From a virus (lineage: Duplodnaviria; Caudoviricetes): DNA of 54,950 nt. The notes below the pieces were generated by a model that worked only from the letters and a program-made list of their open reading frames with translations, did no database searches and had not been told where the DNA came from. The DNA is taken from IMG/VR virus record IMGVR_UViG_3300043424_000638, positions 1 to 54,950 of that record; one strand, given 5' to 3'. Both the position numbers and the translations under genes were made by a program. Below are positions 1-54,950 of the stretch, in pieces (positions within the stretch are counted from its first letter, which is position 1; each line of letters begins with the position of its first letter).

Positions 1-320
1 ATAATACTAGCTGACATTTCTCTGCTAATTCCCATAAAAAGACTACCGTTGCGATCTATGTCATTAACTAACTTTTGTAAACATTCACCCTCAGTATTTT
101 GCATGGCTTTAGCAAATTCATTTAACTGGGTAATATAATTGTTTAATTCGACAGCCCCTTTCGCAGAAGGAGTTACTGTTGGAGCGGGTTCAACATTATA
201 ATTGTCAGGAACTGGTGTACCACCTTCGATAGGAGCATTTTCTTCTTCTTCCATAGGAGGTGTTACCTCTTCATCTTGTTCCGTCAAGAAAACTTGTTTA
301 TATAAATTGTCAAACTTCAT
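1..320 (-). CDS. Partial ORF (runs off window) with MKFD-type leader, acidic/Pro-rich; putative virion internal/core protein
   Basis: Own translation from ATG at 320: MKFDNLYKQVFLTEQDEEVTPPMEEEE..., open to window start. Confidence 0.75.
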   Translation of the reverse strand, partial: MKFDNLYKQVFLTEQDEEVTPPMEEEENAPIEGGTPVPDNYNVEPAPTVTPSAKGAVELNNYITQLNEFAKAMQNTEGECLQKLVNDIDRNGSLFMGISREMSASI

Positions 321-345
321 AAATAATGAATATATTTAATCAAAT

Positions 346-699
346 ATGATAAATTTTCTTATTAGTTTGAGTTTTGTTGTGTTTGTTTTAATTGTTTGGT
401 TTAAAACAGATGCATTTATCGAATATTGTAAATTACTTGGATTAGAAAAAATATTATTAGGTTATGATTTAACAGATCAGCAATTAACCTTCCCTCAATA
501 TCTTTATGTTAAACGTTTAATTTTAACAAATAATAAAATAATTCATTTTATTATTAAACTAATAACTTGCCCTTTGTGTATTGGTTTTTGGTTATCTTTT
601 TTATTTGGAGGATTACTTCTACCTTTTCTTTTTATTCCTCTTTTATATATTTGCAGTTTGTTTGTTTACTTAATCTTTACTAAACTTCTCGAGTATTAA
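346..699 (+). CDS. Small membrane protein, DUF1360-like
   Basis: Hydrophobic helices plus CPLCIGFW motif. Confidence 0.55.
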   Translation: MINFLISLSFVVFVLIVWFKTDAFIEYCKLLGLEKILLGYDLTDQQLTFPQYLYVKRLILTNNKIIHFIIKLITCPLCIGFWLSFLFGGLLLPFLFIPLLYICSLFVYLIFTKLLEY

Positions 700-1458
700 A
701 TTTACTTCAGAATCTAAGTTAAGAAGGGGAATTAATTGGAAATCGTTATTGTTTTTATTCAACCAGAGAACGTACAAATTTTTAATTTTTATGGAAGTAT
801 TGTCTTCAATAAATTTTTTATAAAGTCCTAATTGTAAACTATAGGTATTAATCTCACATACATCTAAATGATCCAACGGATGCAAAAATTTCTTATTAAA
901 TTTACTAGAATGATTTAATTCTTTATTAGTTTTGAAATCATATATTTCAAAACAATCTTTTTCTGTATTATAACAAAGCATATCAATCATACCACAAACT
1001 TTGGTATTTTTTAAATCACCAACGACCAATTCATTTTTAATGGGGATTAGGTAAGATTTTGTTTTATTGTAAAAGTTATTAAATTGTTTTAAGAGGACAT
1101 TGAGTGTGTCTCTTAATTCTTGGTGTTGCTCACTTGTTAATTGAGAAGAAACCCAATCCCGGTCATAAGGTATTACTTTATTATTGTAATAATTTTCTGC
1201 ATAGTTATGAAATACAGATCCAAGAACTTTAGAATATAAATTTTTTTGGTCCCAACCTGCTATTATATCTTCTGGTGGTAAACCAAATTCATTTCCTTTA
1301 ATCTTAGCCCATTTTTCCTTTTCAAACGGTTCTTTAAAAGACTCCAATAATCCCGTCACGGAATATTTCGCTGACGGTTTATCATCTATAAGATAAGTGT
1401 GGGTGCGATCTAAAAATACAATACGGTTAAAAACCATCAATTCTTTTAAAATATCCAT
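670..1458 (-). CDS. PD-(D/E)XK exonuclease (phage Cas4/RecB-like, lacking Cas4 cysteines)
   Basis: HTY..SVT, GSVFH, NE..GMID..IYDFKT, YSLQLGLY motifs. Confidence 0.85.
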   Translation of the reverse strand: MDILKELMVFNRIVFLDRTHTYLIDDKPSAKYSVTGLLESFKEPFEKEKWAKIKGNEFGLPPEDIIAGWDQKNLYSKVLGSVFHNYAENYYNNKVIPYDRDWVSSQLTSEQHQELRDTLNVLLKQFNNFYNKTKSYLIPIKNELVVGDLKNTKVCGMIDMLCYNTEKDCFEIYDFKTNKELNHSSKFNKKFLHPLDHLDVCEINTYSLQLGLYKKFIEDNTSIKIKNLYVLWLNKNNNDFQLIPLLNLDSEVNLILEKFSKD

Positions 1459-1730
1459 TATTTTTTCTTTCGTCTACTAGGTTCTTTTTTAACCAATTTT
1501 TTAATAGGGCATATACAATTTTCCTGTATAGGACATTCCACACATCCATAATCTAAAAAGATATCAGGTCTCCAACAGGAAGATTGTGTAATACTTTCAC
1601 ATACTTCTTTATTTTTGGTTAAATCTACAACAGTTGGAGGTTTGTATTCAAATATAACCCCTTCTGAAACATTTTCAATAAGTGCTTTTAAATCTCGGTT
1701 TTTGCGTACTTTTTTATTCTTTTTTAGCAT
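1458..1730 (-). CDS. Small Cys-rich (metal-binding) protein
   Basis: CWRPDIFLDYGCVECPIQENCIC; same motif in 10029..10499. Confidence 0.6.
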   Translation of the reverse strand: MLKKNKKVRKNRDLKALIENVSEGVIFEYKPPTVVDLTKNKEVCESITQSSCWRPDIFLDYGCVECPIQENCICPIKKLVKKEPSRRKKK

Positions 1731-1749
1731 TAATGATAATTAATAGTAT

Positions 1750-1965
1750 ATGCCATTAAAATCTGGATCTTCTGATAAAACTATACAAAAAAACATCGGA
1801 GAATTAATACGTTCCTATAAAAAGACTGGTAAGATTGGTACTTCAAAACCTACTTCAGCTAAAAAAGCTAGAGAACAAGCGGTTGCCGTTGCTTATAGTA
1901 AAGCTGGTAAATCCCGAAGCGATGAATCCTTCGATTCTATCGTTTCTTCGATTCTAAATTCTTAA
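1750..1965 (+). CDS. Small basic phage protein (MPLK...QAVAVAYSKA family) with C-terminal FDSIVSSIL motif
   Basis: ORF track; TAATTA late-type motif just upstream of ATG. Confidence 0.7.
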   Translation: MPLKSGSSDKTIQKNIGELIRSYKKTGKIGTSKPTSAKKAREQAVAVAYSKAGKSRSDESFDSIVSSILNS

Positions 1966-2236
1966 CTTTCTTGAATCGTTTTTGAGCGTCTTCTAAAGTT
2001 AAACAAGTCCAACCTAGTTGACCCCACTGATTGGCACTGGGATACATCTCAGAAGCTGCAATTTTATTACCATTAATTTCATACCCGTTATGAGAGCGAA
2101 TAATGATAACTTCATAACGACTGGTCGTAGCTTGATCGTCAATTAATTTTTGTTCGTAAATAGCAATATTACCTTCTCTGGTAATTTGTTTATAAGAGAA
2201 ATTTTTATTAGTAAATTTTTTTTCTAGAGTTTTCAT
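1937..2236 (-). CDS. Conserved phage hypothetical protein
   Basis: YEV...E.YPS..QWG..GWT motif typical of phage proteins. Confidence 0.65.
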   Translation of the reverse strand: MKTLEKKFTNKNFSYKQITREGNIAIYEQKLIDDQATTSRYEVIIIRSHNGYEINGNKIAASEMYPSANQWGQLGWTCLTLEDAQKRFKKVKNLESKKR

Positions 2237-2245
2237 AATTTTAAG

Positions 2246-2278
2246 AAAAAAAGCTCTCTATATTTCAAGAGAGCTTTT
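2246..2278 (-). terminator. Rho-independent terminator
   Basis: AAAAGCTCTCT-TGAAATAT-AGAGAGC followed by T7 on minus strand, downstream of 2306..2527. Confidence 0.75.
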
Positions 2279-2305
2279 GATGACACAACAATACCACTTA
2301 TTTGT

Positions 2306-2527
2306 TTATTCGTCTACGCGTGCAAAACGTCCATAAGAATCACGAACGTTGTGATATCGAGGACGAAGAATTGCCGTATTCGACCTATCCAAAAATCCCA
2401 TAAATTCATATTTGGATGGGTTGATATACTTGTTAATGATGGTTTCCTTAATGCTCTTAGGAGCGTCGGTGTCTACGGTGAAACGAGAAATCTCGTTAAT
2501 GTTTTTTGTTGTTACTGTATTACTCAT
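2306..2527 (-). CDS. Hypothetical protein
   Basis: ORF track; C-terminal RDSYGRF motif. Confidence 0.6.
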   Translation of the reverse strand: MSNTVTTKNINEISRFTVDTDAPKSIKETIINKYINPSKYEFMGFLDRSNTAILRPRYHNVRDSYGRFARVDE

Positions 2528-2560
2528 AAGACTTATATACTATATCAAATTTTAATTAAA

Positions 2561-3715
2561 TCAACGAAAACCCATTCTTTTTTCTTCCAAAAGTTCAGGA
2601 GAAACAATGGTTGAATTTTCGTCTGTATTGTAAAGATCTGCCAAAGAAATATCATCTTTAACTTGATATTTGATATTATCTTCATCGGCGATTTTTTGAG
2701 CTTTAGATGCTTTTAATTTTCCAAAATTATATTCTACTTTCAAACGACCTTTACGAAGAAGAGCCTTATCAATAGATTGACGAGGAGAATTGTAGGTGGC
2801 AATAACTGCAATGTTAAAAACATCCGCCATCATACCATCTGTGATATTAAGAATAGCAGAAACCAAAGAAGAAGAGTCTGAAGGATCACGAGCTAACAAG
2901 GCTTTTTCCGCATCTTCAATAATCAAAACACTGTGCTTCTTATGAAGAAGAGCTGGAAGGAAAGAAGGGTCTGCTAAATGTTCTACAAAACTAGTAGGAA
3001 TATAAATCATATCTCTCTTGACCAATGAAGAAAGATATTTGATGTATGTTGTTTTACCTGTACCTGGATCTCCATGAAAAAGATAAAGACCTGATTCATT
3101 TTTATTCAATGAATCCACGATGACGTTATGAATTTTCGGGAAATCATCGTTATAACATTTTTCAATATTGTATAATTCTGGAATACGAACTTCAAAAGGC
3201 TCAAACCTTATAGAACCGTGTTCATCTCTCATTACTGTAAAAATAATATTTTTAATGTCTTCAACAATAAAGAAAGGTTTCAAATCTTCTAAAGGAGGTT
3301 TCACACAACCAGGATAGAGAATTGTAATTTTGTAATTACAACCTTCTTTTTTAACTTTTTTAGATTGAGTTTTTTCTAACTCAATTAAACAATCTTTATA
3401 AAAGAAAAGTTTATGTTGATGTGCTTCTGAATCATCCCAAAAATCACTAGTACCATGTACCCCGCTAGAGGAAGCATTTTGGGAAGGAATGGTGTTTCTT
3501 TCTGTGACTAATTCTGCATTCTTTTCTAGGAATGGTAAAATATCATTAGAAATGGGTGTTTCGAAATCTAAAACAGAAGAAGCCATTCCGTATTTTTCCA
3601 GAAAATAAACAGAGTGTGGAAAAAAATGATGACTATTACTAGGGGAAAAATATTCTACTTTTTTATTTAAAAAATGTGGTTTAGTATTAAATGAAAGAGG
3701 AATGTCCATAAACAA
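2561..3715 (-). CDS. AAA+ ATPase
   Basis: Walker A GDPGTGKT, Walker B LIIEDAE, sensor TYN, ALLRKGRL Arg finger. Confidence 0.9.
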   Translation of the reverse strand: MFMDIPLSFNTKPHFLNKKVEYFSPSNSHHFFPHSVYFLEKYGMASSVLDFETPISNDILPFLEKNAELVTERNTIPSQNASSSGVHGTSDFWDDSEAHQHKLFFYKDCLIELEKTQSKKVKKEGCNYKITILYPGCVKPPLEDLKPFFIVEDIKNIIFTVMRDEHGSIRFEPFEVRIPELYNIEKCYNDDFPKIHNVIVDSLNKNESGLYLFHGDPGTGKTTYIKYLSSLVKRDMIYIPTSFVEHLADPSFLPALLHKKHSVLIIEDAEKALLARDPSDSSSLVSAILNITDGMMADVFNIAVIATYNSPRQSIDKALLRKGRLKVEYNFGKLKASKAQKIADEDNIKYQVKDDISLADLYNTDENSTIVSPELLEEKRMGFR

Positions 3716-3745
3716 ATCCTAAATCAAAATATTAAAATAACAAGA

Positions 3746-3961
3746 TTATTTTTTAATAAATTTATTTTCTTTCATCTTTCGATGAAGTCTTTTCATTTTA
3801 CGGACTTTAATTTGTTTAGGAGTTTCAAATGCTCTTTTCTTCCTAATGGTGTCCATAATTTCTTCACTATCTACTTTAAATTTAAAACGCTTTAAAGCAT
3901 AATCGATATTTTCTTTACCGAAATAATCTCCTTTATTTAATTTTACTGAAATGTTAATCAT
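3746..3961 (-). CDS. rpsU: Ribosomal protein bS21
   Basis: 71 aa basic; ENIDYALKRFKFKV..E.IMD.IRKKRAFETP matches the bS21 pattern. Confidence 0.85.
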   Translation of the reverse strand: MINISVKLNKGDYFGKENIDYALKRFKFKVDSEEIMDTIRKKRAFETPKQIKVRKMKRLHRKMKENKFIKK

Positions 3962-3981
3962 GTGGATTAATTATGGTAAAA

Positions 3982-4555
3982 TGTCCCTAGTGTCTCACAG
4001 AATTTAGAAAATTTTAGTCAACCTTAATATCTATATTATAAGATTTAGGTTGTTTTACAGGAACGGTTACTCGCAAAAGACCATCCACGTATGTTGAAGT
4101 AATACCAGTGGCATTAGTATTTTCATTAAGAGTAAAGGTCAGACTTCCTTTACGTCGACTAATTCCTTTGCGAACATAATTCACTTCGGAATCTTCTTCA
4201 TCTTTTTCCACATTAATATGAAGTTTATTATCATGTACCTTAACATTAATGTGATTTTTACCCACCCCTGCTAGTGCTACTTCTACAATATAAGAAGAGG
4301 GTTCTCCTTCTTCATTGGTTATAGCCTTAACATTGTAAGGGTAAACGGCATTTGGAATCTCAAAAGCTTTTTCAAGATCTCCAAATATAGATTTAAACCA
4401 GCTATCGTTGAACAGAGCTGGAAGCTGGTAACCAGTGCTGCTGTAGTGACCTACGGTGTAGTTTGGATTGTATGTTGTTATTTTTGTTGTCATTTATATT
4501 TCTCCTTTTGTTTAAGCGAGATATATTTTCTAGTTTCTGTGAGAACACTAGGACA
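3982..4555 (-). repeat. ~30-bp imperfect inverted repeat flanking hsp20 (arms 3982-4012 and 4525-4555)
   Basis: 5'UTR GTCCTAGTGTTCTCACAGAAACTAGAAAAT is complementary to 3'UTR ATTTTCTAAATTCTGTGAGACACTAGGGAC. Confidence 0.85.
4014..4493 (-). CDS. Small heat-shock protein (Hsp20/IbpA family)
   Basis: YPYNV, VEVALAG, YVRKGISRR, YVDGLLRVTVP alpha-crystallin motifs; AGGAG SD upstream. Confidence 0.92.
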   Translation of the reverse strand: MTTKITTYNPNYTVGHYSSTGYQLPALFNDSWFKSIFGDLEKAFEIPNAVYPYNVKAITNEEGEPSSYIVEVALAGVGKNHINVKVHDNKLHINVEKDEEDSEVNYVRKGISRRKGSLTFTLNENTNATGITSTYVDGLLRVTVPVKQPKSYNIDIKVD

Positions 4556-4580
4556 ATAATAATTATCTCACCAATCCCTT

Positions 4581-5648
4581 CTAATTCAAGAAGGGATTGG
4601 GAGCTTGGAAGGAAAGATCAGGACCTTTGAAGAACATCTCAGAAGCCATATGATTCAATTGCATTCCAGTGGATTGTGGAAGTTTACTTTGATGTGACAC
4701 ACAATGGGTCATACGGTTAAAGAACTCATAAGCATTCATATTAGAATTAGCAGATGAAAGCCAACGGTTGTTCTTGTAGCGAATTTGATATGGCTTGTAA
4801 GCTTCTTGAATTTGTTCGTCGTTGAAATAAGTGTCTGCTAGTTCCTTAGAGACACCCAAACAAATTTCTCGAGCATTCAAAAATTCGCGAAGTGAAGCAT
4901 TAGAATGTTTCATTTTATCGCAAGACTGAATAGTGGTTCGACGAAGATCTTCGGAAAGAGTTTTATTAATCAAACGATTAAAAGAGGTTTGTCGAAGACC
5001 CTTGTTACTGAAATAACGTTGAGATACTTGATGGGTTGCCATCATCCCGTTAGTGCAAATCAAACGAAGAAGGAAAGGCGAAATAATGGTTTTATTAAGA
5101 CCATAAACAAAAGTAAAACCAGAATCCCACATATCATTTCCGTCTCCGAATACGTCAATTTGATTGGACAGATCTCGGAAAGAAGTTTCCAAAGACAAAT
5201 TTTCTTCATTAAAACGAAGATTCTGAAGCTTTACGTTTTCAGAAACTGTTTCTAGATAACCTTCTAGAAGATTGAACCCGTAACCAAAATTAAGAGGTTC
5301 TTCTTCTTTAATTTCTGCTTTAAGAAATTTGGTAATTACTTTTTCATCACCTACGGTTTTAGTGATACCTGTTACTACTCGATCATTCTTAATATTAGAC
5401 AGTGATCGTTGAAGAGGAATCCATTGATTTTGATCGTCATGAATTTCTTCGACCAGATCATTCTTAATAGAAAAAACATTAAGAAGATCTTTAAGAGCTG
5501 AATTAGTTACCAGATTACCTTCATAAAGAAAGGTTCGTCCTACTTTATGAATTTTAGACAATTGAACAGGACTTTTACGAAACTGATCAATTTGGGTTTT
5601 GACTTGAGTGGATTGATTATGGTATTGTTCGAGTAGTGTTGTATTCAT
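4581..5648 (-). CDS. DUF932-like phage protein
   Basis: LRLICTNGM signature. Confidence 0.65.
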   Translation of the reverse strand: MNTTLLEQYHNQSTQVKTQIDQFRKSPVQLSKIHKVGRTFLYEGNLVTNSALKDLLNVFSIKNDLVEEIHDDQNQWIPLQRSLSNIKNDRVVTGITKTVGDEKVITKFLKAEIKEEEPLNFGYGFNLLEGYLETVSENVKLQNLRFNEENLSLETSFRDLSNQIDVFGDGNDMWDSGFTFVYGLNKTIISPFLLRLICTNGMMATHQVSQRYFSNKGLRQTSFNRLINKTLSEDLRRTTIQSCDKMKHSNASLREFLNAREICLGVSKELADTYFNDEQIQEAYKPYQIRYKNNRWLSSANSNMNAYEFFNRMTHCVSHQSKLPQSTGMQLNHMASEMFFKGPDLSFQAPNPFLN

Positions 5649-5694
5649 TTCACTTATTATTATCTGAAATTTATTTTAAAATTCAACCTTTATT

Positions 5695-5964
5695 TTAAAA
5701 TTCAATTTTAAGCTGACTCAAAGCGCGGCCCAAAGCAATAGCATTTCCGACTCGACGATTAAAGTTATCTTCCAAAGAACAAACAGATTTTCCAGAAACA
5801 GTAATTTGTTTATCTGGTGTAGTCACTTCAATGGTGGTAGAACCTCCTTGACTTGAAATTTGTTCATAAACACCATCCATTTTATGGACTGGTTGATAAT
5901 ATCTATTGTGCATTACTCGAACCTTATAACCTTTTTGACGAAGTTGTTTGATAGTATATGTCAT
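5695..5964 (-). CDS. Conserved small phage protein (C...DNFNRRVG..IALGRA family)
   Basis: Motif in ORF track. Confidence 0.6.
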   Translation of the reverse strand: MTYTIKQLRQKGYKVRVMHNRYYQPVHKMDGVYEQISSQGGSTTIEVTTPDKQITVSGKSVCSLEDNFNRRVGNAIALGRALSQLKIEF

Positions 5965-6019
5965 AGATTAAAATACTATAAAAAATGATTTTATTTTCAA
6001 CTCTAAAATAAATACTTTT

Positions 6020-6193
6020 GTGAGATTTGAAGAATTATTAAAACAATGTTTAAAAGAAGCTAAAGAAGACGAAGAAAAGGAACCGTCTCCTTGGAATTTA
6101 GAAATTACTGAAGACCCTGAAAAGTCTGAGGAGTACAATTTATTAGGTAAATTAATAATCAGATTACATTCTTTAAGGTGTAAAATGAATTAA
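6020..6193 (+). CDS. 57-aa protein with MxFE-type leader
   Basis: Own translation from GTG: MRFEELLKQCLKEAKEDEE...; TAAATA just upstream. Confidence 0.6.
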   Translation: MRFEELLKQCLKEAKEDEEKEPSPWNLEITEDPEKSEEYNLLGKLIIRLHSLRCKMN

Positions 6194-6591
6194 TACTGAA
6201 TATCACATTCTAAAATTCTACCTACTATTTCCCCTTTATCCTTTACTACGATTTCTAATTCAGATTCTCTTAGTTCTTTAGATGCCTTTTTAAATGAAAT
6301 GACGTCTTCTTCAATGTCGTCATCATCTTCATCTCCAAAAAAGTATTCTTCTACTTTATTAAAAACTTCTTCAGGTAAACATCTTAAAGAGCCCCCATCT
6401 TTAAAAAGATCAGAATATCTAGAGTGCTTGATATTATCTAAAGCCATAAAAAGATACTCTACATGATCAAAAGTTTCTAAAAGATCATTGCCCAAATCTT
6501 TGGTAAGATCTTTAAAATTATTGATTAATTCATCAATAATTTCTTGTTTAGTTATTTCAATAACCGTTTTATTTACACTCTTAACATTCAT
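6190..6591 (-). CDS. Acidic hypothetical protein
   Basis: ORF track, operon-like overlap with upstream gene. Confidence 0.6.
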   Translation of the reverse strand: MNVKSVNKTVIEITKQEIIDELINNFKDLTKDLGNDLLETFDHVEYLFMALDNIKHSRYSDLFKDGGSLRCLPEEVFNKVEEYFFGDEDDDDIEEDVISFKKASKELRESELEIVVKDKGEIVGRILECDIQY

Positions 6592-6848
6592 GAACAGTTT
6601 TGAATTTTATCTAAAACATTTAAAGACTCTTGATGGGCTTGTTGTTCTGAAACCCCTTTAGTCATTAAAAACCCTTTGTATGCCATTTGAAATTTCTCTG
6701 CGTAATAAAAAGCGCAATTCATCCAGTTGTCTCTGGATTCAGAAATTTCTTTAACTTTTTCTGTTATTTTTTCTTGTTTAAGTAATTCTTTTTCGAGTTT
6801 ATCAATTTTATTTTTTAATTTCTCGATTGATTCTTCTTTTTGATCCAT
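6588..6848 (-). CDS. Coiled-coil hypothetical protein (start moved to MDQKEE)
   Basis: The longer ORF-track start overlaps the tmRNA 3' end; ATG at 6848. Confidence 0.6.
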   Translation of the reverse strand: MDQKEESIEKLKNKIDKLEKELLKQEKITEKVKEISESRDNWMNCAFYYAEKFQMAYKGFLMTKGVSEQQAHQESLNVLDKIQNCS

Positions 6849-6867
6849 AAGATTACTTATCGAAAAG

Positions 6868-7322
6868 TGGTGGAGGTGTCGGCTTACGATAGCCGAGTCC
6901 AATGAATTTTCATACTCTAACTCTTCACATGCTTGAGTACATTTAACATTTTAGCTACCTTACGGTAACGGAGACAATAGGTTGTCAGGTTGCACTAACC
7001 GAGTTTTATGTCTACCTATATGCGTGATTAAAGACCGCATATCACCTATGACTAATTTTACCACACTAGTCACTTCGTGCCCGAACCTCTGTCGTTCAAA
7101 GTAGATTTAGAGGATCCTCTACTAGGCTCTTAGGCTACTAGAGCGTAGTCTTCAACGCCAGCGAGGAACTCGTCAGCATTGTTGAAGATGTACTCAGCTT
7201 CAGCTAAAAGATCAGAAGTATTGTCTTCTGCGTTTAGTTTTTAATCGATTTTTAAAGAGGCCATCGATTAACCTCTGCATGCATTAAAGAATTACAACTC
7301 AATGTCGAATCCTTTCACCCCC
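6868..7322 (-). ncRNA. ssrA: tmRNA, 455 nt; tag ORF 7231-7130 = AEDNTSDLLAEAEYIFNNADEFLAGVEDYALVA*
   Basis: 5' GGGGGUGAAAGGAUUCGAC; 3' CACCUCC-A-CCA; G3.U70 Ala determinant; pk1 (AGAGG/CCUCU with UUAAUCGAU/AUCGAUUAA); UAAAC|GCA resume site; tag ends YALVA. Confidence 0.95.
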
Positions 7323-7341
7323 AATTTCAAAGAACAAATTT

Positions 7342-7443
7342 TAGCGGGTGAGAGAATCGAACTCTCCTAAAGAGGCTTAGTGAACCGTGTAATGGTTAAC
7401 ACGGCTCAATGAGACCCCCCAATTCCCAGAATTGTAACCCGCA
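7342..7443 (-). tRNA. tRNA-Met(CAU), initiator-like (U1xU72), with 30-nt insert in anticodon loop (7379-7408); CCA not encoded
   Basis: Removing the insert gives a 72-nt cloverleaf: UGCGGGU/ACCCGCU, CAAU/AUUG, GGGGU-CUCAUAA-GCCUC, GAGAG-UUCGAUU-CUCUC. Confidence 0.85.
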
Positions 7444-7466
7444 GTCTATAAAATTATCTTAAATGA

Positions 7467-8036
7467 TTATTGATTAATAGCAACAGGGACTTCTGGTGTA
7501 GAAGTTTCTGAAGCAGTTCCTGAATTATTAAAATCTCCAGGAATTACGTTAGAAGGTAAATCAGCGGTATCAGAATAGGAATTATCTCCGTATTGTTGGT
7601 CTACATTAGGCGAGAAGTCATTATCTGGAAGAGGATTTTCTTTTTCTTTCTTGGCAAGAAGTTCTTCTAAATCAGCAACGGACTTGCCGTGGTCTTTTAA
7701 AATAGTCATTAAATCATCTCTTTCTGATTTAAGTTTTTGATATTCTTCTGAACCAGTCTCAGCCTTTAAAAGAGCAGCGGTGACTTTATTGTACCTTCTA
7801 GCAAATTTTTTATTAATGTATTTGCTTTCTAAAATTTGTTGATAAGCTTCTTTTAAAGCTTCATCCTCGGTTTTGGATTTTTTACCTGCTTGGGCTTTTT
7901 TAATAGCAGCATCTCTTGCAGCCAAATAATCTTTAGAATCTACTTTACCATCTCCGGTTAAGTCTTTTTTCTTCTTTTTACCTTCACAGATTTGGAGGTA
8001 AGCATTTTCTAATAAAATTTCATCTTGAGACTTCAT
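7467..8036 (-). CDS. MKSxD-leader protein with EF-hand-like DLTGDGKVDSKDY motif; putative virion internal/core protein
   Basis: Leader MKSQDEILLENAYLQICE plus internal second copy EDEALKEAYQQILE; TAAATA upstream. Confidence 0.7.
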   Translation of the reverse strand: MKSQDEILLENAYLQICEGKKKKKDLTGDGKVDSKDYLAARDAAIKKAQAGKKSKTEDEALKEAYQQILESKYINKKFARRYNKVTAALLKAETGSEEYQKLKSERDDLMTILKDHGKSVADLEELLAKKEKENPLPDNDFSPNVDQQYGDNSYSDTADLPSNVIPGDFNNSGTASETSTPEVPVAINQ

Positions 8037-8069
8037 GAATATTATTTATTCAATTTGTCTGATAAAATG

Positions 8070-8711
8070 TTACTGAACCACTACATAAGTCCTTACTACT
8101 CTTTGTACTGTTTGAGTAGTGTCCTGGTATTTTTGACCATTAATGGTGTATTCGGTGATCTCGGGGATATTTTCAATGACAGGTTCTTGAATCGGTATAT
8201 TTTGTATTTGAGAGGTAACAGGTATTGCTCTTTTTATTGGTATAGGAGCGGATTGAGGATTTGATTCAAATTTTCTAGTGGAACTATAAACAGTATTTGT
8301 ATTTTTTGGTTTGGGAGTAGGAGTGGATTTAACTGTAGGATAATAAGAAAGAGGTTTTTTTACTGTTTTAATTGGTTTAGGTTCCTTTTTTTCAAATTGT
8401 GACGAAAAAACATTTTGAACATTTTTAACTATATTTTTTACTGTTTTTTTGTCAATTACAATACTTGAAGGTTTCGTTTCAATTTTTTGTTGAGGAATTT
8501 TAATAGGCGCTTGAACTACTATGGGTTTTGCTTTAGAACGAGGCCATTCTTCTTGTTTGTTTGTTGTATTAGAATATAAGGCTTCTCGGGTTTCTTTTAG
8601 TTGTTTAGCTAAAGTAGTTTTGTATTTAGAGTATTGGGATATCGCTAGATAAGCAAAACCATGAAGGAGGACTACTACAATGATGGATTGTTTCCACGAT
8701 ATACTTTTCAT
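8070..8711 (-). CDS. N-terminally anchored membrane protein with Pro/Lys-rich stalk
   Basis: TM segment IIVVVLLHGFAYLAI, low-complexity remainder. Confidence 0.7.
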   Translation of the reverse strand: MKSISWKQSIIVVVLLHGFAYLAISQYSKYKTTLAKQLKETREALYSNTTNKQEEWPRSKAKPIVVQAPIKIPQQKIETKPSSIVIDKKTVKNIVKNVQNVFSSQFEKKEPKPIKTVKKPLSYYPTVKSTPTPKPKNTNTVYSSTRKFESNPQSAPIPIKRAIPVTSQIQNIPIQEPVIENIPEITEYTINGQKYQDTTQTVQRVVRTYVVVQ

Positions 8712-8714
8712 TTT

Positions 8715-9242
8715 TTAGAGGAATTTAAGTTTTTGACCTACTTTAATTTTATTAGGATCTTGAATATTGTTAATCTTTATAAGACGATCATAATTCAATT
8801 TGTATTTTTTGGCAACACTATAAATGGTGTCCCCTGCTTTAATGGTATATTCTTTAGTAAATTTATTGTCTGGTTTTACTGAAGGTTTTTGAGCTTTAGG
8901 ATCGAGTTTAGGAGGTTTTCCATCCATAGGAGCATCATCTTGTGCTTTGGGTGTAAGGCTGGGGGTTGGAGTCGGTGTTGGGGTGGGATTTTGAACAAAA
9001 ATTTTATCTTCATCAATACCTACCATTTCAGGTACTGGTTCTTTTAAATTAGGTTTTGAAGCCAAAGCAATTACAGACAAGACAGCGACATGAACACCGA
9101 ATACTATCCAAAACATACTACTTTTAAAAATATTTGTACTCATTTTTTTAATTAGAAAAGATTTTGATTCTTCTGGAATGTCGCGAAACAAAGAATCTTC
9201 TTCCGGGGTAACATCGATGTGATATTGATTTTTTTCTTTCAT
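8715..9242 (-). CDS. Membrane-anchored LysM peptidoglycan-binding protein
   Basis: TM with His, (PT)n linker, C-terminal YTIKAGDTIYSVAKKY...NNIQDPNKIKVGQKL. Confidence 0.9.
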   Translation of the reverse strand: MKEKNQYHIDVTPEEDSLFRDIPEESKSFLIKKMSTNIFKSSMFWIVFGVHVAVLSVIALASKPNLKEPVPEMVGIDEDKIFVQNPTPTPTPTPSLTPKAQDDAPMDGKPPKLDPKAQKPSVKPDNKFTKEYTIKAGDTIYSVAKKYKLNYDRLIKINNIQDPNKIKVGQKLKFL

Positions 9243-9287
9243 ATTATTTTTAGGTTTGTTTAATGTTCTATTTTTTTATTAAAAAGG

Positions 9288-9674
9288 TCAACCTTTTTTC
9301 GGAAAAGAATCCATCAAGGAACAACACTTTTTAAATTCTTCATAATTCCAAATTCGACATTCTGTAATACCAGAAATGGGGTCTTTTTCGTACCAGTTAT
9401 GAAAAAATTTTTCATCTCCTTTAATATTATCCATCAAATATTTTTCCAATTCAAGAGCTTTTTCTTTAGACGAAATCCAACAAGATTTCATAACTTTAAT
9501 ATCAGAAAAATATTTTTTAATCGGGTAAAGTTCATCAGGGCCTGAATAGGTTAATCTCTGCATGGCATCTGATGAACTTGTAATACCTACTTTGTAAACT
9601 ACTCGAGGCGAGGCATTTGTTCTTTTAAGTTTAGCGATATAAACTTTATAAGGAGTTTCATTCATAATGTTCAT
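9288..9674 (-). CDS. GIY-YIG-superfamily (T5orf172-like) nuclease domain protein
   Basis: KVYIAK...YKVGIT...R...LEKYL...GITE pattern. Confidence 0.55.
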   Translation of the reverse strand: MNIMNETPYKVYIAKLKRTNASPRVVYKVGITSSSDAMQRLTYSGPDELYPIKKYFSDIKVMKSCWISSKEKALELEKYLMDNIKGDEKFFHNWYEKDPISGITECRIWNYEEFKKCCSLMDSFPKKG

Positions 9675-10028
9675 CTAAAATACGTCCTTTACTACTTCCG
9701 GTTAAACGAAGTCCCATTTTTTCAGCTTCTATAAATGCTTTTTCTTTGGCCATTTTATTTGCTTCTGAAATAGTACGACCCTCACCAAAAGTGACTACTA
9801 CATGGCCTGTAGTAGTTGAGTGTTCCATTTGAATTTTAAAATGACCAGTAATCATATTTTTATTTTTTGAATGGGGGAGTCCAGAGGTAATCCTTTACAT
9901 GCAAGGAGTCTGTATTTTTTTCTAGCCAGGTTTGTTGAATAAAAACAGAATTTCTGTTGGGTGTTTCTTTGAAAGGAAACAAAAAGGTCAAAATAGAATT
10001 AATAGTGGTTTTGATGTTTGTCATATTA

Positions 10029-10499
10029 TTAGATGGTTGAAACATAATTTTTAGAGAAACGTTTGCAAGAAGCAAGACAAAAATTGCTAAGATGACATTC
10101 ATCGCAAGTCCTACTATTGTTCAAAAAGATATCAGGACGTAAGCAAGCACCTCGAGTATGCTCAGGATATTCTGAAAGTTTCAAACTAGTAGGAGGTTCA
10201 TTACGGAATGTAGGAATATCATATACCTCGTCCACTTTTTCTATAATTTTTTCTTTTCGTTTACGTCTTGTGGCCTTTTGTGGTTTCGGGGGTTTTTGAG
10301 AAGATTTAGCTTTACGAGACACAAAAGTACTCAAAAGTTTTTCTAATCCTCCATGTCTTTCAATTTTCTTTTCTAACATTTGACCAAACGCCATGACTTT
10401 TTCTCCTGTTACTGTACAAATCAGGTGAGGGTGAGTAGTCAATTTTTTTGTAGACTTATAATGAGCTACTTCTTTTTGTATTTGTTGTGGTGTCATCAT
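10029..10499 (-). CDS. Basic protein with C-terminal Cys cluster (paralog motif of 1458..1730)
   Basis: CLRPDIFLNNSRTCDECHLSNFCLASC; start moved to MMTPQ downstream of a GGTTGAC promoter. Confidence 0.65.
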   Translation of the reverse strand: MMTPQQIQKEVAHYKSTKKLTTHPHLICTVTGEKVMAFGQMLEKKIERHGGLEKLLSTFVSRKAKSSQKPPKPQKATRRKRKEKIIEKVDEVYDIPTFRNEPPTSLKLSEYPEHTRGACLRPDIFLNNSRTCDECHLSNFCLASCKRFSKNYVSTI

Positions 10500-10545
10500 G
10501 AATATAAGACTAGAGCTTTTTTTAAAAAATGTCAACCTTTAAAAA

Positions 10546-11556
10546 TTAATCCTTATAATTTCGATTGATCAATTTGAATCCCAACGGTCTACGTGATTCA
10601 AAAGAACGAGGGTAGCTCTTTGGTCTTACCACAATCCCTTCTGCATCAAGTCCACTAGAATATTTTTGCTTGTCTGCTAGTTCTTGAAGTTTGCCTAGAG
10701 GATTGGTATAAAGTTTTAATGTAGAAGAGACCTCATAATGACCTAAAAGAGGAACCACCCCACAAGAAAGTTTATTATCACAAAAGTCTTTCATGGTGTC
10801 ATAGTCCATATATTTTTCGTTTTCTTTAATTTGGAAAACAAAAATACGAACATCATTTAATTTCAGACGATTCTGTTGGATTCCGTTACCCACTAATTCT
10901 CCTTGTATAATTCCAGACCATTCAGAGGGAATTTGGAGTTTTCGAGCAGCTTTCCAGAATGTAGAATTTTCTGTTTCTTTTTTAGAAAGATTTCTTGAAC
11001 ACACTTTTTTCAATTCTCCATTTTCTACAACTAAAGTTATACTCGAACCGTCTAGTTTTTGAGTGATAGTGATAAAGGGTTCAATATTTAAAACTTTTTC
11101 GACAAGATCTGGATCATTTAAACCATTGTCTTCGTCCGTTTTAGAAATCAAATGACTTGGAAAATCTCCTTCATTTTCTCCAGAAAGATTTGCTGGAAGT
11201 TCTTTAATATATTTTTGAATACCCAAATCTTCCGTAAGATCCTTTCCAAGCTCGAAGTCCCGCAAGAAAAGAGGAAATTCGCCAATAGGCACAACTAGAC
11301 CAGAACTATACTCTCCACGAAGTTTTATATTTTTAAGTCGAATAGGTTTATCGGGATTTTTTTGATCCACTAAAAATTCAGACCATTGACAACGAGGAAC
11401 AATGGTATCAATAGTAATAAAAACTACTTTATCCCCTTCTTTATGAATACCTTTTTTAACTACAGTTTGCCATCCTAAAACTTCTGCGATCTCCAAAGAA
11501 TCCGCATTAGGGTGAACTCTTATATTTTTGATAACTTCTATAGATGCTAATTTCAT
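10546..11556 (-). CDS. RNA ligase, DRB0094/Rnl2-like family with N-terminal OB-type domain
   Basis: HPNADSLE..V.GWQ N-domain; motif I KLDGSS, IQGEL, FVFQI, EGIVVR, FKLIN. Confidence 0.9.
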   Translation of the reverse strand: MKLASIEVIKNIRVHPNADSLEIAEVLGWQTVVKKGIHKEGDKVVFITIDTIVPRCQWSEFLVDQKNPDKPIRLKNIKLRGEYSSGLVVPIGEFPLFLRDFELGKDLTEDLGIQKYIKELPANLSGENEGDFPSHLISKTDEDNGLNDPDLVEKVLNIEPFITITQKLDGSSITLVVENGELKKVCSRNLSKKETENSTFWKAARKLQIPSEWSGIIQGELVGNGIQQNRLKLNDVRIFVFQIKENEKYMDYDTMKDFCDNKLSCGVVPLLGHYEVSSTLKLYTNPLGKLQELADKQKYSSGLDAEGIVVRPKSYPRSFESRRPLGFKLINRNYKD

Positions 11557-11576
11557 ACCTTAAAAGTATAAAAGCA

Positions 11577-11613
11577 AAAAAGAAACCCTTCAACCATTAA
11601 TTGAAGGGTTTTC
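11577..11613 (-). terminator. Rho-independent terminator overlapping a GGTTGAA -35 element
   Basis: AAACCCTTCAA-TTAATGG-TTGAAGGGTTT then CTTTTT. Confidence 0.65.
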
Positions 11614-11631
11614 AAAAATATGTATTTTTAA

Positions 11632-11931
11632 TTACATGTAAAAATTTAAGGATCTTATAAAATCTTCTACGGCTTCGGTTGGGGTCTCGAAATTATCCCA
11701 AAATGCTTCACCGTCTTGATGCTCTGCTTCTTTAATCCAAGAATAAAAAGACTCTTCCATTTTTGAATCTTTGATCATAGGCAGAAAATTTTCTATCATT
11801 TGATCTTTTAAAGGATGAGAAATGGTATCAGATTTATGCTTTTGAGAAGACATTTCCCCTTTATAAGGTTCTTTCATGTCATCAATGTTTTCAGAAACAA
11901 TGTTTTTATAAATTTCGTCAAATTTACTCAT
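11632..11931 (-). CDS. MxKFD-leader acidic protein
   Basis: MSKFDEIYKNIVSE; TAAATA upstream. Confidence 0.7.
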   Translation of the reverse strand: MSKFDEIYKNIVSENIDDMKEPYKGEMSSQKHKSDTISHPLKDQMIENFLPMIKDSKMEESFYSWIKEAEHQDGEAFWDNFETPTEAVEDFIRSLNFYM

Positions 11932-12166
11932 ATGTTATATTTATGATTCTTGAGATATTTTTATGAAAAGTTCTAAAATACCATCATATTCTTTTTGGGT
12001 CAAGGCGGAATGATAATCGACTCTTGGGTTTTTGGAAGTTAAGGTTTTTGTTAAGTCAGAATCTACTCCTACTACATAATCATGAACAGACCCGAAACGT
12101 TTTTCAAATTCTTCTTGCGTCATATCTTTTATTTACTGCACTAATGTGTTAAATACAATATATATT

Positions 12167-12955
12167 ATGGCACTTAATTTTCCAGATTCACCCGTTCTTA
12201 ATCAGGTTTTTTCTGCCTTAGGTAAAAGATGGAAATGGGATGGAACTACTTGGATTTCTCTTTACGATAAAGGAAATGTTAAAATTTCTGATACTCCTCC
12301 ACCTGATGCCGTTGTAGGGGATCTTTGGTTTGACTCTAGTACTGGGGTTTGTTTTGTCTATTATTACGATGGAGATACCTATCAATGGACAGACATCGGA
12401 ACTGGTGGTAATACCCTTCTTCCTTCTATTTCCTCAATAAATTCACCTAGTATTGATCTTGATTGGAATGCTTCTACTAAGACTTTGAGTGCTGCTACCA
12501 ACGGATTTCTTTTCGTTCCTTTAAACGACCCACTGAATCCAACAAATACTAACTCAAATGCTGACGGTACAAATGTAATATCCTGGAGTGCTAACGGAAA
12601 TACAACAGCAACGCCTTATTCAGGAGCAGTTCAAACAGCAAACTTAACATCTATAGTTCCTAATAATGCATATATGGTGTTAGTAAAATTCAGGTCAATT
12701 TCAAATATGTTTTCTAATACATCAGCTTTTATATACGTTAGAAAGAATTCATCTGGATTGTGGTCAAGAGCTTTAGAAGAAGAAGGTATTGGTTCATCTT
12801 TTGAAACAACCGGTTGGATTACACTTCCGATTATCTTTGATAGGGGAACTAAATCTTTTCAAGCGTATTTTTATGACCCAAAAGACGGAGGAGCACCAAC
12901 TCAAGCTCCAGCTTATGATATGTTCATTAACGTTTTGGGTTATTATATTAAATAA
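12167..12955 (+). CDS. Tail-fibre/virion appendage protein (MAxNFP N-terminal module)
   Basis: MALNFPDSP...WKWDGTTW, GDLWFDS repeat; followed by fibre chaperone; TAAATA at ~12150. Confidence 0.75.
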   Translation: MALNFPDSPVLNQVFSALGKRWKWDGTTWISLYDKGNVKISDTPPPDAVVGDLWFDSSTGVCFVYYYDGDTYQWTDIGTGGNTLLPSISSINSPSIDLDWNASTKTLSAATNGFLFVPLNDPLNPTNTNSNADGTNVISWSANGNTTATPYSGAVQTANLTSIVPNNAYMVLVKFRSISNMFSNTSAFIYVRKNSSGLWSRALEEEGIGSSFETTGWITLPIIFDRGTKSFQAYFYDPKDGGAPTQAPAYDMFINVLGYYIK

Positions 12956-13278
12956 TGAAAACTTACTACGATTTAAACGAATACCATATTAAGTTAGGAA
13001 AAACAATCATTCCTAAAAAACAAGATCATTGGGATTATATTCAATTCCTTCAAGAACTAAAAGAGGGTAAAGCAGAATTAGTTCCTTATATTCTGACTTG
13101 GGATGACATCAGAACTAAAAGAGACTTATTATTAAAGGAAACTGATTGGGCTGCTCTCCCGGATGTAAATGTCAGTACCAAACAATCTTGGTTAGTTTAT
13201 AGAGAAATGTTAAGAAACATCCCTCAAAAATTTAAAACACCAGAAGAAGTCGTCTGGCCTGAAAAACCTAATAATTAA
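12955..13278 (+). CDS. Tail-fibre assembly chaperone
   Basis: WDDIRTKRDLLLKETDW...YREMLRNIPQ...WPEKP. Confidence 0.85.
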   Translation: MKTYYDLNEYHIKLGKTIIPKKQDHWDYIQFLQELKEGKAELVPYILTWDDIRTKRDLLLKETDWAALPDVNVSTKQSWLVYREMLRNIPQKFKTPEEVVWPEKPNN

Positions 13279-13283
13279 AACAT

Positions 13284-14432
13284 ATGGCTATTAATTTTCC
13301 AAATAATCCTACCAACGGTCAAATTTACTCTGAAGGTAATAAAAGTTGGCAGTGGTTGGGCAATCGTTGGGGCACTTACAATATCCAAAACCCTTTTTTA
13401 ATTGGATTCAGAAATAAAATCATTAATAGCAATTTTAATTTTTGGCAAAGAGGGACTTCATTAGCCTCTGGAACAGGATCCAGATTTTTAGCTGATAGGT
13501 TTAGAAACGCTTCAATAGGTTCAACGTATTCGACATCAAGACAATCATTTTCTTTAGGTCAAACAGACGTTCCAAATAACCCAAAATATTTTCACAGAAC
13601 AGTTGTTTCGTCTATTGCAGGGAACGACAATTATGTATTATTAACTCAATCAATTGAAAATGTTACTACTTTTGCAGGAGAAACAGTAACATTGTCTTTT
13701 TATGCTAAAGCGGATTCAAATAAACCTATTTCAGTTGAATTTATTCAATTTTTTGGAAGTGGGGGAAGTCCATCAGATACAGTCAGACAATCATCTCCAC
13801 AAAAATTAAATTTAACTACATCTTGGCAAAAATTCATAATTACTGTTGACATACCTTCTGTGTTAGGTAAAACTTTAGGAACCGATGGAAACGATGATTT
13901 CCGTATTCATTTTTGGTTTGAGGCTGGTTCAAATTTAGGTTCAAGGACAAATTTTATAGGTCAACAATCTGGAACATTTGACATAGCTCAAGTTCAGTTA
14001 GAAGCAGGTCCTGTTGCTACTCCTTTTGAAAACTTACCAACCACTATAGAATTATCTTTGTGCCAAAGGTATTATTGCAAATCTTTTAATATTGATCAAA
14101 CTCCAGCATCTGGAATTTATGACGGATCACTTTGGGCACACGAACCAGTAGGGGAAAATGGAACTATTCATAATACTGTTAGTTTATTTCCTGTACCTAT
14201 GGTTAAAACTCCCACTCTGGTTTTTTATCATCCTACACTAGTTACGTCAGTTAATAGAATTTATATGTCGGCAACTACCACTCCTGCAGCTGAGACAGCA
14301 GCAATTGGTTCATATAATGTTTGTCCTACTAAAATTTCTAATATAACCACGTCATTCAGTTATTCGAGCACAGAACCTACAGGAGGTTTAAGAAGTGCTG
14401 GGTGGCAATATACTGCAGACGCAGAAATTTAA
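13284..14432 (+). CDS. Virion structural protein with carbohydrate-binding-like domain
   Basis: MAINFP module; RNKIINSNFNFWQRGTS...VQLEAG..ATPFE...ELSLCQRYY family. Confidence 0.75.
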   Translation: MAINFPNNPTNGQIYSEGNKSWQWLGNRWGTYNIQNPFLIGFRNKIINSNFNFWQRGTSLASGTGSRFLADRFRNASIGSTYSTSRQSFSLGQTDVPNNPKYFHRTVVSSIAGNDNYVLLTQSIENVTTFAGETVTLSFYAKADSNKPISVEFIQFFGSGGSPSDTVRQSSPQKLNLTTSWQKFIITVDIPSVLGKTLGTDGNDDFRIHFWFEAGSNLGSRTNFIGQQSGTFDIAQVQLEAGPVATPFENLPTTIELSLCQRYYCKSFNIDQTPASGIYDGSLWAHEPVGENGTIHNTVSLFPVPMVKTPTLVFYHPTLVTSVNRIYMSATTTPAAETAAIGSYNVCPTKISNITTSFSYSSTEPTGGLRSAGWQYTADAEI

Positions 14433-14446
14433 ATTCTATTACACCT

Positions 14447-14656
14447 TCAATTCAAAATTTTAGAAAGTTTATTAAGGATATCTTTCGCGGTTTGAAGATC
14501 GATAATTTCTTCTGAACAAATAGAACCTACATAAAAATTCAGAGTAACTGTAGGTTCCAGAACATCAGCTCCATTAGGAGTAGGAACCGGAGTTTGAGTT
14601 GAGGTGACTTCCATCTTACGACAGACTTTTCCGTGGGTTATTTTATTGTTGTTCAT
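14447..14656 (-). CDS. Hypothetical protein
   Basis: ORF track; GGTTGAC promoter upstream. Confidence 0.55.
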   Translation of the reverse strand: MNNNKITHGKVCRKMEVTSTQTPVPTPNGADVLEPTVTLNFYVGSICSEEIIDLQTAKDILNKLSKILN

Positions 14657-14714
14657 GATTTATTAGAATAGTTAAATTTTAATTTTGGTCAACCCAATTC
14701 GATAAATATAGTAT

Positions 14715-14873
14715 ATGTCAACTACAACTACTGAAATTTCTGGAACTACACCAACCTCTACTGAGAGCATTAAACCTGTTGTAAAACCTACAATTCAAAC
14801 CCCAGTTCCTACTCCTAATGATGAGGCAGCTAAACAAGCTAATCGTCGTCGTATGAGACATTTAGGGTTTTAA
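14715..14873 (+). CDS. 52-aa Thr/Pro-rich protein
   Basis: Own translation MSTTTTEISG...IQTPVPTPNDEAAKQANRRRMRHLGF; GATAAATA upstream. Confidence 0.55.
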   Translation: MSTTTTEISGTTPTSTESIKPVVKPTIQTPVPTPNDEAAKQANRRRMRHLGF

Positions 14874-15139
14874 TTTTTAAACCTAAAATAGACAAAGAGC
14901 AAAAAAAGAGTCATGGCTAGTCCTATGCCGTAATTTAGGAGAAGCCAGAGTACAAAAGTATTGGATAGAAATAGATAAAACAAACCAGAAATATATCCAA
15001 TCATCGGCATTATAATAAAAAAGATAGAAAGATCTTTAGAAGATCGAGTCTTAAAGATTTTAAAAATTTGAGGGACATAACAAGTTACAAAACATCCCGC
15101 CATCAAGATTCCGAAAAATTCTTTAAGATAATAAGTCAT
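14870..15139 (-). CDS. PQ-loop / SemiSWEET-like 3-TM transporter
   Basis: YVPQIFKIFKTRSSKDLS motif, three TM helices, conserved late Asn; start moved to 15139 because the longer ORF overlaps a tRNA. Confidence 0.8.
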   Translation of the reverse strand: MTYYLKEFFGILMAGCFVTCYVPQIFKIFKTRSSKDLSIFFIIMPMIGYISGLFYLFLSNTFVLWLLLNYGIGLAMTLFLLFVYFRFKN

Positions 15140-15154
15140 GATTTTAAAAAGTGG

Positions 15155-15233
15155 TGGTACACCCGGTGCGACTTGAACGCACATTGATCCAGTTACTCGG
15201 CTACGCTTTAGAAGAGCGTTGAGATACGGGTGT
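15155..15233 (-). tRNA. Non-canonical tRNA-Arg(UCU): no D-arm at the normal position, D-loop-like sequence in the variable region
   Basis: ACACCCG/CGGGUGU-A-CCA; ACGCU-CUUCUAA-AGCGU; GUGCG-UUCAAGU-CGCAC; only UAUCUCA between acceptor and anticodon arm. Confidence 0.85.
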
Positions 15234-15974
15234 ATATAAATTGCATTGTTCTAAAGATTCTATAATAATAAGGTTGGGTAACATTTTTTTCAACACTATT
15301 AATTTATTTTTTTGTGCTTTAATAGCTGTAGGATTTTTAGGATCTAAATACAAATCAAAGTCCGGCAGATAAAAGTCTGGGAAGTAGTGGTGTTTTATTC
15401 CTTGTTCGTCGTTCCATTGTATTGGTTCTGGTCGAATCCATTTAACATTTAGTTCATCAAGTCTTTGAGCAAGGGCTAATTCCCAAGACGAATCTAAAAG
15501 TACGCCTTTGTACATTACAGTTCCCCTTTTAAGTCTTCTATGTTTTGATATTAATGCTTTTTGTCTTATAATTTCTTTTGCCTTTTTTGTATGAGTCTTC
15601 CCTAAAAATGTTTGATGATTAACGTGATTATAGCATCCTCTTTTCCAGGCTTCTTTAATTCCTTGTTTTGCTTTTTCTCTTGCCTCTGGTGTTAAAATTT
15701 GAGGTAAAAAATCTTTATTATTTAAAATACGCTTTATACGTTCTGCTGCACTTTTTTTGTAGTATTCAGTTTTTGGATTCAAATCACACCACCTTATATG
15801 ATTTGCTTTTTTTGTGGGTGTAAAATTTTCTAAAGATCTTTTGCAATAAGTGCAATTATTTAAGTGTGGTTGTGGTGGTTTGTAATCACCATTACAAACC
15901 GACGTATGTTTTTCGTAATTTTTAGCTCTTGTGGTAAACCAGAAATGACATTTTGTACATTGGAGTTTTTTCAT
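15201..15974 (-). mobile_element. Free-standing homing-endonuclease-like gene (Zn fingers, NUMOD3-like, PD-(D/E)XK TnsA-like C-domain)
   Basis: CxxC...H...C fingers, GKTHTKKAKE, SSWE, YFPDFY...LDPKN; last 11 codons lie inside the tRNA-Arg. Confidence 0.8.
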
Positions 15975-15995
15975 TAATATACTTATGTCTCATGT

Positions 15996-16018
15996 TCATT
16001 CCACTGAGTTACAGGTAC
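15996..16018 (-). pseudogene. 5' remnant of a canonical tRNA (probably Arg)
   Basis: GUACCUG-UA-ACUC-AGUGGAAU-GA then breaks; GG-A20; GUACCUG can pair (with wobbles) with the CGGGUGU acceptor strand of the downstream tRNA-Arg. Confidence 0.6.
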
Positions 16019-16028
16019 ATGTAAAAAA

Positions 16029-16104
16029 TGGTGGAGTGTTTACCCGCGACACTCCTGGCTAAACTGCGCCCCAAAGGACTGTCGGCTACTTTACAGCCTC
16101 GCCA
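16029..16104 (-). ncRNA. Structured GC-rich small RNA ending in a 7-bp hairpin plus ACCA
   Basis: GGCU/AGCC and GUCC/GGGC hairpins closed by UGGC/GCCA, then GGAGUGU-loop-ACACUCC-A-CCA. Confidence 0.55.
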
Positions 16105-16286
16105 AAAGTTATTTACGGCAATCCTTCTTCTAGATTAGTAGGATGAATAATATGTTTAATTTCATCCTGAAGACGTTTAATTTCATTATTCCAAGCTTTT
16201 ACTACGGCTTTCTTTCGGCGCTTGGTATCTTCTAGTTCTTTAGTGAGTTGATATACTCGTTCTTGTTTTTCTTTTTGTTCCATAAA

Positions 16287-16559
16287 TTAAAAGTCGTTAT
16301 TGTCAAGAGCTTGATGATTTATTTCGTCTTCGATAGCTTTAATAAGAAAGTCTTTCAAAAAATTTAAAGCTTCTTCATAGGTTTCAAATTCTTCATCCAC
16401 CTCATCTAAAATATAACCATAATGTCGAACAATATAGGTTGGAGACAATCCATAAGACCATTTGGTTTCAATGTACCAATGACAACATCTATCCTTATGA
16501 TGACCTTTTCCAATTAATTTATACCAATCCTCTGTTAATTTAGTAATTTGTTCGATCAT
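16287..16559 (-). CDS. Conserved phage hypothetical protein
   Basis: HHKDRCCHWYI...WSYG...HYGY motif. Confidence 0.6.
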   Translation of the reverse strand: MIEQITKLTEDWYKLIGKGHHKDRCCHWYIETKWSYGLSPTYIVRHYGYILDEVDEEFETYEEALNFLKDFLIKAIEDEINHQALDNNDF

Positions 16560-16833
16560 TTAAGCGTATCCAATAATACGAGAATCTTTTACATTTTTCA
16601 AGTTTTCTTCTTTAGATTCTTCTTTTTTCTTGGGAAGATATTTTTGATTTTTAAGATATTTTTCCCATTGTTCATTATAAGAATTTCGGGATTGTAAGAA
16701 TGTGTTTTGAATGGGTTCTATTTTCATTTAGAAACTTAATACAAGTATAATATTTTTTTATACACTATCAATAAAAAAATAAAGATTATTTAGCTCAAAT
16801 AAAAAAGCACTCTCAAATTTGATAAATAAAAAT

Positions 16834-17592
16834 ATGAGTAAAATGAATTATTTGATGGTCAAAAAGTGTATTATTAATAACAAAAAATATCTTTGTAAAA
16901 AAACAACCGATGACATCAAAAAAGCAATTAATTATAAAGGTTCTGGTATTATAATTAAAAGGCTAAAAAATAAATACGGTAGAGATTGTATTGTGCATGA
17001 ATCGATTCTCTGTGTGATGCCAGTTGAACAAAAAAAAGAATTTAAAGATTTTTGTTTAAAAACGTCATTAAAATTTAATGTGGTTGAAAGTGATGAGTGG
17101 TTAAATCTCGAACATGAAATGGGTGGAGGCGGTTCTACAATTTTTACAAATCATAGTAAAGGCAGAAAAGCGATTTTTAAAGGTAATGATCAAAAATGGG
17201 TTAAATTAGAAGATCTTGAAAGTTACCTAACAGATGGGTGGGTGTTGGGTATAACTCAAAAAACAAGAGAAAAATTGTCAAGAGCATTAAAAGGAATGCC
17301 TGCACACAATAAAGGCAAAAAAATGAAAAAGGATCATGAATATAAAACAAAACCTTGGGTCAAGAAAACAGAAGAAGAAAAATTTATAAACAGGAGCAAC
17401 GGTAGAAAAAAACTTTATTCTGATCCCGAGTATTTGGCAAAATTTAAAGCACCCAGAAAACCATTAATTAAAATAATAAATTCAATAGGAGAAGAATTTT
17501 TAAAATCTCGGGCTGAAATAATTAAAATGGGGTTAACATTGAGATCTTTATTGAAAGGGGGAGAATCAAAAGGGTGGAAAATTGCAAGGTGA
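16834..17592 (+). mobile_element. Seg-like GIY-YIG homing endonuclease with NUMOD DNA-binding repeats
   Basis: YLMVKK...KYLCK...YKGSG...WLNL; YLTDGWVLG and TREKLSRALKG.PAHNKG motifs; opposite strand to neighbours, own GATAAATA motif; stop overlaps tRNA-Ile 3' end. Confidence 0.8.
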
Positions 17593-17673
17593 GGGAATCG
17601 AACCCCCGCTCGGCCCACATCTAGGGCACACAGGTTATAAATCTGTCGGTACTTCCAGTTATACGAACCTTGC
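17583..17673 (-). tRNA. tRNA-Ile(UAU) with 22-nt variable arm; CCA not encoded
   Basis: GCAAGGU/ACCUUGC-A73; GUAU/GUAC D-stem; ACAGA-UUUAUAA-CCUGU; V-arm GCCC/GGGC; GGGGG-UUCGAUU-CCCUC. Confidence 0.85.
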
Positions 17674-17680
17674 ATCAAAA

Positions 17681-17965
17681 TGGTCCCATCGTCCGGGGTC
17701 GAACCGGAACTCTCCTTTCGGAAAATCGGATTTTAAGTCCGCCTACCACTATAACTTTCGTTACCATTTCTGTTTGTGGTCTGGATCATACCTTTACCTT
17801 AACTTTTACGTCTTAGGTAGGTGATTATGATCTCTACACGTCTCTCATTTAAGAGATTTCGCTCGGGGTTGGGATTTTAAACCGTTCACCGAATTTACAC
17901 CATTTAGATATAGGTTTCCCTATAAATGCACCTTTTAATGCGTCTGCCTATTCCGCCACGATGGG
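17681..17965 (-). tRNA. tRNA-Leu(UAA), split by a group I intron (exons 17965-17938 and 17741-17681)
   Basis: Spliced product: CCCAUCG/CGAUGGG-A-CCA, GCG/CGC D-stem, UCGGA-CUUAAAA-UCCGA, long V-arm, UCCGG-UUCGACC-CCGGA. Confidence 0.93.
17742..17937 (-). ncRNA. Group I self-splicing intron, 196 nt, ORF-less, inserted between tRNA positions 27 and 28
   Basis: 5' exon ends in U with P1 GCAU/GUGC (U.G); terminal G; P AAAUUCGGUGAA, Q AACCCCGAGC, R GUGUAGAGAUCAUA, S AAGGUAUGAUCC; P2 UAUAGG-GAAA-CCUAUA. Confidence 0.92.
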
Positions 17966-18079
17966 TTATAAATTGTTTTTAAATCTTATTCTTTCAAAAA
18001 ATCTTTCAGAAGTATTTTTAAGAAGCTTCTGTCTTCTTTATTGGGATTAGAATAATCCTTTTTAAGAAAACATCACGTT

Positions 18080-18523
18080 TTATTTTTCTCTTTTTTCGAT
18101 TTCTTTTTCTAGCTTAGAAAGAAATGCTGTATGGGCTTTTGGAACTGTTTTGATTTGAAAACCATACTTCCGTTTTTTCAAATCTTGATAAACTTTTTTA
18201 AGTTTCTCGTCACTGAGAGTAGAAATATCCATCTCGTAATCTTCTTCTGAGGAATAATTCTCTTTCTTTTTTTGCAAAGCTTCCAAAGCATCATCAAATT
18301 TAGAAGCTTCTTTGGGTTGAGATTTATAACCCAACTTAGTCATTCGAAGCCAATTATGAACTCTTCCGTAATTGTGTTTGTTAGGATGATCTTTAAGGAA
18401 CTTTAAGACGTAAGAAATTTTTTCAGAAACGTTTTTAATATCCCGAGCTTCTGTTCGAACTAATTGCCAAGAGATGTTAAATTTATTAACATTTTCTGTG
18501 AGATAAAAATCTTTAAAGTTCAT
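18080..18523 (-). CDS. Protein with T4 capsid-targeting-like leader
   Basis: MNFKDFYLTE. Confidence 0.7.
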   Translation of the reverse strand: MNFKDFYLTENVNKFNISWQLVRTEARDIKNVSEKISYVLKFLKDHPNKHNYGRVHNWLRMTKLGYKSQPKEASKFDDALEALQKKKENYSSEEDYEMDISTLSDEKLKKVYQDLKKRKYGFQIKTVPKAHTAFLSKLEKEIEKREK

Positions 18524-18540
18524 AAAAAAATAATAACGGT

Positions 18541-18804
18541 TTATTTAACTTTATCTCCTTTTTTCCAAGAAATTCTTTTAGACCCCTTTTTATATTTTTT
18601 ACGAGAATTACACATAGCCATAGTGGGACGACAAGCTGGATAACTTTTTCTTTTTTCTCCTTCTTGTCTACCACAAGGTTTGCCGGTTTTACAATCCACC
18701 CAACCTTTTCCTTTATTTCGAGAAAACCAACCATGTAATCCTTGTTTCTTTTCTTTGTCGAAACTTTCTAAAAGAAAGTTAATTAGAGAATTGAAAGAGT
18801 TCAT
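18541..18804 (-). CDS. MxSF-leader basic protein (GL..WF...WVD...CGR...YPACRP family)
   Basis: Start moved to MNSFNSLINFLLE; ATGA overlap with the upstream small ORF. Confidence 0.7.
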   Translation of the reverse strand: MNSFNSLINFLLESFDKEKKQGLHGWFSRNKGKGWVDCKTGKPCGRQEGEKRKSYPACRPTMAMCNSRKKYKKGSKRISWKKGDKVK

Positions 18805-18965
18805 TTTTTCTTCCAAATCTTTCCTTGTCTGCATCGAACTACTGCTCCAGATTTATAAGCAGAAGTCTTTTTACCGTAAACTTGATCGGCTCTTCTTAAA
18901 CATCTATCTCTCTTAACTTTTTCCTCGTTTAAGACTTCGATACAAATTTCTTCTAAGGTTTTCAT
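18801..18965 (-). CDS. 54-aa basic protein (SAYxSG..V.CR family) with leader
   Basis: Own translation MKTLEEICIEVLNEEKVKRDRCLRRADQVYGKKTSAYKSGAVVRCRQGKIWKKK; ATGA overlaps on both sides. Confidence 0.75.
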   Translation of the reverse strand: MKTLEEICIEVLNEEKVKRDRCLRRADQVYGKKTSAYKSGAVVRCRQGKIWKKK

Positions 18966-19180
18966 TTGCCTTTTTTAGCCGCTTTACGGCGACCCGCAGC
19001 AGCTCTTCTATTAAATTCTTTAGCACCTAATCTTTTACGACCAGCCGCTGCAGCAATAGCTCCTGCAGCTTTATAAGAAACTCCAGCAGACTTAGCAATC
19101 TTCTTAACAAATTGATCTTTACCTTGTCTGTCTTTGGGGCCTTCTAAAAGAAGGCTTTCAACTAATTCATCAAATTTCAT
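18962..19180 (-). CDS. MKFD-leader Ala/Lys/Arg-rich protein
   Basis: MKFDELVESLLLE; TAAATA upstream. Confidence 0.75.
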   Translation of the reverse strand: MKFDELVESLLLEGPKDRQGKDQFVKKIAKSAGVSYKAAGAIAAAAGRKRLGAKEFNRRAAAGRRKAAKKGK

Positions 19181-19188
19181 AATACTAT

Positions 19189-19710
19189 TTATTCATAAAC
19201 TCCGATGAAAGGGAGGTTACGATAATGCTCATTATAATCTAGTCCGTAACCGATTACAAATTCATTTTCAATTTTGAAACCGTAATAGTCACATTCTACC
19301 TCTTTTTCTCTTTTAACATTTTTATTAAGAAGAACACAAGTCTTTACAGATAATGGAGAAGATTGTTTTAATAACTGCTCTTTAATGGTATAAAGTGTCA
19401 ATCCGGAATCTAAAATATCATCTAAAATAAGAACATGACGATCATTAACGTCAGTAATAATTTGTTGTCGAAATCTAATTTCCCCAGACGACTTAGTACC
19501 ATTATAACTAGAAATACTCCAACAATCTAATTTCAAAGGAACTCTAATCCTTCTCAAAAGATCTGCAGTAAACATAATAGACCCATTCAACAAAGAAATG
19601 ATAGTCAAGTCTTTGTTTTTATAATCTTGAGTAATCTGTTCTCCTAATTCGTCTAATCGACTAAAAATAGTCTGTTGATGAATTAAAACCTTTTTTACAT
19701 TTTCTAACAT
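19189..19710 (-). CDS. hpt: Hypoxanthine phosphoribosyltransferase
   Basis: LNGSIMF.ADL, SSY, VLILDDILDSGLTL PRPP loop, FVIGYGLDY...RNLPFI. Confidence 0.95.
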   Translation of the reverse strand: MLENVKKVLIHQQTIFSRLDELGEQITQDYKNKDLTIISLLNGSIMFTADLLRRIRVPLKLDCWSISSYNGTKSSGEIRFRQQIITDVNDRHVLILDDILDSGLTLYTIKEQLLKQSSPLSVKTCVLLNKNVKREKEVECDYYGFKIENEFVIGYGLDYNEHYRNLPFIGVYE

Positions 19711-20515
19711 GAATCTTATTGTAAAGATTCAAAACAATAAATCAAGTCTTGGATTTCCTCTTTCAAAGAAGAAATTTCTATTAAAAGATTTTTTTGATCT
19801 TTACTTTGTGAATTAAAATCATCCAAAATTCGATCTTGCATTCCATTTAATTCTTCTAAAGAATCCTGCAAATCTTGAATGTGTTTTTGAATTTTCATTT
19901 TAAGATTTTTTAATACTACGAAATAATTCTAAAATCAATTCAAAGTCTTTCTCTTTAATAGAGTACATAGTTTTGGTTTCTAAATCCATAACTTGAGGTC
20001 CGTCAAAAGCATCAAAAACTAAAACAAATTCTTCAATACACCCAAAACGATTTTCAAATTGATCTCTGGTCATAAAAAAAATATATTATTTTTTATTTAA
20101 AAATAAAGTTTTTTATTCAATTTAGACTAAGTAATTTTATGATGTTTTTATGAGTATTGTTTTAAAAGAAGAAGGCAAAGAAGACATCATGAAGCGAGCT
20201 ATTTTTTTGAGATTACCAATTACTCAAGAACAATTAAATGGGCCGTTAGAGGTTATTTGGGAATATCCGAAAGGGGAAGATTACTTGATCGCCATTCCTC
20301 GTTGTTTCCAAAAAATGGCTATTTCAAAAAAATTTTGCAGTTAATCTTCTTCTTCGTCACTAGGTCTTACCGTACCGTAAAGATCTTCTGTGTAAACCTC
20401 TTCGCATTGAATTTGTGTGTCAAAATCATCGAATTCATTATTCATGGTATAAAAATACCAGGTAGAATTAAAAATAGCCCGTAAAAAATAATAAAATTTA
20501 TTAAATAATTTAATA

Positions 20516-21286
20516 ATGAAATTAGATTCTGATACAAAAAAGTTACAAAGTCTTTATGAACAAGTTCTTTTTGAAAAATATTATAATGACACTTTAAATT
20601 CCAAATTTTGGAGTAATGGGGTATTTGATTCCGAAGTTCGAGAAAAACTTTTACAGATTGCTAATGATTTTTATAATTCTTTGGAATTGAATGTTCCTAT
20701 TTTAGATATTCAATTAACAGGTTCTTTAGCTAATTACAATTACACGGAATATTCCGATTTAGACACTCACGTTATTATAGACTTTAAACAAATTAATGAA
20801 GATGTAGATCTCGTTAAAAAGGCTTTAGATGGTGCCCGTTTTGTGTGGAATCAAAGACATGATATAGTTATTCGAGGACATGATGTAGAATTATATCTTC
20901 AAGATGAAGCAGAACAACATACAGCTTCAGGCCTTTATAGCTTAAAAAATGGAGATTGGATTCGTAAACCTCGTTACAATCCTCCTGAGATCGATGAAAG
21001 AGATGTTAAAGTAAAAGAAAATGAATACGTCAAAGAAATTCTTAAAATGGAAGAAAAGGTTTCTGATCCAGATGTAACATTAAATGAATTAAAAGATTTA
21101 GAAACTCGAGCAAAAAAAATAAAAGATAAAATTCAACAAGGACGTAAGAAATGTTTGGCTGGTCCTAATGCTAGTGAATTTTGTGTAGAAAATTTAGTCT
21201 TTAAAAATCTTCGTAATACAGGAATGATTGAAAAACTTATCGACATTGCTTCTAAAGCTTACGATAGAGCTTTTTCAGAATATTAA
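20516..21286 (+). CDS. Pol-beta-superfamily nucleotidyltransferase with leader-like N-terminus
   Basis: TGSLANYNY..SDLDTH...DVELY; N-terminus DTKKLQSLYEQVLFE; TAAATA upstream. Confidence 0.85.
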   Translation: MKLDSDTKKLQSLYEQVLFEKYYNDTLNSKFWSNGVFDSEVREKLLQIANDFYNSLELNVPILDIQLTGSLANYNYTEYSDLDTHVIIDFKQINEDVDLVKKALDGARFVWNQRHDIVIRGHDVELYLQDEAEQHTASGLYSLKNGDWIRKPRYNPPEIDERDVKVKENEYVKEILKMEEKVSDPDVTLNELKDLETRAKKIKDKIQQGRKKCLAGPNASEFCVENLVFKNLRNTGMIEKLIDIASKAYDRAFSEY

Positions 21287-21636
21287 GAAGGTAATTTAGT
21301 TAAAGCATCAAACATTTTAGACGCGGTTTGATTGGAATCTAATTCACTTTTACAAAAAATACTTTTAGCTTTTTGAACAACATCTTCCAAGGAATCTTTT
21401 TGAAGAGCTAAACGACAAGCATCTTCTTCGGCTTGCTTTAATTTAATATTTGATGTATTAAATTCTTGCTGAAGTTTTTTTAAATTATTTTCTAAAGAAG
21501 AAGCAAATTCTTCTAAACGATGAGAATGTTCTTCAGGGAAAATTTTTTGTTCTTTTAGTTGGTTTAATCCTTCTAAAATATTAAGTTTGCCTTGTTGCCA
21601 ATTATCTAAAATTTTTTGTGTAGGTGAAAGATCCAT
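21283..21636 (-). CDS. Coiled-coil hypothetical protein
   Basis: ORF track; C-terminus resembles that of 28792..29034. Confidence 0.55.
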   Translation of the reverse strand: MDLSPTQKILDNWQQGKLNILEGLNQLKEQKIFPEEHSHRLEEFASSLENNLKKLQQEFNTSNIKLKQAEEDACRLALQKDSLEDVVQKAKSIFCKSELDSNQTASKMFDALTKLPS

Positions 21637-21640
21637 AATA

Positions 21641-21860
21641 AAAAAAGCAGTCCTCTCCTGCTGTCACGTCTTCTTTCGGGGACGTTCCCTAGTTATGAAA
21701 ATTCGTGACCGGAGTTCCAGGTCGCTCTGTACTACTCAAGTTACGTGAGTTTTGTACAGCCCTCGATGACTCCAGTCTAGAGATTCGCAGGCCAGTTTGC
21801 AAACATTCGGCCGAGTGTCCACAATACGAATCTCTTTTCGGGTGTGATATCACACACTAA
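21641..21860 (-). ncRNA. Unidentified ~220-nt structured RNA
   Basis: GC-rich intergenic island; stems GAGAUUCGUA/UGCGAAUCUC, GACUGGAGU/ACUCCGGUC, CUGUAC/GUACAG, ACUCA/UGAGU, ACGUC/GACGU, GCAG/CUGC plus U-run. Confidence 0.7.
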
Positions 21861-21874
21861 ATTTTTAAAGATCA

Positions 21875-21926
21875 TTTCGGTTTGTATGGATAGTGTATCC
21901 ACCATCTTATGGATCACCGAAAACCA
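21875..21926 (-). ncRNA. Pseudoknot RNA motif, copy A
   Basis: GGUUU-UCGGU-GAUCC AUAAG AUGGUG-GAUA-CACUAU CCA UACAA ACCGA AA. Confidence 0.65.
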
Positions 21927-22179
21927 TTCTTAATAAATTTAATTATCCTCCATGATAGGATCTTTCTCTAAATCTTCAACTGATTTATTAATATATCCTG
22001 AAGTTAAACGAATAGTATAAAATTTTTCTTTGGGGTCATTACAATCTACAACATAACCCCTAAGACCCTCTTTAGTGACCACATAGTCACCTGCGCAAAA
22101 ATATTTTTTATCCATTTACCGCTTACAAATAAGAGCAATAAGAATCAAGATAAGAAGAAGTGTATTCAATTCCATAATA

Positions 22180-22419
22180 TTAATAATTCCAAACTTTAAC
22201 TGCGATTTGTTTATCTTTCGAACGGAGAATAACAAATTCTCCATCCCAGGATTCATTTTCAATAGCTTCGTCTATATCCAATGAAAATTTCAAAACCTTA
22301 CCAGTTTTGGGTGACTTTACCAGAAGTTCATTTGTAGCGCGAGACATATCTAAATCAGAAGCGTTAGCTACTCCGAACCCATTATTCCATTTAAATGAAG
22401 AAGCACATACTGTTTTCAT
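22180..22419 (-). CDS. Small early protein
   Basis: Start moved to MKTVC, directly after a GCGGGCT promoter. Confidence 0.6.
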   Translation of the reverse strand: MKTVCASSFKWNNGFGVANASDLDMSRATNELLVKSPKTGKVLKFSLDIDEAIENESWDGEFVILRSKDKQIAVKVWNY

Positions 22420-22629
22420 GATGTTTATATCATAGAGATTTTTTTTAAAAATAGCCCGCAAAAAATTATTTTTTGGTTATTTCTCTTAAAATACCAGCCC
22501 AATAAAACCTCCATTGTTTGGGGTTTACGCACAAACATTTAAAATGAAGAAAGGCTCTTTGGATTCGATTCATAATCTCTGTACTATCCCAGAGATTAAT
22601 ACTTATGGAAACTGATGGAAACACGTCAG

Positions 22630-22989
22630 TTACAGGTATTTAAGAAGAGTAATAGTATCTCCTGTAAACTTTTCCCATCCAAATGATTTACAAAGATAAT
22701 ATTCAGGGAGAGAAGTTCTCACTATAGGTTCTACACGAACGACATCACCAACAGACAAAGAAGGTCCTTTAAAATTCAAACTTTTAAAAAGAATTTTTTC
22801 TTCATCATTTAAACAATTTTCTGGAGCATTAGTCAAATGAAAAGCTTGCTCCGCAGCAGCTTCTCCACACAAATCACTTTTATAGGAAATACCTTCTAAA
22901 CGTTCTACCAACCAATCTTCCCTTGAATCCCAATTTCTAGATTCCCAGGGTTGTTGATAAATGGTAATAAGAGATTTATTAACTTTCAT
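22630..22989 (-). CDS. YodL-like domain protein
   Basis: SLSVGDVV...YYLCKSFGW motif. Confidence 0.6.
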   Translation of the reverse strand: MKVNKSLITIYQQPWESRNWDSREDWLVERLEGISYKSDLCGEAAAEQAFHLTNAPENCLNDEEKILFKSLNFKGPSLSVGDVVRVEPIVRTSLPEYYLCKSFGWEKFTGDTITLLKYL

Positions 22990-23040
22990 GAGAAAAATAT
23001 CTCATAAAAAAATAAAAATATCCCGCTTAAAAAATAATTT

Positions 23041-23478
23041 TTAATTAAACCTATCAGGGTTTAATCTTTGGTCTGGATTACTACCTCCAAACTCTTCTTT
23101 CTCTTCAGAATCTTCTTCAGAGTCTTCCATCATTCCCCTAAGTTCATCCCGAAGATTTTCTTTCCAATCCGGAACTTTATCAATAGTATCGAAAACCCAA
23201 TTATAGATAGCTTCAATAGCCCCCGGATTGTCACCGAAAAATTCTCTCAACCCTTGACGATAACCCAAAACTTCAATGAGATTGGTAAGGTCCTGTTCAT
23301 CGTCATAACGAACAGCAGTTTTATCCATATAAACTTCCATCAATTCATATCCATCCATTTCATCCACATCAATACTTTCTTTCATCATCTTTTTCTTAGA
23401 TGACATTTTGGATGACATTTTTGGCTTTTTAACCTTTTTATAGGCTTCTTCGAGAAGTTGCTGATCTTGAGATTTCAT
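23041..23478 (-). CDS. MKSxD-leader acidic protein
   Basis: MKSQDQQLLEEAY; start moved to follow TAAATA. Confidence 0.75.
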   Translation of the reverse strand: MKSQDQQLLEEAYKKVKKPKMSSKMSSKKKMMKESIDVDEMDGYELMEVYMDKTAVRYDDEQDLTNLIEVLGYRQGLREFFGDNPGAIEAIYNWVFDTIDKVPDWKENLRDELRGMMEDSEEDSEEKEEFGGSNPDQRLNPDRFN

Positions 23479-23660
23479 GTAAATATATTTATGGGAGAGT
23501 TGATTCAAAAATATAAAGACTCCATGGAGTATAAGAAATGGAAAGTGGCTCGATTCTTTACTCTCTATTGTGATAGCCCTACAGAACCAAGTGAAATATC
23601 TGAAGAAACCGTTTTAGAATTTGAAAAAATTTTTAGTGGTAATGTCGAAGAAAAATCAGA

Positions 23661-23900
23661 TCAGATATCTAATTGACTTTGCAGTTCTTCTAAAAAAGGA
23701 CCGTAATTGTGGGTGCCGTATTCTAATTTAAGAACAGAAGCTACAGCCCGAGCAAATTCTTTGTCATTTAAATTAGGGTTGTAAGAATCAATAGCTGAAA
23801 TCAATAAGTCTACCAACTTATGACTGTTATCTGATTCTTCTTCTTTTAAAAGAGTTTTTTGATAAGCTTCTTCTAAAAGTTGTTGGTCTTTTGATTTCAT
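23661..23900 (-). CDS. MKSxD-leader protein
   Basis: MKSKDQQLLEEAYQKTLLKE. Confidence 0.75.
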   Translation of the reverse strand: MKSKDQQLLEEAYQKTLLKEEESDNSHKLVDLLISAIDSYNPNLNDKEFARAVASVLKLEYGTHNYGPFLEELQSQLDI

Positions 23901-23910
23901 AAATTAATAT

Positions 23911-24396
23911 TTAACGAAATACTTTTAAGACTTTACAATCTTCAGTATTTTTAGCCAGTATATAACCTTTTCCTAAATTGACATAAGGACCAGTACAACC
24001 TATAGCAATAACAACCTCTCCATAACCTTTAGCATTTCTAAAATCTTTAGTGACATTAACTGATTTATCATTTTTACTGTAAGTCCAAGGCAGTGTATCT
24101 TTTACCCATTTAATAATTTGCCTATCTGTCATGCTATTAAAAGAAGAGCCTAAAACCTGTTCTAATACTTCATTGTCTTCTACAAGAGGTACATCAGAAG
24201 GAAGTACTTTACCTGTTTTTTCCATATATTCCCAATCTTCTAAAGAAACCCCTCTATAACCTATAAAGTTTGGATCATCCGTTTCATCTTTTTGGTTAAT
24301 GAGTTTATTAATACGTTCTCTTTCCTCTTTTGGAATAGGTTCTGCTTTGACTTTACGGTAAGCTTCTTCTAAGAGAACTTGGTCTTTAGACTTCAT
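23911..24396 (-). CDS. MKSxD-leader protein with ADP-ribosyltransferase-like fold
   Basis: Leader plus GYRGVS...SVNVTKD...AKGYG.VVI arrangement. Confidence 0.55.
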   Translation of the reverse strand: MKSKDQVLLEEAYRKVKAEPIPKEERERINKLINQKDETDDPNFIGYRGVSLEDWEYMEKTGKVLPSDVPLVEDNEVLEQVLGSSFNSMTDRQIIKWVKDTLPWTYSKNDKSVNVTKDFRNAKGYGEVVIAIGCTGPYVNLGKGYILAKNTEDCKVLKVFR

Positions 24397-24405
24397 GGGG
24401 ATTAA

Positions 24406-24852
24406 TTAAAGATCTTTAATGGCTGTTTTGTACCAACCCTGAAGTACTGAGTTATCTTTATTCTTTTCTACATCCTTTAAAAGATCAACAATATATTTCG
24501 CATTACTACTAGAAAGATCATCATCACCTACTTTTTTACCATCAATAACAATTTCAAAACCATCATATTGATTCATGCGATAGTCAATCTTTTTGTCTTG
24601 AAATTTAGAAGGATCTATTTCTACTTTAGGGGTTTGTGAAACATAAGAAGTGTAGGGTTCTCTGGAGAGTTCTTCATCGTTCTCTAAACCCGCATTACGT
24701 TCTTGGTTACGAAATTCTCTTTCTTGAGCTTTAATGGAAGCCAAAGAAGGTTCCCGAGAAGGTTTCCAACGAGTTTCTGGATTAGCGTGAGGATGGGCTT
24801 CGTTGACTTTGAGGTAGGCTTGCTCTAAGAGGATTTGATCTTTAGACTTCAT
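24406..24852 (-). CDS. MKSxD-leader protein
   Basis: MKSKDQILLEQAYLKVNE; TAAATA upstream. Confidence 0.75.
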   Translation of the reverse strand: MKSKDQILLEQAYLKVNEAHPHANPETRWKPSREPSLASIKAQEREFRNQERNAGLENDEELSREPYTSYVSQTPKVEIDPSKFQDKKIDYRMNQYDGFEIVIDGKKVGDDDLSSSNAKYIVDLLKDVEKNKDNSVLQGWYKTAIKDL

Positions 24853-25045
24853 ATATTCTTTATTTATTTCAATCTTCTATTTTATTAAAAGATCTTCGAT
24901 TATAGTCTTTAATAGACCGATGCTTTCGGGGAGAAGGAAGAGTAGGTTTCCGAAGAGACTTCAGAAGTTCGTATTGGGATTTAATTTTCAGTTTCATAAC
25001 AAATAAAAGAATAGACGAATTTACCTGTTATGTCCCGCGTAAAGA

Positions 25046-25456
25046 TTAATCTTTAGGGAAAAAATGCTTCAAAGCTTTATCTCTCCCAGCTTCAATACTT
25101 TTTTGTCTTTCTTCTTGAGCGGACTTAGGAACAGAAACTTTATCATCTGTTTTATCCAAAAAGAGTTTACCGTTCTTAGACACTACTTTACGAGCACTGT
25201 CAGGGTACATTTTATCAATAACATACATTCCTTCTTGAACGGGTTTATCGGAATCTACGGAATTACCATCCGAATCTAAAACATAGAACTTACCTAAAAA
25301 GAAACTCTTATAAAGATTTCCTGCTACTCCTTTAGTCCAATAATAATTTCCTGTAAATTTAGGATTAGGAGTTTCATCAAATCCTAATTGAAGTAAAGAG
25401 GGTTCCGAGGTTACTTCTTCTAAAAGACGAGAGTAAAGAGAGTTAAAAGAACTCAT
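25046..25456 (-). CDS. MxSF-leader protein
   Basis: MSSFNSLYSRLLEE. Confidence 0.7.
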   Translation of the reverse strand: MSSFNSLYSRLLEEVTSEPSLLQLGFDETPNPKFTGNYYWTKGVAGNLYKSFFLGKFYVLDSDGNSVDSDKPVQEGMYVIDKMYPDSARKVVSKNGKLFLDKTDDKVSVPKSAQEERQKSIEAGRDKALKHFFPKD

Positions 25457-25459
25457 AAT

Positions 25460-25825
25460 TTAAAAAGGAATTAAAGCGATATGAGTAAAGTCTTGAGGAG
25501 TATCAAAAACATAATAGTCATGACCCGAAGTGTCTGGATAGTTATTGCCTACTGCGGTTCCTTTGGCTTGTATTTGCTTTTGCAAAGAAGGATCTAAATT
25601 GGTTTGATTTAAAAATCTCTTAATAGAGTCTTCATTTTTAAAAGCTACATGAGAGGTTTTAAAACGATTTCCTCCTTCTACTTTACGTTTAAGATTAGGA
25701 ACATCCAATCCTTCTAAGAACATAACGTCTTCAGGACGACCAGAAAAATAACTAAATTCTTGATCGCTAGTTACATTCATGCGCTCATAAGCTTGTTCTA
25801 AAAGGATTTGATCTTGGGATTTCAT
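25460..25825 (-). CDS. MKSxD-leader protein
   Basis: MKSQDQILLEQAY; TAAGTA upstream. Confidence 0.75.
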   Translation of the reverse strand: MKSQDQILLEQAYERMNVTSDQEFSYFSGRPEDVMFLEGLDVPNLKRKVEGGNRFKTSHVAFKNEDSIKRFLNQTNLDPSLQKQIQAKGTAVGNNYPDTSGHDYYVFDTPQDFTHIALIPF

Positions 25826-25863
25826 ATATAGTTTTACTTATCTTAAAGTGGTGGACGGTTAAA

Positions 25864-25948
25864 TTGGTAAGATGAGATTCGAACTCATTATTCCATTTAG
25901 GAGACGGTTTTACAGACCGTTGCGACACTCCAACTTCGCCGCTTACCA
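25864..25948 (-). tRNA. tRNA-Tyr(GUA), U1-A72 and C8; CCA not encoded
   Basis: UGGUAAG/CUUACCA-A; GCGA/UCGC; ACGGU-CUGUAAA-ACCGU; long V-arm; AUGAG-UUCGAAU-CUCAU. Confidence 0.9.
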
Positions 25949-25974
25949 GTATTATACTAGTCCAATTAAAAAAT

Positions 25975-26060
25975 TGGCTCCTCGTCTTGGACTTGAACCA
26001 AGAGTGCCTTTCGGCTCCCGGTTAACAGCCGGGTGTATTTACCAATTCTACTAACGAGGA
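25975..26060 (-). tRNA. tRNA-Asn(GUU) with class-II-like long variable arm
   Basis: UCCUCGU/ACGAGGA-G-CCA; CCCGG-CUGUUAA-CCGGG; V region A-GCC-GAAA-GGC-ACU; CUUGG-UUCAAGU-CCAAG. Confidence 0.92.
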
Positions 26061-26077
26061 ATTTCCTTACAAAGATC

Positions 26078-26131
26078 TTTCCGATTTTGTATTCGTAAGT
26101 CGTCACCTACCTATAGGTTCATCGGGAACCT
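26078..26131 (-). ncRNA. Pseudoknot RNA motif, copy B
   Basis: GGUUC-CCGAU-GAACC UAUAG GUAGGU-GACG-ACUUAC GAA UACAAA AUCGG AAA. Confidence 0.7.
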
Positions 26132-26520
26132 ATTACCTTAATGAACTTTATTTATTCCTCTTCTATTTCTTCGCCAGAAAAAATGGAAGAAAGTTCTTGA
26201 TTAGAAAGAATCCAAGAAGAAATCTCTTCCGAGCAAACTTCTTTTAGTTTATCTAGAGTATCCCCACTCCAACTCTTACCACAACGATACTCCAAAACAA
26301 TCTCTTGAGCTTCGGGACTAGAAAGTTCTGCCAAAGGCATTTCCTCGAGCCAAAACCAACTTAATGCTTGTTCGTCTACTTTATTCATATAATTTTACTT
26401 GTTACGAAAACCTACTTTAATTCCTTTACGAGTTACCTTAAAATAGATGGATTTATTCATGGAGTAAAATATCTAATAGATTTACCAAAACGTCAAGAAA
26501 AAAATTAATAAATAAATTAA

Positions 26521-27342
26521 ATGTCTCTATTAAACATTAAAAGTGGTCGAGTTGTTTTCAAAGATAAAACCAAATTCACAACCTCTTCTGTATATTCTTA
26601 TGATTCGGATGCATTAAATTATATTGCTTCTGTAGAAACAGCAGATGGTCAAACCTTAGAAGAACCTGTTAAAATAGCTTATAACGATTTTATTGTGGGT
26701 TGTAAAGATGATGGTATTTGGAATGCTCTCAAAGCTTCTTGTATTCTAGCTGGAGCCAGGACTTTGAATGGAGCTTTGATTCCTTTAGTTGGAACAGCAC
26801 CTAGTAGTTTCAACTTTGTTTCTGCTGATTATAACAGAAAAACGGGCTTAAAAGGTAATGGTACTAACAAAAGACTCAATACCAATCGGAGAACTAACAC
26901 AGACCCACAAAATTCTAAACATACTTCCATATACGTTACAGAAAGAGAAACTAGTACATCTAAAACTTATATGGGAGGAAGTGATGTTTCTGGCTCTACT
27001 ATAATTAGGTTGGGTACTACTAGTAATGGTGTTGGTTTTAGAATAAATTCTTCTTCTCGATTAAACCTAGCAAACGGAAACGTAAATAACGCCTTTTTAG
27101 GGGCTAGTAGATCCAATGCCACTCAAATTACTTTTCTTGTGCCAGGATTTACTGCTTTTGCCATCTCCAATTCTTCTGCTACTCCAACTAATGAAGCTTT
27201 ACAAGTGTTTAGTTCTGGAACTTCTACCGCATTTTCAATAGCTCGAATTTCCTTTTATTCTATTGGAGAAGCTTTAGATCTAGACAAACTAAACACCAGA
27301 GTCTCCGCTCTTATGACATCTATTAACGGAGCTATCGCTTAA
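26521..27342 (+). CDS. Putative virion structural protein (beta-rich)
   Basis: YI..VE.ADG..LE...F..GCK.DGIW..LKASCILAGARTL.GAL phage family; TAAATA upstream. Confidence 0.65.
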   Translation: MSLLNIKSGRVVFKDKTKFTTSSVYSYDSDALNYIASVETADGQTLEEPVKIAYNDFIVGCKDDGIWNALKASCILAGARTLNGALIPLVGTAPSSFNFVSADYNRKTGLKGNGTNKRLNTNRRTNTDPQNSKHTSIYVTERETSTSKTYMGGSDVSGSTIIRLGTTSNGVGFRINSSSRLNLANGNVNNAFLGASRSNATQITFLVPGFTAFAISNSSATPTNEALQVFSSGTSTAFSIARISFYSIGEALDLDKLNTRVSALMTSINGAIA

Positions 27343-27346
27343 TTTT

Positions 27347-27655
27347 ATGAACTTACAAGAACTCATTCTTCAAAATAAATCCTATGAGGAACTTCAAAGT
27401 CTCGTTTTAATCTTTAATTCTTCTTTAAAAGACATTTTAGAAACTACACAAGAAACTTTTAATAGTCAACATAAAGTGTCTCCGATAGAATTAACCGATG
27501 GTCGTTATATGCTCTGTGCAGACTTGTTGACAGAAATTGGACCTGGAGGACTCTATTCTCAAGGTTTTGGTCTTTTAGATACGGATCTCTTTTCTCAGGT
27601 AGAAGTAGTCTCTCTGGAAGAAATCTCTTCTTTACTTCCATCAACAGAAGAATAA
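27347..27655 (+). CDS. Partner of preceding structural gene
   Basis: P..LTDGRYMLCADLLTE motif; tightly coupled. Confidence 0.6.
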   Translation: MNLQELILQNKSYEELQSLVLIFNSSLKDILETTQETFNSQHKVSPIELTDGRYMLCADLLTEIGPGGLYSQGFGLLDTDLFSQVEVVSLEEISSLLPSTEE

Positions 27656-27661
27656 GATAAA

Positions 27662-28045
27662 TTAATCTTCTTGAAAATAGGCATGGATTACCGGAGTTTC
27701 ATCTTGTCTCCACTTCATCCAAGCTTGAGCAATATTCTTAGGATCATTCCACCAAGCTCTTAAAGGAATCGATTGCCAATGACTATCCCAGACCCAAAGT
27801 TGATTCTTTCCTGGGGGATAAAGATAAGCACAAGTGGCATGACCCCAGTTTGGAGTTTGAATAGAAAGAACTTTAGCTTGTATTCCGCTCTGACGTAAGG
27901 ATTGAGCTACTACAATAGCTTCTGGTAAACAAGCTTTTCTAAAGGATCCAGCCCACTCCGGAACTCCTACAGGTGGGGTTGAAGTACAACCTGCTAAAAA
28001 GAGCCCTAAACAAACACAGAACTTTAATAAAGATTTACTTAACAA
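27662..28045 (-). CDS. Lipoprotein with transglutaminase/papain-like Cys-His-Asp triad
   Basis: Lipobox LAGC; ACLPEA...GHATC...VWD. Confidence 0.65.
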   Translation of the reverse strand: MLSKSLLKFCVCLGLFLAGCTSTPPVGVPEWAGSFRKACLPEAIVVAQSLRQSGIQAKVLSIQTPNWGHATCAYLYPPGKNQLWVWDSHWQSIPLRAWWNDPKNIAQAWMKWRQDETPVIHAYFQED

Positions 28046-28049
28046 TTTT

Positions 28050-28307
28050 TTAATCAGTTAAATTTTCGTCGAGTAAGTCTTGAACGTGCTTACCGAATTG
28101 AAGGCGTAAGAATCGAAGAACAGCAACTTCATGATGTTCATCTCGGTAATTGGGAATCCTTTTTAAAATAAAAGATAAACCAGCTTGTACAGCTTTATCG
28201 ATCTTTTCTTTTTCTTGAGGGTCTAGTTTAATTGGAATAATCTCTGAAGTAGAACTATTAATATTTTTATAAGCTTCTTCTAATAATTGCTGATCCTTGG
28301 ACTTCAT
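28050..28307 (-). CDS. MKSxD-leader protein
   Basis: MKSKDQQLLEEAY; TAAATA upstream. Confidence 0.75.
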   Translation of the reverse strand: MKSKDQQLLEEAYKNINSSTSEIIPIKLDPQEKEKIDKAVQAGLSFILKRIPNYRDEHHEVAVLRFLRLQFGKHVQDLLDENLTD

Positions 28308-29315
28308 ATTATTTTATTTAATCAAATAAGGTCTTTGGAAAAAGTGAGCCCCCAAAGATCTCCTCTGATCTTAATTCCTCTAAAGATTACATTTTGAGTC
28401 TTTTGATCCCGAACATAAAAGGAATCTTCTTGAATTTCAATAAGATGTTTAATTCTTTGAGCTTCTTGTAAAAGAGTCTTAGTAGAGGTATTAGAACAAA
28501 GTTTAACTACGGTATCCTCCATAAAGAACTAAAGGCGTTCTGTTTGAATGTCTTGAATAACTTCCCAAAGAAGAGTGTCTTTAATGTCTTTGAGGTTTTT
28601 ATAGTCTTTAACATTATGATGTCTTCCTCCGTCTTTCATGTTAAAGGCATAAGAATGCATTATAGTCTCTTCACAAGTCATAGGGTCATAATGCTTAGAA
28701 CAGCCATTGTCTCCGGTGAGTTCATAAAGAATATCTTGAAGAGCAGCGGCATAGCCTTCTAGGTAACGTTGTTCGTCTTTCTTGAGGGTTTTCATTCTTT
28801 GGCCTCTTGAAGGATTTCTAACATATTTACACAGATAGAAGCATCGGAACCGTCTTCAAAGAAAGCCGTCTTAGCTCTTCGAATAACTTTAAAAAGCTTA
28901 TCGTATACTCGTTCTAACTTACGAGTATAATCAAATAGTATATCTAACTTAACATCATCGGATAAGGTATTTCTCTTAAACTCTTCCGTTAATCGATCGG
29001 TCTCTAGGGAATCACTCATAAGATTAAAGCCCAATATCGATTCCGAACATCATTAGGATTCCTTTAAGGATAGCTCCAGCTAATCCAATCATACAGACTC
29101 CAAATAAAATCCGAAGCAAAACCATCCATCCCATAACACAGTCTGTTACTTGTTCTTCGTGAGTATATTTGTCTTTCATAAAATCAATATTAGATAAAAA
29201 TATAAAATAGGGCAACCTAAAAGGAAAAGAAAAGCTCCTTATTCTAATACCCTTTTATTTCGGAGCAGACCTGCTTATCTTTAAATACGAGTTTCTCAAG
29301 GGTACAGGTCGATCT

Positions 29316-29579
29316 TTAATTATCTGTCTTTTCACAGATACCATTCAGACAATCGCAAAGAGCTTCTCTCAAAGGGGCTCCAACTACAATCAAAGCTTTG
29401 TGTCTAGACTGCTCTTCGATATGTTGAAGAACCTCTTTAGCCTTTAAGAGTTCTTCTTCTAGTTCTTTATTAATATTATGGAGGTCTGCTACTTGAGCTT
29501 GAAGTACTTCGCAGTCCTAAAACCACTCTTTAATAAGCCTCGAGTTCTCTTCTTTAAATTTCTGAATCTGTTCATCCAT
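29316..29579 (-). pseudogene. Coiled-coil ORF interrupted by one in-frame TAG (29517-29519)
   Basis: MDEQIQKFKEENSRLIKEWF*DCEVLQAQVADLHNINKELEEELL...EKTDN* in a single frame. Confidence 0.6.
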
Positions 29580-29617
29580 TAAAGTAAAGTCTAAATTAAA
29601 TTCAAAGTCTGTATCGC

Positions 29618-29932
29618 TCATTTGTTTGATTTCTTTTGATCTTCTTCTGCAATCCTTTTAAGAACCATTGTAACATAATACTCTGGATGAGACTTGTAAT
29701 GCTGAAACAAAGTCACAAAACGGTTGTATTCTTCTACCCATCTATCGCTGTGTGGATCTAATACATGCATCCTCTCTTCTCTAAAGTGAACACTATCATG
29801 CATGGCTTGGTATGTAGCATCCAGCCTTGCAAGGACTTCTGACCTAAAGTCTTGTGGCAGAGTGTCATCATTCTTAAACATCTCCCAGATCTGTTCACGG
29901 GTGTATCGCCTTTCTTCTTGTTTGTCTTTCAT
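29618..29932 (-). CDS. Hypothetical protein, paralog of the C-terminal half of 52481..53005
   Basis: EMFKND.TL...F.SE.L.RLDATYQAM...DRW.EE.NRFV in both. Confidence 0.7.
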   Translation of the reverse strand: MKDKQEERRYTREQIWEMFKNDDTLPQDFRSEVLARLDATYQAMHDSVHFREERMHVLDPHSDRWVEEYNRFVTLFQHYKSHPEYYVTMVLKRIAEEDQKKSNK

Positions 29933-31997
29933 ATTATTGAGCTGCCTCCAAGTAGATATAAGTAGTCTTATTAAGCTTTCGAAGAATAGCAATTCTGTCC
30001 TTAATCATCTTGCGGAGGATAGGGCTACGTCGTGCTGACCAGCTGTCACAGATAGCAATACGTAGAGCAGTTCCAATGGAGATATGTTCGTTAAGAGTTA
30101 GTTTTTCCATAGTTTTTAAATACGATATGTTATTGAACCCCCAAACCTTGATACTTGAGCATAGAATTAGTCAAGTAACGTTGAATTTGTTCTAGGGTCT
30201 CTAGAGGTTTAATGTCTAGATAGATCTTTCTTTTATCTAGTTCTTTAATATCCGAAGAAGAAGTTAGATCCCAGATAGCTTGTTTCAAAGAAACAGAACA
30301 AGGAATATTCATGAGGTTATTATAGTGTTCCCAGAAGATAGAGTGTATAGAGGTTTTCATAAGAATTAATGAGACTTAGTTAGAGTATAGAGAATAATCA
30401 AAGCAATAAGAGCTCCCAAGACATTAAAGAAGACAGAATGGCAAAAGAAGGTCATAATCAAAAGAACTCCAATAGAAAGTCCTTGAATAGCTCCTACAAA
30501 GAATTCTGGTATTTTCATAAGATTAATGAGCCTTTGCCATCTCGTAAGCCGTATCTACCCCTACTCCTAAGTTCTCTAATTGAGCCACGGTCTTAGAACA
30601 CTTCGCTAACTTCTTATAGGTACTCTTGAGTCCGAGAGGGGCATTTTTGGCTTCTTGAAGTTGGAGAGCCAAGGTCTTGATCAGGTGATTGATTAGGGTT
30701 TGTTTGGTTTCCATGATTAAAAGAATAGAGATTTTGTTTTAAAATAGCCACTCTTTAATGAATTTTAATGATATAGGGGTATTCTTGATACCACCAATTT
30801 AAAACCTTATTTCCCTTTACGGTGACCTGATAGGTCTTACCTACTTCCAATTGACTATAGACTTCATCGCTATTAAACATCTGAAAAGGAATCAAACGAT
30901 TCTGAACTTCCAGGACTCCTTGATCGGTTCCTACCATATAGTGAGAAGAACTTCCGGAATCTACATAGAGCCTTTGAACTTGGATGACCATTTCCTTTTC
31001 CGGCCCGAATCCCTGAACTCCGAAGGTATAGTTTAAACCGATAACAATTCCTACAATTAAAAGAACCGGAGTCAAAGTAGAAACCGAAGCTACCAAGACC
31101 GGATGATCCACAGCCCAATCAAAAAACCTATCGATGAGAGTGGAGAGTGTGGAGAGTGAGAGTTTGTTATTTTTCATATAAGAGAGATATTAGAGATTTT
31201 GTTTTAAAATAGCACTCCAAAAAGAAATTAATTTTCCTTTTGATTAGCCAAATAAAAGGCAATAACCAAAGCTCCAAAGACAATCAGAACCGCGAGACTA
31301 GCTCCATTAAGGAACATTCCCGAGAAGATCTTACCAAGGACTGAAACTACAATATAAAGGTTTTCCATAACAGTTATCAGAATAGGGATTTTGTTTTAAA
31401 ATAACACTCTTTATTTTTAAGAAAATTTAAAGGATTCCTAGGTTCCAACAATAGTGATTAATGTCTTTAGTAGACATTCCCAGATCATTTAATTGACCCC
31501 AGATCTCATCGATCTCTGCTTGATAACTATCATATTCGTATCCTCCCTCTTGAGAAAGGTTCTGAAGCTTGATGGTCTCTACTAAGGTTTCCAGTAAGGT
31601 TTCTTTATTTTTCATAAGAGAATTAAATGAATTGTTTAGCGAGAAAAGCCGCTTTGAGGTTCTGATACCAGGTCGGGTTCTTCTCTTTGAGAATCTCTAA
31701 CGGAGCTTTCCGCTGAGAATAATCCTCGTGTTCTAGGGTCTGAAGATAGTCTTCGACATAATGATTAGCGATGAGTTCTTTCTTGAATGCAGCCATCGTC
31801 ACGGGACCTTTATGCTTAAAACGAGCCAAGAAGGTTCCGATAGGCCAACGACCTTGAGGGTCATTCAGGAACAGGTAAACGCCGGATTTCTCGAACATCT
31901 CTTTAGTGAATGGTGTTTTCATCATGGATCTATATTGGTCTATTTCTTAAAAAAGGTCCCGCCTAAAAGAAAAAAAAAAGATTAAATAAAAGAAAGT

Positions 31998-32216
31998 ATG
32001 AATAAATTTGATCGTCTCGTGAGTGAAATGATGGGTTCTGAAGCTTCTGAAACAGATGTTATTAGAAGTATTCGTCAAGACCTTACAGATTGTTCTTCTA
32101 ACCTAGATAATTTCGCTAGTCAATTTGAAGGATCTAGTCCCAAGGCTATGGCTATTCGTCAAGCTATGATGAAGGTAGACGCAGCTCGTGATATCCTTTT
32201 TAAACTTCAAGACTAA
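31998..32216 (+). CDS. MNKFD-leader protein on opposite strand within early block
   Basis: MNKFDRLVSEMMGSE; TAAATA upstream. Confidence 0.7.
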   Translation: MNKFDRLVSEMMGSEASETDVIRSIRQDLTDCSSNLDNFASQFEGSSPKAMAIRQAMMKVDAARDILFKLQD

Positions 32217-32292
32217 TAGGACCCGAGTAGAATCCTTAAAAAGACAACAAAACGCGTTTTAATCGCGTATAGGATAGCAAGAATCCTAGGAG

Positions 32293-32348
32293 TTTCCGAT
32301 TTTGTAAACGACCAGGTTTACCCAGTCCTAAAGGCTCATCGGGAACCT
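32293..32348 (-). ncRNA. Pseudoknot RNA motif, copy C
   Basis: GGUUC-CCGAU-GAGCC UUUAG GACUGGG-UAAA-CCUGGUC GUU UACAAA AUCGG AAA. Confidence 0.7.
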
Positions 32349-32358
32349 TCTCTAAGAA

Positions 32359-32508
32359 TTAGAAGTAAGCGTTCTTGTAAACCACAGGCCTTCCGGCATT
32401 CAGTTCTAGAGTCTTTTTAAAGTTCGTAAAGTCTGTGGAAGCTTGTTTCATCGTAGAACAAGCCGGCATCATAAGAGCCAAAGCAATAAGGAAAAGAAGG
32501 TTTTTCAT
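32359..32508 (-). CDS. 49-aa putative lipoprotein
   Basis: Own translation MKNLLFLIALALMMPAC-STMKQ... Confidence 0.6.
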   Translation of the reverse strand: MKNLLFLIALALMMPACSTMKQASTDFTNFKKTLELNAGRPVVYKNAYF

Positions 32509-33040
32509 AGGGGTTTATTAAAAGATTCGAGTTACTTGACGGAGCTTTCCGTCTTCGATTTCCCACTTGGTGACTTGGCAATAGTCTGTATCTTCTCCAA
32601 TAGTTTGCCAATTTACCACGAAAGGCTTTTGATCATAAGCGAGGTTAATGATCTTAAAACCCTCATAGTCTTCTCGGTCTTCGAAGTCCATAATGGCTTC
32701 TTGAGCGAGTTCTGAAGACGTATAGATTCCGAGAAGGCTATAACCATCATAGCCTTGATCTCCCATCAGGATGTAGTTGTTAGTATTCATTACAGTAATG
32801 ATATTAGAGGTTGATGGTGGACAGGTCAAAGACTATTTTAGTGAAATAAAGGCAACTCCAGCTTCTTTGTCAACAACACCCAAAGCTCCAACTTTCCAAG
32901 GATATTCTGGAACAACACAGTCAATATCCACATAACCTCCACAATCTCCAAAATCTGGAAAGCAAACATCGACATCTCCGTGTTTTGTTAGCGAATCTTG
33001 TAGTTGTTTAATTAGTTGTGAAGTTTTCATTACAGATATA

Positions 33041-33071
33041 AGAGTAGAGGATTTAGATTAAAAGATCCCGC
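33041..33071 (-). promoter_or_regulatory. Representative early promoter GCGGGA(C/T)-N17-TAnnnT
   Basis: Copies with -35 element near 20481, 22459, 23026, 25038, 31962, 33071, 33552, 34106, 34340, 34881, 35210, 45165; GAGTG/GTGGC variants near 30753, 31217, 31409, 35423. Confidence 0.8.
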
Positions 33072-33722
33072 TTTATTTTTTAATTTCTTTAGAGATTTCT
33101 TTAGCTACGATCTCCAAAGCTTGTTTAAAAAGAACATCTTGACGTTGACCCCAAATATCAGAAAAGTCGTCTCCTTTAGCAGAAACGTCTTTCATAGGAG
33201 GAATGCAGTTATCCCAGATATGTGGAAGAACCTCGTGCTTCATATAATAAAGAATGTCTTCTTTATCGGCTTTAGAGAGTTTAATAGTAGAAAGCTTCTT
33301 CATATTAAAGAGAAGGTTTAAAGGATTCGAAAGCGATAGGATTGCTGTAGTCGATTTCGCGATCCATAAACTGGTGGAGTTGCTGGTCGTCCAGGTACTT
33401 GAGGCCGTTGAGGACTCCGGTGAGGTGCCCGATCATCATGTCTTTGGTGTAGCCCCTCTTCTCGAGGTTCTTGAGGATTGTGGATCCGTAGTCTTGGGTG
33501 TTGTGTTTCATTACAGATATCAGAGTAGAGGGTTTCTTCAAAAGAGTCCCGCTTTTAATTCAATAAATCGTAAAAATAATCCGGTTCTAGGCCTTCTTCA
33601 TAAAGAACTTCTTCCGGATCTTCTCCGTCTTTCACTCGTTGACGCATTTCTTTTTGAAGTTCTTTGGCTTCTTCTAAGGTCAGATCTTGACCTTCCATCA
33701 AGGCTTTTAGGAGATGCATAGG

Positions 33723-33920
33723 TTATTTCTTCTTGGTTACTTTAATAACTCCCCTGAAAAAGCCGACAAGAAAGAAGGTCAAAAGGATCAAAAGGCCAAA
33801 GCCAACCTGAAACAGTGTAGGAGAAAGGACCCACCACCAGGACCAATCAATGTGATTAGTCAGCTTCAACCCTACAAAGAGGACTGTGAGAAGAGTGAGG
33901 CCAGATAGATTGATTTTCAT
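33723..33920 (-). CDS. Two-TM phage membrane protein
   Basis: LFVGLKLT.HIDWSWWWVLSP motif; start moved to MKINL. Confidence 0.7.
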   Translation of the reverse strand: MKINLSGLTLLTVLFVGLKLTNHIDWSWWWVLSPTLFQVGFGLLILLTFFLVGFFRGVIKVTKKK

Positions 33921-34900
33921 ATGATTAGATTTAGAATTCGTTGCTGAGCAAGAGAGCAATGGCTGCAACCACAAACAAGATGGTGATAAGAAGTCCTTCA
34001 CCAGTCAGGAACATGCCTGAGAAGATCTTTCCGATTACTTGAAGTGCTAGCGTGATGTCAATCATAACAAATAAGAGTATGGAGAATTTTTTAAAAAGAG
34101 TCCCGCTTTATTTTAAAGAAAGAGCGATCTTGAGACCTTTTTCAAAGTTCTGGACTTTCTTAATAGTGACTCCAGCACTCCGAAGGAAGGTCATCTCTTC
34201 GTCGTAAAGGTCTTGAGGAGTCTTAATATTTCGGAAATAGTCTTGGCATTCCGGGCAATCACACGAATTCTTTTTAGCCTTAGAAGTTTTCTTTTTCATA
34301 ACAGATCAAAGATTAGAGGATTCTTTAAAAGAAGGCCCGCTCTAAAGGTTATTTTTTAGATAATTTTTAGCCTCTACAAACAAAGCCTGAGCTCGATCCT
34401 CAAAGACATAGGTATAACCCTCTTCACTAACTCCTTCCATATTCGGAATACAAACGTCTTCTTGAAAAGCTGGAATGATCGTAAAGGCGATCAAATCATC
34501 TAGCTTTTCTATTTGTTCTTGAGATAGCTTGGTCATAACAGATTAAGGTCTTAGGCTTTGCCGGCGAAGTAAACCTTACCAGGAACGGTCTCAGAAGGAG
34601 CCTGAGTAAAATCCAGGATGATAGAGGCTTTCTCAGTCTTAACCGCCTTAGGGGCTTTCTTAGAACCCTTTGAAACCCTCTTCAAGGTATTGTAGACAGC
34701 CCGGTAATGGGCCTTGTTCTTAACCAGAGAGGCGGTAGGGTGGTTGGTGTCATGAATCACCGCCAGGATGTCCTTAACGGTGTAATGAGGATTAGTGGTG
34801 TAGAGGTCTTTAACGACTTGGCTGAGTGTGGTGTTGTTTGTCATGGTTTATATATTGGCGGATTTTTAAGAAAAGGTCCCGAAAAAAAAGAAATATTTTT

Positions 34901-35170
34901 TTATTGTTGTTCAATGGTCACGGTTCCAGAAACCCTTACGAGTTTCCCGTCTACAAAGAAGAACCAACCATCAGTCTCCTTTTCGGAATTAACAAAGCTA
35001 TTAACTACCTGATAAGTCTTGACGGCTTTGTCCCCGGACCAAACGGTAACCACGTAATTGCCTGTAGAGAACCCTTCTGCCAGTTTTCCCATATTGTTCT
35101 TAAAGGCTCCACATCCGGTTAGGAAGAGAGAAGAGATACCCATAACAGAGAGAATTAATGTTTTTTTCAT
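34901..35170 (-). CDS. Early lipoprotein
   Basis: Signal peptide with lipobox LTGC. Confidence 0.7.
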   Translation of the reverse strand: MKKTLILSVMGISSLFLTGCGAFKNNMGKLAEGFSTGNYVVTVWSGDKAVKTYQVVNSFVNSEKETDGWFFFVDGKLVRVSGTVTIEQQ

Positions 35171-35423
35171 AACAGATAAGAGAATAGAGATTTTGTTTTA
35201 AAATGTCCCGACTTTTCTTTAACGATTTTTAAGACGAATAAAAACGTCTTGATTCTGAAGCATAATCTCTCCCAAGATTACGGAACAATACTCGTACCAT
35301 TGTTCCAGAGTCCATTCTCCGCTAGTGACCTTATCGAGATTCTCCTGATACTGAGGAGCAATTTGTTGGATGTATTCGTTCATAACAGATCCAAGATTAG
35401 AGAAACCTTTTAAATAAGGCCAC

Positions 35424-35455
35424 AAAAAAAGGATTCCGATTAAAGAATCCTTTTC
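35424..35455 (-). terminator. Rho-independent terminator separating the late effector block from the early block
   Basis: AAAAGGATTC-TTTAATCG-GAATCC followed by T7. Confidence 0.7.
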
Positions 35456-35480
35456 TTAGAAGGTTATTAGAGAATCTTTC

Positions 35481-35948
35481 TTAGCCTAGACGAGTTCTTA
35501 GTTGTTGGTCTCTACTCATCTTATTAGAGAATCCATATTCATCGGTTTCAGAATCCAAAAGCTCTACACCAACAATCTTAGAAGAAGATTCGTCTGAATA
35601 GGTATAAGGTTTTCCTAAGAAGTATTTCTTAGCTACTTCTAAAGGAGTTTGGTCTTCTAAGAACTTATTAGAGATATTAAAACTTGTTTTATAAGAATCT
35701 CCATTTTGAAGTTTGATTTTAAGATCTACAGTAATGTAATCTTTTTCTTCTTGGACTTCATCTAATTCTTCTACTTCTACTTTATATTGTTGATCTTTTA
35801 AATCTCTTACTATTTCGTCTTTTTCTTCTTTAGAATGGGCAATAAATTTTTGGGGTTTTTGAAAAGCAGAAAAAGCGGTAATCTCAAACTTTTTAGATTC
35901 TTTTTCTTCGTTCATGATTTCTTTATAGAGAGTTTCGAATTTGTTCAT
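35481..35948 (-). CDS. MNKFE-leader acidic protein
   Basis: MNKFETLYKEIMNEE. Confidence 0.7.
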   Translation of the reverse strand: MNKFETLYKEIMNEEKESKKFEITAFSAFQKPQKFIAHSKEEKDEIVRDLKDQQYKVEVEELDEVQEEKDYITVDLKIKLQNGDSYKTSFNISNKFLEDQTPLEVAKKYFLGKPYTYSDESSSKIVGVELLDSETDEYGFSNKMSRDQQLRTRLG

Positions 35949-36395
35949 ATACTTTATTTATAGATTCTTTAAAAACTTTTTGGAACTTCTTTATTATCGA
36001 AAACTTTGTCTACTGTAGCTAATTTTCTGTGAGGATAAAACAAAGCTCCTTTTTCATCTTTGGGATTTAGTTCTGTAATTTCTGTACTTAAAATTTCCAA
36101 AAGATTTAAAGTATTTTTAGAAGAAAAGCTATTTTCCAAAGAAAACAAAAAATCTTGTTTTGTTATTTTAAAAGAATCTTTCTTTAATTCTTTTATATAT
36201 TTTCTCATTTTCCAATAATTCTTTATTTTTCTTACAATTTTAAACATATTTCTTTATTTTTCTTACTATTTCTCTATTTCTTATCTATCTATACTACATT
36301 CTATCTACATATTTTCATATTTCAATATGTGTATATGTTCTTTTTTTCCTTTTTATTTTCTGGATTTCATTTTAAATTCCCTATTTTTATTCTTT

Positions 36396-37226
36396 TTAAG
36401 GATAATATCCCCACTCCATAATAGAGTCTCCATTAGTAAAAATATTCTTAACCTTAGTACGTAATGCTACTACTTTAAACTTTCCCTGTAAAGCTCCTTC
36501 TCCATGATCTTGAGCATATTTTTTATTAGTAGTAACCCAATCTCCCGGTTGAATCACCTTACCTAAAAAAGAAGAATTTTCTTTTTCTGCTTCTTTCATC
36601 TTATCCTGATACACCGAAAGAGGAATAGCTCTATATATAAAAGTTACATATTCCGGCTTTCCTTTCCAACCTAAAACCTTTCTTAATTCTGTTAATCCTT
36701 CTTCTGTTTCATACCATTGAGGCATACTATAAACATCTTGGGGATAGACTCCATTTAAAGTTAAATCATATCCCGGAGCGCCAGACTCTCTATCCGGAGC
36801 TTGATGTTCTCCTCTATAATCTAAACTCTCTTCTATTCCTTTAATAAAATGCCTAGAAGGATCTACGGGATATTGAGAACAGAGGCTTTGATACTCTTCC
36901 GGTTTATATCTCTTTTTAACTATATATTGAACTTTACTCTGGATATATTCCTCATTATGGTCTTGAGTAAAGAATTGTTTAATAGTCGGATCTATCTTTC
37001 CTTGAGGAGTTTCAATCCAAGTGTGCATAAACTTTCCTTCGACTCCTTTAATCTTAATAAATCCTTCTATCACTTGAAAGTCTTTCTTTCCTTGATCTAA
37101 TAATTTCTTAGTTAAGAGTTCTGCGGCATACATACAGGAATCTACCGAATAGGGATTAAAGTTCTGAGGAAGGCTTACATCTAAGTCTTCTTTTAATATT
37201 TTTTCTATTAGTAAATCGAATTTCAT
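36396..37226 (-). CDS. MKFD-leader two-domain protein: transglutaminase-like (C-H-D) plus ADP-ribosyltransferase-like domain
   Basis: SCMYAA...HTWIE...IDPT; internal IEE linker; IYRAIP...GDWVT...YA..HG...EWGY. Confidence 0.65.
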   Translation of the reverse strand: MKFDLLIEKILKEDLDVSLPQNFNPYSVDSCMYAAELLTKKLLDQGKKDFQVIEGFIKIKGVEGKFMHTWIETPQGKIDPTIKQFFTQDHNEEYIQSKVQYIVKKRYKPEEYQSLCSQYPVDPSRHFIKGIEESLDYRGEHQAPDRESGAPGYDLTLNGVYPQDVYSMPQWYETEEGLTELRKVLGWKGKPEYVTFIYRAIPLSVYQDKMKEAEKENSSFLGKVIQPGDWVTTNKKYAQDHGEGALQGKFKVVALRTKVKNIFTNGDSIMEWGYYP

Positions 37227-37678
37227 TTTAATATTTCTAAATTATAGACAGCAAAGGCTTCATTAGATCTATCATAGAGAGCATCTATTCCTAAGGAAGT
37301 CATAATAAGAGGAAACTCATCTCTCCCTAGGAAGTCTTCTATTTTTCTCCCAGAATACCTCAAATTCTTATAGTCTTTCCAATCTTCCAGATCTCTTAAA
37401 TCTAAGACTCTTTGAATAGGATTTAAGGAAAATTCTAAAACGATTCCTCCTTCTTCGTCTCCGGAGAAATCCGCATAATTCTTTTGAGCTAGGTCTCTAT
37501 CCGGGGTAACATAAAAGGCTTTGCCAAAATAACCTCTTTCACATTTTTCTAAATTTAAACCTTTTTCTTTAATGTCTTGAGCGGATTCCAGATCGGTTCC
37601 ATGATAGGCCTTTAAGGGATAGGAGAATTTTATTTCTTCTTCTTTTAATATCTTTTCTATTAAGGAATCGAATTTCAT
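37223..37678 (-). CDS. MKFD-leader ADP-ribosyltransferase (H-Y-E clade)
   Basis: AYHGT...GYFGKAFYVT...A..NYA...NEAFAVYN. Confidence 0.8.
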   Translation of the reverse strand: MKFDSLIEKILKEEEIKFSYPLKAYHGTDLESAQDIKEKGLNLEKCERGYFGKAFYVTPDRDLAQKNYADFSGDEEGGIVLEFSLNPIQRVLDLRDLEDWKDYKNLRYSGRKIEDFLGRDEFPLIMTSLGIDALYDRSNEAFAVYNLEILK

Positions 37679-38013
37679 ATTAATTTTATCCAGACTCCCC
37701 GATCTGTTTCTGTTACTTCAAAGTTCTCATCTCCCTTAATCTTATCAAAGACTTTATACATATTGTCATTTAATATTCTACCATGACTGAAGAAAGCGGG
37801 TTTGTTTAATTGTTGAATGAGTTCTTTAATCTTTTGAGGTGCATACCCTTTTCCTTGATATTTCTTTTTAATTTGAATATGCATTTCCAAATACTCTTCT
37901 CCGTTTAATACCTTTTCTTTAAAAGATATCTCTCCTTCCGGGAAGGTAGCTCTCTTAAACTCAAAGCCGTCTTTGATGTTTAAAATTTCATTTACCAGAT
38001 CATCGAATTTCAT
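37675..38013 (-). CDS. MKFD-leader GNAT-like acetyltransferase
   Basis: IQIKKKYQGKGYA AcCoA motif A; start moved to MKFDDLVNEIL. Confidence 0.65.
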   Translation of the reverse strand: MKFDDLVNEILNIKDGFEFKRATFPEGEISFKEKVLNGEEYLEMHIQIKKKYQGKGYAPQKIKELIQQLNKPAFFSHGRILNDNMYKVFDKIKGDENFEVTETDRGVWIKLI

Positions 38014-38014
38014 A

Positions 38015-38341
38015 TTAATTTTTACTAAAGAAGTAGTGAATATCTTTCTCGGGATCATAAGCTACGTAGATATTAGGTTCTCCGGGATAGAAGTAATATT
38101 CCCAATTTTCTTTAAGATCTAAGTCAAAAGGTTTATTAATTAAAGACAAGAATTCTTCTCTATTAAGAAAGAGATTAGGATTTTCTTCCGCTTGTTCTCT
38201 GAAGGATTCTTCTTGTTCGGCGAAATCATTGACATCCCTAAAGGTTCTTAGAACACATTCTCCCGTATCTACGTCAAAGAGATTAGTACAATTTCCAACG
38301 TAAGGAGAGGATTCTAAGTAAAAGTTTTTAAAGGATTTCAT
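38015..38341 (-). CDS. Acidic protein with T4 capsid-targeting-like leader
   Basis: MKSFKNFYLE; TAATTA upstream. Confidence 0.7.
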   Translation of the reverse strand: MKSFKNFYLESSPYVGNCTNLFDVDTGECVLRTFRDVNDFAEQEESFREQAEENPNLFLNREEFLSLINKPFDLDLKENWEYYFYPGEPNIYVAYDPEKDIHYFFSKN

Positions 38342-38364
38342 TTTTTAATAATTATCTTTAATAT

Positions 38365-38871
38365 ATGTTATTTGATTCTTTAGTCTCTTCTATTTTAAAA
38401 GAAAGTCCTGATGTAGTCGCGGATGTTTATGATCGAACCGTTAACGATTATAGTCACTTTATTTTCTTTATAGGAGACGAAAACGGATCTTTTCTTAAGA
38501 AGAGTAATCCTTCTCCTTGGGGGACGGAAACTCATTCTTTTATAGTAGCTAATCTCAAAGAAGAAGGAATTATCATTCCTCAAAGTCCTTACTCTGTATT
38601 AGATTCCTCTCTTTGGACAGGAGAAGGTCGTGAACTTTTAGGTAATCCTAGAAGAATTTCTACCAAACATTCCGGAATCATCATGCCTCAACAATCCGAT
38701 ATGAATGGAACTTATATATCTTTTTGGTATTACAATGAGTATCCTAAGAATTGTCCGGCTTTAAAACAACTCTTTAATTACACCAAAAAGAACTTTCCTG
38801 GTCCTTACTTTATAGATAAAGCTGCTCCCCTTGCCGCGGAAGACGTTCGTTCTACGGTAGTTCCTCTTTAA
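38365..38871 (+). CDS. MxFD-leader protein
   Basis: MLFDSLVSSILKE-SPD. Confidence 0.7.
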   Translation: MLFDSLVSSILKESPDVVADVYDRTVNDYSHFIFFIGDENGSFLKKSNPSPWGTETHSFIVANLKEEGIIIPQSPYSVLDSSLWTGEGRELLGNPRRISTKHSGIIMPQQSDMNGTYISFWYYNEYPKNCPALKQLFNYTKKNFPGPYFIDKAAPLAAEDVRSTVVPL

Positions 38872-39335
38872 AGAATTTTAAAAGCGTAAGTGTAACCGTC
38901 TTCGGATTTTACTATTTGAAATCCTAATTTTTGATAAAAGGAAACCAAATCCTTAATAGAAGACTTAGTTTTTCCTGTAGAGATCTCTCCCACATTGAGA
39001 GCGACCAGAGATCCAGAAGGGTACTTACTAAAAATCTTTTTAAGAATCAAAGAACCTAATCCCTTTCCTCTTTGTTGAGGTAAAACTTTAATAGTATTAA
39101 CCCAAACATAATCAAAACGATCTTTTAATTTTAAAGTCTTTAAGAACTTTTGAATCAAGGGATACTCTTCAAAGAGGGAAAGAATATATTTCAGATTAGT
39201 TTTCTTTTCCTCATCCACCTCGAGAGTAGCTACCTCTTTACGCCCTATAAAGACCGCTTGTCGAGAAATATCCAAAGTAATAGAAGATTCTGTAAAGTTT
39301 TCTTCTATTTGTTGAATGAGGGAATCAAAACGCAT
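38868..39335 (-). CDS. MxFD-leader GNAT acetyltransferase
   Basis: VLPQQRGKGLGS and LVSFYQKLGF motifs; start moved to MRFDSLIQQIEE. Confidence 0.85.
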   Translation of the reverse strand: MRFDSLIQQIEENFTESSITLDISRQAVFIGRKEVATLEVDEEKKTNLKYILSLFEEYPLIQKFLKTLKLKDRFDYVWVNTIKVLPQQRGKGLGSLILKKIFSKYPSGSLVALNVGEISTGKTKSSIKDLVSFYQKLGFQIVKSEDGYTYAFKIL

Positions 39336-39600
39336 TAAAGCTTTTCCAGTCTTTGATCTTAGCCAGCCAAAGCTTTTTAACCGCAATACGAGCTGTAGTT
39401 CTAGAATTTTCTGGAACCTCTTTCATAATCATTTCAGTAATGTTTTCAATTGCTTCGTCTAAAGCCATTTCGCAAGTCATTCCAATATCTGAGTAAAATT
39501 CAAAGAAATTATCTACAGTAGGTCTTTCCATAGGCTCCATATTGTCTACGTATTCCTCTTCGGAAACAATTTGTTGATAGGTTTGATCAAATTTATTCAT
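39325..39600 (-). CDS. MNKFD-leader acidic protein
   Basis: MNKFDQTYQQIVSEE; TAAATA upstream. Confidence 0.7.
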   Translation of the reverse strand: MNKFDQTYQQIVSEEEYVDNMEPMERPTVDNFFEFYSDIGMTCEMALDEAIENITEMIMKEVPENSRTTARIAVKKLWLAKIKDWKSFNAF

Positions 39601-39884
39601 ATTTTTAAGAGATTTTATTATATTTATGTTTAATTATACTTCATGAATCTGGAAGACATCTTAACCTCTTTAATCGAAACTCTCACGACTTTAATTTTGC
39701 AAGAACCTAAAGATCTTTTAGAAGCTGCCAATAAAATTCTTTATCCTCTTAAAGAATCTGGAGAAATTTTTAACTATTATTTCTCTATGAGAGAGAAAGA
39801 TGGAGAAATCCTTTTAACCATTTTCTTACAAAAAGAAGAATCCTCTTCGGTAGAATCTTGGGAATTGGGTATTTCTAAAGGGAA

Positions 39885-40415
39885 TTAAGGTTTCCAGAAA
39901 TAAGGAATAGGCCTGTTAGTCCAAGTAGCTTTCTTGGTTGTCTTTCCAAAAGCAAATTCTCTTTTCGCTGTATTGTAATAATTTTGATAACCCTTTACAG
40001 GATCTCCAGGAACGATACATTCGGCAAAGGTCTTAAAACATTGAGGATATTCTGATTCTGGTTCGTCTTTAAGGTCTGGAGGATTTTGTTTAGCCCATTT
40101 CACAAAGTCCTCGGTAAAGTGTTTCTTAGGACCAAATCGATGTTCTTTCTCTTTAAGAAGTCCTTCCAGATGACTAATAGTCCATTTCCAATTACTCAAA
40201 TTCTCTCGAACCCACTTAGCCAAAGGATGATTATAATTACCATAGACTCGGGGAGTGCCTTTTTGAGTTCGCGGACAATCCGGTTCTTTAAGTCTTTCTA
40301 GAGGATAGCAATTAGCTACGAGTTGTGAACCTTCAATAATAATCTTATTGACGTGAAGGTCTTGATAGTATTCACAAGCTTTAACTGGATCATTGTCTAA
40401 ACGGAAGAGATTCAT
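39885..40415 (-). CDS. Pyrimidine-dimer DNA glycosylase (DenV/Endo V-like family)
   Basis: MNLF.LD.DP...D.HV.K.I.E..QL...NHP..KW...R...YY...W..R..P.F. Confidence 0.75.
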   Translation of the reverse strand: MNLFRLDNDPVKACEYYQDLHVNKIIIEGSQLVANCYPLERLKEPDCPRTQKGTPRVYGNYNHPLAKWVRENLSNWKWTISHLEGLLKEKEHRFGPKKHFTEDFVKWAKQNPPDLKDEPESEYPQCFKTFAECIVPGDPVKGYQNYYNTAKREFAFGKTTKKATWTNRPIPYFWKP

Positions 40416-40445
40416 ATCTTTTTTAAGATAGAGAGAATTTTAAAA

Positions 40446-42749
40446 TTATCTACTAATTTCTTCCCAATCTAGAGAAGCTAAAACTCCAGCAGTATTAGCA
40501 ATATCTACAGCACAAACTAAAGTTAATTCATAAGGAGTTTTAGTTAAACCATTTCGTTCTAATTGAAATTTAAACAAAGCTTCTTTAAGAACATTTAAAA
40601 TAGAAGAAGACTGGTTAGAGGAATTTAAAAATCCACTAGCTAAAACGCTTCCTCCTGTAAAACTAGTACCTGTAATATTATACTCTACAGAACTACTGTC
40701 TCCGGTACTTGTCCAAGTTCCTTCATTGGTTGTTCCATTGAACCTTAGCTGCCAATTATAATTGATACCATTACCCGCTCCAAGAAGAGATAAAGCTGTT
40801 GGAATTGCAATTGCATCTAATCTATCAGGAATTGTTTTTAACCGAATTGAAATAATTGGATAATAAGTGCCTGCTGCAGCAAATGTTCTTGGAGCTGTAA
40901 TGGGAATTGAAGCAGCTTGTTGTGCTCCTCTTAGTTCATAACCTCCTTCGGAAATTACTGTAGAACAAACTTGTTTTAAAGTATGAGAACCGTTCGTTGC
41001 TCCTTTGTTTGTAATTTCATATCTTAATGGTAAAGAAGCAGTTGTAATATAAGTCGATGGAATTAAATTCGCGTGGTGGAAAGAATGACAGACAATAAAC
41101 TGACCGTTGATTATAAATCCAATTCTAACTGTTCCGACTCCAAGCCATTCGATATCAGTCCAAAGAATTTGAGCTTTTGTAATATCTAATGTGAGACCAG
41201 ATGGACCTGTTCCGTCAAGCTTGTCCCCATTCCAAGCAGATAGCGGAACAATTGTTTCTGAAGAAGGAGAACCATTTACCAAACTTCTTTCGACAAAACT
41301 AATAGTATTATCATCTACTTGAAAATAGATTCCGTTATCTTGACCAAAATAACCAACCCTCTGACGAAGATTTATAGCAGAAGGAGCCGTTATAAAAGTG
41401 CTCATAACAAGCATTCCTTTTCCTGGCTGGTAGCTAAACACTTTGGTTGTTTCCCGAATAACAGAAGAACCGGATAAACTGCTAACTGTTAAATCAACGA
41501 GACCTTGATTTTGATTAAATGATGCAGTTCCGTCTACTGCAGTAAGAGTTGCCCACAAATTGTTATCTTTATAACGATGAGAAGAATCAAAAAGTGTTAA
41601 AGGATTGGACGTTCTTAATCGACCAAAAGCGTCAGTATTTGTCGATCCTGCAGCAAAAGTAATTGGAAGAGAATTAGTAACGTTAACATTTAAAGAAGAA
41701 GTAGATGAGACTACAGTTACTGGATGATTGTCTAGATCTTGTAATGAAACAGACCCAAAAACATTAGTAGAAGTAACAGGATTTAATATTAATGAGGAAA
41801 CCGTATTAGTGATTGAAAATTCTCCACATACATCAAAAGAAGTAATAGGATTTAAAATAGTTACCGCAGTAACTGGGTTTGTTACATTGACATCTAAAGA
41901 GGTTAATTGATTAACAATTAAAGAAGAAACCGTATTAACTATTGTGACCTCTCCGTCAACTTTTACAGCTGTTACTGGATTTAAAATACTAATCTCCGTA
42001 ACAGGATTATCAATAGTAACACTTGTTAAGAGGTTTACTACCGTTATCGCACTAATAGGATTTTCAATAGTAACTGCCGTTACTGGATTTAGAATACTAA
42101 TTTCCGTTACCGGATTATCTATAGTAACATTTGTTACGGGATTTAAAATAGTAACAGCACTGACGGGATTATCAATAGTGATGCTAGATAAAAGATTTAC
42201 TACCGCTACAGCAGTAATTGGGTTATTGACAGTGATCTCCGTTACAGGATTCAGAACAGTAACTGCGGTAATGGGGTTACTAATAGAAACACTACTAGAA
42301 GGATTTAATAAAGTGACACTTACCGAAGTGGTTGGGTTAAGAATGGTACTAGAAAGATTTGTTACCCAATTAGTTATATTAACATTTAAAGAAGAGGTGG
42401 AAGAGGTTACAGAAACATTATTACCATTTTTGTCTGCTAAAGATACAGCATCTGTAAGAGGATCTAAATCTTGAGTAAGAACTCTTAATGCATTCAATCC
42501 ATTCCCTGCATCTTCTACATCCGCTAATCTATTAGAATTACCATCTTTAATTTCAATGGAAGTAATGTTTAATTCTGCAGCACTTAAAGAAATGGTAAAG
42601 TCTTCGAAATTAGTAATATAATTAGCTCTCGCATAAAGAGGCCTTCCTGCTCCCTCGATAGGAATCCAAGAAAAGGTTTCTGCCATACCTACATTATAGG
42701 TAGCTGGAAGATTAGGGGTAGCAGTTAAGCGCGGAGATAAAATAGCCAT
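40446..42749 (-). CDS. Large virion fibre/appendage protein with ~11-aa repeats and C-terminal beta domain
   Basis: About 20 (NPVTxVTIL)-type repeats; DAFGRLRTSNPLTLFDS...YQPGK...WLGVG domain; TAAATA upstream. Confidence 0.75.
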   Translation of the reverse strand: MAILSPRLTATPNLPATYNVGMAETFSWIPIEGAGRPLYARANYITNFEDFTISLSAAELNITSIEIKDGNSNRLADVEDAGNGLNALRVLTQDLDPLTDAVSLADKNGNNVSVTSSTSSLNVNITNWVTNLSSTILNPTTSVSVTLLNPSSSVSISNPITAVTVLNPVTEITVNNPITAVAVVNLLSSITIDNPVSAVTILNPVTNVTIDNPVTEISILNPVTAVTIENPISAITVVNLLTSVTIDNPVTEISILNPVTAVKVDGEVTIVNTVSSLIVNQLTSLDVNVTNPVTAVTILNPITSFDVCGEFSITNTVSSLILNPVTSTNVFGSVSLQDLDNHPVTVVSSTSSLNVNVTNSLPITFAAGSTNTDAFGRLRTSNPLTLFDSSHRYKDNNLWATLTAVDGTASFNQNQGLVDLTVSSLSGSSVIRETTKVFSYQPGKGMLVMSTFITAPSAINLRQRVGYFGQDNGIYFQVDDNTISFVERSLVNGSPSSETIVPLSAWNGDKLDGTGPSGLTLDITKAQILWTDIEWLGVGTVRIGFIINGQFIVCHSFHHANLIPSTYITTASLPLRYEITNKGATNGSHTLKQVCSTVISEGGYELRGAQQAASIPITAPRTFAAAGTYYPIISIRLKTIPDRLDAIAIPTALSLLGAGNGINYNWQLRFNGTTNEGTWTSTGDSSSVEYNITGTSFTGGSVLASGFLNSSNQSSSILNVLKEALFKFQLERNGLTKTPYELTLVCAVDIANTAGVLASLDWEEISR

Positions 42750-42763
42750 TTAGACTATTTATT

Positions 42764-43324
42764 TTAAATAGCTTCAGAACAACTATATATGACCTGATTT
42801 AATTTTAAAGAAGGAATAGAGGTATTGTCTATAAAACTTTTATCGATAAAGGTAATTCTATTGGTAGGCTGAATGGTCAATCTTCCATTATCTAATTTAA
42901 TAAAAAAGAATTCTTTATCTTGTTCTGGGGCATTTGACCAACCATCTTCAATATGAGTTGCACTAAAAAGATATTCTCCATAATAGGTTTTATTATGAAT
43001 TTTAGCAGACATTCTCATGCCCTTTAATATGGGGTTATAAAGAGTAGTAAAAGAGTAAGAATAGCAATTCCAGAGTTGAGCTTCTTCTAAAGTCCAAGGA
43101 GACACTTTATCAGAAAAGGCTAAAGCATGAGGAGGTATTTGACGGTATAAAGCTCCTCCTTGAGAAAAAATAACAGAAAACCCCCAACATCTTCCTGGAA
43201 TACTCGTTAATCCGGCCACCATAACCTCTTGATATCCTTGATTGGTTTTATGGGTAAAGGAAGAGTCTACAAATGCATAAAAATGAAAAGGTATAGATCC
43301 TATCTTGTAAAAAGATGATGTCAC
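42764..43324 (-). CDS. Conserved phage hypothetical protein
   Basis: GALYRQIPPHAL, QLWNCYS, LDNG....QP.NRI motifs. Confidence 0.65.
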   Translation of the reverse strand: MTSSFYKIGSIPFHFYAFVDSSFTHKTNQGYQEVMVAGLTSIPGRCWGFSVIFSQGGALYRQIPPHALAFSDKVSPWTLEEAQLWNCYSYSFTTLYNPILKGMRMSAKIHNKTYYGEYLFSATHIEDGWSNAPEQDKEFFFIKLDNGRLTIQPTNRITFIDKSFIDNTSIPSLKLNQVIYSCSEAI

Positions 43325-44054
43325 TTTTCTATTAAATCAGAATAATCTACTTTATAAAAAGAAAGATATTCATCAAAGGGAATATATTTTTCTTCCTCTT
43401 CGGAATTATAGATGTAATCAAACATCCACTGTTCCCCTTTTAAATTAAGATGAAGTTCGTTCACAAGTGCTTCAAAAATTTCTTCTTGTTTTTGAGAAAG
43501 ATCTCTTAAAGCAGTTCGATGAACGTATATTTTATCATCTATTTCTTTTTTCATGCAATGTTTAATTCTTTGCGTTTGACGATTTCTGTCAAAGCCTTCT
43601 CCATAATACGAGAAATCTTTTTAAGCTCTTTTCGTTTATCCTTAGAAGGATCCGCTGAGAATTTACAATATTCTTTTTCTACTAGAATTTGTAAATCTCC
43701 GATAGTGTCTTTACAGTTTTTAAGGGTTTTGAGATATTTCTCTTGTAGGTTGTTTTCTTTCATTGGAGTTTTAATTGGTTTTTAATCTGTCTATATATTC
43801 TATAACATATAGCTTCATCAATTTCCACGGTTTGTGTGGAATTTTTTGAATAAAAGTTTAAAAGAAATTTTTGTTCTTCTACTTTTTTAAGATCTACTTG
43901 TTTAATTTTTTCTTTCATTAAGCACAAATGTTTCTTGAGAAGTTTAGTTAATATACAAAAACAGGTCCTACTTTTGTTTACAATTATATCGACTAAAATA
44001 TGAAAAGCAACCAAAAAAGTAGGACCTGAAGAGATAAATATTTATGACTAAAAT

Positions 44055-44846
44055 ATGAAAACTCCAGCATACTATAGTGCTATATATGAAAAAATTATGT
44101 ATAGAGCTAAAAATAGAGAAAGCATAACAGGATATATCGAAAATCATCACATCATACCACGCTGTATGGGTGGTACTGATGAAAAAGAAAATATTGTACC
44201 ATTGACACCCGAAGAACATTATGTTTGTCATCAATTATTGGTTAAAATTTATCCAGACCACGTAGGTCTCTGGAGAGCAGTTTACATGATGACATACGCT
44301 ACAAATTCAACTAAAGGTAGAAAAGGAAATAAACTATACGGTTGGTTAAAAAGAAAAAACAAATGGAAAGAACGAGTATTAAATAAATGCCAATATTGCG
44401 GTAAAGAAAATTTTATTTTAAAATGTTTCAAAAGAAAATTTTGTAGTAAGTCGTGTAAAAACTCCAGCCAACAAATTAAAATAAATAAAAAATGCAAACA
44501 TTGTGAAAATGACTTTTTTGTTACTTCTTATGAATCAAAAAAACGAAAATTTTGTTCTCCTGAATGTAGCAGTTTGTCACAAAAAAGAATTGCAAAAAAG
44601 AATTGCAAAAAATGTAAAAAAGAATTTAGTGGTGAACCTAATTTAATTTCAAAAAGAACATTTTGTTCTTTAAAATGTGTCAGTGAATCTCTAAAAGGAA
44701 TTAAACGAATGGTACCAGAACGCGTAAAGATAACCTCAAAACCCTGTAAATATTGCGGTAAACCCATATATGGTAAACCAGGTAAACTTAAACAAAAAAA
44801 ACACTGCAGCACCTCTTGTGGTGCTAAAAGTCGTTGGAAAGCTTAA
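44055..44846 (+). mobile_element. Mob-like HNH homing endonuclease with tandem Zn-finger repeats
   Basis: ENHHIIPRCMGG.D...N.V.LTPEEHYVCHQLL; four CxxC...(F/H)CSxxC repeats; opposite strand, own GATAAATA motif. Confidence 0.88.
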
Positions 44847-44850
44847 ATAA

Positions 44851-45108
44851 TCACACACAAATTGATTTGCTAAAGTTCTTAACTACACTTCTTAAACCGC
44901 TGTTAGGTAGAAAATAAGACTTATTATTATTGAAGTACTCTGCAGAGACTATTTGTATTTCCGCGCAATCTTTTGAACTCCACACCATTATACCCTTTCG
45001 AGGTGCAACAGGCTGTATTTTTTGAGCACAAGGAGCACAAAACACAGTATTTGGAAGAATTTCCAAACGTTCTTGTTCAATAGGTGAAGCACACATTTTA
45101 CAATACAT
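44851..45108 (-). CDS. DksA/TraR-type C4 zinc-finger protein
   Basis: CKMC..PI..ERLE.LP.T.FC.PC. Confidence 0.8.
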   Translation of the reverse strand: MYCKMCASPIEQERLEILPNTVFCAPCAQKIQPVAPRKGIMVWSSKDCAEIQIVSAEYFNNNKSYFLPNSGLRSVVKNFSKSICV

Positions 45109-46216
45109 ATAGATTTATTAGTTTTGAGACCATAAATCTATAGAGAATTGTAAAATAAAGCCCGCTTTTATTTGGGTCTATAGTGAAATTCTTTCACCAC
45201 TTCTTCTAAACGAACCCAAGCATCTTCTATTTGATGAAGCATGTCTTCGTCTAAGACCCATTCTACATCTTCTTCCACCTCTTGATGAAGTTCATCGATA
45301 GAATGCAGAATATTTTTAATATGAAAATCCATTTCACTCATAACGAAAAATCCATTTTAAAAATTTTCTTTTCTTAACTTCTTTTCGAAGTTTACGATGT
45401 TCAGTGAAATGATTAAAAACCACCTCGCCTATATTGCCAGGTGTGATTTCAACCCCATGTATCTTTTCTAGGTTGTTTTTAATAAACAACTGTAGATGGT
45501 AAGAAAAATCCATAACATATATACTTATGGATTTTTATGTAACTATCTTATACTCAACTACCTCTAAAGTATTTTACTGTTCGAGTATTACCATCGTCTT
45601 TTGTGATACGATAATTCTGTTCCCCAAGAGGATAATAGTGTCGATATTTGCTTATATAAGCCTCTACCTCACTAGTGGTTTCAAACGGAGATAACATCAC
45701 TTCTTGGTAATAATTGCTATCTGGAATTTGTCGTTCTACCTTATAGATTTTCATCTAGAAATTCTTTCTCTGCTTTTTTAATCTTTTGCCTGTCTTCTTT
45801 TGTTACGTTAAAAAATTCTTCTCCTAGTTCGGTAGAATAAGAAAAATATTGTTCTTTAATATAATTGCAAACCTCTGGATATTTCCAGGAGACATATTGA
45901 TATAGGTCTTTACTAAGGAGTATGGTCTTTGTCTTTTTTGTTGGCATAATTTTTAATTTTTTGAACTTTTTCTTTTTCTTTGGTGCTTAAAAAATTCCAA
46001 AGAGATTTGTCATACAACAATTCCAAAAGTTCATTTCTTTGTTGTTCAATTATATTATTCATATTTTAACGATAGGAAGCTAAACCTACTAGGATTAGAA
46101 GAATCAACATTATAACTCCTCCAAAAATAGTTCCACTTAAAAAAGAAATAACCATTAAAAGATTTCTTTTAGATAATTTTTTACGATCTACAAATACATT
46201 ATTCATAACCAATTTT

Positions 46217-46627
46217 TTAATAACCGTTTTCATATTGAAACCTTCTAGCGAAATGACCATTCCAAGGATTTTGCATTCGAGCATTTACTTCTCTCAATTC
46301 ATTTTGATAATCCAACAGAGCCGCGGAGACTCTATTACGACCATACATTCCTCCGAGAGTCTCATTCATTTGAGCGGCCTCAATCTGACGTTGGTTCAAT
46401 TCTTGTTGAATCAAATCCGGATTGCAAGGTCGATAATATGGTCGAGGGACATTATAAACTCGAGGGGGTCTCGAATATCCCCCAAAATTAAAATTAGCGG
46501 AAATGTTATTTGTAGGTACCTCTTCTATAGTTTCATAAACTTGAACTACTCGAGGTTGGCGATAATAAGAAGGGGAAGCACATCCAATCAAGGAGACCGA
46601 AGTGAGAAGAAGAATTATTTTTTTCAT
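46217..46627 (-). CDS. Lipoprotein
   Basis: Signal peptide with lipobox LIGC. Confidence 0.65.
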   Translation of the reverse strand: MKKIILLLTSVSLIGCASPSYYRQPRVVQVYETIEEVPTNNISANFNFGGYSRPPRVYNVPRPYYRPCNPDLIQQELNQRQIEAAQMNETLGGMYGRNRVSAALLDYQNELREVNARMQNPWNGHFARRFQYENGY

Positions 46628-46712
46628 GAGATAAGTTTGTAGGATTTTTTCTATTTCGTCAACCTTTTTTTGTGGGTTTTGTTTAAAAATAATATAAATT
46701 GTATTGTAGTAA

Positions 46713-47378
46713 ATGAAAAGATATTTGCAACCACTCAGGATTAATCATCCAGAAGACAATGTTTTCTTTTGGGGGTGTTTGCATTTGAATCACGGCCCTA
46801 AATGGCAAGTCCCTCTTTGGAAAATGAGAGGTTTTAATTCTGTTCAAGAACACAATGAAGCCATTGAAATCGCTTGGAGAAAGTCTTTAAATGAAGAGTC
46901 TATCATTTTTCTTTTAGGAGATACCTGTTTCGGGTATCAAGCCGAGGAGTATATGGATTCTTTCTTTCATCGAGTACCTTTTAAAGAGGTATATTGGTTA
47001 CCTGGAAACCATACAGCGGGTTGGAAACAATTTTTATGTAAATCTGATTCCGAAGGAGTAATAGATAGAGGGTATCAGAAAATTTATTTGACCCCTAATT
47101 ACTTGGAAATGTTTATCAATGGTCATTCAGTGGTGGCTTCTCATTATCCTATTGCTTCTTGGAACGGTCAAGGCAAAGGCTCTTATATGGTACATGCTCA
47201 CGTTCATGGGACTTTGGATAAATCCGAATTGGGGAAAGTTTTATATCGTTCTAGAATTAAAGAAGTGTCTGTAGAAAAATGTTCAGAACCTATTTCTTTT
47301 AATAATATTAAAAAAAGTTTTGATCAAAGTATTATCACTTATGACCATCATGGAGTGGGTACTTTAAATCCCTTTTAG
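46713..47378 (+). CDS. Calcineurin-like metallophosphoesterase (variant first motif GCLH)
   Basis: GCLH..H, LGD, PGNH, SHYP, HAHVH. Confidence 0.85.
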   Translation: MKRYLQPLRINHPEDNVFFWGCLHLNHGPKWQVPLWKMRGFNSVQEHNEAIEIAWRKSLNEESIIFLLGDTCFGYQAEEYMDSFFHRVPFKEVYWLPGNHTAGWKQFLCKSDSEGVIDRGYQKIYLTPNYLEMFINGHSVVASHYPIASWNGQGKGSYMVHAHVHGTLDKSELGKVLYRSRIKEVSVEKCSEPISFNNIKKSFDQSIITYDHHGVGTLNPF

Positions 47379-48466
47379 AGTTCTGAGTCAAACGCGAACC
47401 ACGCATTTATTCCTGTAGCATTTTGTGATGTTTGCAAACCGGTGCTAATCCCTGGTGAACCTATAGCTGCATTTGCTGTGACTAATAATACATTTTTTGT
47501 TGTTGGTCTATAAATACTAAAATTTGTTAATACAATTGATGGGTTATATCTAATTTTAAAATGATTTAAATTGCTATATGAAAAAAGTGGGGGTGTTCTC
47601 ATTTCAACTGGGAAAAAATACATACCTTCCCATTGAGTTGTACCATACATATACCCATTAACGCAAAGATATGGGTATATGTCCGGATTAATCCACGATT
47701 CTCTATTATAATACCTATGACACAAAGCTAATTCTGTTCCAATAGGTCTATGTTCAAAAGGAGTAGCAGCAACTCCTCTTTCTAATTGAACTCCTGTAAT
47801 ATTAAAAGTATTACCAACTACGTCTAAAAGGTTTACCTGGTTAGGAGAGGTTTCTATATTTCCAGTAACCCAAGTATTTAAAGGAGTACTGGTTCCCGCT
47901 CCAGCCATACCAAAAATAACTTCTAATCCTCTTCCATTAGTCCAATTCCAGGTCCCTGCAGTAATTAGTCCTCCTGGAACTACAATAGTTTTCTTTTCCC
48001 AGTTATTAGTGTTTATAGTATATTCTGTTACGTAAGATCTGTCGGAGACCATACCATTACCTGCATTACCTAAACAAACGCTATAGGTTCCTGTTTTACT
48101 AGACTTGACCCAAAAAGAAATATTAAAAGTCTGCCCTATTAAATCTCTAGCATTATAACCTTCAATAATTTGCCTAAAAGTTAAAGGCTGGTTATTAGCA
48201 TTAGAGACTGTAGTGACTTGAAATTGTAAACTGGTTTGAAATTCACTATTACTAGGAACATCTGAGGATTGGGTTATGTTTCCTCTTCCTGGTCTCAAAG
48301 TATCTGTATACATAGCCCAACGATCTGCAGTATACACCGAACTAGCAGAAACAGTAAAAGTGGTACCTCTTTGCCAAATATCCATATCCCCATTGATAAG
48401 TTTATTTATAAAAGCAAAATAGCCTCCATCAAAGGCAATCATGTTATTGGATACAGTAGTGGACAT
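47375..48466 (-). CDS. Virion structural protein, paralog family of 13284..14432
   Basis: NKLINGDMDIWQRGT...GVQLERG..ATPFE...ELALCHRYY; TAAATA upstream. Confidence 0.75.
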   Translation of the reverse strand: MSTTVSNNMIAFDGGYFAFINKLINGDMDIWQRGTTFTVSASSVYTADRWAMYTDTLRPGRGNITQSSDVPSNSEFQTSLQFQVTTVSNANNQPLTFRQIIEGYNARDLIGQTFNISFWVKSSKTGTYSVCLGNAGNGMVSDRSYVTEYTINTNNWEKKTIVVPGGLITAGTWNWTNGRGLEVIFGMAGAGTSTPLNTWVTGNIETSPNQVNLLDVVGNTFNITGVQLERGVAATPFEHRPIGTELALCHRYYNRESWINPDIYPYLCVNGYMYGTTQWEGMYFFPVEMRTPPLFSYSNLNHFKIRYNPSIVLTNFSIYRPTTKNVLLVTANAAIGSPGISTGLQTSQNATGINAWFAFDSEL

Positions 48467-48515
48467 ATAAGATATTTAACTTGATTTTTGGTTATAAATC
48501 TTTATTATTAAGAAT

Positions 48516-49202
48516 ATGAATAAGGATTTACCTGTAATTTTTCTGGGAGACCACCACGGAGCTTGGAATGAATTATTTTATTTGATTGATAAAAATAAAA
48601 TAGAAAATTGTAATATCGTTTCTGTTGGGGATTTGGGGATAGGATTTATTCATAAAGAAAAACAAAAAAGACAAACAGATTTACTCAATAATCAATTTAA
48701 AAATTTAAACATTAATTTTTTAGGTATTAGAGGTAATCATGATGATCCTTCTTATTTTGAAGAGGAAAATAGAATTCAATTGTCTAACTTCCAATTGATA
48801 GAAGATTATACTGTAATAGAATATAAAGACAAAATTATTCAATTTATTGGTGGAGCTATTTCTATTGATAGAACGGGTAGAACCGAAGGAATATCTTATT
48901 GGCCTAAAGAAAGGTTAAAATATGATAAAGATAAACTTCAAAAAGCAGACATTCTAGTTACTCACACTGCTCCTTCTTGGTGTTTTCCGCAACAATTTAA
49001 TGAAATGGTTTATGGTTGGGCTAGAGAAGATGCTTATCTGTTAGAGGATTTAACGGATGAAAGAGCAATCATGGATGAGATTTTTAAAGTGTGTAAACCT
49101 TCTTTGCATCTTTATGGTCACTTTCATTCTTCAGTTACAGAAAGAATCAATGGGTGTGTCCATAAATTGTTAGGCATAAATGAACTTTGGGAGATGACTT
49201 AA
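48516..49202 (+). CDS. Calcineurin-like metallophosphoesterase
   Basis: GDHHG, GDLG, GNHD, THTAP, GHFH. Confidence 0.9.
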   Translation: MNKDLPVIFLGDHHGAWNELFYLIDKNKIENCNIVSVGDLGIGFIHKEKQKRQTDLLNNQFKNLNINFLGIRGNHDDPSYFEEENRIQLSNFQLIEDYTVIEYKDKIIQFIGGAISIDRTGRTEGISYWPKERLKYDKDKLQKADILVTHTAPSWCFPQQFNEMVYGWAREDAYLLEDLTDERAIMDEIFKVCKPSLHLYGHFHSSVTERINGCVHKLLGINELWEMT

Positions 49203-49253
49203 TAAAATTTTTGTTCTGGCTTTTTAAAAATTATTCGAGATAATTTTTCTTTG

Positions 49254-50330
49254 ATGAAAGTATCATTAGAAAATCAAGTAGGATTCAAATCTTATCCTCA
49301 TAAGTTTTGTGGATTAGATTCTCATTTGATTATTCCAGAAATAGATGCCGAGTGGAATCAAGACAACCTACACCTTCGTTCTTTGATTGTGGATTTAGAA
49401 GGAAAGGTTTTAAGTTCCGGTTGGCCTAAATTCTTTAACTATCTCGAGAAACCCAATTGTTATCCTGATCCTTTAAATTATTCGGATTGGAGAATCAAAC
49501 AAAAATTAGACGGTTCTTTAGTCATTTGCGACTTTGTTAATGAGGAATTTAATATGAGAACTAGAGGTACTGCTTCTCATATGTTTCAAGCTAATTGGAA
49601 AGACTTTGAATTGCTTCCGAAAAAATATCCTAAAGTCGTAGAATTTTTAAAGAACAATAATTTTAGTTTATTGTTTGAAATTGTTACTCCTAATAATGTT
49701 ATTGTAATTCGACCGAAGGAAATAGAATTTTATTTTCTAGGAGTCATAAACAAAGACACATTAAAAGTTTTATCTGAAGAAGAGTCTTTAGAGGTTTGGA
49801 GAAAAATTGGACAACCTCCTACTCCTACTCAATACCAATTTGATAGTATTAAGGATTTAGTAAAACTATCCGAACATATTAAAAATTGGAAAGGAGAGGA
49901 AGGTATTGTTGTTTCTTATAACAATGGTCAAAATAGAATTAAAATGAAATCCGATTGGTATTGTTGGGTTCATGCTATTAAGTCTCAATTGAATTCAGAA
50001 AATAATTTGATAGAATACTATGTAAATTCTCATATGCCTTCTTCTGATGAATTCTTCAAAAAGATAGAGACAGAATTTGATTTTGAAATTGCTACTCAAT
50101 TAAAAGAACAAATAGAAAAAATTTCTGAGACAGGAGAAAAAGTAAAACATTCTATTCAGGTCATGAAAGATTTTATTAACGACATTAGACGTTTTGAAAC
50201 TCGTAAACAAAAAGCAGAATGTATTCTGAGATCTTTTAATGATCGTGCTTCTTTTGTTTTTTCTTTACTTGACGGAAAAGAATTAACTTCTGTACAATTA
50301 ATCAAACTCATGCAACTCCATAATACCTAA
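49254..50330 (+). CDS. RNA ligase, T4 Rnl1-like
   Basis: RSL, WPKFFN, KLDGSL, LFE, EEGIVV, KMKSDWY. Confidence 0.88.
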   Translation: MKVSLENQVGFKSYPHKFCGLDSHLIIPEIDAEWNQDNLHLRSLIVDLEGKVLSSGWPKFFNYLEKPNCYPDPLNYSDWRIKQKLDGSLVICDFVNEEFNMRTRGTASHMFQANWKDFELLPKKYPKVVEFLKNNNFSLLFEIVTPNNVIVIRPKEIEFYFLGVINKDTLKVLSEEESLEVWRKIGQPPTPTQYQFDSIKDLVKLSEHIKNWKGEEGIVVSYNNGQNRIKMKSDWYCWVHAIKSQLNSENNLIEYYVNSHMPSSDEFFKKIETEFDFEIATQLKEQIEKISETGEKVKHSIQVMKDFINDIRRFETRKQKAECILRSFNDRASFVFSLLDGKELTSVQLIKLMQLHNT

Positions 50331-50337
50331 AATAAAA

Positions 50338-51066
50338 ATGAAAAATAAACCCCGCAAAAAAGTATCAATTGAATTTGATGAGGAGCATTTGGGTACTCTT
50401 GTGTCTGCTCTTGAGGTTTATAGTCGTCTCCGTTCAGGCCAAATTTCTATTGCAATGGATGTTGCTTTTTGGGACGCCAATCTTTCTTGGGACGAAAGAC
50501 AATATATTGAAAACATGATAAGATATACAGTCTTCCCTGCTCTACCAAAAAGAGAATATGATGGCCATGGTGGTTTCTATGATCAATACAATAACGAGTA
50601 TGATGAAGGAGGTTGTATTAAAGAGGAAGGAGACGATTGGAAGCAGAAGAAAAACAGACATCATCTTGATTATCCTAATTCTTACTTTGGAGTTGCATGT
50701 GAAGAAATAAAAGACGGATCTGTAGCCTGGGAGATTAAAAAAGTTATTGAACAATATCAACACTATCAACAAAACAACGGCTTTAGGAAAATTTGCAATG
50801 TGTCTGGAGATGGTCCAATGCAAATAAGCAAAGTACCCGTGCCTAAAGTTTTAAACTTTAATCCATCTAAAACGTTTGTTGTTCCTAAAAAAGCATATAA
50901 TATTCTTAATAAAGCTTATGAGAAAAAAGATTGGGAGACCATGTGGGCAACAGTGAATTTAATATTCAAAGACAAACCACTACCTAGAGGTAGTTCATCA
51001 AAGATAGAAAAACTAGAAGACGGTAAATGGGTAGTAATAGTAAACGAACCTTATGCCATTGACTAA
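50338..51066 (+). CDS. Hypothetical protein
   Basis: 242-aa ORF in operon; ALEVYSRL..GQ motif. Confidence 0.65.
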   Translation: MKNKPRKKVSIEFDEEHLGTLVSALEVYSRLRSGQISIAMDVAFWDANLSWDERQYIENMIRYTVFPALPKREYDGHGGFYDQYNNEYDEGGCIKEEGDDWKQKKNRHHLDYPNSYFGVACEEIKDGSVAWEIKKVIEQYQHYQQNNGFRKICNVSGDGPMQISKVPVPKVLNFNPSKTFVVPKKAYNILNKAYEKKDWETMWATVNLIFKDKPLPRGSSSKIEKLEDGKWVVIVNEPYAID

Positions 51067-52480
51067 ATATAAATTTATAGAAACAACAGGATGCACTGCA
51101 TTTGATTTCACTGTTAATGAAAAATCATTTTCTGAATTGTCTAATCAGGAGTATGATGAAATGTTAAATTATCTTTTAGAAAAAATTAAAGAAGGTATTG
51201 GTGAACAAACTATTCTTTTAGAAGACGTAATACGTCTTTTTCAATATGATGATTATGAGTATGATCCTACTGTTTGTGAACAATGTGGAGATACAGTCTC
51301 TACTACCACTTGGAATATTTAAACAATGAATTACAAATTACCCATACAAGTCAAAACAAAACCTCCAATCGTATCACCAATCATTGAAGAAGAATTGCCT
51401 CAACGACACTATGACATCGTGAGCGTTTATACTGAAATGCAACAAACTGAACCTCCTAGTTGGATTTTAGTTTTAGAAGATTCCAGTGGAGAAAGGTTTA
51501 GATATAATTTATCATTTTCATAACATGAGAGCGAATTTTCAAAACACAAAAAGAGGAGATAAAATAATCTTCAAAAAAGCAGGAATGTGGCATTACTTTG
51601 TAGATAGAATCGAGAATGCCAAGAAGTTGGAAGAAGGAAAAGAATACACAGTAACCAACATCTCTGTTGCATCTTCCTCAACTTGCGTTACTCTAAAAGA
51701 AACTGGAAGTTTGGTCTATGAGCTCTGCTGGTTTGATGTAAAAGAAAATGAAAAATAAAAAAACACTTAATTGCAAGGACGTGAAGTTTACCAAAGAGCT
51801 TTCTATTTACAATCCTGATTGTATCAATAATACATTTAATTACATTTTAAGGAGATGTAGTACTTCTAAGCTGTTTTTTAAATTTCTTGATGATCAATTA
51901 CCAAATCAACTTCTATACAATACGGAAGAAAAGGAAGCGTATTTCTTAAATTCTGATCGACAACTATTTAAACTTAAATTTGAACCAATTAATATGAAAA
52001 ACAAAAAGAAAAATCAAACAACAGAAGAATATCTTGAGGAACTTGGACAAGCTTATTCAAAAGTAGAAGAAATTCAAAAACTTGCTATTCCTTGGAATAA
52101 GTTTTATTGCCTAAAAGATTTTAGATTTAGTAATGGTTATTGTTTATCAATGCTAAACAGGCTTTTTGTTGATCTTCTTCATATTGAAAAAAAGGAAGTA
52201 ATTAGAATTAAATGTGGTATCGGTATGATGCAAGGTCTTGAAGGTCTTTGTGGTTTTGATTCATTTAGGAATAAGATACAAATATCAAGTTGCACTATTA
52301 TTACAGAACTAGATTTCAATGTAGGAAAGCATGATTTAGTCTATAACGGAATTGTTTTGATTGGAGAAGACATTGTAGAGAAAGAAGAGATTAAAGAAGA
52401 AATTAAAGAGGTCAAACAAGAAGAACCAAAACCTAAAAAGAAATTTCTAGGGTTATTTTAAAATTTTTAGAAACATTACC

Positions 52481-53005
52481 GTGAAAATAAAATACAAACT
52501 TAAAAATTTAATAGACGATAAAACAGTAACAAAGCCTAGCGAAATTATTAAAAAAATTGATGATTTTTTGTCAGAAATAAAATATACCGTACTGTATTGT
52601 GGTCAAAAAGTTTATACATATATTCAAATGTCTTCAAAATATAAATTTGAAAAGAACGAGAATAATTTAGAGTTTCCGATTATTTTCGGTACATGGGTTA
52701 ACGGAGAGCAATCAATAGCTTTGTATCTTTCTCCAGATAAATGTAACGAAGATGAATTTATTTTAGACGAAAAAAAGTATAACCGTGAAGAAATATACGA
52801 AATGTTTAAAAATGATAAGACTCTTGATGATGAATTTAAGAGTGAAATATTAGGGAGATTGGATGCTACTTATCAAGCAATGTGGGGTTGTGTAAACCAA
52901 AAAGATACTATGGTGTTGACTAACACATATGGGGATAGATGGTTAGAAGAACATAACCGATTTGTTCATTTATATCAGAGGTACGAAGCGATGAGAACAC
53001 CATGA
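52481..53005 (+). CDS. Hypothetical protein, C-terminal domain shared with 29618..29932
   Basis: Direct protein similarity. Confidence 0.65.
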   Translation: MKIKYKLKNLIDDKTVTKPSEIIKKIDDFLSEIKYTVLYCGQKVYTYIQMSSKYKFEKNENNLEFPIIFGTWVNGEQSIALYLSPDKCNEDEFILDEKKYNREEIYEMFKNDKTLDDEFKSEILGRLDATYQAMWGCVNQKDTMVLTNTYGDRWLEEHNRFVHLYQRYEAMRTP

Positions 53006-53337
53006 GTGAATATGTTCCAGACAAATGGGTTGTTGTAAAGATTGAAGGAAAGAATGTTCCTTTAACCTATAAAGTATTTGGATGTTGGTATGGTGGCTAT
53101 ACTGGTTCCGATTCTTGGAAACTGAATAGCGGAATTAAAACAGTAACAAAAGAAGAAGATCATTGGTTGTTTGAAGGATATTCTGGTTCTGTATATAAAT
53201 GCTACAAAGGAATATATGGTATGCATATGTACGGTAATGGTGTTCTAAATGACATTATCAACAAGTCCGAAGAAGTTGGAGTAAAAGTAGAAGTTATGGC
53301 AGAAGATACGAATTGGCTTGACTTGTCCTACGAATAA
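53002..53337 (+). CDS. Conserved T4-like phage hypothetical protein
   Basis: PDKWVVVKI...WYGGY..SDSWKLNSGI...G.SGS.Y.C. Confidence 0.75.
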   Translation: MSEYVPDKWVVVKIEGKNVPLTYKVFGCWYGGYTGSDSWKLNSGIKTVTKEEDHWLFEGYSGSVYKCYKGIYGMHMYGNGVLNDIINKSEEVGVKVEVMAEDTNWLDLSYE

Positions 53338-53491
53338 TAATAGTATTGAGGAAATGAGTAGAGAACCTAAAAAACTAAAAGGTGGAAAATACTTGGCAAC
53401 TAAAGTTGCAAACCATCCAAATTTTTTGAAACTTGGTGAACGAGGTTTAAAAAAACTAGTTAAAAAAATTCAAAAAGAAAAATGAAATTTT

Positions 53492-53566
53492 CGAAGAATA
53501 GTTTAGGAGGAAAGAACAACCATGGACGCATGAGTGGCGCAAGTTCGAGTCTTGCTTCTTCGACCA
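53492..53566 (+). ncRNA. tRNA-like RNA with intact acceptor, D and T arms and CCA but no canonical anticodon loop (Pro-like C1-G72/A73)
   Basis: CGAAGAA/UUCUUCG-A-CCA; UA; GUUU-AGGAGGAAA-GAAC; CAUG-GACG-CAUG; GCAAG-UUCGAGU-CUUGC. Confidence 0.8.
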
Positions 53567-54088
53567 TTTTTAAAAAATTACAAAAGCTGGATAGACAGAT
53601 TTCACATCTTAAACATATGATGTCTCCTTTTGGAGCTTTTAATTTTGATTTCGGGAAACAGAGAAACAAGAAACTTGAGGAACAAATCAAAAAACTTGAC
53701 TTGAAGAGAAAAGAAGTTAGACTTGAAAGAAAGAAATATATTTTATGAAACAATACAACTACGAAGCAAGAAACGAAGACAAACAAAACAACTACCCAAA
53801 AGTTGCTCAACCAGAGGATTCAAACGTAAAAACAATTCCAGTCTATGAACAACTTGCAGAATTGGAATATGCAATTGAAAAACTCACCGAACTACAAAAA
53901 AATCTAATCAATAGATTGATGTGGGTTTCTATTCCATGTGATAGACCTTCTTGCCCAGAAATTTGCGGTGAAACTAAAGGAAAATCAGAACGTCCAGATT
54001 CTGAAATCGTTCAACGAATTAAGAGGTCTGTACAAAACATTAGAGAGTTGCAATTTAATCTTAGCATTCAGCTGGAAGATTTGGATGT

Positions 54089-54580
54089 ATGAGTAATCTA
54101 ATAACACACGCAAAAAAAGAACTAGGTCTTATCTATTCAGAAGAAGACCTAAAAGAAGGTTATAATAAATTAGCATATGATTGTATTCTAGAACTTATTG
54201 AAGTATTTTCAAAACAAGGACATTCTGGTTTCAGTGCTCCATATGTTGCGAATATGTTTAAAACTCTAACAAATTTTGAAACATTAACTCCTCTGACTGG
54301 AGAAGACGATGAATGGGGATTGATTAGTGATGCAATAGAACCACGATGGCAAAACATAAGAAACTTTGCAGTATTTAAAAATTCAGATGGGTCATCTTAT
54401 TACATAGAAGCTGTAGTATGGAGAGATCCAGATGGAGATTGCTATACAAACGGAAAATCCAAAATAGCTGTCAAATTTCCTCTTATACCTAAAACTTTTT
54501 ATGTTGACGTGTATGAGGATGAATCGTATAATGAAAAACAATATCAAGAAGCATTAGATTATTATGCAAAGACAACTTAA
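54089..54580 (+). CDS. Conserved phage hypothetical protein
   Basis: HA..EL, QGHSGFSA, LTPLTGEDDEW, QN.R...VFK. Confidence 0.75.
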   Translation: MSNLITHAKKELGLIYSEEDLKEGYNKLAYDCILELIEVFSKQGHSGFSAPYVANMFKTLTNFETLTPLTGEDDEWGLISDAIEPRWQNIRNFAVFKNSDGSSYYIEAVVWRDPDGDCYTNGKSKIAVKFPLIPKTFYVDVYEDESYNEKQYQEALDYYAKTT

Positions 54581-54947
54581 ATTCCGAGTTTGGGATAAAC
54601 TAGAAAAAAGATTCACGTATCCAGATAAAGGATATCAAGGACATTATATCCTTACCTTGAATGGAAAATTTTATAATCTTCAGAATGGTTCTGGTGGCGA
54701 TGAATATGTTGTTCAGCAATTCACTGGTTTTAGAGACTCCAAAGGTGTTGACATTTACGAAGGAGATATTGTAAGGGGTAAATTTTTTGATACAGAATAT
54801 AGACATCTCATAACCGTTAATTCTGAAGTTGTTTGGGCAGAAAGATATGCCAGTTTTAATATAGGAATCGAAGAATGGAGATACAGTGGCGAGCGTGTAA
54901 CAATTATTGGAAATGTATTTCAAAATAGTAAACTTTTAAAAAAATGA
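54564..54947 (+). CDS. YopX-family protein
   Basis: KFRVWDK, QQFTG..D..G.DIYEGDIV, IIGNVFQN. Confidence 0.88.
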   Translation: MQRQLKFRVWDKLEKRFTYPDKGYQGHYILTLNGKFYNLQNGSGGDEYVVQQFTGFRDSKGVDIYEGDIVRGKFFDTEYRHLITVNSEVVWAERYASFNIGIEEWRYSGERVTIIGNVFQNSKLLKK

Positions 54948-54950
54948 ATA

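Follow-up and report, generated by a model that had tools for sequence, protein, structure and literature searches.

Here, we describe a phage-encoded tRNA-Arg(UCU) whose gene carries the block equivalent to positions 10–21 after the anticodon arm, and which probably is a functional tRNA of an undescribed structural class. Because the two putative strands of its D stem lie on either side of the anticodon arm, the 3-bp D-like helix that they form would close around that arm. Sequence comparison argues for this layout through covariation in the helix, conservation of the D-loop motif and of A20, covariation between positions 15 and 48, and the breadth of the family. The architecture recurs in 93/121 and 114/120 of the listed matches of two search patterns and is far beyond chance.

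The gene and its locus

The window, i.e., the entire stretch of DNA that was analyzed, is a 54,950-base IMG/VR virus record with an estimated completeness of ~25% and is AT-rich (29–40% G+C). It encodes T4-like functions, namely two RNA ligases, an exonuclease and tail fibres, and the closest cultured relatives of its virion protein are from T4-like cyanophages. From 15233 to 15155 on the minus strand, the gene reads ACACCCG UA UCUC A ACGCU CUUCUAA AGCGU AGCC GAGU AACUGGAUCAAU, and then continues with GUGCG UUCAAGU CGCAC CGGGUGU A CCA. Its acceptor and anticodon stems are separated by 7 nt (UAUCUCA) and its anticodon and T stems by 20 nt. The assigned parts, all on the minus strand, are as follows.

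15155–15233, minus strand: rewired tRNA-Arg(UCU) gene, 79 nt including the encoded CCA (15155–15157) and discriminator A (15158)
15227–15233, minus strand: 5′ strand of the acceptor stem, ACACCCG, pairing with 15159–15165 (7/7 pairs in the window)
15225–15226, minus strand: equivalents of U8 and A9 (U in 76/76 and A in 76/76 listed homologues, both left free by the search pattern)
15221–15224, minus strand: UCUC, assigned from covariation as the D-stem 3′ strand (positions 22–25), directly after U8 and A9
15221–15223 with 15196–15198, minus strand: putative pairing of CUC with GAG, based on covariation
15220, minus strand: single nucleotide between the D-like helix and the anticodon stem, equivalent of position 26
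15203–15219, minus strand: anticodon arm ACGCU / CUUCUAA / AGCGU, 5/5 pairs, anticodon UCU at 15210–15212
15199–15202, minus strand: linker AGCC, which replaces positions 44–47 and joins the anticodon stem to the relocated D-stem strand
15196–15198, minus strand: GAG, assigned as the D-stem 5′ strand (positions 10–12), moved 3′ of the anticodon arm and covarying with 15221–15223
15188–15195, minus strand: UAACUGGA, conserved motif assigned as the D-loop equivalent (U13, A14, A15, C16, U17, G18, G19, A20)
15183–15187, minus strand: linker UCAAU, the last U of which (15183) is the position 48 equivalent and putative Levitt partner of A15
15166–15182, minus strand: T arm GUGCG / UUCAAGU / CGCAC, 5/5 pairs in the window
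15159–15165, minus strand: 3′ strand of the acceptor stem, CGGGUGU, partner of 15227–15233
15201–15974, minus strand: endonuclease-like open reading frame of 257 aa, given as context and not part of the RNA; its 3′-terminal 33 nt are shared with the 5′ part of the tRNA gene

The window copy has the features of a canonical tRNA at its acceptor end (7/7 pairs, A76 and CCA), in its anticodon arm (5-bp stem and 7-nt loop with U33 and a purine at 37) and in its T arm (5-bp stem and UUCRANY loop). A D-arm hairpin between positions 9 and 26 is absent from this copy, in which A9 is separated from the anticodon stem by 5 nt (UCUCA). Reading of the minus strand thus confirms the initial annotation in describing perfect acceptor, anticodon and T arms and CCA, with only UAUCUCA at the site of the D-arm. 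The overlapping open reading frame matched PHROG families labelled 'endonuclease' (E = 8.4e-12) and 'Holliday junction resolvase' (E = 1.1e-7).

The host phage of this gene has many tRNAs and also encodes a tmRNA (window 6868–7322, minus strand, Rfam 103.5 bits), copies of which in relatives have tags ending in ALAA or LLAA. Although tRNAs for Asn and Ile usually belong to class I, in the window tRNA-Asn(GUU) (86 nt, 25975–26060, minus strand) and tRNA-Ile(UAU) (93 nt, 17582–17674, minus strand) have long variable arms. Phages related to the window phage carry tRNA-Met of 84–87 nt, and in such relatives ARAGORN called one tRNA whose anticodon has two bases as well as tRNAs of Ser type with ACU or AGA as anticodon (L024:9491-9567; L027:8758-8847; L042:11530-11620), which may be further unusual tRNAs. 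The two RNA ligase homologues of the window are located at 10546–11556 (minus strand) and 49251–50330 (plus strand) and match PHROG 968 and PHROG 562, the latter labelled 'RNA ligase and tail fiber attachment catalyst'.

Homologues and covariation around the anticodon arm

Neither an exact 31-mer from the rewired tRNA gene (0 matches) nor the flanking PQ-loop protein and endonuclease-like protein had relatives in the viral contigs searched, and a blastn search of cultured phages with the 2.2-kb neighbourhood produced a single hit, which is irrelevant. The RNA ligase gene as query, in turn, retrieved 48 related viral loci, one of which (L013) carries an evident homologue whose anticodon stem shows compensatory changes. 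A first pattern with fixed anticodon loop, UAACUGGA and start of the T loop, and with both strands of the D-like helix left free, matched at least 119 stretches in viral contigs. Applied to the listed stretches, the earlier loci and the window, it gave 121 matches, the window copy included, of which 93 of those listed were tRNA-like as judged by acceptor and T-stem pairing and 76 were distinct (set 1). The interval between acceptor and anticodon stems is exactly 7 nt and starts with UA in all of these (76/76 listed), which leaves exactly one nucleotide for the position 26 equivalent. Since UAACUGGA was fixed in the first scan, a second scan of viral contigs was run in which only G7-U8-A9-U-C and the two loops (anticodon and T) were prescribed. 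It matched at least 120 stretches; 114/120 of those listed were tRNA-like and 97 were distinct (set 2).

Positions of the D-like helix were set by anchors: those of the 5′ interval were numbered from the acceptor stem, and their partners from UAACUGGA. In set 1, the first pair (fourth interval base with the base before the motif) is Watson–Crick in 76/76 listed sequences (CG 55, UA 10, GC 9, AU 2), as is the second (fifth interval base with the next base; GC 31, CG 24, UA 16, AU 5). The third pair, which involves the sixth interval base, is present in 58/76, the remainder being C-A (9) and G-G (9) mismatches in two subgroups. Off-register cells at the three pair positions are paired at a fraction of 0.67 or less among the listed set-1 sequences. 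In the MAFFT alignment of the 76 sequences, 100% of the counted cells of helix 11–13/40–42 are paired and 3/3 pairs show double changes. The surrounding helices behave as expected of a tRNA family: among the listed set-1 homologues, the acceptor stem is paired in 99.2% of cells with compensatory changes in all 7 pairs, the T stem is paired in 98.9% of cells with compensatory changes in all pairs, and all 5 pairs of the anticodon stem show compensatory changes. Taken as a whole, the four-helix structure is 97.3% paired, as compared to at most 44.8% with partners slid by 1–3 columns, and 0/500 shuffles reached as high a value.

Set 2, in which the second and third pairs were free, has 192/194 Watson–Crick cells at these pairs in 97 listed sequences. 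Shuffles averaged 81 and never exceeded 111 (0/10000 as high), and shifted registers gave at most 60/194; because the sequences within each set are related, the shuffle controls overstate independence and the shifted registers are the fairer control. The listed sequences comprise 11 helix types, each of which occurs with several different acceptor stems. From this covariation we conclude that the 3-bp D-like helix enclosing the anticodon arm is real, with its length of only 3 bp counted as a point against it. Its position 10 equivalent shows no conserved G in the listed set-1 sequences, unlike in canonical tRNAs. The linker from the anticodon stem to the relocated D-stem strand is 3–10 nt long in the family and variable in sequence.

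Downstream of this helix strand, the region left free in the second scan contains UA(R)N0-2..GG followed by A in 97/97 listed set-2 sequences, in each case directly preceded by the complement of the three 5′ interval bases (97/97). The most frequent variants among these were UAAUUGGA (40), UAACUGGA (20), UAAUGGA (11) and UAAGUGGA (6), besides others, and the equivalents of A14, G18G19 and A20 were always kept. Position 15 and the base directly preceding the T stem read A:U in 93, G:C in 3 and A:C in 1 of the 97 listed sequences, i.e., the covariation rests on a handful of non-A:U cases with one exception (A:C). The penultimate base before the T stem is A in 94/97. These patterns match what an R15-Y48 Levitt pair and an A21-like base would give.

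These comparisons bear directly on proposals that had been made from the window sequence. The pairing of CUC with GAG is upheld by the two fully Watson–Crick pairs, each represented by all four pair types in 76/76 listed homologues, and in part of the family by the third pair (58/76). Covariation between the UCUC and GAGU segments, for which a search of phage metagenomes had been suggested, is present in both sets obtained by pattern scans. The D-loop identity of the relocated segment and its conserved GG-A agree with the motif in 97/97 listed set-2 sequences in which it was not fixed, and the proposed A15-U48 Levitt pair gains two further combinations, G:C and U:A, from Ile paralogues in addition to the counts above.

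A covariance model (R1) was built from the 76 set-1 sequences, the window copy included, and holds two of the three D-like pairs because MAFFT misplaces the 3′ base of the third pair where the spacer is 7 nt. The window copy, being one of the source sequences of the model, scores 80.7 bits. Strong R1 matches were obtained in 47/49 whole viral records, those 47 being the records behind the model, and there was no match in the 2/49 records outside the model sources, the loci of which are non-tRNA pattern matches. Among 48 relatives of the window phage, two have an R1 match, one of them a complete 202,880-bp genome. In this copy (L171:1501-1585), a 10-nt segment, UAUAAGGUCU, separates the D-loop-like motif from the T stem and CCA is not encoded; a variable loop of canonical type seems to have been retained as well.

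Distribution, anticodons and visibility of the family

Members of the family are widespread in cultured phages. A blastn search with one member matched 267 cultured-phage records, which by first organism word were assigned to Escherichia (141), Salmonella (53), Klebsiella (40), Streptomyces (8) and others. Nine cultured phages were checked, namely Escherichia phage 121Q, Listeria phage LPML1, Streptomyces phage TunaTartare, Agrobacterium phage Atu_ph04, Stenotrophomonas phage SOVA965, Limnohabitans phage DC31, Klebsiella phage KNP2, phi92 and wV8. The member in KNP2 matched at 100% identity, and those of phi92 and of the Felix O1 relative wV8 scored 74.2 and 70.3 bits with R1, respectively. 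Contigs of bacterial and archaeal genomes gave 119 pattern matches, mostly by chance. Eight of these survived filtering, of which 7 seem genuine; every one of the 7 comes from a metagenome-assembled contig and may be misbinned phage sequence, and in the three cases with long flanking sequence the gene belongs to a tRNA cluster. Of 40 open reading frames directly upstream of family members, 5 have an HNH domain, and a link to homing endonucleases is thus not general to the family. Individual neighbours include an Endonuclease VII upstream of the rewired tRNA in TunaTartare, an HNH gene upstream in SOVA965 and, in another viral contig, a Thg1-like protein (tRNA-His guanylyltransferase, Pfam E = 2.1e-29; L095:704-1462, plus strand) directly upstream of a rewired tRNA-Arg.

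Paralogues with the rewired layout, present as additional copies in some viral records or as matches in cultured phages, have the anticodons Arg CCU (2), Arg ACG (1), Arg UCG (Streptomyces phage TunaTartare) and Ile UAU (2). Known determinants of bacterial tRNA-Arg are A20 as the main one, C35, U/G36 and A/G73, and those of tRNA-Ile include A73, U12-A23 and U20 (PMC9976931). In both Ile copies, A73 is present and the D-like helix contains the equivalent of U12-A23, and U takes the place of A20 in one of them; the two also add, one each, G15:C48 and U15:A48 as two more compensated changes of the Levitt pair. With two sequences, these bases are a pointer, not proof, that synthetases may read the relocated arm as a D-arm.

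Further features are consistent with use of the gene in translation. AGA is the commonest Arg codon in the open reading frames of the window (194/417 Arg codons, 47%), and a canonical-looking tRNA with a CUUCUAA loop is also present in only 3/45 of the gene-carrying records. In listed set 2, CCA is encoded in 58/97 sequences and the discriminator is A or G in 87/97. Judged by these sequence features, the rewired gene is not a redundant pseudogene. Contigs from RNA libraries (two small transcriptomic runs of one study, and wastewater 'RNA' libraries) cover a Felix O1-like copy, contigs being a type of data that cannot show transcription, ends or CCA.

Standard tools largely pass over the window copy. 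ARAGORN called three tRNAs in the window (Ile-UAU, Tyr, Asn), and Rfam gave the same three plus the tmRNA; the rewired tRNA at 15155–15233 was absent from the ARAGORN output, and had no Rfam tRNA match at gathering scores in the window or at E <= 10 on 15000–15400. ARAGORN likewise called no family member in 6/6 other loci that it was given. When RF00005 was run on short stretches of relatives with lax filters, however, 14/20 reached the 29-bit cut-off, with 30.2–41.5 bits, as compared to 38.5–71 bits for canonical tRNAs neighbouring family members. The expectation that such a tRNA is poorly seen by scanners thus holds for ARAGORN, on the window copy and on the 6/6 loci, and for Rfam on the window copy, but not for RF00005 on most of the relatives. 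A sub-threshold Rfam match to Plastid-ycf2 lies on the strand opposite the gene (window 15157–15233, plus strand, 25.2 bits at a cut-off of 65.7), and similar matches (21–28 bits) occur at several family loci, mostly on the strand opposite the rewired tRNAs. This suggests a tRNA-antisense artefact, i.e., that this family model resembles antisense tRNA.

Folding programs recover the canonical helices. The minimum-free-energy fold of the window copy contains the three canonical helices at −23.4 kcal/mol (z = −2.49; 2/200 shuffles as stable), with a small CCG/UGG hairpin in place of the CUC/GAG helix. RNAalifold on the aligned 76 listed set-1 sequences also predicted the three canonical helices and not the 3-bp D-like helix. 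As this helix is short and closes a large loop, we regard its omission as a limitation rather than a contradiction, while still counting it as evidence against the helix.

Among 45 listed of the 267 matching cultured-phage records, 30 have no feature at the gene, 9 have a protein-coding feature only, 3 are unannotated records and 3 carry the label tRNA-Leu, tRNA-Val or tRNA-OTHER; the label tRNA-Arg was found in 0/45. Inventories of phage tRNAs, and arguments on codon usage that build on them, are biased in consequence.

Alternative readings, proposed fold and meaning

It is very unlikely that the gene encodes a D-armless tRNA as in animal mitochondria, in which the 20-nt region would form a class II-like hairpin, CC(G)AG-UAA-CUGG, and UCUC would be a mere connector. 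The initial annotation had named this as the alternative fold. The sequence of the window itself can form the hairpin, single-sequence folding picks a related CCG/UGG stem, and the Asn and Ile tRNAs of the same phage carry long variable arms. Among the listed homologues with the 8-nt motif, however, all four pairs of the hairpin are possible in only 16/76 and two pairs or fewer in 48, and a subgroup with an NGAAA linker has no partner for the GG anywhere. Completeness of the hairpin in so few listed sequences (16/76) also speaks against assignment to class II tRNAs, which have a conserved stem-loop in the variable region. A D-armless model would further leave unexplained the covariation of the segments that flank the anticodon arm and that of positions 15 and 48. 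Mitochondrial D-armless tRNAs, such as metazoan tRNA-Ser(AGY/N) and Ascaris tRNA-Ser(UCU), share the short connector between acceptor and anticodon stems; they are described as flexible and as having lost the D-loop together with its contacts (PMC7609411, PMC4033280). The rewired tRNA, in contrast, keeps a putative relocated D-loop (G18G19, A14 and the Levitt partner) and a canonical T arm, and both the presence of UA(R)..GG-A in 97/97 listed sequences and the 15:48 covariation separate it from that mitochondrial type.

A tRNA-like decoy or regulator, which folds as described and acts outside translation as a sponge for host tRNA nucleases or modification enzymes or as a processing signal of tRNA clusters, is unlikely too. 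The unusual layout could be read as a sign of constraints other than the standard ones of tRNAs, and phage tRNAs have been proposed to counter host tRNA nucleases (PMC10264068). Yet the features required for charging and decoding are conserved in listed set 2 (U33, A37, A20, the discriminator and CCA at the frequencies given above, and a canonical acceptor-T minihelix), all anticodons are for Arg apart from the Ile copies, which carry Ile determinants, and few of the genomes also hold a canonical UCU tRNA (3/45). That the canonical order is restored in the RNA by cutting and religation of the transcript, e.g., by phage RNA ligases, as for the permuted tRNA genes of red algae, is extremely unlikely. 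Although two RNA ligase homologues are encoded in the window, three cuts and three joins inside the folded core would be needed, no conserved bulge-helix-bulge or similar motif was seen in the family, and the RNA-library contigs, which are weak evidence here, show no joint. In the circularly permuted tRNA genes of Cyanidioschyzon merolae, the 3′ half is upstream of the 5′ half and the acceptor strands are internal, while the mature tRNA is canonical after processing; the breakpoint of such a permutation shifts the 5′ and 3′ ends. The rewired gene, unlike these, already has its acceptor strands at both ends and hence does not fall into this type. Archaeal split tRNA genes similarly have a non-canonical order of segments and yield a canonical mature tRNA after processing (PMC4033280). 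An altered order of segments is shared with the permuted and split genes, but the rewired gene keeps canonical ends and changes the internal order, from which the mature RNA should have a new connectivity. We give next to no weight to a decaying pseudogene or a chance resemblance: scanners miss the window copy and an open reading frame overlaps the 5′ part of the gene, but the family is large and diverse, shows compensatory changes in all four helices and is kept in many complete phage genomes.

We therefore return to the functional, rewired tRNA as the preferred reading. Its chain would run from the acceptor stem through U8 and A9, the D-stem 3′ strand (22–25), position 26 and the anticodon arm to a linker of 3–10 nt, and from there through the D-stem 5′ strand (10–12), U13, the D-loop (A14, R15, G18 G19, A20), the conserved A and position 48 to the T arm and back to the acceptor stem. 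The D-like helix would stack on the anticodon stem in the manner of the D stem of the L-shape, and the relocated D-loop would make the usual core contacts, i.e., U8-A14, R15-Y48 and G18G19 with the T loop. A20, C35, U36 and A/G73 would remain available to the ArgRS of the host. On this basis we infer an L-shaped fold, charging with arginine and decoding of AGA. In the canonical fold, the positions joined by the new backbone links (9–22, 43–linker–10 and 21–48) are neighbours, as in the core of yeast tRNA-Phe. Reasoning from this L-shape, the new connections may be sterically feasible.

A single origin of the layout is probable, with duplication and deletion inside a tRNA gene as the route. Duplication of segment 10–47 followed by loss of the outer copies could have given the rewired order in one lineage, which may later have spread among phages inside tRNA clusters and acquired the anticodons CCU, ACG, UCG and UAU via point changes. 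One guess as to why it was retained is escape from host enzymes that read the canonical geometry of D-arm or variable loop; for phage tRNAs in general, it is currently discussed that they evade host nucleases directed at tRNAs (PMC10264068). A wider proposal, which we advance tentatively and consider rather doubtful in its entirety, is that a horizontally spreading lineage (Arg UCU, CCU, ACG and UCG; Ile UAU) builds the canonical L-core via a different backbone path, is charged, decodes rare AGA, AGG and AUA codons and is kept because it is invisible to host tRNA nucleases or to enzymes that read D-arm or variable loop. It would then be the first natural topological isomer of the cloverleaf.

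Compared with canonical class I tRNA-Arg(UCU), as found in T4-like phage tRNA clusters and modelled by RF00005, the rewired tRNA shares the 7-bp acceptor stem, the 5-bp anticodon and T stems and the UUCRANY T loop, and also the equivalents of U8, A14, R15:Y48 and G18G19, the Arg elements A20, C35, U36 and A/G73, and the occurrence in phage tRNA clusters. It differs in that the putative D-stem 5′ strand and D-loop are located 3′ of the anticodon arm, that a hairpin D-arm is lacking, and that the variable loop is replaced by the linker into the D-stem strand. To our knowledge, the arm order of the cloverleaf is regarded as fixed in cytoplasmic tRNAs. Allo-tRNAs with 8/4 or 9/3 acceptor-T branches are likewise natural altered tRNAs from metagenomes and phages that had been missed or mislabelled; they change helix lengths within the usual arm order (PMC5389517), whereas the rewired tRNA changes the order of strands. 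The full-text literature searched, in which most subscription journals are not covered, held no description of D-arm strands flanking the anticodon arm, the available parts of two reviews of unusual tRNAs did not include the layout (PMC7609411, PMC4033280), and Rfam 15 has no separate family for it. No description having been found in these sources, we regard the rewired tRNA as a new structural variant of tRNA, of which a prior description is possible.

As laboratory strains of E. coli and Salmonella are hosts of phi92, Felix O1-like phages and 121Q, direct tests of the class are possible, including of protection from tRNA-cleaving defence. If the proposed fold is true, the L-shape rather than the connectivity of the backbone would be what synthetases, EF-Tu and the ribosome require, and the rewired tRNAs of these phages would offer a new scaffold for engineered or orthogonal tRNAs.

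Follow-up and report, generated by a model that had tools for sequence, protein, structure and literature searches.

A conserved, covarying RNA pseudoknot ahead of non-coding RNA genes in uncultured T4-like phages

A short, sequence-conserved RNA pseudoknot is widespread in a group of uncultured T4-like phages, and three genuine copies of it lie on the minus strand of a 54,950-nucleotide stretch of viral DNA (Caudoviricetes; IMG/VR record IMGVR_UViG_3300043424_000638, positions 1 to 54,950, here called the window). Many large phages carry tRNA arrays, tmRNAs and small RNAs, and to our knowledge the expression of these genes has been little studied. A sequence-only reading of the window had described the element as an unrecognised, pseudoknotted and covarying minus-strand RNA; that description was upheld and now extends to 62 distinct sequences.

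Fold and covariation of the element

The pattern GGTTY-N5-GANCC-N15-35-ACAAA matched the minus strand of the window at 21881-21925, 26086-26130 and 32301-32347, where 0.01 matches were expected, and 0/100 shuffled sequences gave three. The three copies were located where they had been claimed to be:

21877..21927, minus strand: pseudoknot copy 1 (model R1, 47.2 bits, E 7e-12)
21927-21921 with 21915-21909, minus strand: copy 1, P1
21920-21916 (loop TCGGT) with 21881-21877 (ACCGA), minus strand: copy 1, pseudoknot helix
21901-21887, minus strand: copy 1, hairpin
26081..26133, minus strand: pseudoknot copy 2 (covariance model, 66 bits, E 2e-17)
26133-26126 with 26120-26113, minus strand: copy 2, P1
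26125-26121 (loop CCGAT) with 26085-26081 (ATCGG), minus strand: copy 2, pseudoknot helix
26110-26095, minus strand: copy 2, hairpin
32296..32350, minus strand: pseudoknot copy 3 (covariance model, 75.7 bits, E 3e-20)
32350-32343 with 32337-32330, minus strand: copy 3, P1
32342-32338 (loop CCGAT) with 32300-32296 (ATCGG), minus strand: copy 3, pseudoknot helix
32327-32310, minus strand: copy 3, hairpin

The fold is an H-type pseudoknot in which P1, of 7-8 pairs, closes a 5-nt loop, CCGAT, that pairs with ATCGG directly after an A-rich stretch. P1 would be stacked on the resulting 5-bp helix, which takes up the whole P1 loop and the five nucleotides after the A-rich strand, and a hairpin of free sequence could be inserted in the long loop. 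In all three window copies the loop is complementary throughout to the five nucleotides at or after ACAAA, the TCGGT/ACCGA combination of copy 1 being compensatory as proposed, and the hairpin differs in sequence from copy to copy while pairing is retained. Four details of the original description needed revision, of which a mismatch within P1 and the dispensability of the hairpin are described below. P1 stands but is longer than the five pairs first drawn, as part of what had been taken for a WWWAG linker is its 3' strand, the outer pairs of which covary; and the 'invariant' UACAAA is invariant only in the window: in relatives NACAAA or simply a run of A is seen at this point, and in the smallest copies an A stands in place of the C of ACAAA.

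In the alignment of 62 distinct sequences, which was assembled from pattern and covariance-model searches, 93.4% of the pairing cells were paired, compared with 83.7% in shuffles (0/500 as high), and a control in which the partners were shifted by one to three columns left only 16-59% paired. The pseudoknot helix itself was 99.7% paired. Its loop and tail read CCGAT/ATCGG in 52/62 sequences, the alleles TCGGT/ACCGA and TCGAT/ATCGA are compensatory throughout, and two of the five pairs show two-sided changes (C-G to U-A in eight sequences, A-U to G-C in four). Two-sided changes were also seen in six of the seven pairs of the variable hairpin, and the outer P1 pairs alternate among UA, GC, AU and CG. 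RNAalifold, run on a plain MAFFT alignment, recovered the long-range helix and the hairpin unaided. Counting from the loop, the third pair of P1 (U opposite N) is mismatched in about half of the 62 sequences, and P1 carries an invariant U opposite a variable base. G-U pairs are common when the minus strand is read, occurring for example in 18/62 and 12/62 sequences at two hairpin positions.

The element ranges in size from 38 to 60 nt. At the lower end are mini copies of 38 nt that lack the variable hairpin, have a P1 of 5 bp only and consist almost entirely of helix and A-run; the hairpin covaries strongly yet is dispensable. A tRNA mimic, with a 7+5 bp stack standing for acceptor and T arm, was considered and dropped because of the 5-bp P1 of the mini copies. 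An alternative hairpin formed by the A-run/ATC and the boxA-like element described below was also set aside; it is present in some copies and, judged by eye, unconserved.

Distribution and database searches

Pattern and covariance-model searches found the motif in many metagenome contigs as well as in 24 related virus contigs, which belong to T4-like phages of approximately 200 kb. Scans that made no assumption about the pseudoknot sequence gave 54 distinct sequences for the hairpin form, among which the 12 true copies were all CCGAT/ATCGG and two further sequences were complementary throughout only at another offset and had no hairpin; for the mini form they gave nine stretches, of which six were true. 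A scan for the TCGGT allele returned three stretches, two of them chance matches in coding-like sequence.

In Rfam 15, searched with the gathering threshold as cut-off and again with E up to 10, nothing matched the motif in the window or in the related loci L195, L221 and L222, consistent with its being unrecognised as first stated; elsewhere in the same sequences only tRNA, tmRNA and chance-level matches were found. Nothing relevant was detected in 50,697 GenBank phage records, either by megablast with 12 kb or by blastn with a 95-nt module, the latter being an insensitive search, and model R1 found no copy in the cultured cyanomyoviruses S-CRM01, S-WAM2 and S-RIM50 (best E 0.43). Cellular genome contigs gave no match with a first pattern and three with a second, comprising two GC-rich chance matches and one true copy; the contig that carries the latter is 4 kb long, was binned with a Chitinophagales MAG and looks phage-derived.

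Promoters, boxA-like elements and downstream RNA genes

A near-consensus sigma-70 promoter, defined as a match to at least 10/12 positions of TTGACA-16/18-TATAAT whose end lies 8-26 nt before the pseudoknot, was present in 41/87 distinct contexts, and the same criterion gave 15/29 in a smaller context set. No convincing promoter precedes any of the three window copies (7-9/12 positions), and promoter-like sites in the window region are not above shuffles. These copies lie exactly at ORF-to-ncRNA junctions; each does follow the stop codon of a small ORF, as had been noticed, at a measured distance of 8-18 nt rather than 10-20 nt. The neighbouring ORFs showed no informative PHROG or Pfam family.

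Downstream of the motif there are only non-coding RNA genes, namely tRNA arrays, tmRNA and unknown ncRNAs. In most related loci a tmRNA and tRNAs follow on the same strand, in a 99%-complete relative (G001) the tmRNA comes directly after a pseudoknot copy, and some copies are internal, following a tRNA. The corresponding features of the window are:

21862..21873, minus strand: boxA-like element following copy 1, GATCTTTAAAAA
21646..21861, minus strand: candidate ncRNA following copy 1, a stretch of about 220 nt that is untranslated and has no Rfam family
21662-21646, minus strand: terminator-like hairpin and T-run closing this stretch
26065..26077, minus strand: boxA-like element following copy 2 and preceding tRNA-Asn by 4 nt, GATCTTTGTAAGG
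25864..26060, minus strand: tRNA-Asn(GTT) and tRNA-Tyr(GTA), headed by copy 2
32240..32292, minus strand: region 3' of copy 3, with a small hairpin and then an intrinsic-terminator-like hairpin
32268-32252, minus strand: this intrinsic-terminator-like hairpin, with a T-rich tail
7323..7337, minus strand: further boxA-like element, without a pseudoknot, directly 5' of the tmRNA gene, TTGTTCTTTGAAATT
6868-7322, minus strand: phage tmRNA gene

The operon of L195 contains four terminator-like hairpins where 0.8 were expected. Of the sampled words, a fraction of 0.08 was present in one metatranscriptome run, whose contigs miss all three window sites.

The boxA-like element is U-rich, reads roughly G-W-T-N-T-T-T-G/A-A and usually lies 4-9 nt downstream of the pseudoknot. 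The earlier observation that two copies are followed by such an element and then by a stable RNA was borne out: GATCTTT(A/G) follows window copies 1 and 2 and precedes the untranslated stretch of about 220 nt or the tRNA pair, respectively. A strict core, T-N-T-Y-T-D-A, was found within 30 nt downstream in 52/87 contexts, at offset 7 in 35 of these, and many of the remaining contexts have GTTCTCT or GTTCTTG variants, or a hairpin and then a boxA-like element. Elements of the same A/U-rich type are found directly before the mature 5' ends of tmRNA and tRNAs. The downstream element also contains TTGACA, which can be read as a -35 hexamer and is used by one 10/12 promoter-like match. Genome-wide, the short boxA-like pattern was not enriched in five records (forward plus reverse matches against a backwards control: 5 vs 5, 38 vs 27, 16 vs 7, 21 vs 15 and 14 vs 13), so its meaning comes only from its fixed place beside the pseudoknot.

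The element after copy 1 agrees at 10/11 positions with GYTCTTTAANA, the gamma-proteobacterial boxA consensus (PMC5725501). The same source reports an E. coli boxA allele that has lost its function and carries a change at consensus position 4 (C); this position is A or T in many copies. According to PMC13753749, the rrn antitermination complex needs only boxA for its nucleation and acts against intrinsic termination as well; CRISPR operons are likewise preceded by boxA.

Antitermination and competing readings

The reading that we prefer, tentatively, is that the element acts as a leader like those of rrn operons and lambda nut sites, rendering RNA polymerase resistant to termination while it transcribes structured RNA genes that are not translated. 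From its structure, conservation and position, which are established, we infer factor binding and antitermination. The pseudoknot would be a cis-acting leader module of phage non-coding ('stable') RNA transcription units. The pseudoknot would fold as soon as the RNA has left host RNA polymerase, shortly downstream of an early sigma-70 promoter or where transcription passes out of a small ORF, and the adjacent boxA-like element would recruit host NusB-S10 and other Nus factors; alternatively, the pseudoknot itself might contact polymerase or an unknown phage factor. The resulting complex, resembling that of rrn or lambda nut, would resist termination and pausing and carry polymerase through the hairpin-rich tRNA, tmRNA and ncRNA genes.

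Several functions had been offered for the motif, and the RNA antiterminator fits its context best because the element sits at promoters or coding-to-non-coding junctions, adjoins a boxA-like element and has only structured, untranslated RNA genes downstream. Its position is that of a leader, after a promoter and before untranslated genes, with transcription itself being predicted. The terminator-like hairpins in the L195 operon and the one after window copy 3 also count for antitermination. Against it are the absence of a partner protein among those searched for, the lack of a convincing promoter at the window copies, the variation at boxA position 4, the unenriched boxA-like pattern and the TTGACA in the downstream element with its possible reading as a -35 hexamer. 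No phage homologue of NusB or NusG was found in five records; the Synechococcus elongatus control gave matches to NusB and NusG and none to Rho. A cyanobacterial host, if that is the host, probably lacks Rho, which would limit the benefit of antitermination to intrinsic terminators, pausing and RNA folding. Such a host is not established, despite a virion protein 68% identical to Synechococcus phages, since psbA is absent from all five records, the 99%-complete one included.

Compared with the rrn leader and lambda nut (boxB hairpin and boxA), the phage arrangement is similar in that a structured RNA adjoins a U-rich boxA-like element just after a promoter and ahead of a long untranslated structured RNA. 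Rrn operons carry a second boxA, and a second boxA-like element likewise lies further inside the phage operon, directly before tmRNA. Unlike in those systems, a sequence-conserved pseudoknot takes the place of the simple hairpin, phage tRNA, tmRNA and ncRNA genes lie downstream, the boxA match is partial and Nus binding is putative. Neither of the antitermination RNAs boxB and put is known to be a pseudoknot of this kind, which also counts against the reading. The put RNA of HK022, itself phage-borne, and the Bacillus EAR element are also promoter-proximal, cis-acting folded RNAs, but the phage element has no similarity to either in sequence or structure, is much smaller (38-60 nt) than these RNAs (put has two stem-loops) and is coupled to a boxA-like element.

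A role as a 5' stabiliser or as processing punctuation is rather unlikely but still a live rival to antitermination. Being rigid and placed at the 5' end or close to it, the pseudoknot could shield the precursor from 5'-end-dependent RNases such as RNase E and RNase J, in keeping with the location of the element within about 10-25 nt of the predicted transcript start in 41/87 contexts; or the pseudoknot could act with the A/U-rich element, plausibly a site of the RNase E type, to mark the cut between mRNA and stable-RNA precursor, in keeping with the ORF-to-ncRNA junctions of the window copies and the similar elements directly before mature tmRNA and tRNA 5' ends. A/U-rich single strands beside structures are typical RNase E sites. 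However, a plain 5' hairpin would be sufficient for protection, some copies are internal, after a tRNA, and the very high conservation of loop and tail (CCGAT/ATCGG in 52/62) suggests specific recognition over simple protection. Recognition of a small molecule or of a phage or host protein, by an aptamer or riboswitch tuning the output of tRNA and tmRNA operons, appears improbable. In fold class the element belongs with preQ1-I and SAM-II (H-type pseudoknots of 34-55 nt whose A-rich 3' strand can lie in the P1 groove), size and topology resemble those of small pseudoknot aptamers, the minimal 38-nt core is highly conserved and has an invariant U facing a variable P1 base, and tRNA-Asn and tRNA-Tyr downstream of copy 2 are queuosine tRNAs. 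Yet no riboswitch family, preQ1-I included, matched at E up to 10, almost all nucleotides are in helix or A-run and the helix junction has no spare loop nucleotides, a conserved expression platform is missing, the 3' strand overlapping neither a terminator nor a ribosome-binding site, and the genes that follow encode diverse RNAs and not one metabolic pathway.

The remaining readings fared worse. The sequence-only reading had allowed for a toxin-binding decoy, and a trans-acting mimic of a ToxI-like type III antitoxin RNA that neutralises a host abortive-infection toxin would suit a phage-borne element behind strong early promoters, the 38-nt mini form being near the size of pseudoknotted antitoxin repeats; but the copies are single, dispersed and kilobases apart, not in tandem, they are always coupled in cis to the U-rich element and RNA genes, the neighbouring ORFs have no informative family, and the only copy in cellular genomes is on the phage-like 4-kb contig, so that this idea, which found no support, is very improbable. 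The suggested ribozyme, which would trim the 5' leader by self-cleavage, is less credible still. As in pistol, a 5-bp hairpin has its whole loop in the pseudoknot and is followed by an A-containing linker, and the strand order resembles an HDV-like fold minus P3; but no ribozyme family matched at E up to 10, and the element orders differ, as pistol has its pseudoknot 3' strand between P2 and P3 and HDV has P3/L3 and a catalytic C. The conserved pistol core and any P3 are absent here, the mini form is nearly all helix and A-run, and the sole candidate catalytic C, in ACAAA, is unconserved, being A in the mini copies. Equally hard to credit is a signal in the DNA (operator, promoter part or replication origin), for which adjoining promoters and the TTGACA in the downstream element could be cited; the frequent minus-strand G-U pairs, and helices that stay paired through two-sided changes while their sequence is free, point to RNA.

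In a bolder form of the antitermination reading, which we regard as possible but doubtful, the sequence-conserved pseudoknot, alone (put-like) or with the boxA-like tract, would switch host polymerase to a 'stable-RNA mode' for phage tRNA, tmRNA and ncRNA operons and would represent a new class of RNA element. If so, no antitermination-type system would have been described before it for T4-like phages or for non-ribosomal stable RNAs; and if the pseudoknot is a Nus-loading or antitermination leader, phage stable RNAs would come under boxA-type control by way of a new RNA fold. Even without a known function the element could cleanly be proposed as a new RNA family. Short, well defined and supported by covariation, it marks the start of stable-RNA operons in widespread uncultured phages, and so provides a practical marker for phage non-coding RNA operons, several of which hold further ncRNAs without an Rfam match.

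The pseudoknot and its three copies in the window

A search of the window with the pattern GGTTY-N5-GANCC-N15-35-ACAAA gave exactly three matches on the minus strand, where 0.01 would be expected, and none of 100 shuffled sequences reached three. These were the three copies described in the sequence-only reading, all found on the minus strand at the places it had reported.

21877-21927, minus strand: copy 1 of the motif
21646-21861, minus strand: untranslated stretch of about 220 nt, 3' of copy 1, ending in its own terminator-like hairpin
26081-26133, minus strand: copy 2
32296-32350, minus strand: copy 3

The same reading had paired the 5-nt loop of P1 with the 3' end of the motif, and this complementarity was complete in all three copies, the tail lying at or after ACAAA (CCGAT/ATCGG in two copies, TCGGT/ACCGA in one); its further claim of a hairpin that differs in sequence between copies and yet pairs in each of them was also upheld. 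A small ORF of 49-78 aa stopped 8-18 nt ahead of each copy, and no PHROG match was obtained for any of these ORFs. The copies lie at the switch from small ORFs to non-coding RNA. Copy 2 was followed by tRNA-Asn and tRNA-Tyr, copy 3 by two hairpins, the first small and the second terminator-like, and copy 1 by the stretch at 21646-21861, a candidate new ncRNA for which neither an Rfam family nor a homologue in the related loci compared was found. A convincing promoter was found for none of the three window copies.

The motif was unmatched in Rfam 15 at E values up to 10, both in the window and in three related loci, in keeping with the sequence-only reading, which had recognised no known family; at the gathering threshold the window gave only tmRNA and tRNAs. 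The portions available of the literature on cyanophage tmRNA and tRNA, boxA antitermination and phage noncoding RNA describe no such element, and an earlier description is possible.

Distribution and covariation of the motif

A first scan of IMG/VR returned 44 stretches, of which four (2 distinct sequences) were true copies. In a second scan the loop, the 3' strand of P1 and the tail were fixed and the 5' strand of P1 was left free; among the 28 stretches obtained (22 distinct sequences), GGTTC was correctly placed, though unrequired, in 18 distinct sequences (23 stretches). The remaining 4 distinct sequences (5 stretches) were rejected as chance matches. A covariance model, R1, built from 22 distinct copies, found 27 full-length copies spread over 24/24 related records, together with four shorter copies of ~38 nt that lacked the hairpin. 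When loop and tail were left free, true copies made up 12 of 54 distinct sequences for the hairpin form and 6 of 9 stretches for the mini form, and in every one of them loop and tail were complementary. A metagenome scan added 92 stretches (51 distinct sequences), ~45 of which were judged from their flanks to be true copies. In cellular genomes a single true copy was found, and its 4-kb contig looks phage-derived; three cultured cyanomyoviruses had no copy.

In an alignment of 62 distinct sequences, guided by and fitted to the model and including 4-5 doubtful rows from GC-rich contexts, standard pairs occupied 93.4% of cells compared with 83.7% after shuffling (0/500), and sliding the partners by 1-3 columns lowered pairing to 16-59%.

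Pairing and sequence change in the helices
Pseudoknot helix: 99.7% of cells paired; C-G to U-A in 8 sequences, A-U to G-C in 4
Hairpin: 95.4% of cells paired; both-sided changes at 6/7 pairs, many G-U pairs
P1: 7 pairs, 87.5% of cells paired; the two outer pairs vary (UA, GC, AU, CG)

The many G-U pairs of the hairpin fix the RNA strand. In P1, the third pair counted from the loop had U opposite G, A, U or C. The 26 sequences that were independent of the metagenome pattern gave the same picture (94.2% paired versus 84.1% shuffled, likewise in an alignment fitted to the model). The metagenome pattern confined loop and tail to Y/R classes, leaving other alleles invisible to that scan, and inside this limit U-A was seen 8 times and C-A once. 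RNAalifold, run on a plain MAFFT alignment, predicted the long-range helix and the hairpin unaided. Thus, the covariation noted in three copies extended to the wider set, with pairing above shuffles and both-sided changes, and these results show that the core is an H-type pseudoknot with an A-rich third strand and no loop nucleotides to spare where the helices join. The inserted hairpin is optional; one variant, found in 12 stretches, has a hairpin 3' of the pseudoknot instead.

Transcript position and accompanying RNA genes

In 41 of 87 distinct contexts, and in 15/29 of the first context set, a sigma-70 promoter close to consensus (10 or more of 12 positions) was predicted, with its end 8-26 nt upstream of GGTT. 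Because these predicted promoters end so close to the motif, the pseudoknot would lie at the very start of the transcript. The same-strand genes downstream were non-coding throughout and comprised tRNA arrays, tmRNA and RNAs without an Rfam match. The tmRNA lay 300-1000 nt downstream, or directly adjoining in G001, a 99%-complete related virus record, and some copies were internal to arrays, immediately 3' of a tRNA.

Two conserved RNAs without an Rfam family were seen in relatives: one of ~130 nt, directly 3' of the leader or just 5' of the tmRNA (locus L048, 1575-1740; locus L195, 2011-2150), and one of ~100 nt after the leader in several relatives, with a long-range closing stem and then a T-run (L195, 1586-1670; locus L230). 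The region 3' of the second G001 copy holds the 12-mer TTGTCTTACAAT three times in 80 nt (locus L054, 1400-1480, minus strand), once as part of an inverted arrangement; these repeats may be an operator.

The window also carries a tmRNA gene and many unusual tRNA genes, and two RNA-ligase-family genes share the phage with them.

6868-7322, minus strand: one-piece tmRNA (103.5 bits)
7342-7441, minus strand: tRNA-like gene directly upstream of the tmRNA, uncalled by ARAGORN
10546-11556, minus strand: RNA-ligase-family gene, PHROG 968
17582-17674, 25864-25948 and 25975-26060, minus strand: three called tRNAs, unusually long (85-93 nt), with variable-region inserts
17680-17760, minus strand: tRNA-like 3' half with CCA end, just upstream of tRNA-Ile
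49251-50330, plus strand: RNA-ligase-family gene, PHROG 562

The halves of the tRNA-like gene at 7342-7441 match a contiguous tRNA of many relatives and here stand ~29 nt apart, right after the CAT anticodon, which could reflect a short insertion or intron-like element. Among the long tRNAs are tRNA-Asn and tRNA-Ile(TAT), two species whose variable arms are normally short. In a relative, a tRNA match of 118 nt (L195, 1880-1997, plus strand) points to an intervening sequence within that tRNA gene, and the tmRNAs of relatives encode long tags with ALAA-type ends.

The U-rich element and possible functions

A U-rich core lay within 30 nt downstream of the motif in 52/87 contexts, in 35 of them at one common offset, and most of the other contexts had close variants. 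In copy 1 this element agreed with the gamma-proteobacterial boxA consensus (GYTCTTTAANA) at 10/11 positions (PMC5725501). According to an excerpt of PMC9769826, the primer CTATGCAGTTGTCAAGGTTC targets the 'antitermination box A' of a picocyanobacterial spacer; its complement contains CCTTGACAA, which resembles the TTTGACA of the main class. Against a boxA reading, one consensus position varied among copies, the TTGACA of the element may alternatively be a -35 hexamer, and in five records the short boxA-like pattern was no commoner than a backwards control. In the sections available of PMC13753749, boxA alone is enough to nucleate the rrn complex, this complex interferes with intrinsic termination too, and CRISPR operons are preceded by boxA.

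The record is a complete IMG/VR entry of 54,950 bases estimated at 25% completeness, so the source phage would be ~200 kb. Among its gene products are proteins of T4-type function (RNA ligases and tail fibre proteins, for example) and a 767-aa virion protein with 68% identity over 52% of its length to Synechococcus myovirus proteins. As psbA was absent from five related records, the 99%-complete one among them, a cyanobacterial host is no more than a possibility for these phages.

The structure of the element and its leader position are shown with high confidence. Its function is inferred, and several readings were weighed. A 5' stabiliser or processing signal at the head of these transcripts is unlikely, and a riboswitch-like or protein-binding aptamer improbable; that the conserved fold serves as a decoy, a ribozyme or a DNA signal is in each case very hard to credit. 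We tentatively favour an rrn/nut-like antitermination or Nus-loading leader of phage stable-RNA operons, at somewhat less than even chances. No phage-encoded NusB or NusG was found in the five phage records searched; in the control genome of Synechococcus elongatus, NusB and NusG were matched and Rho was unmatched. In a cyanobacterial host, any benefit of such an antitermination leader would be confined to intrinsic terminators, pausing and folding.

Follow-up and report, generated by a model that had tools for sequence, protein, structure and literature searches.

Twenty-three open reading frames (ORFs) in the window, the whole 54,950-nucleotide stretch of viral DNA analysed here (IMG/VR record IMGVR_UViG_3300043424_000638), begin with one of three short leader peptides, and the cargoes behind these leaders are unrelated in sequence. 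The leaders are conserved at the protein level, where selection acts on them, and the three types repeatedly replace one another on one cargo. It is likely that they represent an expanded, three-flavour variant of the capsid-targeting system of phage T4. Since the leaders look like, and swap with, the T4 head-loading tag, the phage probably carries in its head, and injects, a large kit of proteins that changes fast.

Leader A, MKS[KQ]DQxLLE[EQ]AY, opens seven ORFs, all on the minus strand; leader B, M(x)KFDxLxxxILxE, opens 14, one of them with a GTG start; and leader C opens two (Table 1; on the minus strand the higher coordinate is the start). An earlier note on this DNA had listed about 25 tagged ORFs. 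All of the starts that it named translate as it described, and 23 ORFs were counted, the start at 20516 being only loosely A-like. The recurrence of leaders exceeds chance in a comparison of 12-mers from 119 ORFs of at least 45 aa (BLOSUM62), in which 56 of 7021 N-terminal pairs scored 24 or more, whereas none of the 7021 internal-segment pairs did. Blind N-terminal clustering of the window ORFs yielded a B cluster of 10 and an A cluster of seven; applied to T4 as a positive control, such clustering retrieved IPI, IPII, and IPIII.

The boundary of similarity in leader A lies within one residue. Among 23 strict copies, drawn from five contigs, residues 1–3, 5, 8–10, and 12–13 have zero column entropy (Leu8 and Glu10 are present in all 23), and the entropy exceeds 2.6 bits from residue 14 onward, with the exception of a half-conserved Ile/Val at residue 16, in agreement with the earlier statement that similarity stops after the leader. 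Invariant leader residues use two to five synonymous codons, with up to five at one invariant Leu, and the DNA 5' of the leader genes shows no conservation past an AT-rich box. The absence of relationship between cargoes was also upheld: 60 leader proteins of the window and of four related contigs, stripped of their first 20 aa, fell into 50 BLASTP clusters, of which 43 were singletons. Leader proteins in the window range from 57 to 276 aa. The hydrophobic-x-Glu reported at the leader end is there in 23/23 leader ORFs (Glu at residues 9–15). This is a loose motif, which 21/103 other genes also have.

Table 1. Leader-tagged ORFs and the loosely A-like nucleotidyltransferase gene of the window.
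Feature	Coordinates	Strand	Details
Leader A gene	7467..8036	-	189 aa; internal A-like repeat LKEAYQQILES
Leader A gene	23041..23478	-	145 aa; acidic cargo, no family recognised
Leader A gene	23661..23900	-	79 aa
Leader A gene	23911..24396	-	161 aa; YRG motif in cargo
Leader A gene	24406..24852	-	148 aa; cargo common to G005_2414, also leader A
Leader A gene	25460..25825	-	121 aa; orthologue G001 14378-14668, also leader A
Leader A gene	28050..28307	-	85 aa
Leader B gene	3..320	-	ORF runs past window start; kept with same leader B in G001 (35154) and G005 (29524)
Possible leader B gene	6020..6193	+	57 aa; GTG start; TAAATA box 5 nt upstream
Leader B gene	11632..11931	-	99 aa
Leader C gene, MNFKDFYLTE	18080..18523	-	147 aa; basic cargo, pI 9.5
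Leader B gene, MNSFNSLINFLLE	18541..18804	-	87 aa; small, basic, Cys-rich cargo; cargo type recurs in G001 (118013-118291, B leader) and G006 (start 6007)
Leader B gene	18962..19180	-	72 aa; very basic cargo, pI 11.7
Nucleotidyltransferase, start MKLDSDTKKLQSLYEQV	20516..21286	+	Start only loosely A-like
Leader B gene	25046..25456	-	136 aa
Leader B gene	31998..32216	+	72 aa
Leader B gene	35481..35948	-	155 aa
Leader B gene, two domains	36396..37226	-	276 aa
Leader B gene, PARP-like ADP-ribosyltransferase	37223..37678	-	151 aa
Leader B gene	37675..38013	-	112 aa; weak GNAT hint, E = 0.036
Leader C gene, MKSFKNFYLE	38015..38341	-	108 aa; leader nearest to T4 capsid-targeting sequence
Leader B gene	38365..38871	+	168 aa; no cargo family assigned
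Leader B gene, GNAT acetyltransferase	38868..39335	-	155 aa; Acetyltransf_7
Leader B gene	39325..39600	-	91 aa

The window derives from an uncultured aquatic phage whose membership of the T4 superfamily is backed by analyses of the window and of a relative, G001; a 767-aa protein at 40446-42749 resembles cyanomyovirus virion proteins. The G001 genome is complete (217 kb), has terminal repeats, and encodes T4-type replication, sheath, tube, baseplate, and major head proteins. It has homologues of 35 of the 123 window genes, few of which are leader genes. A gp21-type prohead protease is also encoded by G001 (Peptidase_S77, 88.8 bits; phrog_207, E = 2.7e-54); the window, a fragment with an estimated completeness of 25%, holds no protease, scaffold, or head gene.

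The T4 capsid-targeting sequence (CTS), carried by IPI, IPII, IPIII, and Alt and removed by the prohead protease gp21, is likewise a short leader, placed at the very N-terminus of proteins that are unrelated beyond it. It reads MKTYQEFIAE/A in IPII and IPIII and MKTFKEF... in IPI in the T4 record, and a review assigns targeting to residues 4 and 7 and processing to residues 8 and 10 (PMC9026906). The window leader MKSFKNFYLE/S has aromatics at 4 and 7 and Glu at 10, as in the T4 CTS, and leaders C and A both share with it a length of 10 residues, a hydrophobic residue at 8, and Glu at 10. The likeness extends to the T4-superfamily placement of the phage, the gp21-type protease of its relative, and a cargo of small basic proteins and an ADP-ribosyltransferase (ART); the very basic cargo of 18962..19180 is like the T4 internal proteins in kind. 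There are also differences. T4 has three CTS proteins plus the CTS-like gp61.1 and one leader type, whereas the 55-kb fragment has 23 leader ORFs and three types, read here from sequence alone. Leader B is 3–4 residues longer than the T4 CTS. Leader A has Lys/Gln at 4 and a variable residue at 7, with no aromatics at these targeting positions, and its conserved Glu-Ala-Tyr (11–13) lies past the presumed cut, a position for which a simple propeptide does not account. The A and B motif regexes had no match in T4, P-SSM2, or S-CREM2; of these three phages, T4 and P-SSM2 were searched with leader HMMs, which gave just two marginal matches, both in P-SSM2 (E = 0.0028 and 0.0098).

Leader exchange is seen on the ART cargo of 37223-37678. 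Its 82 homologues, 49–96% identical to the window copy, carry A-like (43), C (27), B (3), or truncated and other (9) leaders, and a quick maximum-likelihood tree of the cargo domain contains 15 changes of leader label, four of them forced by well-supported branches. The DYRGEH domain found in the window gene 36396..37226 stands alone in relatives, behind B, C-like, or A/B-hybrid leaders; leaderless homologues of leader cargo occur (P0010 and P0011); and P-SSM2 has a leader intermediate between C and A (MKSFKQFLEEAYNKV). A link to the head comes from a 75-aa B-leader protein of G001, which shares homology with the major head protein (residues 54-88) and whose LVE/D aligns with LRE/G, the likely cleavage site of that protein.

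Further evidence comes from cyanophage S-CREM2, the virion proteins of which, as detected by mass spectrometry, are listed in Table 3 of the published study (PMC10665884). Virion-detected enzymes of this phage begin with MKDFDSFLEE (SAM hydrolase), (V)KRFDAFLTE (kinase), and MKNFSSFLTE (cytidylyltransferase), and other detected proteins begin with MKDLHSFLTE and MQTFSMFFSE. The cytidylyltransferases of G001 and P-SSM2 have the same leader as the S-CREM2 enzymes. A C-type regex derived from the T4 and window C leaders matched four S-CREM2 ORFs, and 4/4 were virion-detected compared with 46/210 others (p = 0.0027). The leaders of the S-CREM2 enzymes are T4-like or C-type. The window nucleotidyltransferase, an identity proposed earlier and now supported, has a homologue in S-CREM2 gp156, itself one of the virion-detected proteins. 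The S-CREM2 authors propose virion carriage of non-structural enzymes, with no targeting peptide named where this is put forward, and state that the detections may include abundant contaminants (PMC10665884).

In the mechanism proposed here, each leader would form an N-terminal helix of 10–14 residues, a variant of the T4-type CTS, that docks the new protein onto the prohead scaffolding core. A gp21-type prohead protease would then cut the leader off after hydrophobic-x-Glu, and the mature cargo would remain in the head and enter the host along with the DNA. The cargoes would comprise small basic DNA-binding-type proteins, at least one ART, an acetyltransferase, and many proteins of no assigned function. 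The leader would act as a portable module, with cargo genes quickly gained, lost, and re-tagged, so that relatives would carry different kits. Several independent indirect lines point to the modular, T4-CTS-like head-loading tag of the earlier note; we infer from these that, in this phage, the tagged proteins dock on the core and are cleaved, packaged, and injected, and that leaders A and B share the role of leader C.

The proposal that the cargoes are host-modifying or anti-defence enzymes fits a few of them, while most window cargoes gave no recognisable family in searches of Pfam and other family profiles. Among three ART-like domains suggested previously, that of 37223-37678 is confirmed by the fold of its predicted structure. 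The leader stands apart in this model, as a helix (residues 3-11, low pLDDT) preceding a confident domain, and the fold matches include a cyanophage A4 pre-ejectosome chain. The gene 36396..37226 combines a putative Cys/His/Asp-motif domain in its N-terminal half with a DYRGEH...GDSIMEWGY domain (phrog_2579) in its C-terminal half, the latter being weakly ART-like by predicted fold (Z of at most 5.0). The transglutaminase-like Cys-His-Asp domain that the earlier note listed among the cargoes is a candidate. The cargo of 23911-24396 is a lead from language-model features, which suggest a Rifampin-ART/PARP-like protein. Of two GNATs suggested, 38868-39335 exceeds the Pfam cut-off (28.1 bits against 27) and 37675-38013 falls short, with the E-value given in Table 1.

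The top enriched upstream hexamer, TAA[AG]TA, is late-promoter-like in sequence. It lies 4–10 nt before the ATG in 10/22 leader genes compared with 11/103 others (Fisher one-sided p = 4e-4). The enrichment holds, but the wording that these genes mostly follow the box was too strong, as it is absent from 12/22 of them, including the whole B cluster at 36.4–39.6 kb. In G001, the box precedes 9/18 structural but 3/17 DNA-metabolism genes, and 11/15 leader genes compared with 69/332 of all genes.

Other explanations were weighed. The least improbable, though itself unlikely, is that the leaders work as address or docking tags for a destination or partner other than the prohead, such as a degron for a Lon-like ATP-dependent protease of the phage, a chaperone handle, or a helix binding one host target. 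The EAY of leader A past the presumed cut and its lack of the T4 targeting residues 4 and 7 would fit such a tag, and an ATP-dependent protease of 829 aa (phrog_4871) is encoded by G001. Searches of the G001 proteins with profiles of leaders A and B matched no scaffold or core protein, protease, or head protein, contrary to the earlier expectation of scaffold and core matches. Against another destination stand the many replacements of a T4-like C leader by A or B on the same cargo, the association of the C motif with virion detection in S-CREM2, the alignment of a B leader end at the major head protein's likely cleavage site, and the late-type boxes common to leader and structural genes. It is improbable that the tagged proteins enter the prohead as assembly or DNA-condensing parts, scaffold helpers that are degraded or kept in the capsid, in which case there would be no arsenal. 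Head assembly is indeed defective in T4 IPIII mutants (PMC9026906), several cargoes combine small size with a very basic pI (10–11.7; 18541-18804 and 18962-19180), and most cargoes lack an enzyme signature; however, one cargo has a confident ART fold and one GNAT is above the Pfam cut-off, and the fast turnover of cargo between relatives, seen in the singleton clusters and in the few leader genes of G001, is a better fit for conflict genes than for assembly parts.

Two further readings rank lowest. It is highly improbable that the repeat is a nucleic-acid element with a functionless peptide, serving as a cassette for recombination or as 5' coding sequence that the translation of leaderless late mRNAs requires. 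T4-type phages do shuffle genes at regulatory cassettes, and because the box sits just 5–6 nt upstream of the ATG, with no Shine-Dalgarno sequence present, the leader-gene mRNAs may be leaderless. Yet the synonymous codon use at invariant residues and the unconserved upstream DNA described above oppose this reading, as do the many late genes that have the same box without a leader. Most improbable is that the leader genes are ordinary diverged paralogues with slowly evolving N-termini. The tandem arrays at 23041-25825 and 35481-39600 do resemble local duplications, but the sharp end of similarity, the range of protein lengths, the preponderance of singleton cargoes, the three different leaders on one cargo family, the leaderless homologues, and the different folds of the ART and GNAT cargoes all argue otherwise.

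The principle of diverse internal proteins with the CTS alone in common has already been published for T-even phages, in a review that reads conserved leader and hypervariable cargo as an arms-race kit, as is done here (PMC3012670). That case, as the review presents it, concerns close T4 relatives that infect enterobacteria and have just the T4-type leader, whereas the window has three types. In the giant phages phiKZ and SPN3US, a prohead protease processes many head-internal proteins after Glu (PMC5694885, PMC7411985, PMC10052503); to go by the abstracts, their propeptides are longer and not one common short leader, and the lineage is unrelated to the window phage. A literature search for a CTS tied to cyanophages or other aquatic T4-like phages found none, and one review mentions both. 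Polymorphic toxins, with N-terminal trafficking modules, and encapsulins, with cargo-loading peptides that are usually C-terminal, also place a conserved address module on interchangeable cargo; their working is similar to that of the window leaders, with other machinery and location.

Contigs from RNA libraries that are 100% identical to the window span 23712-23999, at the leader A gene 23661..23900, and 38054-38231, in the leader C gene 38015..38341.

Three N-terminal leaders recur in the window, A (MKS[KQ]DQxLLE[EQ]AY), B (M(x)KFDxLxxxILxE) and C (MKSFKNFYLE or MNFKDFYLTE), and every ORF start named in the earlier note translates as claimed there. The leaders themselves held up, while their number, put at about 25, did not: the count is seven A, 14 B (one with a GTG start) and two C, and the ORF at 20516, proposed as A-related, is A-like only in a loose sense. 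[quoted passage not shown] Residues 1-3, 5, 8-10 and 12-13 are invariant in 23 strict A leaders from the window, its complete 217-kb relative (G001) and three other related contigs (G002, G005 and G006), but the strict regex itself fixes those residues, and the informative parts are the codon spread and the sharp boundary. Each invariant residue is encoded by two to five synonymous codons (five for Leu8), the DNA upstream of A-leader genes is unconserved apart from an AT-rich box, and column entropy steps up at residue 14, from 0 to about 3 bits. With their first 20 residues cut off, 60 leader proteins from the five contigs fall into 50 BLASTP clusters, 43 of them singletons. A hydrophobic-x-Glu sequence motif with its Glu at residues 9-15 is found in all 23 leader ORFs of the window and in 21 of the 103 other genes (p = 2e-13). 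The leaders are real, conserved at the protein level, modular and interchangeable.

The strict A pattern occurs at the DNA level in 25 stretches on 16 IMG/VR contigs, and the A and B regexes have no match in T4, P-SSM2 or S-CREM2; from these searches, leaders A and B appear so far to be confined to the uncultured lineage of the window and its relatives. The expectation that the leaders would also be found on scaffold or core proteins was not borne out: profile HMMs of A and B (the latter built from four sequences only), run against G001, T4 and P-SSM2, gave no match in a scaffold, protease or head protein, and the only significant matches of the A profile were the N-termini of the four A genes already known in G001, with a weak match in PSSM2_115. 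The strings MKTYQEFIAE, LLEEAY and KDQILLE do not occur among the literature matches listed. In a comparison of window 22630-28522 with G001 13291-16341, synteny is kept in the flanking genes, with window 22630, 25460 and 28322 paired with G001 15964, 14378 and 13291, and between them lie five A-leader genes and one B-leader gene in the window and a single A-leader gene in G001. Relative to G001, this part of the window is a hyperplastic island of tagged genes.

The window is an entire IMG/VR record: it spans 54,950 bp, is listed as linear with a completeness of about 25%, and has a G+C content of about 29-40%. Its 767-aa protein at 40446-42749 is 68% identical to cyanomyovirus virion structural proteins over the C-terminal half, and by sequence similarity the phage is a member of the T4 superfamily. 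Homologues of 35 of the 123 called window genes are present in G001, which is 217,182 bp long, ends in direct terminal repeats, has a completeness score of 100% and carries a T4-type set of DNA polymerase, clamp loader, UvsX, terminase, sheath, tube, baseplate wedge and major head protein. A head maturation protease (PF03420, Peptidase_S77, 88.8 bits; phrog_207, E = 2.7e-54) and a scaffold protein (107582-108547) are encoded as well, so that leaders A, B and C and a gp21-type prohead protease are all present in one genome. No protease or scaffold gene was found in the window, which is about 25% of a genome; for PF03420 the lack of a match is uninformative, the record being a fragment and the family having no match in the control genomes. 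The lineage is taken to be uncultured and deep-branching because no cultured phage has a major head protein more than about 34% identical to that of G001, the best matches being cyanomyoviruses; window 23041-39600 has no megablast match among cultured phages. Short contigs from a freshwater metatranscriptome, a library that may include DNA, are 100% identical to parts of the window, and the phage is therefore termed aquatic rather than marine. These data consist of contigs only, and uncovered parts of the window carry no meaning. One such contig has at window 29234-29324 a joint that goes back 91 nucleotides with 19 extra letters; the site lies inside an ORF-free stretch (29216-29617), and a repeat or a difference between strains could account for it.

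The closest known counterpart of the leaders is the capsid-targeting sequence (CTS) of the T4 internal proteins, which is cut by the prohead protease gp21. In the T4 record, IPII and IPIII begin MKTYQEFIAE↓A (the arrow marks a known or presumed cut) and IPI begins MKTFKEF. One review states that the first 10 residues are enough for targeting, that targeting depends chiefly on residues 4 and 7 and processing on residues 8 and 10, and that the CTS may serve T4-like phages generally for loading varied proteins (PMC9026906); another describes the T-even internal proteins as a diverse set with only the CTS in common (PMC3012670). Leader C of the window, MKSFKNFYLE↓S, fits the CTS position by position, including F4 and F7. 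Leader A, MKSKDQQLLE↓EAY, likewise has 10 residues to an invariant Glu and a Leu at position 8, but unlike the CTS it has K or Q at position 4, a variable position 7 and no aromatic residue at either, and it keeps conserved residues past the presumed cut. In leader B, MKFDSLIEKILKE↓E, which exceeds this length by three to four residues, F stands at position 3 or 4 and L, I or Y at positions 6-8 of a longer helix whose register against the CTS is ambiguous. As a sequence motif, the T4 processing pattern (hydrophobic P3, Glu P1, at about residue 10) fits the leaders, with Leu8 and Glu10 invariant in the 23 A leaders. Among the main texts searched, none was found to name a CTS for cyanophages or for any other aquatic phage of the T4 type. 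The hypothetical T4 protein gp61.1 (gene 61.1, NC_000866 18966-19130, 54 aa) begins MKTFKEFIKE, which is CTS-like, and clusters with IPI-III in the blind test.

A published virion proteome gives leader C a second anchor. By mass spectrometry, 52 proteins were detected in S-CREM2 virions (Table 3 of PMC10665884). All 52 were translated, and among those that are not structural the following have a C-type N-terminus: the SAM hydrolase (MKDFDSFLEE), the kinase ((V)KRFDAFLTE, with an annotated GTG start), the cytidylyltransferase (MKNFSSFLTE), ORF13 (MKDLHSFLTE) and ORF136 (MQTFSMFFSE). A C-type regex derived from T4 IPIII and the window C leaders, without use of S-CREM2, matched four of 214 S-CREM2 ORF calls, and all four are virion-detected, as against 46 of the 210 others (Fisher p = 0.0027); 50 of the 52 listed proteins could be matched to ORF calls, and the GTG-start kinase is a fifth case that ORF calling missed. 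The authors note that kinases and cytidylyltransferases are frequent in cyanophage virions and that contaminants are possible (PMC10665884). Cytidylyltransferases with the same tag are found in P-SSM2 (MKSFSQFLTE) and G001 (MKTFRQFFLES), and the window nucleotidyltransferase at 20516-21286 shares 30% identity (E = 2e-29) with gp156 of S-CREM2, which is among the proteins that Table 3 lists. The main text of PMC3037559 has no passage on cytidylyl enzymes or internal proteins. Leader C is anchored both to the T4 CTS and to virion detection in a cyanophage. S-CREM2 ORF12 (OR473000 7704-10313, minus strand), also in that table and annotated as a CRISPR-Cas9 nuclease, has a CTS-like RFASFMAE↓A about 19 residues past its annotated start; the true start may be further downstream.

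Leaders A and B are tied to leader C by the cargoes, the protein parts behind the leaders, that they share. The ADP-ribosyltransferase (ART) cargo of 37223-37678 has 81 database homologues that are 49-96% identical, and by N-terminus the 82 sequences comprise 43 A-like (MKNKDQILLENLY...), 27 C-type (for example MTFKEYFLKE... and MISFKQFVLES...), three B-type and nine truncated or other forms. A quick maximum-likelihood tree of the ART cargo domain, built on 73 rows, implies 15 changes of leader label, of which four are forced by branches with SH-aLRT of at least 95; the forced switches include the sister pairs P0076 (A) and P0081 (C), and P0088 (A) and P0091 (C). This one cargo with A, B and C leaders is among the indirect lines of support for the proposal of a modular tag. 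A second domain behaves similarly: the DYRGEH domain, which forms the C-terminal half of 36396-37226, is in relatives a separate cargo with one of four leaders, namely the type B leaders MLFNDILKQIEE and MKFDCLVQKILKEE, the C-like MNFKNIYELCLE and the A/B hybrid MRSKDQILLESLYSKILKED, and has no leader in two more distant homologues. The N-terminus of P-SSM2 gene 115, MKSFKQFLEEAYNKV, is intermediate between C and A. On shared cargo, leaders A and B thus appear to stand in for C.

Further links to the head come from G001. Over 36 residues, its 75-aa B-leader protein at 42319-42546 shares 58% identity with residues 54-88 of the major head protein, with LVE↓D of the former aligned to LRE↓G of the latter. 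By position, LRE↓G is the likeliest gp21 site of the head protein, although the BLASTP alignment of T4 gp23 with this protein is too gappy around the T4 cleavage site for proof. A C-like gene (MKFKEYFQKVVLKES) lies two ORFs downstream of the head protein gene, with a homing endonuclease and a 48-aa ORF between, and a small basic B-leader protein adjoins the neck and portal genes. Two cargoes of the window are small and very basic (pI 10.2 and 11.7), like the T4 internal proteins. A Lys-rich 185-aa protein of G001 (102111-102668, minus strand), near the head genes and with a late-type box, has two internal A-like motifs, SKDQLIEQA and SKDQDMLAEAY, that fall below significance with the leader A profile.

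The upstream signal of many leader genes resembles that of late genes. Among upstream hexamers, TAAATA has the highest enrichment (14-fold in the window, 15-fold in G001) and mostly lies 5-6 nt before the ATG. The TAA[AG]TA box, which resembles the T4 late promoter TATAAATA, precedes nine of 18 structural-PHROG genes in G001 as against three of 17 DNA-metabolism genes, two of these three being endonucleases; it precedes 11 of 15 leader genes there (69 of 332 genes overall) and, in the window, 10 of 22 leader genes as against 11 of 103 others (p = 4e-4). The box is missing from the B cluster at 36.4-39.6 kb, and a scan of 35000-40500 for sigma-70-type promoters and terminators found 14 promoter-like sites against 17.4 expected, which is chance level. 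In the T4 record, a late-type motif is seen upstream of genes 22, 24 and alt. Across the window and G001, the box stands before about one fifth of genes, 5-6 nt from the ATG and without a Shine-Dalgarno sequence, while the late-type box of T4 and S-CREM2 is about 17-30 nt upstream of the gene. This lineage may make leaderless late mRNAs.

Few of the cargoes can be given a function. The AF2 model of the 37223-37678 protein (pLDDT 88, pTM 0.82) has the leader as a separate low-confidence helix at residues 3-11, and the Foldseek matches listed (probabilities 0.8-1.0, best E = 2.2e-3) are ART-fold chains (PARP10, PARP15, exotoxin A and diphtheria toxin) and one cyanophage A4 pre-ejectosome chain. 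H26 and Y50/Y56 are invariant in 33 sequences, in which no invariant Glu is seen. The ART-like character that had been read from the sequence agrees with this model, and the cargo is predicted to have an ART fold of the H-Y-E (PARP/diphtheria toxin) clade. A tblastn search of cultured phages with this cargo gave only two weak Microbacterium phage matches, to a MuF-like fusion protein, and the A cargo of 23911-24396 gave none. The acetyltransferase (GNAT) assignment at 38868-39335 lies above the curated Pfam cut-off (PF13508, 28.1 bits against 27, E = 2.8e-6; phrog_3810 acetyltransferase, E = 3.6e-4). The DYRGEH domain is modelled with a pLDDT of 81-95, and its ART-fold matches are weak (Z at most 5.0): in a wide fold search with the 276-aa model of 36396-37226, the best Z was 5.0 and many rows for the C-terminal domain were ART-fold, at values below 8 that can arise by chance, and Foldseek gave nothing at E of 0.001 or less. 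The N-terminal half of this protein, a transglutaminase-like candidate, has no Pfam match at E of 0.5 or less; the model has a pLDDT below 50 over residues 47-137, and the Cys-His-Asp motif (SCMY..., HTW..., D) is seen by eye only. The protein at 38365-38871 has no Protein Atlas row at 0.9 or above, and the remaining window cargoes have no family in Pfam or PHROGs.

Taken together, the leaders probably direct their cargoes to the capsid and are then trimmed by the protease. It is a good deal less likely, though conceivable, that the three leaders form a non-redundant "address code" for different core partners, copy-number classes or orders of ejection within a single T4-type head; re-tagging from C to A or B would then shift dose and timing, and the mature protein would keep the Glu-Ala-Tyr of leader A as a second signal, used perhaps in ejection or in refolding inside the host. 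That G001 has several leader types in one genome would favour such a code. The principle of capsid targeting is already in print for T-even phages (PMC3012670). What is new is the scale, with 23 tagged genes in a quarter of a genome, together with two divergent leader forms, direct sequence evidence for leader swapping on one cargo, and an enrichment test against a published virion proteome. If capsid targeting is correct, the kinases, cytidylyltransferases, SAM hydrolases and similar enzymes that recur in purified T4-like cyanophage particles could be predicted from a short N-terminal tag, and the T4 system would prove to be an old and widespread means of delivery that can be expanded, here to more than 20 cargoes in a quarter of a genome and three interchangeable forms of tag. 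The tag would also be a cheap sequence marker for proteins acting in the first seconds of infection, when anti-defence and take-over functions are expected, and would offer new variants for loading foreign proteins into phage heads.

Other genes and RNAs identified in the window
Feature	Position	Strand	Remarks
Ribosomal protein S21 gene	3746-3961	-	PF01165, E = 2.5e-11
Hsp20 gene	4014-4493	-	
tmRNA, full-length	6868-7322	-	Rfam RF00023, 103.5 bits (gathering score 47); between leader-bearing genes
tRNA Ile(tat)	17582-17674	-	
tRNA Tyr(gta)	25864-25948	-	With the Asn gene, directly upstream of the A gene starting at 25825
tRNA Asn(gtt)	25975-26060	-	With the Tyr gene, directly upstream of the A gene starting at 25825
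Tad3, type I Thoeris inhibitor	54089-54580	+	PF25185, E = 2.5e-38

The S21, Hsp20, tmRNA and tRNA genes together suggest that the phage tunes translation. All three tRNA genes are unusually long, at 85-93 nt. Because Tad3 carries no leader, at least one counter-defence gene would be made in the cell rather than tagged.
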